Program-made: the position numbers and the translations under genes
The notes under the pieces: model-generated
The model's input: the letters and a program-made list of their open reading frames with translations, nothing else
What the model was told of the DNA's origin: nothing
Database searches by the model: none
Shown: positions 1 to 26,703 of the stretch, piece by piece
Layout: each line of letters begins with the position of its first letter
Numbering within the stretch: the stretch's first letter is position 1
Assembly (NCBI GenBank): GCA_021786105.1
Contig: JAJYNW010000008.1
Coordinates: forward strand, 1-26,703
Direction of reading: 5' to 3'
Length of the DNA stretch: 26,703 bases
Source: a bacterium
Lineage (GTDB): Bacteria > Patescibacteriota > Microgenomatia > Daviesbacterales > UBA10151

Positions 1-135
1 CAATAATATTTTCTCTACAGTCTCGGACTATCTTCAAAAATTCTTCTAAATTTTCCTAGAGACAGATCAAAATCCTACCCTTTAAAAGAAAATTGTCCCA
101 TTTATTTCAAATCTGCAGGTGGGTCAGATCAAATT

Positions 136-184
136 TGTCATTGCGAGCGAATTGAAGCAATCTTGAAGAGTGATTAACTCGCAA
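136..184. repeat. GTCATTGCGAG-type palindromic (REP/RPE-like) element, degenerate copy
   Basis: tgtcattgcgagcga...gaagcaatct (136-163) closely matches the copies starting at 3657 and 12261; a partial complementary arm ctcgcaa lies at 178-184. Confidence 0.75.
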
Positions 185-229
185 GCTTTGCTTATTATTC
201 TTCGAGCATAGCGAATCAAAAAGCTTCCT

Positions 230-257
230 TGTCATCCCGTATTTAATACGGGATCCA
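230..257. repeat. GTCATCC...GGATCCA palindromic element; possible terminator/stabiliser downstream of 264..851
   Basis: Perfect inverted repeat atcccgtatt-t-aatacgggat (234-254); same tgtcatcc...ggatcca frame as 26436-26462. Confidence 0.75.
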
Positions 258-263
258 TAAATA

Positions 264-851
264 TTAATTAGTAAATTTAAAAGTGGAAATTATATCTGGA
301 TTCGGAGAGGGAAAATTAGAAAGTTTCTTTTCATTTAATAAATCAGGATGCCTATAACTTATCTGATAACCCGCCCCATTATGTAAAACAAACATAACTA
401 TACTAGAACCGCCGGCCTGCTTACCACCTCCGTCAGAAGATTTAACAGCTTGATCACCATTAAAGGTAATATTAGTTAAATCAAATTGTGTAGATCTAAA
501 AGTATTTGTATATGACGCTATAGAATTTAACACGGTTGGTTCAATTTGGAAAAAATCTGAGTTATAAATTGATGAACAATTACTGCAATGTACATTAACT
601 CCATTATTACGGTCATGGTAAACATTCCAGTCTGACGGATATTTAAATGAAACATTTTGATCAGTATATGTTTTCCAATTGGCAACATCTGCAGAACCGG
701 AGGATTCATTTTTAGAAACCGGAGAAGGAGTTGCTTGAATTTGCCGAGACAATGAAACTGGCTTAATTTGTTTTTGATAAATTACATATCCAGCAATTGC
801 TACAGCAATTAAAATTACTACTAAAAGTGGCGCTAGACCTCTCTGATGCAT
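264..851 (-). CDS. Prepilin-like-signal, PsbP-like surface protein (family member 1)
   Basis: QRG|LAPLL hydrophobic N-terminus, Ser/Pro linker, ANWKTYT..VSFKYPSDW, C-terminal IISTFKFTN. Confidence 0.85.
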   Translation of the reverse strand: MHQRGLAPLLVVILIAVAIAGYVIYQKQIKPVSLSRQIQATPSPVSKNESSGSADVANWKTYTDQNVSFKYPSDWNVYHDRNNGVNVHCSNCSSIYNSDFFQIEPTVLNSIASYTNTFRSTQFDLTNITFNGDQAVKSSDGGGKQAGGSSIVMFVLHNGAGYQISYRHPDLLNEKKLSNFPSPNPDIISTFKFTN

Positions 852-857
852 ATTTTC

Positions 858-879
858 AGCATATCATAAATGATATAAT
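858..879. promoter_or_regulatory. Back-to-back extended -10 promoters around an inverted repeat (possible TA operator)
   Basis: Minus: TGaTATGCT, 6 nt, ATG(851). Plus: TGaTATAAT, 6 nt, ATG(886). Palindrome atatcat-aa-atgatat at 861-876. Confidence 0.7.
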
Positions 880-885
880 ACTGTC

Positions 886-1140
886 ATGAAAACAAGAATT
901 GTCAGAAATCCCAAAATTTTGGCCGGCAAACCTGTTATTGCCGGGACTCGAATTCCGGTAGCCCTAATTTTAAATCTGTTAGCTCATGGTCAAACTATTG
1001 GGGAAATCGTGGGCGATTATCCGGATTTAACTGCCGCTGACGTCAAAGCGGCGGTAGAATATGCCCAACATACAGTAGAGAAAACCTATTCTCCTGCTAC
1101 CTCTACTTTACATGAAATTTCTCATAGACGAAGACATTAG
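886..1140 (+). CDS. DUF433-family antitoxin (VapB45-like)
   Basis: NPKILAGKPVIAGTRIPV...EIVGDYPDLT..DVKAAVEYA is the DUF433 signature; overlaps the downstream PIN gene. Confidence 0.92.
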   Translation: MKTRIVRNPKILAGKPVIAGTRIPVALILNLLAHGQTIGEIVGDYPDLTAADVKAAVEYAQHTVEKTYSPATSTLHEISHRRRH

Positions 1141-1501
1141 CCCTAAACTGGCTGGCTTTTTGCATCGGTTAGGACACTCAGCTATTCATATCAGAGACAT
1201 TAAAATTAGTTTAGCGGATGATCAAATTCTCGAATTATCAGTCACGCAAGAATCTATTGTGATAACCGAAGATAAGGATTTTGGTGAACTGGTTTTTAAA
1301 AATACACAATCTGCCAAAGGCGTGATTTTATTGCGATTGGAGGATCAAACAGTACAAAACACTAAAAGAGCGATTAATTGGCTTTTATCAAATTATTCAT
1401 CTAATAGGATCCAAAATCATTTTGTAGTCGTCACAGAAAAATCAGGAAAAATTGCGGCAAGAACAAACCGCTTAAAAAAGCTTGCCAGAAGCATCAATTA
1501 G
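1112..1501 (+). CDS. DUF5615 PIN-like toxin (VapC45-like)
   Basis: MKFLIDEDIS...DDQIL...VITEDKDFGELVF...GVILLRL motifs; paired with DUF433. Confidence 0.92.
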   Translation: MKFLIDEDISPKLAGFLHRLGHSAIHIRDIKISLADDQILELSVTQESIVITEDKDFGELVFKNTQSAKGVILLRLEDQTVQNTKRAINWLLSNYSSNRIQNHFVVVTEKSGKIAARTNRLKKLARSIN

Positions 1502-2120
1502 TGAATTTAAAGGTGGAAAGAATTTGGTCAACCATGTTTATTTTTGCAGATGAAGTAGCGCTGATTTGCAGTGTTCCATTGTCAAGAAGGCTTACCCAAT
1601 AGGATACTTCATTTAATTTATTGCCTCGTTGATCAATAAAATTAATTTTGGCTCCAGGTCGTCCGTCAATATTTAAATCTGCGATCTTTTGGACAGAAAG
1701 AGACTGTGATAACTTTTGTTTCGTACCAATTGGCGCTGTCACCGGCATATCTATTTGATTTGGTGGGTTATACGAGATATCAATTAGATCATATTTTAAG
1801 CTTGGCGAATCTATCCCGTTTTTAATATCCAACTTTTGATCACTAATATAGACATATCTGTTGTCCCCAAGTGTTTGAATATACCAATTTTCTGGATAAT
1901 TAAATTTATATTTATAAGTTTTATTTGTATAAGTTTTCCAATTGGCAGTTTCAGCAGAACTGGAAGATTCATTTTGAGAAACTGGAGATGGGGAGGATTG
2001 AGTTGACTGAGGAACAGGAACAAGCTTAAATTGTTTTTGGTAAATCAAATACCCGCCAACAGCTATCAAAGTTACCAATACCACTATTAATATTGGTGCC
2101 AATCCTTTTTGTCTATTCAT
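1494..2120 (-). CDS. Prepilin-like-signal, PsbP-like surface protein (family member 2)
   Basis: QKG|LAPIL hydrophobic segment, S/P/T linker, ETANWKTYTNKTYKYKFNYPENW, NIDGRPG, DQILSTFKFTN. Confidence 0.88.
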   Translation of the reverse strand: MNRQKGLAPILIVVLVTLIAVGGYLIYQKQFKLVPVPQSTQSSPSPVSQNESSSSAETANWKTYTNKTYKYKFNYPENWYIQTLGDNRYVYISDQKLDIKNGIDSPSLKYDLIDISYNPPNQIDMPVTAPIGTKQKLSQSLSVQKIADLNIDGRPGAKINFIDQRGNKLNEVSYWVSLLDNGTLQISATSSAKINMVDQILSTFKFTN

Positions 2121-2165
2121 TATCTTTAATATATCACTTTGTCTTTTTATTCTGCAATTGACACC

Positions 2166-2283
2166 AAGGGCGTTAAAAAATCGCAGGATTTGCGACTCAG
2201 GGGAACCGGAAACTGACTACCACGACAGTGGAGGAATTTCCGAGGGGAACAGTCCCCGAGGAGCAAAGACAAGATTTTAGCCC
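2166..2283. repeat. Structured ~116-nt repeated element (MITE-like or ncRNA candidate), longer copy
   Basis: 2166-2217 matches 9993-10044 at 50/52 nt. Nested stems: gggcgttaaaa/ttttagccc, tcgca/tgcga, ctcagggga/tccccgag, cggaaa/tttccg, ccac/gtgg. Confidence 0.7.
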
Positions 2284-2288
2284 GACTA

Positions 2289-2687
2289 TCACTTGCAGGA
2301 GTTTTGAACACTTTTGCGACCAAAAGTGTTGTTAAAGAAATATTCTCTGGCTTCTTTTTCATCTTTTTTCATTTGCTTGATTAAATCTTTTGCTGAGGCA
2401 AATTTTTGATTGCCTCGGATTTTTTTTAAAAGTTTAATAGAAATCCATTTACCGTAAATATTTTTGTCAAAATTCAAAACATAGGTTTCGGCCAAGAATT
2501 TTTTTTTATCAAAAGTTTTAGCCGGACCAATAAAAGTGAGTGACGGATATTGTTTATTTCCAATTTTAGTTTGAGAAACATAAATTCCCTCGGGAATATT
2601 TTTGGTTAAATTTATATTAGCAGTAGGGAAACCCAACCTTCTGCCTCTTTGATTATGCTTCCTTACCTTCCCCCAACATTTGTACAT
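2289..2687 (-). CDS. Stand-alone riboflavin kinase (RibF C-terminal domain only)
   Basis: RGRRLGFPTANI, GIY, AETYVLNFDKNIYG, KIRGNQKF..LIKQMKKD; no FAD-synthetase domain. Confidence 0.9.
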   Translation of the reverse strand: MYKCWGKVRKHNQRGRRLGFPTANINLTKNIPEGIYVSQTKIGNKQYPSLTFIGPAKTFDKKKFLAETYVLNFDKNIYGKWISIKLLKKIRGNQKFASAKDLIKQMKKDEKEAREYFFNNTFGRKSVQNSCK

Positions 2688-2688
2688 A

Positions 2689-3645
2689 TTATGGATGATT
2701 GGCTACGTTCCGGTTATGCTCATCCAAGGTTTTGGCATAATAGGAATTTCCTTTTGAATCATGATAGTAATAAAGATAAGGGGTAGAAGAATCAGCCTCA
2801 GCCACTGCTTTCAAAGATGACAATCCCGGGTTAGAAATTGGAGCAGGCGGCAAACCGGCATGAAGATAAGTATTGTATGGTGAATCTATTTTTAGATCAT
2901 CCAAAGTCAAACCCCTTTTCCACCAGCTCTTTTCTCCTTTTTGGTAACCCAAAGCATACTGAACTGTCGCATCAGCATTTAACGCCATACCGATATTAAA
3001 TCTTTTTAAAAGGATTGAGGCCACCATTCTTCTGACATTATCCGAGCGGGCCTCCCGCTCCACAATCGAAGCCAGAATCACCCCCTCTGCCTCGGTTAAA
3101 CCTTTGGCTTTGATTTTTGAGCGTAAATCATCAGTCAAACGGGTATCAAAAGTTTTTTCCAAAGTTTCGGTAATATATCCGGCGGTTGCCTCTTTAGGAA
3201 AAAGATAAGTATCAGGAAACATATAGCCTTCCTTAGCATTTTTCAAAAATTGGCTTTTATCTATTCCCAACTGCTGATTTAACTTTTCCGCCATTTCCTC
3301 CACCCGCCAGCCTTCTATCAAAGTCACCCACGAATCTTCGCTACCGGACTGAAGTTTGCTTATCAGATCCGGAACGGACATGGAAGAAGAAAGCTTGTAT
3401 GAACCGGCTTGAATCTTATCGGCCAGGTTGTTTTGTTTAACGTAAATTTTAAAAGCTAATTCTGATTTGATTAATCCACTGCTTTTCAGCTTTTTGGCAA
3501 TTTCTGACACTCCGGCTCCCTTATTTATCACAAAAACTTGAGTAGTTGTATCGGCGGATACCGGTGCCAACTGACTATCCCACCAGCCTTTAGCCAAAAA
3601 GAACAGCAAAATTAAGATAACAATTAGGGCTAAAATTTTTCTCAT
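2689..3645 (-). CDS. mltG: Endolytic murein transglycosylase MltG
   Basis: N-terminal TM segment, VTLIEGW, EGYMFPDTY, ASIVERE (catalytic Glu), DSPYNTY..GLPPAPISNPG. Confidence 0.96.
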   Translation of the reverse strand: MRKILALIVILILLFFLAKGWWDSQLAPVSADTTTQVFVINKGAGVSEIAKKLKSSGLIKSELAFKIYVKQNNLADKIQAGSYKLSSSMSVPDLISKLQSGSEDSWVTLIEGWRVEEMAEKLNQQLGIDKSQFLKNAKEGYMFPDTYLFPKEATAGYITETLEKTFDTRLTDDLRSKIKAKGLTEAEGVILASIVEREARSDNVRRMVASILLKRFNIGMALNADATVQYALGYQKGEKSWWKRGLTLDDLKIDSPYNTYLHAGLPPAPISNPGLSSLKAVAEADSSTPYLYYYHDSKGNSYYAKTLDEHNRNVANHP

Positions 3646-3656
3646 AATTCCTACCT

Positions 3657-3742
3657 TGTCATTGCGAGCGATTAGCGAAGCAATCTTCCACGGAATAGGT
3701 AGATTGCCACGTCACTCACTTCGTTCGCTCCTCGCAACGACA
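3657..3742. repeat. Complete GTCATTGCGAG-type palindromic element overlapping the ruvX 3' end
   Basis: Arms tgtcattgcgag (3657-3668) and ctcgcaacgaca (3731-3742); inner stem gcaatct/agattgc. Confidence 0.85.
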
Positions 3743-4122
3743 GACCGAGAATCCAAATACTCCTGTAAAATTCCTGCGGCAGAATAGGCATCTTCTTCGC
3801 GACGACGCCCTTTTCGCCGTACACCTTGCTCAATCATCACCGTCAAAGCTTTCTTGCTGGACAAAGTCTCATCGCTAGTTTCCACCTCAAATCCTTTTTT
3901 TCTTAAGGCACTAACAAATCCGGTAACATTTTGACCCATTTTACCTTCCGGCAAACCAACCACGATTTTGTCGAAATTATTATCTTCAATTATTCTTGAA
4001 ATTTTTTCCACCGCATCGGAGAAACCTTTAACCTCCAACACTTGCCAAGGAGAAGCTAGCTCGCCTTCTGAAATAGCCAGGCCTATTTTCCTCAATCCAA
4101 AATCAACGCCTAAATATTTCAC
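3712..4122 (-). CDS. ruvX: YqgF/RuvX pre-16S rRNA nuclease / putative Holliday junction resolvase
   Basis: LGVDFGLRKIGLAIS, IVVGLP, DETLSS, DAYSAAGILQEYLD. Confidence 0.95.
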   Translation of the reverse strand: MKYLGVDFGLRKIGLAISEGELASPWQVLEVKGFSDAVEKISRIIEDNNFDKIVVGLPEGKMGQNVTGFVSALRKKGFEVETSDETLSSKKALTVMIEQGVRRKGRRREEDAYSAAGILQEYLDSRSVVARSERSE

Positions 4123-4131
4123 TCCAAAAGG

Positions 4132-4773
4132 TTATATCATTTTTCCTAAAACAACAAGCCTTTTAAAATTTAGCCCAGGGGGCACACAAGTCATTAGGGA
4201 AATATATCTGCCTTGAGTATCCGGCGCGACTAGCACTGATAAATTAGATGGGTCAACTATTTTAAATTCGGTAACTTCGTACACAAATTTTGATCCCGGG
4301 GTTTCAACGGTAATCTGATCCCCTTTTTTCAAATCGGGCAGTTTGGAAAAAGGCGCGCTTTTAATAGCAAAAAGCGGACTTAAGGCAGAATGACCTGAGA
4401 TAAACACGTTACCTTTTTCTCCAGGCAAGGCAGATCCAGGCAAATGGGCAAAACCTTTTGATAAATCATTGGTATCCACCAAAACATCCTCCTTATCAAT
4501 TTTGAGCTTGGGAATAGAAAGATTAAACTTATCATAGTTAGGGTGAGACTCCCGCAGTTTTGAAGAAACAAAAGCTGGGAAGTTATCTTTATTTTGGACA
4601 GAAATTCCCAAAACCTGCTCGTTTGATCTGGTCGGACTAATCAGAGCTTGGCTTTGATAACTTTGCCCGAGTGCCCAAAACTGGAATGAAATTATCGGCA
4701 AAACCACCTGCATTAGGATAAAAGTTCCGATTGATAAAAAACCGACGGATATCAACTTACCCGGAGCGATCAT
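4132..4773 (-). CDS. Sortase family protein
   Basis: N-terminal TM segment; PGEKGNVFISGH, LKKGDQI, ISLMTCVP..KRLVV provide the His/Cys/Arg triad. Confidence 0.93.
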   Translation of the reverse strand: MIAPGKLISVGFLSIGTFILMQVVLPIISFQFWALGQSYQSQALISPTRSNEQVLGISVQNKDNFPAFVSSKLRESHPNYDKFNLSIPKLKIDKEDVLVDTNDLSKGFAHLPGSALPGEKGNVFISGHSALSPLFAIKSAPFSKLPDLKKGDQITVETPGSKFVYEVTEFKIVDPSNLSVLVAPDTQGRYISLMTCVPPGLNFKRLVVLGKMI

Positions 4774-7103
4774 TTCAGCCCTACCTCGATTTTAATATTC
4801 TTGGAAAGCAGGGGCAGGCGTTGAAGTATTGCCGGCAGCTGCGGGGTAATATCAATCTCTGAGCCTAAAATATTATCCACACTTTTGATAATATCTGCCG
4901 CCTGGGCCAAAGTTTTGAACTTAATCTGGTTTCTGATTTTGTCCGTATCAATCTTCGGCATTAACTTAGCCTTGAATTTTGCCAAGAATACCAACTTGCC
5001 GTCTTTTTCCAATTTTGAAACATCGGCCTGAGTTTCCGTATCAGAAAGATCCAACCGGAAACCATCCGGCACTTGTGTGGTAACCAATTTAGATACAATT
5101 GTCTTCAAGTCCGCATCATCAAACGCTGTTCCTTTATAAGTCACAGTCATATTTAAGGAAAACTCGCTCGCCTGATCATTAATATTTTTGCTATAACTTT
5201 TCTTGACGGTACTTTCTGATAAAGCTTCTTCTAAAATCTTTTTAGTCGGATATTTCTCCTGTATCTTTTGCTGAGCTTGCTGCCGTAAATTGGAGGATAG
5301 CTTGGCCAGCAATCTTTGCTGATCTTCGGACGAAACCACCGTCACGTCTTTAGAAGTGCCGCCGGAAAAATTGCCTTCGGTTTTCGCTACCACTTCTGAT
5401 TTAGAATAATTACCCACTTTAAGTTCTACAGAAGAAGGAATATTACCATCCGCTCCAATGATTGCGGCGGTTGCTCCTATTGCGTCCGACTGTGATGGCG
5501 GAGCAGCAGCGCTTGCTGACTTCGAAGCCACCTCTACACCCTTATCAAGCTTAAATTGCACACCACTATCATTTGTTAATGTTTGACCAGCTTTTAGAAC
5601 TAGTTGCTGATCGGTTGCATTATATATTCTAACCATCCCTTTTGCCGGATCACCGATTTGCCTTTTACCGGTGGCGGTGTCTTTGGCTGAACCGGATACA
5701 TCAACATTAACTATCTGGCCGGGAATTATTTTCTTCTCTTCATCAACAGTTTTTTGATTAGGATCAGCTATCACTTGGGCATCTTTTTCCAAAATCTTTG
5801 GTTCGACAAAAATCTTAACATCAGCCTTCAGCAAGAATAAATAAGCCACTACCGCCAGAACCATTGCGCCAACAACTCCAAATAATATAATCAATACTGA
5901 AGCATTCCTGGGAATAAACCTCTTTAAGTTAAACTTTCTCTTGTGTTCTCCTTTTTGAGGTTGAGGCGGAGTAATTTCTCGTTCAAAATCATCAATTTCA
6001 ATCGAATCTTCTTCCGGAATTGCTAATTCTCTTTCTTCGCTCAAACTATAAGCGGGCGCTTCTGCTGATTCACCAACCTCTTTATCTGCCACATCTCCCA
6101 CCATAAACCCAAAGTTATCACCCGCAAGGTGAGGTTTCTCGAAAACCTTCTTTTTCTCTTCAACTTCTTCTTCGGTCTCTTCTTCTGACTCAGTATCTTC
6201 CTCATCCTCCAACTTTTCAACCTTTTGTTCTTCTGATTTCAAATCTTCTGATAAATCTTGCTCCGCTGATTCTTTTTGATCTTCCGTCTTCTCCGGACTC
6301 CCCTCTTCCAAAATATCCAGTCGTTCTGCAGATTTTTTAATTGGTTGATCGACAAAAACCACATTACCATTTATTTCTGACCCTCCTGCCAAACACACAC
6401 TCTTAATTTCCAGCTCTTCACCTAAAACTTCGATCTTTGGCACATGCAGGAAAGACAGTTTCGACATCCAAGAAAAAGAGGCTAGCTGGCTTTTCAATCC
6501 CACTGCCATCTCTCCATAGATTAAAATCTTAGAAGGCAAAGTTTCTACATCAGTAAAAGTTAATAAGGCTTTTTCTATATCTGCACCAGAAGTCTCTCCT
6601 CGCGTCACCACCTTTACTCCATCCAATTTACCAGCCCGCACTACCGTCACTGTTAAATGCTTTTCTTCAAAACCTACCAAAATCGCCGTAGTCGGAACAC
6701 CTTCTTGTTTTTCCAAAAAATGCACCAAAGCATTACTGGTAGAAACATAGGCCATTGGAGTCAATTCCAACTCTTTGACTAAATGGCGCAAAACCCTTAA
6801 GTATTCTTCTTTCAAATTATCATCAACAATCCAAGAATTGGGAACACCGAATAGAATTTTTTGTGGCTCAACTTCTTTTAAACCCAATACCTGATCTAAT
6901 AATTTGTCAGTTACGGATACAATTTCGTCATTTGAAGAATAGCTTTGAGAAGCAATATCTAAAACTTTTAAATCTTTGCTGCCAACCGTCCACAAAGCAG
7001 CAGTTAATTTTTCCGCGCCGATGTTAACGGCGAAAAAGTAATCTGGTTGTTCTTCCTTCTTTCCAAACGGCAAAGAGGCAGTCAGTTTGTTTAAAAAACT
7101 CAT
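4770..7103 (-). CDS. Bitopic membrane protein: N-terminal actin/FtsA-like region, acidic linker, TM helix, C-terminal baseplate-J-like region
   Basis: 777-aa ORF with a single TM helix (SVLIILFGVV...AYLFLL) and an E/D-rich linker. C-terminal ATG...AKGMVRIYN...GADGNI...FSGG...VVS..D pattern resembles CPR proteins annotated baseplate J/gp47 (recall, not searched). Confidence 0.7.
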   Translation of the reverse strand: MSFLNKLTASLPFGKKEEQPDYFFAVNIGAEKLTAALWTVGSKDLKVLDIASQSYSSNDEIVSVTDKLLDQVLGLKEVEPQKILFGVPNSWIVDDNLKEEYLRVLRHLVKELELTPMAYVSTSNALVHFLEKQEGVPTTAILVGFEEKHLTVTVVRAGKLDGVKVVTRGETSGADIEKALLTFTDVETLPSKILIYGEMAVGLKSQLASFSWMSKLSFLHVPKIEVLGEELEIKSVCLAGGSEINGNVVFVDQPIKKSAERLDILEEGSPEKTEDQKESAEQDLSEDLKSEEQKVEKLEDEEDTESEEETEEEVEEKKKVFEKPHLAGDNFGFMVGDVADKEVGESAEAPAYSLSEERELAIPEEDSIEIDDFEREITPPQPQKGEHKRKFNLKRFIPRNASVLIILFGVVGAMVLAVVAYLFLLKADVKIFVEPKILEKDAQVIADPNQKTVDEEKKIIPGQIVNVDVSGSAKDTATGKRQIGDPAKGMVRIYNATDQQLVLKAGQTLTNDSGVQFKLDKGVEVASKSASAAAPPSQSDAIGATAAIIGADGNIPSSVELKVGNYSKSEVVAKTEGNFSGGTSKDVTVVSSEDQQRLLAKLSSNLRQQAQQKIQEKYPTKKILEEALSESTVKKSYSKNINDQASEFSLNMTVTYKGTAFDDADLKTIVSKLVTTQVPDGFRLDLSDTETQADVSKLEKDGKLVFLAKFKAKLMPKIDTDKIRNQIKFKTLAQAADIIKSVDNILGSEIDITPQLPAILQRLPLLSKNIKIEVGLK

Positions 7104-7155
7104 AAAAATTTTGCCTGGAGGTGGCCTGAAATTATCTTAACATAAAATATGCGAG

Positions 7156-9111
7156 TTACACAATTTGTGCCCTGATCCGGCGAACACCGGCCGACACCGC
7201 TTCTTCTTTAGTAATTTTTATCTTACCAATTATGCCTATATGCTCAACGTGTGGTCCACCGCAAAATTCCAAAGAATAATAACCGGCCCGTTCTCTTTGA
7301 TCTTTAGCTTTAGGATCCAAAGCAAACCCTGGTCCGATTCCGTAAATACTCACTTCATTACCATATTTTTCATCAAATAAACCAATCGCCCCAATTTCTT
7401 TGGCCTCTTGGGGAGACACAATTTTCCGCTCCACTTTTAAGTCCTCCTCAATTCTTTTATTGAGAATATCTTCTGTTTGTTTAATTTCTTCATCTGTCAT
7501 TTTCCTATCAAAGGAAAAATCAAACCGCAGCCTTTCGGAAGTAATATTGGAGCCCTTTTGAAAAACCTGCGGTCCCAATACATCCCGCAAAGCCTGGTGC
7601 AGAAGGTGAGTGGCAGTGTGATATTTAGTCACGGTTTCTGAGTGATCTGCCAAACCACCCTTAAACATGCCTGCTGAAGCAGTCCGGGATAACTCGCGGT
7701 GCTTTTCAAACTCTTTTCTAAACTGCTCCCGGTCAATTTCCTGCCCCTTTTGCCTGAATAACTCCTCTGTTACTTCATATGGAAAACCAAAAGTCTGGTA
7801 TAGATCAAACGCCTTTTTGCCGTCAATTTGATCAATTTTCTCAATTTCTTTCAAACCTTTTTCCAAAGTCTTTTCAAATCTTTGCATCTCCTCATCAATT
7901 ACTTTTTTAATCATGTTAATATCAACCTCTTCAAAATACCCTGTACCCTGATATGTTTCTACCACAGCTTCCACCAGATCTGACATTTTATTCATGGCTT
8001 TTAATTTAAATCCGTCGAGAAAATGCATTTCGACCGCTGCTCTTCTTAATAATCTTCTTAAGATATATCCCTGCAGTTTATTTGAGGGTTCAACACCATC
8101 TTTAATTAAAAAGGTTGCCCCTTTTATATGATCGGCAATGATTCTGAAGTTATCTTTTGGTCCTTTGACTCCGTAAACATTGGCAGCCTGTATCAAGCCT
8201 TCTATTGATTTAATGATATCTTTAAATAAATCAGTTTGGCAAATATCTGGTTTATCTCCTGCTGCGGCCGTTAATCTTTCCAGCCCCCCGCCAAAATCTA
8301 CATTCTTTTGATCTAATTCTTTCAAATTTCCATCTGCTTGTTTTTGGTATTGGATAAACACTGAATTGCCAATTTCTAAAAATCTGCCACAATCACAGTT
8401 TGGATGACATGGTTGGTCTTTCCATGGAGATTCCTCATGCAAACCCAAATTAATTCCAAAATCATAAAACACTTCCGAGTCGGGACCACCAATTTCTCCA
8501 GTTGGCATTTTATCTGGACTTCCAGACCTGCTCCACCAATTCTTACTAACTCCATATTGGAAAATTCTCCCTGCTGAAATTTCCAAGGGACTAGTTTCAG
8601 GATTTGTCATATCGACCACTATTGGGGCTATCTTTTCTTTCTCAAAAAGCTTACTCCATTCTGTAACAGAATCAGCATCTAGTCCTAGTTCAAATGTTTT
8701 TCCGTCCGGGGTTACTACTTGAGAATTATTATCTCCTCCAAAAACCGTTACAAAAAGCCGTTCCGGTTTAAGCTCTAATTCTTTAGTTAAAAATTCCCAA
8801 ATCCAAGGTAGTTGCTCTTTTTTAAAGTAGTCGCCCAAAGACCAATTTCCTAACATTTCAAAAAAAGTAGTATGGCGGTTATCACCCACCTCCTCAATAT
8901 CCTCTGCCCGAAAGGAAGGTTGGGAATCCACCAACCTTTTCCCAGCTGGATGAGATTGACCCAACAAATAGGGGACTAATGGCTGCATACCGGAGGAGGT
9001 AAAAAGGGTAGATGGGTCATTTTCCGGTACTAACTTTGCCGGGGCAATTTCCTTATGCCTGCGATCAGTAAAAAACTTAATATATTTTTCCCGAATATCC
9101 TTGGAACTCAT
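7156..9111 (-). CDS. alaS: Alanine--tRNA ligase (short form lacking the C-Ala domain)
   Basis: LFTSSGMQPL, HTTFFEMLGNWS.GDYFK, IIADH, GYILRRLLRR, LYQTFGFP; editing motifs HTATH and FCGGPH. Confidence 0.98.
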   Translation of the reverse strand: MSSKDIREKYIKFFTDRRHKEIAPAKLVPENDPSTLFTSSGMQPLVPYLLGQSHPAGKRLVDSQPSFRAEDIEEVGDNRHTTFFEMLGNWSLGDYFKKEQLPWIWEFLTKELELKPERLFVTVFGGDNNSQVVTPDGKTFELGLDADSVTEWSKLFEKEKIAPIVVDMTNPETSPLEISAGRIFQYGVSKNWWSRSGSPDKMPTGEIGGPDSEVFYDFGINLGLHEESPWKDQPCHPNCDCGRFLEIGNSVFIQYQKQADGNLKELDQKNVDFGGGLERLTAAAGDKPDICQTDLFKDIIKSIEGLIQAANVYGVKGPKDNFRIIADHIKGATFLIKDGVEPSNKLQGYILRRLLRRAAVEMHFLDGFKLKAMNKMSDLVEAVVETYQGTGYFEEVDINMIKKVIDEEMQRFEKTLEKGLKEIEKIDQIDGKKAFDLYQTFGFPYEVTEELFRQKGQEIDREQFRKEFEKHRELSRTASAGMFKGGLADHSETVTKYHTATHLLHQALRDVLGPQVFQKGSNITSERLRFDFSFDRKMTDEEIKQTEDILNKRIEEDLKVERKIVSPQEAKEIGAIGLFDEKYGNEVSIYGIGPGFALDPKAKDQRERAGYYSLEFCGGPHVEHIGIIGKIKITKEEAVSAGVRRIRAQIV

Positions 9112-9130
9112 GAAGCTATTTTAACATTAA

Positions 9131-9955
9131 TTACTGTTTGGACGGAGAATTAAATTTGATTGATGAAATAATTGCTTTTTCTAAAGGCACAACTAAACTA
9201 TTATTTTGATTAAGACTCTCATCTATATAAAGCAAATCTTGATTATTCAGCGGAACAAAAACTCTTTTCCCTACAATCAGTGCTTTTTTATTATTTATCT
9301 CTATTTCTTGCATCTTATCAAAACTCCAAGTTACATGATCTGCATAAACAGGACCACTAACACCATCAGTGCCAGGCCTAACTTTGTAAGTACCAGGCAT
9401 TAATTCTATCGATTTCGGATCTTTAGATAGTAACGCCTGAAGCCAAGCTACGCCAGTTTTGTAACTAGGATGCCTAAAAGGACTTTGCTGAAAATCCTCT
9501 GCTTTAACAATCACAAATCCTACGAAATAATTTATATAATTATGTATCTGAGCTGAAGCAATATACGCATCATGAATATCATCAGAAACTTTACATTGCC
9601 ATTCGGGAGGACACTTAAATAAAAAGCCAGAATGCGTATCAATTTCTTTCCAATTGCTTATATCAATAGGGTCCTTAATTTCTTCAATATAAATTTTCCC
9701 CTCGCCACTCTCACATTGCTTAGGATAACTTTCAACAACTTTACTACCCACAGATTTAATACAATCATTAAAAGTAGCAATAAAAGGAATTTCTGCTGGA
9801 ATAGGTGAGGACTGAGAACTAGAAATAGATTTAAACTGTTTTTGGTAAATTAAATATCCACCAATTATTGCTACAGCTATCAAAATAATTATTAAAATTG
9901 GTGCCAGGCCTTTTTGTTTATTTTTCGCAGAAAAACAGTCCCACGGTTTATTCAC
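9131..9955 (-). CDS. Prepilin-like-signal surface protein with a small Cys module plus a PsbP-like module (family member 3); start re-assigned to GTG 9955
   Basis: QKG|LAPIL segment; TFNDC...VESYPKQC module; SNWKE..FLFKCPPEW; IISSIKF. TGtTATACT lies 7 nt before the GTG; the upstream ORF extension reads through a repeat. Confidence 0.82.
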   Translation of the reverse strand: MNKPWDCFSAKNKQKGLAPILIIILIAVAIIGGYLIYQKQFKSISSSQSSPIPAEIPFIATFNDCIKSVGSKVVESYPKQCESGEGKIYIEEIKDPIDISNWKEIDTHSGFLFKCPPEWQCKVSDDIHDAYIASAQIHNYINYFVGFVIVKAEDFQQSPFRHPSYKTGVAWLQALLSKDPKSIELMPGTYKVRPGTDGVSGPVYADHVTWSFDKMQEIEINNKKALIVGKRVFVPLNNQDLLYIDESLNQNNSLVVPLEKAIISSIKFNSPSKQ

Positions 9956-9992
9956 TAAATTTAGTATAACATTCTTTTTTTGCTTAGAAACA

Positions 9993-10044
9993 AAGGGCGT
10001 TAAAAAATCGCAGGATTTGCGACTCAGGGGAACCACAAACTGAC
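9993..10044. repeat. Partial copy of the 2166-2283 element
   Basis: 42 bp identical to 2166-2207; 50/52 overall. Confidence 0.85.
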
Positions 10045-10085
10045 CGAACGATTAAAGAACTTTTTTATAAGAAAATCTTGCAAGC

Positions 10086-10376
10086 TCACAAGGTTCGCTT
10101 GTAGAATCTTTTGGGTTTAGGTCTTATCATTTTTTGTATCATACTGACAGCTCCGGATACAGCTTGGACTTCTGCATTAGTTACCAAATTGCTGGCCGCT
10201 GCCACTGGTTTTTCCACATCAGAAGCAATATTTTCCCCGGTTTGCAAAATATGGTTAAACTTGTCCAAGCCCTTTTTTAAATCCCGTAAAATAAAAAATA
10301 CTTGGATGCCGGTAATCCCGAGAAAAATTGATAAAAGTAAAATTAAAAAGATAAGGGCAATCTGCAAAAAATCCAT
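10086..10376 (-). CDS. Small membrane-anchored protein (DUF948-like)
   Basis: N-terminal TM segment, helical middle, basic C-terminus; TGaTATATT 8 nt before the ATG. Confidence 0.75.
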   Translation of the reverse strand: MDFLQIALIFLILLLSIFLGITGIQVFFILRDLKKGLDKFNHILQTGENIASDVEKPVAAASNLVTNAEVQAVSGAVSMIQKMIRPKPKRFYKRTL

Positions 10377-10399
10377 GGATTCTTAATATATCACACCTG

Positions 10400-11038
10400 T
10401 TATTTTTTCAGAAATACTGTTTTTTCCACTTTAGTCACCTGACCGGATTTGGAAGTAGCAGTAATTTCGATATTGTTAATATTATCAGTCAGCTTAATTT
10501 CCTGGACAAATTTTCCGGAAGCATCTACCCCGATCTCCTGATTGTTAATGCTTAATTTGGCCTCCGGATCTGTTCTGCCAATTACCTGAATCGTCTCGGA
10601 ATTGGTATTTAATTGGTTGGCCGGCTGGGAAACTTCCAGATATGGTCCCCCCACTAAAAAACGGTATTCAAACCAAAGATAAGCAAAAAATATAATTACC
10701 ATCCCCAAAATTACACTCCCCAAAGCCCGGGCCGGAGTTAACCGAAACTTTTTTTGGTCAACCGGGTTGGTAAAAGTTTCCAAAACCCGGGGCGGATGCT
10801 TAAATTCCGAAAACTCCCTTCGGTATATTGCCAGCAGTTTTTCCTGATTTAAACCCAAAAACTTGCCGTAATTTTTAATAAATCCCTGAACAAAAGTAGG
10901 CGGGGGAAGTTTGTTGTACTGACCGGCTTCTAAAGCTTCCAGTAATTCTTTACGGATTTTGGTGGCTTTTTCAATTTCATCCAGAGTATAAAACTTATTT
11001 TCCCTTTCTTCTTTTAAAACCTGACCAACTGTCCGCAT
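10400..11038 (-). CDS. RodZ-like HTH membrane protein with a C-terminal Ig-like domain
   Basis: VGQVLKEERE..TLDEIEKATKIRKELLEALE.G..LP..FVQGFIKNY HTH, TM helix, beta-rich C-terminus. Confidence 0.88.
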   Translation of the reverse strand: MRTVGQVLKEERENKFYTLDEIEKATKIRKELLEALEAGQYNKLPPPTFVQGFIKNYGKFLGLNQEKLLAIYRREFSEFKHPPRVLETFTNPVDQKKFRLTPARALGSVILGMVIIFFAYLWFEYRFLVGGPYLEVSQPANQLNTNSETIQVIGRTDPEAKLSINNQEIGVDASGKFVQEIKLTDNINNIEITATSKSGQVTKVEKTVFLKK

Positions 11039-11066
11039 ATGATACGGATTTTACCAGAATGACTGA

Positions 11067-11095
11067 TTGACATAAAGGCTTGCGCTTTTTAATAT
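11067..11095 (+). promoter_or_regulatory. Sigma70-type promoter for 11103..11642 (apparently leaderless)
   Basis: TTGACA (11067-72), 17 bp, TAATAT (11090-95), 7 nt, ATG. Confidence 0.75.
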
Positions 11096-11102
11096 ACAAC
11101 TA

Positions 11103-11642
11103 ATGTCCGACCAGTCTGTATCGTCCGTACAAAATGATAATTCCGCCCCGCTCCCGCCGCCTGTTGGTGACCCGGAAAAAGCCAGCTATTACACCGATAA
11201 GCTGACTGAACTTGTCAGTACAGACAAATTGACAGTTATGCGCACTGATCTTGCCAAATTTGACCCTACTTCTTTACAGGACCACTATCGGTTGGATCTA
11301 AACGATTACGAAGTAGAGATTAGCCACAATAAACAACCTGATTCAGGCAAAGATTTCTACGTAATGTTATTTAATAACTTAAAGCACATCAGCAACGGCT
11401 GCACAGAAAAAGCTATTCTGGCTTATATCCATATATCAGGGGACCAATTTGCCAAGTTTAAAACTGTAGCAGATGACCAAATTGATAGGAAAAGGAAAGA
11501 AGCCGAGGAAAAAAGATTCAAAGAAGCCATGGCGCCAATTGATCAAGCTCTGGAGCAGCTGAATACAACCAATTCCCAACCAGCAGCCGATAACACTCAA
11601 GCACCAACCAACCACATACCGCCAGTTTTTGCCCAATCCTAA
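11103..11642 (+). CDS. Hypothetical protein
   Basis: 179-aa ORF filling the gap between genes, preceded by a consensus promoter; coiled-coil-like KRKEAEEKRFKE segment. Confidence 0.8.
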   Translation: MSDQSVSSVQNDNSAPLPPPVGDPEKASYYTDKLTELVSTDKLTVMRTDLAKFDPTSLQDHYRLDLNDYEVEISHNKQPDSGKDFYVMLFNNLKHISNGCTEKAILAYIHISGDQFAKFKTVADDQIDRKRKEAEEKRFKEAMAPIDQALEQLNTTNSQPAADNTQAPTNHIPPVFAQS

Positions 11643-12232
11643 ACCTTGAGCTTAAAGCTGCCTTCCCTTAAAACTATCTGCTTACCGTCTTCATATAATT
11701 GCACGATAGTGGAAGGTTTTGATTTTAATTTGCCGCCGTCAACATAAAAAGAGATATCATTACCAAAGTATCTTTTCGCCTCTGTTATAGTTTCCGCCGG
11801 TTTATTCTTTTCCGAGTTGGCACTGGGTGCTACCAGCGGTCCAGCATTTTCTAAAATTTTCAGCAAAGCTTCATTTTTAGGTATCCTAAAGGCCAAACTT
11901 TTTTTACCCCTATGCAAATAGGCAAACTTTTCGGCCGGGCAGGGCAAAATTACGCTGACCGGATTAGGCCAAATCTTTTTCAAAAAATCTTTTTGCTGAT
12001 TAGTTAAAACTATACCAAATTTCTTCAAATCATTTAAAGAAAAAACTAAAATGATCATCGGTTTGGCAATATTCCTTTTCCGCAATTTATAAATTTCTTC
12101 CACTACCGACGGGTTTAACGCCGAACCAACAATGCCATAAATGGTATCCGTCGGCATCACGCCGATTTTACCGTTTTTCAATAAATTGGTAATCTGACCG
12201 ATATTTTCAAAAGTCAAATCAAGCGTATCCAT
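11639..12232 (-). CDS. tsaC: L-threonylcarbamoyladenylate synthase (YrdC/Sua5 domain); start re-assigned to ATG 12232
   Basis: MPTDTIYGI, WPNPVSVI, AFRIP, PLVAPSAN, PSTIV; TGgTACAAT 7 nt before ATG 12232. Confidence 0.93.
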   Translation of the reverse strand: MDTLDLTFENIGQITNLLKNGKIGVMPTDTIYGIVGSALNPSVVEEIYKLRKRNIAKPMIILVFSLNDLKKFGIVLTNQQKDFLKKIWPNPVSVILPCPAEKFAYLHRGKKSLAFRIPKNEALLKILENAGPLVAPSANSEKNKPAETITEAKRYFGNDISFYVDGGKLKSKPSTIVQLYEDGKQIVLREGSFKLKV

Positions 12233-12260
12233 GTGCTCAATTGTACCAAAAACTACAAAA

Positions 12261-12301
12261 GTCATTGCGAGCGAACGAAGCGAACGCGGCAATCTTCCCA
12301 C
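12261..12301. repeat. GTCATTGCGAG-type element, half copy
   Basis: gtcattgcgagcgaacgaagcgaacgcggcaatcttcc matches the left half of 3657-3742. Confidence 0.8.
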
Positions 12302-12353
12302 TAAATATTCCCATTATGTTCACGGTCGTGAATACTTTGGGACAGTTAAAAAC

Positions 12354-12563
12354 TCACTTAACTTGTGTTAAGGAGAAACTTTTGATAGGACACTGAGTTC
12401 TTTCTGGATCTGTTGTTGAATCAGAGAAAAAACAAAAAGGGGTTTTAACTCCATTTCTTATAAGAATCCTGCAATCTTGATCTTTGCAACCGCGCCTCCA
12501 TTTACCTTCCTCAAGCCGTTTCGTAAATTCATCTGTTTCTGCACGAAATTCGCAAGTTTTCAT
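12354..12563 (-). CDS. Small Cys-containing hypothetical protein
   Basis: 69 aa with 5 Cys; TATAAT 8 nt before the ATG, as for other genes in the window. Confidence 0.6.
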   Translation of the reverse strand: MKTCEFRAETDEFTKRLEEGKWRRGCKDQDCRILIRNGVKTPFCFFSDSTTDPERTQCPIKSFSLTQVK

Positions 12564-12595
12564 TTGCGGACATTATACATCTACTTTACGTTCTA

Positions 12596-14704
12596 TCAAG
12601 AAGAGCTTTGCTGTTGTGCAGCAAAATATTCATCAGCATTTCTGACCAAGACATCCCGGGGTTTGGAACCTTCCCCCGGTCCAATAATGCCGGCCATTTC
12701 CAGTTCATCAATAATCCGGGCGGCCCGGGCATAACCAACTTTTAATCTCCGTTGCAATAATGAGGCCGACGCCCGATCGTATTGGCAAATCGTCCTGACT
12801 GCTTCTTCAAATAACTCGTCTTGATCACCACCACCGCCATTTCCACCCCTGCCGCCTGCCCGGCCAATCGGCATTTCAGTAACTTCTGCTGTGTATTGCG
12901 GCGCAATACCGGTAGATTTGAGGTATTTAATTAAATTATTAATCTCGCCGTCCTGCACAAATACCCCCTGAATACGCATCGGCTTGGAAGCATCCGGCGG
13001 CAGGAATAACATGTCTCCCCGTCCCAGCAACTTCTCAGCCCCTGGCCCGTCCAAAATCACCCGGGAATCCACCATGGAAGACACATTAAAGGCAATTCGG
13101 CAGGGGATATTGGCTTTAATTAAACCGGTGATGACATCAACCGATGGCCGCTGGGTAGCCACTACCAAATGGATGCCAGTGGCCCGGGCCAGCTGGGCAA
13201 TCCTGGTAATAGCATCTTCAATTTCCACTGGGGCAAACATCATCAAATCCGCCAGCTCATCAATAATAATCACAATATATGGCAAAGCTTGAAAACCGGA
13301 CATCTCGTTATAACCAGTGATATTTCTGACCCCCACTGACTGGAATAATTTGTAGCGCCTGTCCATTTCCGCCATGGCCCACTTTAGAGAAGACAAAATC
13401 TTTTCCGGCTCGGTAATCACCGGGGTTAATAAGTGGGGGATACCATTATAGCTGGTCAGCTCCACCCTTTTCGGATCAATTAAAATTAATTTCAGTTCGT
13501 CCGGTGAATTTCTAAACAGCAAAGAGGTAATAATAGCGTTAAGCATGATTGATTTTCCTGAACCAGTGGTTCCGGCAATCAAACAGTGCGGCATTTTATC
13601 AATATCCACAATCATCGGCTTTGAGGAAGTATCACGCCCTAAAGCTACAGCCAGCTTGGATTTGTGACGGGACATTTCATCTGAGGATAAAACGTGTTTA
13701 AGTCCCACAATTTCCAGTGAATGATTCGGTACTTCGATACCCACCAAAGATTTGCCCGGAATTGGTGCCTCAATCCTGACCGTACCGGTTGGAGTAGCTA
13801 ATGCTAAAGCCATATCATGCTGTAAATTGGCAATTTTGGAAATTTTGGTGCCGGCGGAAATCCTCAAAGCATACTGGGTAACAGCCGGTCCGCCGTTAAC
13901 TTCAGCCACAGTGGCCTGAACGCCAAAAGAATCCAAGGTTTTTTCAATAATAGAGGCACTCTTTTTAACATCTCCCCGGTCAGCAGCTGATCCAACTTTA
14001 TCAGACAACAGCGAGGCTGGTGGATATTTCCAAACCTTACTTTGCCCGGCCACATTTTGCACTAATACATCAGCAATAATTGGTCCCTGGCCTTTTTGCT
14101 GCTGCACTTGCGGTCTGGGAGTCGGCCGGTCATCAACTCCGGATACTTTAATCGGAATATGTTTGGCTTCAAAAGTATTTTGCCTGTTCAAAAGCGGTTT
14201 AACAATTCCTGTTAAAGCATTAAAAATCCATCCAAAAATAGCAAAAATTTGCTGCAGGGAAGTATCAAAAAGCACCACTAGTCCGCCGACAAAAACTAAT
14301 AGCAGTAAAGCTACTGCTCCCAAAGGAGTAACAAAAGAGGAAAGCTGCACCCATAAAGTTTGCCCGATTAAACCCGCCTTCTCCAGCTTTACTGCTCCTA
14401 TTAAAGATGCAATCGACAACACTACCAGTAAAAAGCCTAATAACACATTAGTTTGGGCAAATTTCCACCGGGCTTTTGTTAGTACTAGTCCTGATAAAAG
14501 GAATATCACCGGAGCTGACAGTTTCATTACACCTAAATATTCACCCAAAAAATCCCGCCAAAAAGATATAGTTTCCGAATGAGTAAAAATAGCGGCGCCG
14601 GACAAGACTGCCAAAATAAAAGCTACTAATGTACCGATGGCAGTTATTGTTTTTTGTTTTAATTTAAACTTTGGTAATTTATAGATAGATTTTCTTCTAG
14701 CCAT
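12596..14704 (-). CDS. ftsK: DNA translocase FtsK/SpoIIIE
   Basis: N-terminal TM segments, RIEAPIPGK, Walker A GTTGSGKS, IIDELADLM, ATQRPSVDV, gamma domain LLQRRLKVGYARAARIID. Confidence 0.98.
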   Translation of the reverse strand: MARRKSIYKLPKFKLKQKTITAIGTLVAFILAVLSGAAIFTHSETISFWRDFLGEYLGVMKLSAPVIFLLSGLVLTKARWKFAQTNVLLGFLLVVLSIASLIGAVKLEKAGLIGQTLWVQLSSFVTPLGAVALLLLVFVGGLVVLFDTSLQQIFAIFGWIFNALTGIVKPLLNRQNTFEAKHIPIKVSGVDDRPTPRPQVQQQKGQGPIIADVLVQNVAGQSKVWKYPPASLLSDKVGSAADRGDVKKSASIIEKTLDSFGVQATVAEVNGGPAVTQYALRISAGTKISKIANLQHDMALALATPTGTVRIEAPIPGKSLVGIEVPNHSLEIVGLKHVLSSDEMSRHKSKLAVALGRDTSSKPMIVDIDKMPHCLIAGTTGSGKSIMLNAIITSLLFRNSPDELKLILIDPKRVELTSYNGIPHLLTPVITEPEKILSSLKWAMAEMDRRYKLFQSVGVRNITGYNEMSGFQALPYIVIIIDELADLMMFAPVEIEDAITRIAQLARATGIHLVVATQRPSVDVITGLIKANIPCRIAFNVSSMVDSRVILDGPGAEKLLGRGDMLFLPPDASKPMRIQGVFVQDGEINNLIKYLKSTGIAPQYTAEVTEMPIGRAGGRGGNGGGGDQDELFEEAVRTICQYDRASASLLQRRLKVGYARAARIIDELEMAGIIGPGEGSKPRDVLVRNADEYFAAQQQSSS

Positions 14705-14750
14705 AACTTTATTGTAGCCTACTCCCTATTATACCACACTATAGGATTGA

Positions 14751-16445
14751 TTATACCTCCACCACCACGGGCAGAATTAGCGGTCTCCTTCCGGTAGCCT
14801 GATATAAGAATTTCTCAAGCGATCCTTCAATGACTTTTCTGACAAAACGCCAATCACTTCCCTTGTGAATATGTTTTTGCAGACTATCCCTAACCACTCT
14901 TTTAGCATCCTGCAAAACATCTTTGGCCATCTCTTCAAAAACAAATCCCCGCGAAATAATGTCCGCCTCAGACACCGGCTGACCGGTATGCTGGTCTACT
15001 GATATTACCACAACCACCACCCCTTCCTCACTCATTTTTTGCCTATCCCGCAATATCACATGCCCGACATCACCAATCCCCAATCCGTCTACATAAACAT
15101 TCTGCACATCCACCTTGCCGTCTAATTTAATACTGCCGCCCTTCACCTCCACCATATCTCCATCTTCCGCCTCTATCACCTGTTTTTTATCATAACCCAT
15201 ACCTTCAACCATTTTGGCAAAAGCCACCATGTGCCGGAAAGTGCCGCCAATCGGCAGCAGGAATTGAGGTTTAATTAAGTTCACCATTAACCGAAGCTCT
15301 TCCAAAGCCGCGTGCCCGGACACATGCAAATCAGAAGTCACGGCCGAATAATAAACATTTATCCCAAGTCTCGATAAAGAATCAATCAACGCGTATTGCG
15401 CCGATTCCGTAGAAGGAATCGGATCGGCGGAAAAAATCACGCTGTCTCCTTCCCGAAGCTTCACCTGTTTATGCTCCTCGTTAGCTGCCCTCGACAATGA
15501 CGAATCGGATTGGCCCTGGGCGCCGGCAATCAAAACTAATACTTTGTTGGGAGCAAATGAGGACAGGGCATCAGAGGCGATTATAATACCGGGGGGAACT
15601 TTTAAATATCCCAAGTCCCTGGCCACCTGGAAATTATTTTCAAAAGACCGGCCCACAACAGCCACCTTTCTGCCTAATTTATACGCCACGTTAATAGCCT
15701 GCTGCATCCGAGAAACGTTTGAAGAAGTGGTGGTAATCAAAACTTTACCAGACGTTTCTGAGGCGGCTTTTTCAAAAGTATCCTCAATTGATTTTTCTGA
15801 TTTATTAAAACCCGGCTTATCCACCCTTAAACAGTCAATTAATAAAAGTAGCACCCCTTCATTCCCTAACTCAGCCGCCTTCCCCACATCCGTCACTTGA
15901 CCAGAAACCGGCGTCCAATCAATCTTAAAATCGGCCTGGTGAATAATTAAACCTTGGGGTGTTCTGATAACTACACCGGTGGAATCAGGCACTGAGTGGG
16001 AAACCTGATAAAAAGATACCCGGAAATCCCCTAACTCCAATCTTTGGTCAATTTTAACCTCCATAATTTTATTTTTCGGTAAATTATGCTCAGTAAATTT
16101 GGCCCGGATAAAACCGGCAGTTAATTTTTGGGTATAAATCGGCGCTTGCAGCTCCGGCCAAATATAGGGCAAACCGCCAATGTGATCTTCGTGCCCATGA
16201 GTAATAATTATTCCCCTAATCTTATCTTTCTTATCCCGAAGATACGTAATATCCGGAATTACCAAATCCACTCCCGGCATCGCTTCATCCGGAAACCCTA
16301 CTCCGCAGTCAATAATAATGATGTCCTTATCAGTCTCGTAGACATACATGTTTTTGGTCACATCACCCACACCGCCTAAAGGAATAATCCTGAGCGGCTG
16401 ATTGCTATTTTGCGTATCTAAAAACTTTGGTCTAAATGTTTTCAT
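14751..16445 (-). CDS. rnj: Ribonuclease J
   Basis: IPLGGVG, IDCG, THGHEDHIGG, HSVPD, HVSGHA, RRPLILPVV; AAGGAG Shine-Dalgarno upstream. Confidence 0.97.
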   Translation of the reverse strand: MKTFRPKFLDTQNSNQPLRIIPLGGVGDVTKNMYVYETDKDIIIIDCGVGFPDEAMPGVDLVIPDITYLRDKKDKIRGIIITHGHEDHIGGLPYIWPELQAPIYTQKLTAGFIRAKFTEHNLPKNKIMEVKIDQRLELGDFRVSFYQVSHSVPDSTGVVIRTPQGLIIHQADFKIDWTPVSGQVTDVGKAAELGNEGVLLLLIDCLRVDKPGFNKSEKSIEDTFEKAASETSGKVLITTTSSNVSRMQQAINVAYKLGRKVAVVGRSFENNFQVARDLGYLKVPPGIIIASDALSSFAPNKVLVLIAGAQGQSDSSLSRAANEEHKQVKLREGDSVIFSADPIPSTESAQYALIDSLSRLGINVYYSAVTSDLHVSGHAALEELRLMVNLIKPQFLLPIGGTFRHMVAFAKMVEGMGYDKKQVIEAEDGDMVEVKGGSIKLDGKVDVQNVYVDGLGIGDVGHVILRDRQKMSEEGVVVVVISVDQHTGQPVSEADIISRGFVFEEMAKDVLQDAKRVVRDSLQKHIHKGSDWRFVRKVIEGSLEKFLYQATGRRPLILPVVVEV

Positions 16446-16455
16446 AATCTCCTTC

Positions 16456-16548
16456 TGTCATTCTGAGCGAAACGAATAATCTCTCACAAATGTGAGATTA
16501 TCAGGAATCTTGGCGAGATCCTTCGTCGCTTCACTCCTCAGGATGACA
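16456..16548. repeat. GTCATTCTGAG/CTCAGGATGAC palindromic element supplying the stop codon of the Lon-like gene
   Basis: Arms tgtcattctgag (16456-67) and ctcaggatgaca (16537-48); inner hairpin taatctctcaca-aa-tgtgagatta. Confidence 0.85.
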
Positions 16549-17560
16549 AATACTCACCCAAGTTTTCGCTCGTTATCCTAAATGGACCACTCCCACTCTC
16601 CACCTGCTTTCTGGCTACTTTCCGGCAGATTGCCTGCAGAGAGCGGGACAAAGACCGAGTGCCCGAATCAAAACCTAAAGGCCGCAAAATCTGCGGCCAA
16701 GCTGCATCATCAATAGTTAATCCGTTTTGATTTATCCCGGCCTCACTGATGGCCTTCGGCAGTAAATAATTTTTGCCAATGGCCAACTTCTCCTCATCCG
16801 AGTAAGAAGGCATCACAATCGGCTCCAGCCTATCCAACACAGCAGTGGCAATATTGCCGGTATTGTTAGCCGTTGCTATAAACAACACCTGGGATAAATC
16901 ATAGGGAAAATCCAAATAATGATCTACAAAAGCCTGGTTTTGGGCCGGATCCAACAACTCCACCAACACCCCCATAATATCCACCCGGTGCTCCGCGGCC
17001 ACCCGATCTATTTCATCCAGCAAAATTACCGGGTTAGAAACTTTAGTAGTTTGAATAGCTTTGATAATTTGGCCGGGTTCGGCGTCTACCCGCATCCTGG
17101 AAGTACCACGGATAGTGGCCGGATCGCCCAAACCGCCAAAAGGAATTCGGGCAATTGGCCGGCCTAAAGATTCAGCAATGGCATAAGCCAAAGAGGTTTT
17201 ACCGGTCCCCACCAAACCAATAAAAGCCAAAATTGGCGCATGAAAATCATTTACCTGCCTGGTTTGCTGGTGCAAAATTAACACTGATAAATATTCTAAA
17301 ATCCGGTCTTTCACTGATTGTAAACCATAATGGTTTTTGTCCAAAATTTGTTTGGCCCGGCTTAAATCTAAAATATCCGGGGCAAGTTTGGAAAAAGGCA
17401 AAGACAGGACAAAATGAACATAATTAATCAAACTTTCTATCTCAGTGCCGGAGCCGGTAAATTTCAAAAGATTAAGCAATTTTTCTTCAATTTCTTGAGG
17501 GAGATTGGCTTGGGTAATATTAATTTTTAACTCTTCAACAACGCTGCGGGCAGAATCCAT
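16538..17560 (-). CDS. LonA-type AAA+ ATPase module without N-terminal or protease domain
   Basis: NHYGLQSVKDRILEYL, Walker A GLVGTGKTS, NPVILLDEID, FVDHYLDFPYDLS.VLFIATAN, LDRLE; ends ITSENLGEYL. Start could be TTG 17572 or ATG 17560. Confidence 0.9.
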   Translation of the reverse strand: MDSARSVVEELKINITQANLPQEIEEKLLNLLKFTGSGTEIESLINYVHFVLSLPFSKLAPDILDLSRAKQILDKNHYGLQSVKDRILEYLSVLILHQQTRQVNDFHAPILAFIGLVGTGKTSLAYAIAESLGRPIARIPFGGLGDPATIRGTSRMRVDAEPGQIIKAIQTTKVSNPVILLDEIDRVAAEHRVDIMGVLVELLDPAQNQAFVDHYLDFPYDLSQVLFIATANNTGNIATAVLDRLEPIVMPSYSDEEKLAIGKNYLLPKAISEAGINQNGLTIDDAAWPQILRPLGFDSGTRSLSRSLQAICRKVARKQVESGSGPFRITSENLGEYLSS

Positions 17561-17727
17561 AATTAGTAACAAACCTTAAAATATAATAATCTAGGTTAGT
17601 AATTATATGATTAAACTACAACTATAGTAAATTACATTACAATAAGTGTGTTAGGTTAAATCATATTTATATTGTATATTTTACCTCAAACGCTATAGTT
17701 TCCCAAGAGGATAATTATTAGACAGAT

Positions 17728-18693
17728 TTAAAAGGAGCTTCTTGCTCCTGTACACATGTATTGAGCTTTCGCTGTTTTAGTTTTGACGTCAACAACACAA
17801 GCTAATCCACAATTACCAGCAACCGGTTTCATTGTTAACCACCACGTTTCAGTATAATCATTGCAATAATCATCCTGATCGGTAAAAGTTCCCTCTTTTA
17901 AACAGTCTGATTGCAATGCAATCTGTTTAGCTTGACTTAAAGAAAGTGCCATATTCGTACTTTGACTTTTGCAAGTTTGGTCAGTTTTTGAATTTTGATC
18001 TAAAAATTTAAAGCTGCTCACAAAACGATCAATGATAGGTTGATCTGGATAATCTAGACCAACTATCAATGACACTCCATGTCCAACAATATACAAACCA
18101 GATAAATTAGGAAAATTAGGATTTGAAAGATCTACAATAGTTGCATCAATGTTTGGAATATTTGCTAATCTTGTTTTAGCTGCCACATTATTCATTTGTT
18201 TTACCAAATCCATTGATGTCCGAGCATCTGATTTAAAAATCTTAATATTAAAACCATCGGGAACTCCAGGGATGGGTTTTTTAGGATCGTAATAAGTTGG
18301 GGTTAGGTATATAAAATCAAGTTTATCAATAGCAATCTCTGGTGGCGTACCCCAAATATACCAATTTTTTGGATAATCAAAAGAAAATCCATATTTTGTA
18401 TTTGTATATGTTTTCCAGTTAGCGGCGTCATCTAAAGGCAAAGTTTGTTTTTGTACCTCTGGAGTTAAAGTCTCATTGTTTTCTGTAACTGTAGGTAAAA
18501 GACTTTGTGAAGTTGAAGATGGTTTAGGAGCAGACTGGGAAATCGGAGAAACTGAAACTTGAGGATTCAAACGAACACCAGTCCTATAGGGCGGGTTCTG
18601 AGTCCGAGATAAATAATATACCCCACCAGCTACTGCTACTAAAACCAGTATTCCAACTAACACATACAATACTGCAAAGCCTTTTTGCTTCAT
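17728..18693 (-). CDS. Prepilin-like-signal surface protein, PsbP-like module plus C-terminal Cys-rich module (family member 4)
   Basis: MKQKG|FAV segment, linker, ANWKTYTNTKYGFSFDYPKNW...SSFKFLDQN, then a 6-Cys module (CNDYTETWW...CGLACVV...MCTG). Confidence 0.88.
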   Translation of the reverse strand: MKQKGFAVLYVLVGILVLVAVAGGVYYLSRTQNPPYRTGVRLNPQVSVSPISQSAPKPSSTSQSLLPTVTENNETLTPEVQKQTLPLDDAANWKTYTNTKYGFSFDYPKNWYIWGTPPEIAIDKLDFIYLTPTYYDPKKPIPGVPDGFNIKIFKSDARTSMDLVKQMNNVAAKTRLANIPNIDATIVDLSNPNFPNLSGLYIVGHGVSLIVGLDYPDQPIIDRFVSSFKFLDQNSKTDQTCKSQSTNMALSLSQAKQIALQSDCLKEGTFTDQDDYCNDYTETWWLTMKPVAGNCGLACVVDVKTKTAKAQYMCTGARSSF

Positions 18694-19845
18694 TTAATCA
18701 AATTTAAAGGTGGATACTATTTTGTCAAACATAGACTCGTTGATAGTTGGCGAGGCAGATGGATTCCATGGCAAATGAGTAATAATAATAAAGGAACCAC
18801 CTTTAGGATTAGGGATTATATACTTTGAATAATGCAGTGTCGCAGGTTCACTCCCTCCCAGTGCTCCCCGGTCTTCCTCCACTTTTATCATCTGAATGTT
18901 ATTAATAGTCACATCCTCTTTTTTACTACTTATTGGGCAATCTTCTTTGCAACCTAAAGTGGGATCTTTATCGCTAGAAGAAATATATATTTGTCCACCT
19001 ATTCGCGCTTCATTTAGCCTATCATCATAGTAAAAAGACATTGTAGCGGGGTATTTAATAGAAAAGTTTACTAAATCAGAAGTATATGTTTTCCAATTAG
19101 AAGTACCTACAGTTTGGTTTTGATCTAAAAACCGAAATGTAGAAAGGATTTGCCTAAATAAATCATCTTGATTTTGGGAACTAATAAGAGCCACATCATA
19201 TATTCGACCATTTTCTACAAAGAAAGAAGCAGATAATATTCCTAATCCATCTGGCTTACCTTCAGTGTAAAACATAGCTTTTATTCCTTTTATAGATATT
19301 TCTTCTTTTTTATTGAATATTCTTCCGTACCAATTTTTCGTGGCAGTTGACTCATGGAATTCTTTCCAATCTTCATATGTACGTAACTTTGGATTTTTAG
19401 CTGTTCGTATTTCTAACCTGAAACCTTTTTTTACCCCGACTATATCGCCACCTTCATGTGGATTCTCGTAATTAGGATCAGGAACATAATCAGGTGATGT
19501 TATATAGATGTCTAAACCGTCATCCTCACGATTTACATCAATAGATTGTTTGATAACCCAAGTCTCAGGATATTTAAAAGTATAATTTTTACCAGTATAA
19601 GTTTTCCAATTAGTAATTTCATCTGAAATTAAGGCAGGTTGTACAGAAGAAACTGGGTGTGGAGTTTGAGAAATAACCTGATTTTGAACTTGAGGTTTAA
19701 TAACTTGGGATTTACCAAAATAAACAAGTTTGTTACTGGCGTAATAATATGCTCCACCGGCTACCATTGCTATTACCAGTATCCCAACTAAAACCAGAAT
19801 TGGAGCAAAACCTTTTTGTTTACACTGAGCATAGTCGAAGTACAT
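18694..19845 (-). CDS. Prepilin-like-signal surface protein with two tandem PsbP-like modules (family member 5)
   Basis: QKG|FAPIL segment; NWKTYT...QILSTFRFLDQN...SNWKTYT...KIVSTFKFD. Confidence 0.88.
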   Translation of the reverse strand: MYFDYAQCKQKGFAPILVLVGILVIAMVAGGAYYYASNKLVYFGKSQVIKPQVQNQVISQTPHPVSSVQPALISDEITNWKTYTGKNYTFKYPETWVIKQSIDVNREDDGLDIYITSPDYVPDPNYENPHEGGDIVGVKKGFRLEIRTAKNPKLRTYEDWKEFHESTATKNWYGRIFNKKEEISIKGIKAMFYTEGKPDGLGILSASFFVENGRIYDVALISSQNQDDLFRQILSTFRFLDQNQTVGTSNWKTYTSDLVNFSIKYPATMSFYYDDRLNEARIGGQIYISSSDKDPTLGCKEDCPISSKKEDVTINNIQMIKVEEDRGALGGSEPATLHYSKYIIPNPKGGSFIIITHLPWNPSASPTINESMFDKIVSTFKFD

Positions 19846-19852
19846 TAATTTT

Positions 19853-19886
19853 AGTATAACATCACTAACTCAATTTGAGATATAAT
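19853..19886. promoter_or_regulatory. Divergent -10 boxes between family member 5 and hicB
   Basis: Minus: TGtTATACT, 7 nt, ATG(19845). Plus: TATAAT, 6 nt, ATG(19893). Small palindrome ctcaa-t-ttgag at 19869-19879. Confidence 0.65.
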
Positions 19887-19892
19887 ACAGAT

Positions 19893-20108
19893 ATGAAAAA
19901 GGTTCATTCGGTTGTTTGGAAAGAAAATAAATGGTACGTGGCTAAAGCTCTGGAAGTAGAGGTTGCAAGTCAAGGTTTAAACGAAAAAGAAGCGTTGGCT
20001 AATCTAAAAGAGGCTTTAGAGTTATACTTTGAAGATCAAGCTAAAGTAGAATTGGCACCTGTAAATAAACCTAAGCTCCAAGATTTAGCCATCCAAGTTC
20101 ATGCCTAA
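19893..20108 (+). CDS. hicB: HicB-like antitoxin (short, no DNA-binding domain); start re-assigned to ATG 19893
   Basis: VVWKE.KWYVA...VASQG...EALANLKEALELYFE. Confidence 0.9.
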   Translation: MKKVHSVVWKENKWYVAKALEVEVASQGLNEKEALANLKEALELYFEDQAKVELAPVNKPKLQDLAIQVHA

Positions 20109-20325
20109 ACTTTATTCTGCCAAAACAATCCTGGCAGCATTACAACGAGCAAATTTTGCTATTATTTCCCAAAAAGGCAGCCATATTAAATTGCACAAAA
20201 GAGAAAACAATAAGATTTTAACCGTAATTGTTCCCAATCATAAAGAAATCGCCATTGGAACATTTATGAGCATCTTAAAACAAGCTGATATGACCAGAAA
20301 AGAATTGGAGAAATTTATTAGGTAA
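20101..20325 (+). CDS. hicA: HicA family toxin
   Basis: F.IISQKGSHIKL...VIVPNHKEIAIGT..SILKQA. Confidence 0.93.
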   Translation: MPKLYSAKTILAALQRANFAIISQKGSHIKLHKRENNKILTVIVPNHKEIAIGTFMSILKQADMTRKELEKFIR

Positions 20326-21310
20326 TCACTGGGTAAATTTAAATGTGGAAAGAATTTGGTCAATATATTCTCTGGTTTTCCCTTCAACTTCTGCACCTTC
20401 TCCAGCTAAACCATTCAGTTTAAAGGTATAGATAGACTAAATGGTTCGATACCATCTTCTGTAGCAAGACCAGCTTTGTAAGTACGTTCGATTACAACAT
20501 CCGTTAGTAGCCATTTCGGCCTGGGGTTTGATTTTTCATTAAATTCTTGCATATACACCTTCGTGTTTTCATCTGGAGGATATTTAATACTAAACAAACC
20601 TTGAGGATCTTTATATGTTTTCCAGTTGGCCCCGATTAAATCGGGGTTGGCAGTTTCATTGTTTGAATTTTGATCTAAAAATTTAAAGGTTGAAATGATT
20701 TTACTGTTCAAACTCTCCGGCTTTCTGTTTGAGGTGGTGCGTATTTGAAGATAGTTATTGTCTTTATAAGGCAAAAAGGTATACCGAGTAAAATAAAAAC
20801 CGCTAGCAAATTCATATCCTGATAAACCATTAATAACAACAGGTACAGGTTTTTGAAGAGGTGGATTAGTATTACCATTGAGTTCTTTAGTAACAAATCC
20901 TGCAACGTTTTACCTTCTAGTGACCCAAAATAAAAAGAGATCTCGCCATCAACCCAATTGCCACTCTCAGAAACCAAAGGGTAACTTGGATCAGGCGTTG
21001 GAGTAGGAGTTAACCTGACAGGATCAACTATATCAACAGAACCATAGGAGCTTTAGCGAACAACAAAATTGGGAGGATATCTAAAACTAAAAATTTTATT
21101 TGGGTCGGTATAGGTTTTCCAATTTCTAGTTTCATCTGAGGATGAAGTTGATGATGGTACGGGTTTAGATGCTTGAGAGACAGTCTGATTTTGAATCTTG
21201 GGACTAGAGTTTTTAGTGGTTCCAAAAAAATATGCTCCACCAGCCACCGATACCAATATCACTATCCCAACCAAAATTAAAATTGTCGCAAAGCCTTTTT
21301 GATAAAACAT
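20326..21310 (-). pseudogene. Disrupted two-module member of the prepilin-signal/PsbP-like family (member 6)
   Basis: Starts MFYQKG|FA; in-frame TAA at 21053-55; 1-nt frameshift near 20895-97; second frameshift near 20425-20437; ends DQILSTFKFTQ-TGA at 20326. Confidence 0.85.
20625..20651. repeat. 15-bp palindrome flanked by a 6-bp direct repeat (in-frame micro-insertion)
   Basis: gttggc-cccgatt-a-aatcggg-gttggc; converts ETANWKT to ETANPDLIGANWKT. Confidence 0.8.
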
Positions 21311-21311
21311 A

Positions 21312-22475
21312 TTAGTTACAAGTTAGAGTTAACTGTTCCCCCTCGCCGCTAGCTTGAGAAGTACAACGAATCACTCTTTTGGTATCTCCAGTCATTAAGT
21401 TAAAAGCATAAATTTCAGCTGCTCCAAATCCCCCATCACCACCTCCACATTGATAATAAACTATGTCCGACATTGTCCATTCTAACAGCTTTTGGCAAGC
21501 AAAATAGGGTATTTCCTGATTAGGAATGACGGTAACTTTTTTAATGCTTTGATCGAGCAACACTAATGCAAAATAGACTTTGTTTTCTATCCCGCCCCCA
21601 CCCTTCTCCACTTCATAACTGATTAGATTTGTACCTTGTTTTGTTTCACAATATTGGACATCAGAAACTGTTTCTCCTGGCAGAGTTTGAGCGACCTTTT
21701 TAATTATCTGTATAAGATTAGCATCAAAGAGAAATTCTTGTTTTTTAGTTACTCCGTCATAGTAACTATAAGAATCTCCATTGCGGCTATAAAGAGGCGT
21801 ACATCTCGTATCCACTAGTTCATCTTCATTAATATTCAGTAATTCTGATGGATAATCTTGTGTTGAAAAAAACTTTTCTTGAGTACCAAAATTTCTTTTG
21901 GCGAATCCTGTCTGATCTTTTTCAGGTCCAGTATCTACCTTAAGAGCAGTCAAGGTAATATTTAAGGTAATTTCTGTATTTTTTGAGTTGGCTATATAAC
22001 CAAGTTCATAAGAGCTGCTATCTCCATCTTTAGCACATTCATCACCAAATACAGATGCGCTCCTTGGAGAAGCATACTCTCCAGCTCCGCCGTTGCAGTG
22101 CCAACCCAACTGCTTGGTAACATTTGCATACCATTTGCCGACTTGGTCAAAATCATCATTGGTCACCCAGCTAAATACCTTAGTATCACAAAAATTGAAA
22201 CCTTGTAGTTGTTGTTTCTGACCACAAGTTGTTGCGCTAGTATTAGTAGTTAATTTAGCATTCGGATAAACTGGGAATCCTTTTAATTCAGGTAATTGAC
22301 TGCTGGAAGAAACATTTCTATCGTTAGCTGCTTGCCTAGAATCGGTCGCAACAGGCATGTCAAGAGATTTATTAAATACTTTGGGAATAAAATAATATGC
22401 CCCACCACCTACTGCTGCAATGACTAGTATCCCAATCAAAACCAAGAAAATTGGAGCAAAACCTTTTTGGGCCAT
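21312..22475 (-). CDS. Prepilin-like-signal, Cys-rich surface protein (family member 7, different cargo domains); start re-assigned to ATG 22475
   Basis: MAQKG|FAPIF segment; GFPVYPNA domain; multiple Cys; TGcTATATT 6 nt before the ATG; the longer ORF overlaps the pnp tail. Confidence 0.87.
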   Translation of the reverse strand: MAQKGFAPIFLVLIGILVIAAVGGGAYYFIPKVFNKSLDMPVATDSRQAANDRNVSSSSQLPELKGFPVYPNAKLTTNTSATTCGQKQQLQGFNFCDTKVFSWVTNDDFDQVGKWYANVTKQLGWHCNGGAGEYASPRSASVFGDECAKDGDSSSYELGYIANSKNTEITLNITLTALKVDTGPEKDQTGFAKRNFGTQEKFFSTQDYPSELLNINEDELVDTRCTPLYSRNGDSYSYYDGVTKKQEFLFDANLIQIIKKVAQTLPGETVSDVQYCETKQGTNLISYEVEKGGGGIENKVYFALVLLDQSIKKVTVIPNQEIPYFACQKLLEWTMSDIVYYQCGGGDGGFGAAEIYAFNLMTGDTKRVIRCTSQASGEGEQLTLTCN

Positions 22476-22506
22476 GAATTTAATATAGCACTTTTGAAGA
22501 TTGAAT

Positions 22507-24837
22507 TTATCTATTGAAGCCACCGCGGCCGCCGCGATCTCGTCCACCACCACTGCGGTTTCTGTCAAATCCACCACTACTGCTTCGAGGTCTGTCTCCA
22601 AATGGACGTCTTGCTCCCCCACCAAAACCACTTCTGGGCCGGTCACCGAATCCACTGCTTCTTGGTCTATCACTAAATGGTCTTCTCTCTCCACCAAATC
22701 CACCACCCCCTCTAGGCCTAAAACCCCCCGAAGGCCTGCCTTCAGATTCCGGTTTCATATCTGCCCCAAATAACATTGATAAACCAATTTTTCCATCCGG
22801 AGTAACATCAGTAACTCTCACTTTAACTTCTTGTCCTTCAGTGACAATATCCTCTGCTCTTTCCACATGCCCGGGAGCCATTTGAGAAATGTGCACCAAT
22901 CCATCTTTACCGGGCAAAATTTCCACAAATGCCCCAAAGGGAGCTAATCTAACTACTTTACCGGTAAATTCCTCTCCTACAGTCACTTGTTTAAATTGGC
23001 CCTCGATTGATTCCAAAGCTGCCTTTATTGAATCAGGATTGGTGGCTGAAACCATCACAGTTCCGTCATCCTCAATATCAATCTGGGCGCCTGTTTTAGC
23101 AATAATACCATTAATATTTTTACCTCCCGGCCCGATCAAAGCTCCGATATCTTCCGGTTTAATGTGAATAATCTCCACCCTTGGAGCATGCGGTGACATT
23201 TCTCCCGGAGCAGCAATAACCTTAATCATCTCACCTAAAATAAACTCGCGGGCTGCCTTACCTTGTTTTAGCGCTTCTTCAATAATCTCAAAAGTGATCC
23301 CGACAAGCTTAGTATCCATTTGAATAGCGGTAATACCGTTTTTGGTCCCGGCTACTTTAAAATCCATTTCGCCGTAAAAATCCTCCACCGCTCGCATATC
23401 CGTGATCACCTGGAATTTATTACCATCTGACAAAAGACCCAAAGCGATACCTGCTACCGGTTCGATCGGTACACCGGCATTAAAAAGGGCTAAAGAGGAA
23501 GCGCAAATTGCAGCCTGAGAAGTTGAAGCATTTGCTCCTAAAACTTCGGAAACAATTCTGATAGCATAAGGAAATTGCTCTTCTTTGGGTATCACCGGTT
23601 CCAATGCCTTTTCACCCAAAGCTCCGTGGCCAATATCCCGTCTCGAAGGAGCACCAATCCTTTTAACTTCACCGGTAGAAAAAGGGTTAATGCCCATGTT
23701 GTAATAATGCATAAACCGCTTAATCCTTTCCCCCTCCATCCCTTCAATTGTCTGGCCCAAAGACGGAGCCCCTAGAGTAACCACGGACAATAATTGCGAA
23801 TCACCTCTGGAAAATAGTGCTGAACCGTGAGTTCTGGGTAAAATCCCCACTTCAATTTCAATTGGCCGGACTTCATCCATCTTCCTGCCGTCAACCCTTT
23901 TACCTTGACCCAATACCAAATCATGCATGATTTCTTTAGCCACCTTGTCAAATACACCGGAAATAATCAGCGGAGTTAAAACATCAGTATATTTTGTCAC
24001 CAATTCTGCTTTAATTTGGTCTGCCATTGAATCATGCCAGGCAGTTTTTTCATCAAATAAAGCTTGTTCAATCCGCTCTTTGGTAATTTGCTTAACTTCT
24101 TTAAGCAAAGATTCTTCAATCTCTTCAGCCAACAGGGAATAAGCTTGTTTTTCCTGACCTGCTTCTTTGGTAAATTCGGAAATTAAGGAAACAATTGCTT
24201 GAGATTCTTTGTGCGCTTCTTTGATAGCATTAAAAACTACCTCATCTGAAACCTGCTTTGCTTTAGCTTCAATCATGGCCACCTTGTCAGCGGTTGCGGC
24301 TACAAATAAATCTAAGTTAGAATTTTCCAATTCCTCTATGGTTGGATTAACCATTAATTTACCCTCAGCTTCACCGATTCTGGCTGCACCTAAAGGACCT
24401 GCCCAAGGAAGACTAGAAATTGACAGGGCGGCTGAGGCGGCAATTAAACCCAAAATATCCGGGTCATTAGATTGATCAATTGATAAAACAGTTACTATAA
24501 CTTGTACTTCATCAGTAAATTCTTTAGGGAAAAGGGGGCGGATAGAGCGGTCAATCAACCTGCCGGTTAAAACAGCTTCTTCGGATGGCCGGGCTTCTCT
24601 TTTAATAAATCTGGAGGAAGAAATTCTTCCGCCGGCGTAATGTTTTTCCACAAACTCTACCGATAAAGGAAAATAGCCTTTATCTTCGGTTAACGGCTGA
24701 CTTGCAACAGTTGCCAAAGCTACTGTCTCTCCCCAGCTTGCCACTACAGCAGCATTAGCTTGCAGAGCCAGTTTCCCGGTCTCGAGTTTTAATTTACGGC
24801 CATTAAGGTCGATTTCTTTTGTTATTACTTTGTTCAT
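22507..24837 (-). CDS. pnp: Polyribonucleotide nucleotidyltransferase with a Gly/Arg-rich C-terminal tail
   Basis: LETGKLA.QA, YFPLSVEF, RLIDRSIRPLFP, RVDGR, HGSALFSRG, EDFYGEMDFKVAGT, KH (IGPGGK) and S1 (FGAFVEI..GLVHISQ) domains. Confidence 0.98.
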   Translation of the reverse strand: MNKVITKEIDLNGRKLKLETGKLALQANAAVVASWGETVALATVASQPLTEDKGYFPLSVEFVEKHYAGGRISSSRFIKREARPSEEAVLTGRLIDRSIRPLFPKEFTDEVQVIVTVLSIDQSNDPDILGLIAASAALSISSLPWAGPLGAARIGEAEGKLMVNPTIEELENSNLDLFVAATADKVAMIEAKAKQVSDEVVFNAIKEAHKESQAIVSLISEFTKEAGQEKQAYSLLAEEIEESLLKEVKQITKERIEQALFDEKTAWHDSMADQIKAELVTKYTDVLTPLIISGVFDKVAKEIMHDLVLGQGKRVDGRKMDEVRPIEIEVGILPRTHGSALFSRGDSQLLSVVTLGAPSLGQTIEGMEGERIKRFMHYYNMGINPFSTGEVKRIGAPSRRDIGHGALGEKALEPVIPKEEQFPYAIRIVSEVLGANASTSQAAICASSLALFNAGVPIEPVAGIALGLLSDGNKFQVITDMRAVEDFYGEMDFKVAGTKNGITAIQMDTKLVGITFEIIEEALKQGKAAREFILGEMIKVIAAPGEMSPHAPRVEIIHIKPEDIGALIGPGGKNINGIIAKTGAQIDIEDDGTVMVSATNPDSIKAALESIEGQFKQVTVGEEFTGKVVRLAPFGAFVEILPGKDGLVHISQMAPGHVERAEDIVTEGQEVKVRVTDVTPDGKIGLSMLFGADMKPESEGRPSGGFRPRGGGGFGGERRPFSDRPRSSGFGDRPRSGFGGGARRPFGDRPRSSSGGFDRNRSGGGRDRGGRGGFNR

Positions 24838-24840
24838 GAA

Positions 24841-24918
24841 TAGTGACTAGTCGCTAGAGTCAAGAGTCTAGGGGAACTAATTTTCCCTTTGACTCTAGAT
24901 TCTCGATTCTAGACTCTT
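24841..24918. repeat. Inverted arrays of degenerate heptamers in the pnp leader
   Basis: tagtgac tagtcgc tagagtc aagagtc tagggga (24841-75) versus gactcta gattctc gattcta gactctt (24891-918). Confidence 0.8.
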
Positions 24919-24924
24919 AAATTG

Positions 24925-25012
24925 GAGGATTTGGAAACTGTGGAAGAAACAATTAAATTGATTAATTATTTCTTTGCAATCCCCAAACCTCTCTTACCTG
25001 TTAATTATACCA
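24925..25012 (-). promoter_or_regulatory. Internal pnp promoter and long leader stem-loop
   Basis: TGgTATAAT at 25004-12; long stem 24925-24991 whose mismatches read as G-U pairs on the minus strand. Confidence 0.6.
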
Positions 25013-25015
25013 CAA

Positions 25016-25285
25016 TCACTTAGTCAAACCTAATTTCTCAATTACTATTTTGTATCTGTCGTTGTCTTTTTTGAATAAATATTGTAAAAGTCTTCGGCGT
25101 TTATTAACCATGGATAACAATCCTCGTCTGGAGTGAATATCGTGCGAATGCTCTTTCAAATGAGTGGTTAAATTTTTGATTTGCTCGGTTAACAGTGCTA
25201 CCTGAACTTCAGGGGAACCGGTATCGCCGGATTTGGTTGCAAACTCTTTAATTATTTTCTGCTTGATCTTAGGATCTAATGGCAT
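25016..25285 (-). CDS. rpsO: 30S ribosomal protein S15
   Basis: [36 protein letters not shown]. Confidence 0.99.
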
Positions 25286-25356
25286 GGCATCCTCCTTAAT
25301 ATTTTAGAAACAACCTCGGTGCCAAGACGTTGCTCTTTGTTTGGGGTATTGTAACA
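25286..25356 (-). promoter_or_regulatory. rpsO promoter, leader hairpin and Shine-Dalgarno
   Basis: TGtTACAAT (25348-56); hairpin agagcaac-gtcttgg-ca-ccgagg-ttgtttct; AAGGAGG 5 nt before the ATG. Confidence 0.6.
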
Positions 25357-25379
25357 AAGAAATTTAAAATATGCAACCA

Positions 25380-26426
25380 CTACCCTAGCGAGGTACCTTT
25401 AAAGATCTTAGGGGTGAGCCATTCCGGCTCAACTGTTTCAGAAATTACTCCTTCTTCTACCGGTCTTTCTTCCGGAGAAGGTTGATTGTTATCGCTTGAT
25501 TGAACCGGAGCTGGCTGAGGAGCAGACTGCACCACTGGTGGTACGGTAAATTCAGGCACCGGTGCTTGCGGAGCAGTTTGCTGACCAATAGCTGCCGACA
25601 AAGCATTCCAGTCATAAGTCGGCTGGGCTTGAGCTATGGTATTTTGCGGAGCGCTTTCCGCAGCCTTTCCGGCCGGTTTTTTCCCGCCCACCCTCAAGCA
25701 GTTGGCCACCACCATATAGGTTTCAGCTGTGGCCTTAGAATCTTGCAAATTATTAGTAGCTTCAAAAATGCCAGCCAGGAGGTTGCTGGCACTGTCGGCA
25801 TCCAGGTTATACCCTAAATCGGAAATTACATTAGCTACCATTTCAGAAACAGCAGAGGTGTTGGTATCCAAAACATTGGTTTGACCAAAAGAAGAATTAG
25901 CAACCTGGTTATCAATATTAACAATATGCGTACCGGAAAAAGCGTTTTGGTTTTGAGAATAAATATTACCTAAGGCATTCAAATTAACTGCCCCCACTAC
26001 AAAAACCAGGTTAAAACCAGAGCCCTGATAATGAGGAATAATTCTTCCTGGCTGGAAGGTTTGTCCCGGCAAAACATGAAAGACTAAATTTAAATTATTG
26101 CCTTCTGCAAACCAATCAAGCTTTTCCAAAGAAGGCACGGTTCCATCAGAGGCTGCCACGCCTTCCAAAGTCAAAGTCAAATTTCCGCCATCTGTGGAAG
26201 GAAGAGTTTTTGAAATATGATCTACCCCAAACAAGTGCGACTGGCCAACCAAAATATTATCATCACAAACAATGCTGACTTGCTTACCGGCCGCTTCTAA
26301 AGTTAAAAATAAAGACAGCCCTGCTGCCAGTTTATCTATATCAGCCCCTGTTGGAACAGCAATTAAAATATTTTTAGCAGCGGGTAACAGATTTTTAACT
26401 TCTACAAGCTGAGAATCGTATTTCAT
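25380..26426 (-). CDS. DHH-family phosphoesterase-like protein with degenerate catalytic motifs; start probably ATG 26426
   Basis: KNILIA...DKLAAGLSL, LVFVVG, IVNIDNQ (for IDHH), ASNLLAGI..AT; Pro/Gln-rich linker; C-terminal PEWLTPKIFKG. Confidence 0.82.
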   Translation of the reverse strand: MKYDSQLVEVKNLLPAAKNILIAVPTGADIDKLAAGLSLFLTLEAAGKQVSIVCDDNILVGQSHLFGVDHISKTLPSTDGGNLTLTLEGVAASDGTVPSLEKLDWFAEGNNLNLVFHVLPGQTFQPGRIIPHYQGSGFNLVFVVGAVNLNALGNIYSQNQNAFSGTHIVNIDNQVANSSFGQTNVLDTNTSAVSEMVANVISDLGYNLDADSASNLLAGIFEATNNLQDSKATAETYMVVANCLRVGGKKPAGKAAESAPQNTIAQAQPTYDWNALSAAIGQQTAPQAPVPEFTVPPVVQSAPQPAPVQSSDNNQPSPEERPVEEGVISETVEPEWLTPKIFKGTSLG

Positions 26427-26435
26427 AAAGTACTT

Positions 26436-26462
26436 TGTCATCCTGGCGAAGACCAGGATCCA
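26436..26462. repeat. GTCATCC...GGATCCA palindromic element
   Basis: tgtc-atcctgg-cgaaga-ccaggat-cca; same ends as 230-257. Confidence 0.8.
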
Positions 26463-26582
26463 TTTAAATAGTTAACGGCTGAATTCTACCACTTCCAGCC
26501 CATAAAAAGCAAGTTGGCAGTCTTTTGATATACTGATCATAATGAATATTTTAGACTCTAAAACATTTAAAAGAGTTCGGAA

Positions 26583-26703
26583 AACTCCGCGGACTAAAAG
26601 TCCGCGGGTTCTTTACCTTTCTTCCTTTGCATGATGTTCCTTTTGATTCCTGACATATTCTTTCACCTTTTCTAGTTCTTTTGTTCCTACCGTGGAACCA
26701 TAA
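26583..26703 (-). mobile_element. End of an IS200/IS605-family (or REP-associated Y1 transposase) element
   Basis: Hairpin ccgcggact-aaa-agtccgcgg (26587-26607) immediately downstream of a TnpA-like C-terminus. Confidence 0.75.
26613..26702 (-). CDS. tnpA: C-terminal fragment of an IS200/IS605 Y1 transposase (runs off the window edge)
   Basis: Hand translation YGSTVGTKELEKVKEYVRNQKEHHAKEER*; matches the STVG...Y.RNQ pattern containing the catalytic Tyr. Confidence 0.8.
   Translation of the reverse strand, partial: YGSTVGTKELEKVKEYVRNQKEHHAKEER

Follow-up and report, generated by a model that had tools for sequence, protein, structure and literature searches.

Oliveira, Touchon, Cury and Rocha (2017, PMC5635113) have described gene-turnover hot spots that are free of mobile elements and in which recombination acts in the flanking core genes, and a stabilising role for the toxin-antitoxin (TA) cassettes of chromosomal integrons is among the points in print (PMC13108822). 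The window analysed here, a whole contig of 26.7 kb (C11) from a CPR genome of ~1 Mb (G000; assembly completeness 92%), invites comparison with both, having been originally predicted to hold a candidate integrase-free cassette array anchored by surface-protein paralogs. We find no support for such an array, given that core genes bound the intervals concerned and the junctions within them are generic. Both TA loci look more like commonplace hot spots of gene turnover than like a novel cassette system, and we assign a probability of about 0.58 to the reading that integrase-free turnover hot spots between core genes hold a long-resident hicBA pair together with the paralogs. The host is an ultra-small bacterium from groundwater, and its genome is compact, with genes mostly on one strand.

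The layout of the left locus is as claimed. A family paralog of 195 aa (264-851, minus strand; A1 profile E 2.4e-46, weak PsbP_2 match), with a QRGLAP N-terminal membrane helix, a Ser/Pro linker and an NWKTYT...STFKF domain, is divergent from a DUF433 antitoxin-like gene of 84 aa (886-1140, plus strand; PF04255, 85.7 bits against a cut-off of 23.6) across a spacer of 34 nt (852-885). The latter gene precedes, and overlaps by 29 nt, a DUF5615/PIN-like toxin gene of 129 aa (1112-1501, plus strand; PF18480, 86.3 bits), an arrangement by which the two are predicted to form a DUF433/DUF5615 pair. A second paralog, of 208 aa (1494-2120, minus strand; profile match), is convergent with the toxin gene, and their stops overlap by 8 nt at 1494-1501, as had been noted. 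The toxin gene is the sole DUF5615 gene of the genome, its product is only 40% identical to that of the nearest compared relative in the genus, which sits at an unrelated locus, and the same pairing is also present in G016 and G017; the pair would be a separate, species-specific arrival. A repeated element of ~150 nt (2121-2300, minus strand) lies outside the TA slot and marks the edge of the interval, between the second paralog and the riboflavin kinase gene that forms the core border (2289-2687, minus strand; PF01687, 117.8 bits; orthologues in 16 relatives).

The right locus is bordered by two core genes, a Lon-like AAA+ gene (16538-17572, minus strand; orthologues in 16 relatives) and pnp, for polynucleotide phosphorylase (22507-24837, minus strand; orthologues in the genus). 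Between them lie a paralog of 321 aa that carries an additional Cys-rich part at its C-terminus (17728-18693, minus strand; PsbP_2, 27.8 bits against a cut-off of 27), a two-domain paralog of 383 aa (18694-19845, minus strand; profile matches at 19123-19827 and 18700-19104) that is divergent from hicB, a hicB-like antitoxin gene of 71 aa (19894-20108, plus strand; Pfam DUF7387, 33.1 bits against 27.9) and a hicA toxin gene of 74 aa (20101-20325, plus strand; PF07927, 58.1 bits against 27). A HicA-domain toxin with an adjacent HicB-type gene overlapping it by 8 nt is consistent with a type II HicAB system. Alignment with orthologues places the hicB start at ATG 19894 instead of TTG 19875, and the right divergent spacer (19846-19893) is therefore 48 nt long. 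Two putative promoter boxes lie in this spacer: TAGTATAAC beside the start of the paralog, and GATATAAT 7 nt upstream of the hicB ATG.

The element on the other side of hicA, previously listed as a paralog, is the one part of the right layout that requires correction: it is a decayed two-domain family member (20326-21310, minus strand), interrupted by an in-frame TAA (21053-21055) and by frameshifts around 20900-20920 and around 20415. Three sequencing runs, drawn from two studies, gave contigs in which the same stretch recurs with 0 differences; two of these runs may be the assembly's own source. The gap of 0 nt at the hicA stop holds, because the family reading frame ends at 20326 and hicA at 20325, so that the last codons of the pseudogene (…DQILSTFKFTQ, stop) abut the hicA stop. 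Next comes a protein with the family QKGFAP N-terminus and an unrelated C-terminal part (21312-22475, minus strand; no Pfam match); its ORF spans 21312-22706 but probably starts near 22475 (MAQKGF...), and its product resembles the family at the N-terminus only. Where a TA pair is absent, paralogs do simply abut (18693/18694 and 21310/21312).

The paralog family evolves fast, and its members are membrane-anchored and probably extracytoplasmic, with a PsbP/Mog1 fold as far as structural modelling indicates. Their sequence similarity to PsbP_2 proteins (PF18933) is marginal: one of six paralogs scores above the cut-off (27.8 against 27 bits), three reach 16-24 bits and two give no match. An AlphaFold2 model of the paralog at 1494-2120, of medium confidence (pLDDT 64.7, pTM 0.52), predicts a PsbP/Mog1-like fold behind the N-terminal helix, and its top PDB matches in Foldseek are CyanoP and PsbP (E 6e-5 to 8e-4, TM 0.37-0.55), within a wider set of PsbP/Mog1p-fold proteins (CyanoP 2lnj and 2xb3, mycobacterial Apa 5zx9 and MTC28 4pws; E 6e-5 to 7e-3, TM 0.4-0.55). 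The mycobacterial ‘secreted proline rich antigen MTC28’ likewise has an N-terminal export/anchor segment followed by a Pro/Ser-rich linker, whereas the QKGFAP N-terminus and C-terminal STFKF motif distinguish the paralogs from PsbP-type proteins as lineage-specific features. A further member (9131-9928, minus strand) lies in a third variable interval, between a 96-aa gene (10086-10376) and alaS (7156-9111).

As in sedentary chromosomal integrons such as the Vibrio superintegron (PMC13108822), self-promoted TA pairs sit here among small genes, and a stabilising role against deletion is conceivable here too. However, integrons carry unrelated, mostly promoterless cassettes that share one orientation behind a common promoter, whereas the neighbours in the window are mutually paralogous: the paralogs beside the TA pairs belong to one family, and a conserved -10-like box, a putative promoter, immediately precedes the start codon of every one of them. 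Moreover, locus alignments show similarity around HicBA to end at reading-frame borders, namely the hicA stop codon and the -10 box. As was originally noted, no integrase or attC site is visible: a PF00589 search of the whole genome (92% complete) returned no tyrosine recombinase on the window contig, its two matches lying on C12 and C15, and a window-wide search for inverted repeats yielded six pairs, none of them flanking either TA module and none forming attC-like repeats at the module borders. We consequently find no support for an integron or superintegron cassette array, with no IntI on the contig, no attC-like repeats in the window and paralogs with promoters of their own as neighbours.

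The equivalence of the two junctions that was originally pointed out is matched by packing throughout the genome. Among the 1061 genes of a crude call, 163 pairs are convergent and 158 divergent; 34% of the former abut or overlap, and at most 50 nt separate the genes in 27% of the latter. Stop/stop abutment and spacers of 34-48 nt are normal for this genome. Similarly, the 19 identical bp at 1513-1531 and 20345-20363 are present, yet they are to be expected, because a conserved motif and codon bias give the same for any pair: the match falls inside a 39-nt repeat that is 87% identical, it encodes the family consensus D-Q-I-L-S-T, and all 21 pairs among seven carriers share 13-17 of 18 nt, even across species. 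As anchors for homologous recombination the paralog ends are weak, the shared portions being both diverged and short, with 67-87% identity over 39 nt and 63-76% over 83 nt, and the slots are bounded by core genes.

Comparison with 15-16 species of the genus (11-16 per interval, each genome being a separate species) clarifies what does bound these slots. All 16 usable genus loci retain the core-gene order pnp > Lon-like > RNase J > FtsK > ... > 96-aa gene > alaS, and the contig has three variable intervals: the flank downstream of the riboflavin-kinase gene, that between the 96-aa gene and alaS, and that between pnp and the Lon-like gene. Across 16 genus loci the pnp/Lon-like interval is empty in eight, and otherwise contains family paralogs only (four), family and Bro-N (one), RHH/PIN_3 only (one, G003), a family pseudogene with PIN_3 (one, G016) or a remnant only (one). 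The riboflavin-kinase flank, in 15 relatives, is empty in five and holds family members in two, dockerin-type proteins in two, AbiEii/DUF6922 (G015), Fic (G013) and Bro-N in one each, and other or unassigned genes in three. Between the 96-aa gene and alaS, seven of 11 relatives have nothing, two have HicBA alone, one has HicBA with a family member and one a family member. The same core genes thus bound different accessory genes across 11-16 species at all three intervals. Furthermore, TA genes occur there where no paralog is present (inverted ones in G003, with RHH/PIN_3, in G015, with AbiEii/DUF6922, and in G007 and G013, with HicBA, as well as Fic in G013), contrary to the idea that the slot is the span between two paralog anchors. 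Identity of pnp to the window genome splits the genus into groups of 88-92% and 72-76%, while in G003, G005, G007 and G016 both the Lon-like and the RNase J gene fall at 79-83%; the two pnp classes are a hint of recombination at a core flank.

Several observations count against the hot-spot reading. A search for seven toxin families found three toxins above the Pfam cut-off in the window genome plus one weaker HicA-like match, and two of these three to four lie between paralogs, although family members flank only ~5 of ~1060 junctions from either side; the naive probability is ~1e-4, and co-location in this genome is more than chance. HicBA, kept as a pair in five relatives and many metagenome contigs, is found at four or more different loci, three of them with a paralog on either side. 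These loci are the pnp/Lon-like interval (G000, L047-49), the 96-aa-gene/alaS interval (G005, G007, G013, L045, L051) and places syntenic to positions ~10 kb (G003) and ~33 kb (G016/L040) of another contig of the window genome, C21. The same inverted arrangement with family flanks recurs in other species and loci (G003, G016, G005), and at loci that are not homologous the window genome and G003 show one and the same 0-nt junction (…STFKFTQ stop, hicA stop). In the closest metagenome HicBA loci a family gene is the upstream neighbour in 9/12 and the downstream neighbour in 11/15, as opposed to 0/57 and 0/54 among 63 more distant loci, so that family flanks of this lineage are far more frequent than co-residence in a hot spot obviously predicts. 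Enrichment of TA genes beside the family, which had been expected in general, therefore holds for this genome and for the recurring HicBA lineage only: among relatives, a family member lies no more than 600 nt away from 4/48 HicA and 0-1/24 DUF5615 genes.

A potential explanation for this pattern is that hicBA moves by recombination or gene conversion between the conserved N- and C-terminal coding ends of the paralogs, and so always lands beside the family. The multiple loci, three of them with paralogs on both sides, speak for this, as do the family flanks in 10 of 12 distinct metagenome contigs of the window lineage and the mostly non-orthologous paralogs that flank HicBA in different contexts. 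Likewise, the window genome and G003 resemble each other from the last ~30 nt of the upstream paralog through hicA, hicB and the spacer into the first codons of the next paralog, beyond which the similarity fades; the same would be expected, however, if only these motifs were selected while the rest of the paralog diverged. RecA-type exchange usually needs longer near-identity than ends of 39 nt (67-87%) or 83 nt (63-76%) offer. Breakpoints outside the anchors, moreover, were named from the start as grounds for refutation, and homology between HicBA loci does end at the hicA stop codon in G005, G007, G013 and G016; HicBA occurs with no paralog in G007, G013, L041 and L053. Finally, the downstream paralogs of L040, L044, L046 and L050 are orthologous (52-66% identity), which fits vertical inheritance of a linked block. 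We regard such relocation as unlikely. Nor does hicBA seem to be exchangeable cargo, as was originally proposed: identities of HicB and HicA within the genus run from 73 to 89%, which resembles the 79-83% of the Lon-like protein and RNase J, while the flanking paralogs reach ~26-30%, and to judge from these values the pair behaves as a long-term resident.

Alternatively, the TA pairs might protect the array, if a deletion arising from unequal recombination of neighbouring paralogs removed the antitoxin gene and killed or arrested the cell. Both pairs do lie between paralogs in direct repeat that share similar stretches of 39-183 nt, HicBA is retained between paralogs at pnp/Lon-like in the window genome and in a species further removed, whose pnp is 64% identical, and a stabilising role is, as noted, published for integrons. 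However, tandem family arrays that carry no TA are common in relatives (e.g. G012:C5, G006:C12, G004:C52 and G011:C6), the paralog beside hicA has decayed regardless, no paralog is left in the pnp/Lon-like interval of half the relatives, and the activity of both pairs is a prediction. This explanation appears improbable to us.

Less probable still, and by some way, is a functional coupling in which hicBA and the divergent paralog would share a compact back-to-back promoter region, such that the state of the TA pair co-controls surface-protein expression. A conserved TAGTATAA(C/T) box lies 1-3 nt from the paralog start and 21-48 nt from the hicB ATG in G000, G003, G005/L051 and G016/L040, and in G005/L051 a single such box serves both directions. 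Yet the same TAGTATAAC box precedes the paralog at 9131-9928, which has no TA beside it, and the box therefore belongs to the paralog; in addition, a Pfam search found no DNA-binding domain in HicB, which has only 71 aa. We are also doubtful of a broader combination, in which the hicBA lineage is tied to a hypervariable surface-protein family, relocates through exchange within the family or with a neighbouring paralog, and locks adjacent paralogs against deletion. Were it true, a genome with almost no other mobile machinery would keep and shuffle its surface-protein repertoire in a TA-guarded, integrase-free manner.

Under the preferred reading of core-bounded hot spots, the contig carries a block of core genes of genus-conserved order, broken up by three short intervals with a changing set of accessory genes. 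Their main cargo would be the fast-evolving paralog family, growing by tandem duplication and decaying into pseudogenes, together with several unrelated sorts of self-promoted type II TA module; the two would share a slot because both collect in the few insertion-tolerant places of a compact genome. Turnover would proceed with no integrase and, if the published integrase-free hot spots are a guide, most likely by homologous recombination in the flanking core genes together with local duplication and deletion, and hicBA would be an old resident, diverging at about the rate of core genes, whose linkage to the neighbouring paralog was kept while that paralog diverged.

In ANME-1 archaea, hicAB is likewise widespread in highly variable regions of uncultivated microbes known from metagenomes (PMC13385816), although these belong to a different domain of life and the pertinent part of that account describes no link to a paralogous surface-protein family. 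The closest counterparts are the hot spots of PMC5635113, as characterised in the sections of that study that bear on them: in both cases the same core-gene pair encloses content that varies by genome, turnover is high, no integrase or mobile element is recognisable and the cargo is rich in defence-like and surface genes, with discordant divergence of pnp hinted at here. The window intervals differ in being tiny (0-5 genes), in belonging to a streamlined 1-Mb genome compared at species level only, and in that recombination of the flanks is presumed and much of the cargo is a single lineage-specific paralog family.

The contig (C11) makes up the whole window and is one of 26 in an assembly (G000) of 1.04 Mb that is 92% complete, and its genes lie almost all on the minus strand. 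Read from right to left, its core genes run from an rpsO-like gene through pnp (22507-24837), a Lon-like AAA+ gene (16538-17572), RNase J, FtsK, several small genes, a RodZ-like HTH gene, a 96-aa gene (10086-10376), alaS (7156-9111), a 777-aa gene without assigned function and YceG/MltG to a riboflavin-kinase gene (2289-2687), and downstream of pnp this order is identical in 16 of 16 usable relatives (17 were fetched). A reading frame of ~1100 aa follows the riboflavin-kinase interval in most of 15 relatives, with orthology checked for one species (G001) only; as its orthologue opens contig C19 of G000, C11 and C19 are taken to be neighbours.

Gene content varies at three places within this conserved order, as judged from comparisons that are all between species and from loci annotated by simple ORF calls. 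The pnp/Lon-like interval is empty in 8 of 16 relatives and contains only paralogs of the surface-type protein family in 4; elsewhere it holds family genes with a Bro-N gene (G009), an inverted RHH/PIN_3 pair without a paralog (G003), a PIN_3 toxin with a family pseudogene (G016) or a remnant only (G015). The riboflavin-kinase flank, empty in 5 of 15 relatives, is occupied by a family gene in two, dockerin-type proteins in two, other or unknown genes in three, and by an inverted AbiEii/DUF6922 pair (G015), a Fic gene (G013) or a Bro-N gene (G017). Between the 96-aa gene and alaS, where G000 has a family paralog (9131-9928), 7 of 11 relatives have nothing, G007 and G013 have HicBA alone, G005 has HicBA with a paralog, and G003 has a paralog. 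The original prediction held that the conserved ends of paralogs set the slots; since the same intervals hold varied cargo across relatives, with or without paralogs, it is the core genes that define them. At least five kinds of toxin-type module occur at these intervals (HicBA, DUF433/DUF5615, RHH/PIN_3, AbiEii and Fic). One 26.7-kb block of core genes thus contains three recurrent micro-hot-spots at which surface proteins and toxin-type modules are gained and lost, providing a concrete picture of where tiny, gene-dense CPR/Patescibacteria genomes vary. Classical defence systems have been hypothesised, in one report, to be largely absent from reduced-genome microbes (PMC12455944).

Several further observations concern the same neighbourhoods. 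In four relatives, a DUF5615-type toxin gene lies on the opposite strand at ~1 kb or less from the start of pnp (G010:C32:10940-11263, G016:C37:17785-18102, G003:C1:114783-115064 and G001:C10:8880-9200), marking a further toxin-antitoxin (TA) position upstream in the pnp neighbourhood, and G000 has none there. Bro-N domains are typical of phages, and two organisms carry Bro-N genes among the paralogs of the pnp/Lon-like interval, as G017 does behind its riboflavin-kinase gene (L047:2124-2972, L004:2284-3111 and L037:615-1163), which points to phage-derived or defence-related traffic via the same intervals. A mobile-element or prophage remnant was nevertheless rejected as a reading of the locus: no phage, transposase or recombinase genes were seen in the window, the genome-wide search being for PF00589. 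In G001, two small overlapping frames of 61 and 73 aa (L024:2862-3258), on the opposite strand, separate a family paralog from the large downstream gene, at the position of the window's DUF433/DUF5615 pair; they gave no Pfam match and could be a TA-like pair that has gone unrecognised.

Members of the surface-protein family share an N-terminus of the form Q-K-G-F/L-A-P followed by a hydrophobic helix, a linker rich in Ser, Pro and Thr, a domain starting (A)NWKTYT, and a C-terminal end in which DQILSTFKF is followed by one or two further residues. G000 carries about 12-13 of these genes, C11 alone accounting for 7. Each of the 18 other species of the genus has the family too, giving 2-14 profile matches that often lie in tandem. 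At least three G000 members are broken (20326-21310, C21:10139-10782 and a fragment at C14:14779-14997), and members with stop codons or frameshifts are frequent in relatives too (e.g. G009:C8:1706-2263 and G016:C37:13208-13906), which suggests that the family's genes arise and decay rapidly or, possibly, undergo switching. In an AlphaFold2 model of 1494-2120, built from 13 sequences and of medium quality (pLDDT 64.7), an N-terminal helix leads through a disordered linker into a beta-sheet domain that carries a C-terminal helix. PsbP-type proteins (CyanoP and PsbP) head its PDB matches; yeast Mog1 follows at lower rank, as do mycobacterial Apa and MTC28 (the latter listed as 'secreted proline rich antigen'), with E-values of 6e-5 to 7e-3 and TM-scores of 0.4-0.55. 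Weak Pfam PsbP_2 matches in the family agree with these hits. Given these PsbP-type matches in structure and profile, it is reasonable to regard the family as probable surface or extracytoplasmic proteins. A type IV pilin was also considered for the QKGFAP N-terminus; the Pfam search gave no pilin or N-methylation match.

The genome has a repeated non-coding element of ~150 nt whose four copies are 76-96% identical (window 2121-2300 on the minus strand, a partial copy at 9987-10044, C22:128-225 and C21:532-684), and on C11 it lies directly upstream of the paralogs at 1494-2120 and 9131-9928. It is 93% conserved, versus 73% for the adjoining coding sequence, and has a folding z of -2.7 and a terminal hairpin with a T-run. 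The element, for which Rfam gave no match, may be a small RNA or a repeat that carries a terminator.

All coordinates of the original prediction at the two TA loci were confirmed. On the left, an outer paralog (264-851, minus) is followed by the plus-strand DUF433 gene (886-1140) and DUF5615/PIN-like toxin gene (1112-1501) and by the minus-strand paralog that faces the toxin (1494-2120), with a stop/stop overlap of 8 nt and a divergent spacer of 34 nt. On the right, a paralog (18694-19845, minus) is followed by the hicB-like gene, the adjoining hicA (20101-20325, plus) and, facing hicA, a frame of the family with its stop starting at 20326. Spacers of 34-47 nt had been claimed; alignment with orthologues moves the hicB start to the ATG at 19894, which makes the right-hand spacer 48 nt. 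The frame at 20326-21310, taken as a paralog in the original prediction, is a pseudogene of a two-domain paralog, interrupted by a TAA in frame at 21053-21055 and by a pair of frameshifts. Because contigs of three public sequencing runs cover it with zero differences (two of the runs possibly being the source of the assembly), these lesions did not arise as errors of this assembly; 18782-22673 is reproduced without change in contigs of X1, X3 and X5. The neighbouring ORF at 21312-22706, which has only its N-terminus in common with the family, most likely starts near 22475. Apparent 'joints' in read contigs (e.g. 18381>19581 and 18695>20335) were considered as deletions and rejected: their sides, of 21-48 nt, lie on conserved family motifs, their source contigs differ in depth, and they are read instead as other paralogs or organisms. 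Run contigs cannot reveal rare variants, including polymorphism in TA presence or absence, and a further run (X6), with 0.07 of words and short pieces only, was not used for conclusions.

The tight junctions at these loci are not special: genome-wide gap counts place them among the ordinary junctions of G000. A crude set of 1061 gene calls contains 163 convergent pairs, whose median gap is 11 nt and 34% of which abut or overlap, and 27% of its 158 divergent pairs are spaced by 50 nt or less; on C11 itself, an unrelated pair (11103-11642, plus, and 11639-12301, minus) overlaps by 4 nt. The 19 identical bases at the 3' ends of the two toxin-facing paralogs are indeed present, inside a 39-nt repeat with four copies at 67-87% identity, and encode D-Q-I-L-S-T of the genus-wide consensus C-terminus. 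DQILST is encoded at 7 sites across G000 and the loci fetched; each of the 21 possible pairs has 13-17 of 18 nt in common, and one cross-species pair (17 of 18) equals the G000 pair. As any such pair shares this much, the match reflects motif conservation and codon bias and gives no evidence of recent exchange. A caution follows for readings from sequence: tight junctions and short identities between paralogs are normal here and should not be taken as recombination sites.

A search of G000 for seven toxin families at curated cut-offs returned three toxins (HicA and DUF5615 on C11, ParE on C22) and a sub-threshold HicA-like frame on C2, so that 2 of the 3-4 lie between paralogs; because only about 5 of ~1060 junctions have the family on both sides, the naive probability of this is about 1e-4. 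Among the 18 relatives, whose relatedness means that counts are not independent, a family match lies no more than 600 nt away from 4 of 48 HicA genes (against an expected 0.3-0.6), all of these genes being from the window's HicBA lineage or the same G016 cluster. For DUF5615 the figure is 0 of 24 with a strict threshold for the family and 1 of 24 with a lenient threshold (against an expected 0.2-0.4). The left toxin is 40% identical to its nearest compared relative in the genus, at an unrelated G016 locus without paralogs, and a broad DUF5615 scan of genome contigs found nothing closer than 45% identity, in distant relatives from other phyla.

Close relatives of the window's HicA and HicB are present in 5 of the 18 species (phmmer E about 1e-33 to 1e-41). 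Those of G005, G007 and G013 occupy the 96-aa-gene/alaS interval; that of G003 is at a locus syntenic to C21 ~10-19 kb, where G000 has only a broken paralog, and that of G016 at a locus syntenic to C21 ~30-38 kb, where G000 has nothing. G016 and its metagenome twin also carry a second, more distant HicA (35 bits; L019:8906-9477 and L040:1901-2472), which has a 117-aa partner of no known family and lies between two further paralogs of the array, in the same direction as these. A scan of metagenomes yielded 80 HicA loci. In the 15 close loci (at least 73% identity; 12 distinct contigs), the upstream neighbour is on the opposite strand in 10 of 12 and the downstream one in 14 of 15, and family genes lie upstream in 9 of 12 and downstream in 11 of 15, with at least one family flank on 10 of the 12 distinct contigs. 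In the 63 usable distant loci (52-70% identity), neighbours are mainly on the same strand (upstream 38 of 57, downstream 42 of 54), and family genes are upstream in 0 of 57 and downstream in 0 of 54. One old hicBA lineage is strongly and specifically associated with one surface-protein family across species, at four or more loci.

Three close contigs with one gene map (L047-L049) come from a more distant organism (pnp 64%, Lon-like 62%, HicB 77% and HicA 74% identity) and have the same pnp/Lon-like interval as the window, in the order pnp, DUF2283, paralog, inverted HicBA, paralog, Bro-N, paralog, Lon-like. In other members of the genus, HicB and HicA have 73-89% identity to those of the window, close to the 79-83% of Lon-like and RNase J, whereas the flanking paralogs mostly show ~26-30% outside the motifs, except for the downstream paralogs of L040, L044, L046 and L050, which form one orthologous group (52-66%). 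On these identities, HicBA behaves as an old, conserved resident beside fast-changing neighbours and not as cargo exchanged between stable anchors. Aligned HicBA loci become similar at a -10-like box that lies a few bases ahead of the hicB ATG; in G005, G007, G013 and G016 the similarity ends at the hicA stop codon. G000 and G003 also share the ~30 last nt of the convergent paralog (…ILSTFKFTQ, stop) and an identical 0-nt junction, despite which their HicBA loci are non-homologous. On the opposite side, G000, G003, G005 and G016 share a spacer box, TAGTATAA(C/T), together with the opening codons of the paralog that follows; because the box also precedes the paralog at 9131-9928, which has no TA beside it, it is probably part of the paralog's own putative promoter.

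Linked inheritance may account for the company that HicBA keeps with the family across species and loci. Relocation guided by paralogs, which would carry HicBA between family loci, is an unlikely explanation, and we give little credence to a role of HicBA in stabilising the family against deletion. A comparison of C21:9301-11000 with the G003 HicBA locus, aimed at a loss of HicBA from G000 by deletion between paralogs, gave a single 27-nt match at the DNA level, the species being too diverged.

Six species have a pnp that is 88-92% identical to that of G000 and the others one that is 72-76% identical, as against the uniform 79-83% of Lon-like and RNase J in G003, G005, G007 and G016, a split that hints at possible recombination in a core gene flanking a variable interval. 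Rfam and tRNA scans of the window returned no matches, and the window consequently has no tRNA-type integration site. The absence of an integrase or attC site from the window, already noted in the original prediction, was borne out: neither IntI nor attC-like repeats were found and the neighbours are paralogs with putative promoters of their own, which together exclude an integron-like array. The observations fit gene turnover at small hot spots that lie between core genes and lack an integrase. Such hot spots are a kind of region already described in the literature (PMC5635113), and hicAB has also been reported in variable regions of uncultured archaea (PMC13385816).

Follow-up and report, generated by a model that had tools for sequence, protein, structure and literature searches.

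The seven genes described here, from an ultra-small, Daviesbacteria-type bacterium of the CPR, are probably ordinary members of a very large PsbP_2-type family (PF18933; Mog1/PsbP fold) of Patescibacteria, whose conserved 'anchors' would be structural and whose array would have arisen by duplication, divergence and decay. All seven, labelled m1–m7, lie on the minus strand of the window, a contig of 26,703 nucleotides (nt) examined at its full length. The preliminary description of this DNA had seen in them a seven-member repertoire of surface proteins shuffled at constant DNA anchors; its genes, coordinates and base counts hold, whereas the size of the family and the constancy of the anchors as DNA do not, and m6 is a pseudogene. 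The features of the window are as follows.

264–851, minus strand: m1, 195 amino acids (aa), type A head (M-H-Q-R-G-L-A-P), stalk and one PsbP-like module
886–1501, plus strand: toxin–antitoxin-like pair between m1 and m2, DUF433 (886–1140) and DUF5615/PIN-like (1112–1501)
1494–2120, minus strand: m2, 208 aa, type A head, stalk and one PsbP-like module
2160–2217, minus strand: dispersed intergenic repeat (hairpin and T run), copy 1, just upstream of the m2 promoter
9131–9955, minus strand: m3, type A head, small two-Cys module and divergent PsbP-like module
9987–10044, minus strand: dispersed intergenic repeat, copy 2, upstream of m3
17728–18693, minus strand: m4, type B head, stalk, PsbP-like module, FKFLDQNS junction and Cys-rich C-terminal module
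18694–19845, minus strand: m5, extended leader, type B head, stalk and two PsbP-like modules
19893–20325, plus strand: HicA toxin (20101–20325) and upstream DUF7387 protein (19893–20108), between m5 and m6
20326–21310, minus strand: m6, pseudogene of a former two-module member, FKFLDQNS junction at 20662–20688
21312–22475, minus strand: m7, 387 aa, type B head and orphan cargo

In line with the first description, the seven genes start with x-Q-(K/R)-G-(F/L)-A and a hydrophobic helix of about 22 residues; in six of them a linker rich in Ser/Pro/Thr/Gln leads to a single module or a pair of modules running from NWK..YP..W to STFKF, whose interiors can barely be aligned (20–33% identity over the 15 pairs among the 6 intact modules). 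The add-ons were also borne out: a Cys-rich C-terminal module in m4, for which no Pfam family was matched, a second PsbP-like module in m5 and m6, a two-Cys module at the front of m3 and a different cargo in m7. The junction of m4 lies at 17987–18013, and the inter-module joint of m5 reads FRFLDQNQ (19117–19138). Gene m6 is a pseudogene that carries an in-frame TAA (21053–21055) and frameshifts near 20895–20910 and 20415–20440, lesions that recur without a difference or indel in the contigs of three runs (X1, X3 and X5). Nor is the family confined to seven members: the module hidden Markov model (HMM) finds 13 open reading frame (ORF) pieces genome-wide, 7 on the contig and 6 elsewhere that make up five genes, one of them split, and 7 of the 9 occurrences of the strict head motif in the genome fall on the contig. 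An extended −10-like element (TGnTAYAnT) lies 7 nt 5′ of the m2 ATG, and m3 probably starts at the GTG at 9955. Because m4 begins 1 nt past the m5 stop, the two are probably co-transcribed; the m7 stop and the m6 start are likewise 1 nt apart.

The PsbP-like nature of the cores, proposed at the outset, is upheld by profile, Foldseek and structural alignment. Against the PsbP_2 profile (PF18933, curated cut-off 27 bits) only m4 exceeds the cut-off at 27.8 bits, followed by m2 (23.6), m1 (19.6; E 0.001), the first m6 piece (18.3) and m5 (16.3), so that E ≤ 0.01 is reached in five of the six module-bearing members. No PsbP_2 match was found in the profile search for m3 and m7; the module HMM matches m1 at 2e-31 and m3 at 3e-37. 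Among 141 head-bearing representatives, 43 match PsbP_2 at E ≤ 1e-3. The fold assignment rests on an AF2 model of m5 (mean pLDDT 71.9), which has a helix at residues 14–38 and a stalk at 40–67 with pLDDT below 50. Foldseek returned 13 matches to this model at E ≤ 1e-3, with PsbP on top at probability 1.00, and residues 74/78–240, its module a, superpose on CyanoP (2xb3) with Z 13.4 and rmsd 2.7 Å over 137 of 155 residues. Further neighbours are plant PsbP (Z 10.6–12.6), TplEi (12.2), LpqN (10.6), Tsi3 (10.2), Mog1 (9.8), MTC28 (9.8) and DcrB (9.2); in all, 40 superfamily entries score Z ≥ 9.2 and the next fold class Z ≤ 7. The m7 cargo has only two homologues, and its first domain (about 60–180) may bear a weak likeness to DcrB/PA1624-type folds (best Z 9.2, in a model with pLDDT 40.1). 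With m5 as the one module-bearing member that was folded, the modules of m1–m6 probably all have the PsbP/Mog1 fold; the m7 cargo is an orphan. The family is already catalogued as PF18933 and is large but unstudied; the literature searched held no mention of PF18933.

The heads invite another reading, in which each is a class III (prepilin-type) signal that lacks Glu5. PilD would cleave behind the invariant Gly, leaving mature proteins with Phe or Leu at their N-terminus for a type IV pilus-like machinery to hold or assemble, much as with the archaeal sugar-binding proteins of the proposed 'bindosome'. We consider this rather unlikely. In its favour, all seven genes encode a short basic leader with Gly at −1 and a hydrophobic residue at +1, and (Q/S)-K-G abuts the helix in each of the genome's 11 PsbP-like genes, a set chosen by module and not by head. 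The leader is 4–6 residues long in 111 of the 141 head-bearing representatives, a count that is circular in a set picked by head, and one homologue reads K-G-F-T-L-I-L. In archaea, class III signals also occur on binding proteins that are not pilins (PMC2910488). The genome has a homologue of PilD and, in addition, canonical pilins with Glu5; because PilD is universal in the genus (19 of 19 genomes), its presence discriminates nothing. Against the reading, Glu is found at +5 in none of the seven genes and none of the 141 representatives, in which Leu at +5 (116) and Pro at +3 (125) prevail, and searches of the seven genes against Pfam and NCBIfam gave neither an N_methyl (PF07963, TIGR02532) nor a pilin match at E ≤ 1; a sub-threshold N_methyl match (19.9 versus 21.2 bits) appears in one homologue. 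In the m5 model, moreover, the helix leads into a disordered stalk, with no pilin α1-C or globular head, and homologues with plain transmembrane (TM) anchors and long cytoplasmic tails bear the same modules.

Nearby envelope and division genes include mltG/YceG, ftsK, a RodZ-like HTH_25 protein and a sortase. Together with the structural neighbours LpqN, DcrB and MTC28, this setting favours a view of the proteins as envelope-biogenesis helpers that, like the PsbP-fold lipoproteins DcrB and LpqN, work beside membrane machines in the wall space and are not outward-facing adhesins. That view is improbable in the light of how the family is distributed. Of 31 related genomes, counting G000, 29 contain matches to it, 2–17 in each and often clustered. 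The interval from pnp to a lon-like gene holds four copies here, two in G009, one in G017 and none in G003, G006, G014 and G008; its flanking proteins are 75–86% identical, whereas family members align at 23–56%, over local stretches only. At the alaS–p96 site, this genome and G003 carry genes between which tblastn detects no relationship, whereas G006 and G008 have none there. The loci turn over fast and are gain/loss hot spots. Varying presence between close relatives, a pseudogene copy, divergence and copy number together form an accessory and not a housekeeping pattern. The array also harbours the toxin–antitoxin-like pair between m1 and m2 (E 1.9e-24 for DUF433, 1.6e-24 for DUF5615/PIN-like) and, between m5 and m6, the HicA toxin (E 9e-16) with a DUF7387 protein encoded in the antitoxin position (E 1e-7); the two intergenic repeat copies are 93% identical over 58 nt.

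We then come to the anchors. The base counts first reported are exact: 50 of 59 between 670–728 and 1933–1991, a 21-nt identical tract common to the m5 and m7 heads (19798–19818 and 22449–22469) and a 27-nt identical tract at the FKFLDQNS junctions of m4 and m6 (17987–18013 and 20662–20688), which lies between otherwise unrelated cores. Synonymous sites, whose saturation in the anchors the preliminary description had named among the outcomes that would refute it, are indeed no more alike at the module edges than in the interiors: identical residues use the same codon 1.27 times as often as expected in the N-edge anchor (85 versus 66.7, n = 138), 1.20 times in the C-edge anchor (43 versus 35.7, n = 76) and 1.18 times in module interiors (122 versus 103.3, n = 242). 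The edge motifs are instead kept as protein. Across 20 homologues with two modules, taken from other assemblies, the consensus contains QKGFAPI.., DETANWKTYTN..FSFKYP and F.QILSTFKF.DQNQ...T.NWKTYTN, and among 82 modules from other proteins the listed ends mostly bear the same two edge motifs. NWKTYT..F.YP..W is the first β-hairpin of the fold, F.QILSTFKF its last helix and strand, and (L/T)DQN(Q/S) the generic inter-domain linker of the family. For the most part, then, the anchors are conserved fold edges and no special device for DNA shuffling; their resemblance as DNA comes mainly from conserved residues and from the small choice of codons in an AT-rich genome.

Part of the claim of constant DNA survives this comparison: although synonymous codons vary freely at the module edges, the two exact tracts and the m4–m7 heads exceed the codon-bias null. 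In 1,000 back-translation simulations per usage table, a 27-nt tract had P 0.008–0.019 and two tracts of at least 21 nt P 0.001–0.027, so that the observed tracts exceed 98–99% of the codon-usage simulations. Of the 83 residues that are identical between m4–m7 heads, 56 have the same codon, where 32.3 would be expected (1.73-fold, over pairs that are non-independent), and the m1 and m2 stalks share 38 of 45 nt and 8 of 10 codons. These residual signals fit short-tract conversion or 5′ parts that descend from a recent common ancestor.

Re-assortment of heads and cargos over evolutionary time is supported. The FKF–LDQN junction is, as proposed, a site at which domains are appended; in other genomes it is followed by a further PsbP-like module or by a Cys-knot, TIG or FtsX_ECD domain. 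The two best-supported pairs of sister modules differ in head type (SH-aLRT 91 and 93), and the m7 head shares 67 of 81 bases with its orthologue in G009, the first gene past pnp there, a likeness that ends where the head ends. The per-module phylogeny is star-like, with 3 of 79 branches starred, and congruence tests on it are almost powerless. For shuffling that is still going on, no sign was found in exact tracts, repeats, scanned ORFs or contigs. The longest exact matches between members are 27 nt, then 21, 19 and 18, and the longest repeat spans 183 nt at 72%. Among ORFs of at least 80 residues, the non-family ones that were scanned, a set without the small ORFs overlapping opposite-strand genes, belong to housekeeping, sortase or toxin–antitoxin families only, four being without a family, and none of the ORFs scanned on the 26.7-kb contig encodes a recognizable recombinase, invertase or reverse transcriptase. 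Three runs give one identical arrangement; the apparent 'joints' all have sides of 21–48 nt that are motif matches from other family genes, and no bridging chimeras occur in the contigs of four runs (X1, X3, X5 and X6), in which rare variants are invisible. That conserved DNA anchors are homologous-recombination sites that swap cores and stack modules, so that the surface would vary to escape phages or to attach to hosts, is highly improbable, even if the exact tracts allow recombination near the motifs, heads and cargos have re-assorted, the loci are hot spots of 0–4 copies and m6 could act as a silent donor: dozens of homologues encoded by other genomes keep the motifs as protein, and the synonymous sites of the module-edge motifs are as scrambled as those of the interiors. 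Of the interpretation first offered, the PsbP-like cores, modular build, junction and re-assortment remain, together with the fast turnover of the loci; module-edge anchors as recombination sites and ongoing shuffling find no support, and the role as adhesins, as receptors or in phage evasion stays putative.

On the preferred reading, that of ordinary PsbP_2-type proteins, a leader of 4–13 residues ending in Q-K-G would precede a helix of about 22 hydrophobic residues that holds the protein in the cytoplasmic membrane, presumably N-in and C-out. A disordered Ser/Pro/Thr/Gln stalk would then carry one or two predicted non-enzymatic α/β-sandwich binding domains, with small Cys-rich add-ons in some members. 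We infer that the domains bind ligands or components of the envelope of a partner cell outside the cell, and their turnover may reflect changing partners or enemies. The array would have grown by local duplication followed by fast divergence, while, on an evolutionary time scale, recombination of an illegitimate or short-homology kind occasionally swapped heads and cargos; decay of m6 and insertion of the toxin–antitoxin pairs would also have shaped it, all of these changes probably falling at a few gain/loss hot spots within a housekeeping backbone.

Among known systems, PsbP_2 itself is the closest, having the same anchor, linker and PsbP-like domain ending in ..STFKF, and in many homologues with the head the alignment to its profile begins at the anchor. 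Most copies here, however, score below the cut-off; the lineage has a head consensus of its own (Q-K-G-(F/L)-A-P-I-L), and its additions are Cys-rich modules and, attached to this head, an orphan cargo. PsbP and CyanoP of photosystem II (PF01789) share the fold at 10–15% sequence identity, but the domain here is TM-tethered and stacked in tandem, and a photosystem role is not expected because the organism is non-photosynthetic by the gene content read. DcrB, LpqN/MTC28/Apa, the type VI secretion system (T6SS) immunity proteins Tsi3/TplEi and the Eag/SciW chaperones belong to the same superfamily of non-enzymatic binding scaffolds (Z 9.2–12.2), and are mostly extracytoplasmic and membrane- or lipid-tethered; the present genes differ in having no lipobox, T6SS context or detectable sequence relationship to them, and in far higher copy number and turnover. 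Type IV prepilin signals, including those of the non-pilin bindosome proteins of archaea (PMC2910488), are alike in their short basic K-G leader, Phe or Leu, and hydrophobic helix, whereas the heads here have Pro at +3 and neither Glu5, an N_methyl match nor a pilin body. Cassette-type surface variation, as in pilE/pilS-style gene conversion and diversity-generating retroelements (DGRs), resembles the array in its clustered paralogues, conserved edges, variable middles and silent pseudogene copy. The array differs in that neither long identical donor and acceptor tracts nor a template/variable pair of repeats were found in it, nor a recombinase or reverse transcriptase among the ORFs scanned, and in the scrambled synonymous sites of its edges.

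The draft genome GCA_021786105.1 (G000) comprises 1.04 Mb in 26 contigs, of which the window covers one, C11, entirely. The backbone of the window is housekeeping (rpsO, pnp, a lon-like AAA protein, RNase J, ftsK, sua5, a RodZ-like HTH protein, alaS, sortase, ruvX, mltG/YceG and flavokinase), and genes of a family of tethered surface proteins occupy three gaps in it, on the minus strand throughout. All seven genes of the preliminary description were confirmed:

264–851, minus strand: m1
1494–2120, minus strand: m2
9131–9955, minus strand: m3, the start of which is probably the GTG at 9955
17728–18693, minus strand: m4
18694–19845, minus strand: m5
20326–21310, minus strand: m6, disrupted at three points (a stop codon, two frameshifts)
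21312–22475, minus strand: m7

Each begins x-Q-(K/R)-G-(F/L)-A and continues into a hydrophobic helix; this head is of type A in m1–m3 and of type B in the clustered m4–m7. Six genes then encode a stalk of low complexity plus one or two modules that run from NWK..YP..W to STFKF, with interiors that are 20–33% identical (15 pairs). The family is larger than the seven members first proposed: a module HMM adds five genes (one split) on other contigs of the genome. Of the nine strict head motifs in the genome, seven lie within the window. The lesions of m6 are spelled with identical letters in contigs from three sequencing runs. The spacing of 1 nt from the m5 stop to the m4 start, and from the m7 stop to the m6 start, is suggestive, and m5–m4 and m7–m6 look like two two-gene operons. 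A contig genome search with m5 as the query returned no related locus.

Five of the six members with modules have PsbP_2 (PF18933) as their top Pfam family, but m4 alone reaches the cut-off. An AlphaFold2 model of m5 (20-sequence alignment; mean pLDDT 71.9) has a helix at residues 14–38, disorder at 40–67 and a first module (m5a, residues 74/78–240) that extends exactly from NWK to F-R-F. Against cyanobacterial PsbP this module scores Z 13.4 (rmsd 2.7 Å, 137 of 155 residues), and it aligns with plant PsbP, TplEi, BT_1490, LpqN, Tsi3, SciW, Mog1, MTC28, Apa and DcrB at Z 9.2–12.6, whereas unrelated folds reach Z ≤ 7. Because the best alignments are with PsbP-superfamily structures, the label ‘PsbP-like’ originally given to the cores is right. 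The family belongs to the PF18933-type anchored PsbP-like proteins. In the model, the conserved motif at one module edge corresponds to the first hairpin of the fold and that at the other edge to its last helix/strand.

The preliminary description had taken these edge motifs, along with stretches of the head and the junction, for anchors conserved as DNA. Its hand-counted identities (50/59, 21/21 and 27/27) are correct, but the motifs are protein motifs of the whole family. When 20 two-module homologues from other assemblies are reduced to a consensus, the head, the two edges of the module and an F-K-F-x-D-Q-N-Q junction can all be read in it; in 82 modules taken from other proteins, most of the ends listed show the two edge motifs; and in other genomes TIG, FtsX_ECD or Cys-knot domains follow the same junction. 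Synonymous codons vary freely in the anchors. When same-codon use was counted at identical residues and compared with the expectation from genome codon usage, the ratio of observed to expected was 1.27 at the N edge, 1.20 at the C edge and 1.18 in the interiors. Synonymous sites at the edges thus behave about as those of the interiors do, the outcome that the preliminary description had itself named as refuting DNA-level anchors. A −1 frameshift site at the junction (TTTAAAT) was rejected on inspection, as the heptamer is out of the required frame.

The longest exact tracts were compared with proteins back-translated 1,000 times per usage table, for which the expected longest exact match between members is 17–19 nt (95th percentile 22–23). 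The 27-nt tract shared by the m4 and m6 junctions, around which the cores are otherwise unrelated, has P = 0.008–0.019, and two tracts of at least 21 nt have P = 0.001–0.027. Heads in the m4–m7 cluster use the same codon at 56 of 83 identical residues against 32.3 expected, or 1.73 times (pairs not independent), compared with 1.16 times expectation between types A and B; head DNA is 80–83% identical between genes and genomes. We read the module edges as protein-level constraints and the heads as also carrying some more recent shared DNA history, as perhaps the m4/m6 junction does. The advance is modest: a quantitative rejection of the DNA-anchor idea, limited to the module edges, where fold conservation and codon bias explain the striking ‘DNA anchors’. 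It warns against reading a shuffling machine into such arrays.

The picture is not that of a programmed system: long identical tracts are absent, the scanned open reading frames (ORFs) include neither a recombinase nor a reverse transcriptase, and the contigs of three runs hold one fixed arrangement. One read-run contig spans the whole cluster without any difference, and contigs of four runs, in which rare variants are not visible, gave no support for chimeras. Apparent joints in those contigs, with sides of 21–48 nt at 85% likeness, proved to be motif matches from other family genes.

The comparison of genomes shows instead an accessory family with fast turnover and occasional exchange of heads and cargos over evolutionary time. 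Counting G000, 29 of 31 related genomes, from 11 of 13 genera, have the module family, at 2–17 matches each; named homologues come from Daviesbacteria and Curtissbacteria. The interval from pnp to the lon-like gene contains four family genes here and 0, 0, 0, 0, 1 and 2 in the six closest genus genomes (PNPase 88–92% identical), and its flanks are 75–86% identical while the members align at 23–56% over local stretches only. The lon-like neighbour itself (16538–17572, minus strand) has AAA and Lon lid domains, with no protease domain in the scan, and is split into two ORFs in the related genome G017. The gap between alaS and p96 holds m3 here and a gene unrelated to m3 by tblastn in G003, and is empty in G006 and G008. 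Of the first genes after pnp, which are in orthologous position, m7 and its G009 counterpart have heads identical at 67 of 81 bases; beyond the head, m7 is only about half identical to the gene of either relative (25/49 and 27/57), compared with 39/51 between those of G009 and G017. The two best-supported sister pairs of modules, m5a with the homologue P0002 (59% identical) and m1 with P0010 (42% identical), differ in head type, and the sole close homologue of the m7 cargo (59% identical) has an extended leader of the m5 type. Beyond these two pairs, the tree of 82 modules tests neither congruence nor shuffling, because it is star-like (3 of 79 inner branches starred; median end branch 1.36 changes per column) and head type changes 11 times on it against 10.6 in shuffles, with no clustering.

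Other elements and signals of the window are:

886–1501, plus strand: toxin–antitoxin-like pair (DUF433 and DUF5615/PIN-like), on the opposite strand between family members
19893–20325, plus strand: toxin–antitoxin-like pair (DUF7387 upstream of a HicA toxin), between family members
2160–2217 and 9987–10044, minus strand: dispersed intergenic repeat, found also at C22:157–225 and partly at C21:585–631 of the same genome
2120, 9955, 19845, 22475, 886, 10376 and 12232: start codons with TGnTAYAnT upstream

The wedged toxin–antitoxin-like pairs fit the view of the gaps as insertion hot spots. The intergenic repeat (about 60–110 nt; 93% identity over 58 nt between the window copies) has a short hairpin along with a T run, and its window copies separate the m2 and m3 promoters from the end of the gene upstream; the C22 copy precedes a non-family gene. 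Rfam at gathering thresholds matched nothing in the window, the repeat included; it could be a terminator cassette that several genes share, or else a small mobile repeat. The extended −10-like TGnTAYAnT ends 5–8 nt before the start codon in m2, m3, m5 and m7 as well as in several further genes. Of its 72 occurrences in the genome, 51 precede an ORF of at least 80 residues (raw counts with no shuffle control), a pattern suggesting that the organism commonly makes leaderless mRNAs. These promoter remarks rest on the sequence itself, as consensus scans for promoters and terminators returned sites no more numerous than in shuffles. A sortase gene (Pfam E = 8e-23) lies directly downstream of one for a 777-amino-acid protein that matches no Pfam family, is acidic and of low complexity in its middle and has an internal hydrophobic segment (together 4132–7103, minus strand). 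The sortase substrate is not among the family members, since none has an LPXTG-type tail.

Several parts of the family fall outside known families. Among 5.8 billion clusters, the m7 cargo has two homologues; it belongs to no Pfam family and has no relative in a PDB sequence search. Its model is poor (pLDDT 40.1), with residues about 60–180 alone usable for comparison; their matches to PA1624 (Z 9.2, the best), PA94 (8.0) and DcrB (7.8), within the range of chance arrangements, are hints that the first part of the cargo may be another DcrB/PsbP-like sandwich. A 373-amino-acid head-bearing protein on contig C6 has no Pfam match, and neither do the Cys-rich modules of m3 and m4. Such small add-ons recur before or behind PsbP-like modules:

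17731–17991, minus strand: Cys-rich C terminus of m4
9650–9790, minus strand: Cys-rich module of m3
C19:9700–10700 of the same genome: locus of a paralogue with a Cys-rich add-on
3744–4469 of the G003 locus: family member with a Cys-rich add-on

The C19 paralogue, the homologue P0166 and the G003 gene that takes the place of m3 have one C-terminal Cys-knot motif in common.

Bacteria of the candidate phyla radiation (CPR) spend their lives attached to other cells, and their genomes are tiny. This one nevertheless devotes at least a dozen genes to a single family of tethered binding domains, gained and lost between near relatives. Many copies in a tiny genome, together with this gain and loss, make it reasonable to consider the family a candidate for interactions with partners or phages, a putative function inferred from fold, topology and turnover. 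The family is already catalogued as PF18933; the literature searched contained no paper on anchored PF18933-type proteins, their head motif or PsbP-like proteins in Patescibacteria.

A profile of the seven heads matched 927 of 1.84 billion cluster representatives at E ≤ 1e-3, and in the best 150 matches the head is almost always at the very N terminus. Among 141 new head-bearing representatives, a PsbP-like module was found in 105 by our own HMM and in 43 by Pfam (E ≤ 1e-3); the remaining cargos are LRR, TIG (two), PepSY, FtsX_ECD, DUF3828 or nothing known. The consensus of the 141 is Q(−2) K(−1) G F/L A P I L, after a leader of 4–6 residues in 111, although conservation within this set is circular because it was selected by the head. 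Two points are free of that circularity: (Q/S)-K-G precedes the helix in all 11 PsbP-like genes of the genome picked by module, and many homologues found by whole-protein similarity carry plain anchors with long cytoplasmic tails instead. A word-based search with m7 residues 1–40 matched only the query itself. The head is present in 19 of 19 genus genomes (E ≤ 0.01) and in five of six genomes of the bacterium's own taxonomic family, but in only 15 of 121 class genomes (E ≤ 1e-4; G000 included). It is a distinct, lineage-restricted putative signal on several kinds of cargo, and the description of this prepilin-like head travelling between cargos is our second, likewise modest, addition.

The head is similar to a prepilin signal, but Glu at +5 is found in 0 of 141 representatives, and the head fails both the Glu5 test and the profile test. 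The genome encodes a PilD homologue and canonical Glu5 pilins; PilD is present in 19 of 19 genus genomes, so its co-occurrence with the head is uninformative. Processing of the head by the PilD homologue seems unlikely, and is a cheap question to test. Less probable still is the wider reading of the head as a lineage-specific, Glu5-less class III sorting signal that would route non-pilin surface proteins (PsbP-like, LRR, TIG, PepSY and orphan cargos) through prepilin peptidase, its well-kept DNA acting as a portable 5′ cassette for cargo exchange at hot spots. Archaea offer a precedent, with class III signals on binding proteins that are not pilins (PMC2910488). Were the class III reading true, which we doubt, head-bearing proteins would be the bacterial counterpart of the archaeal bindosome substrates.
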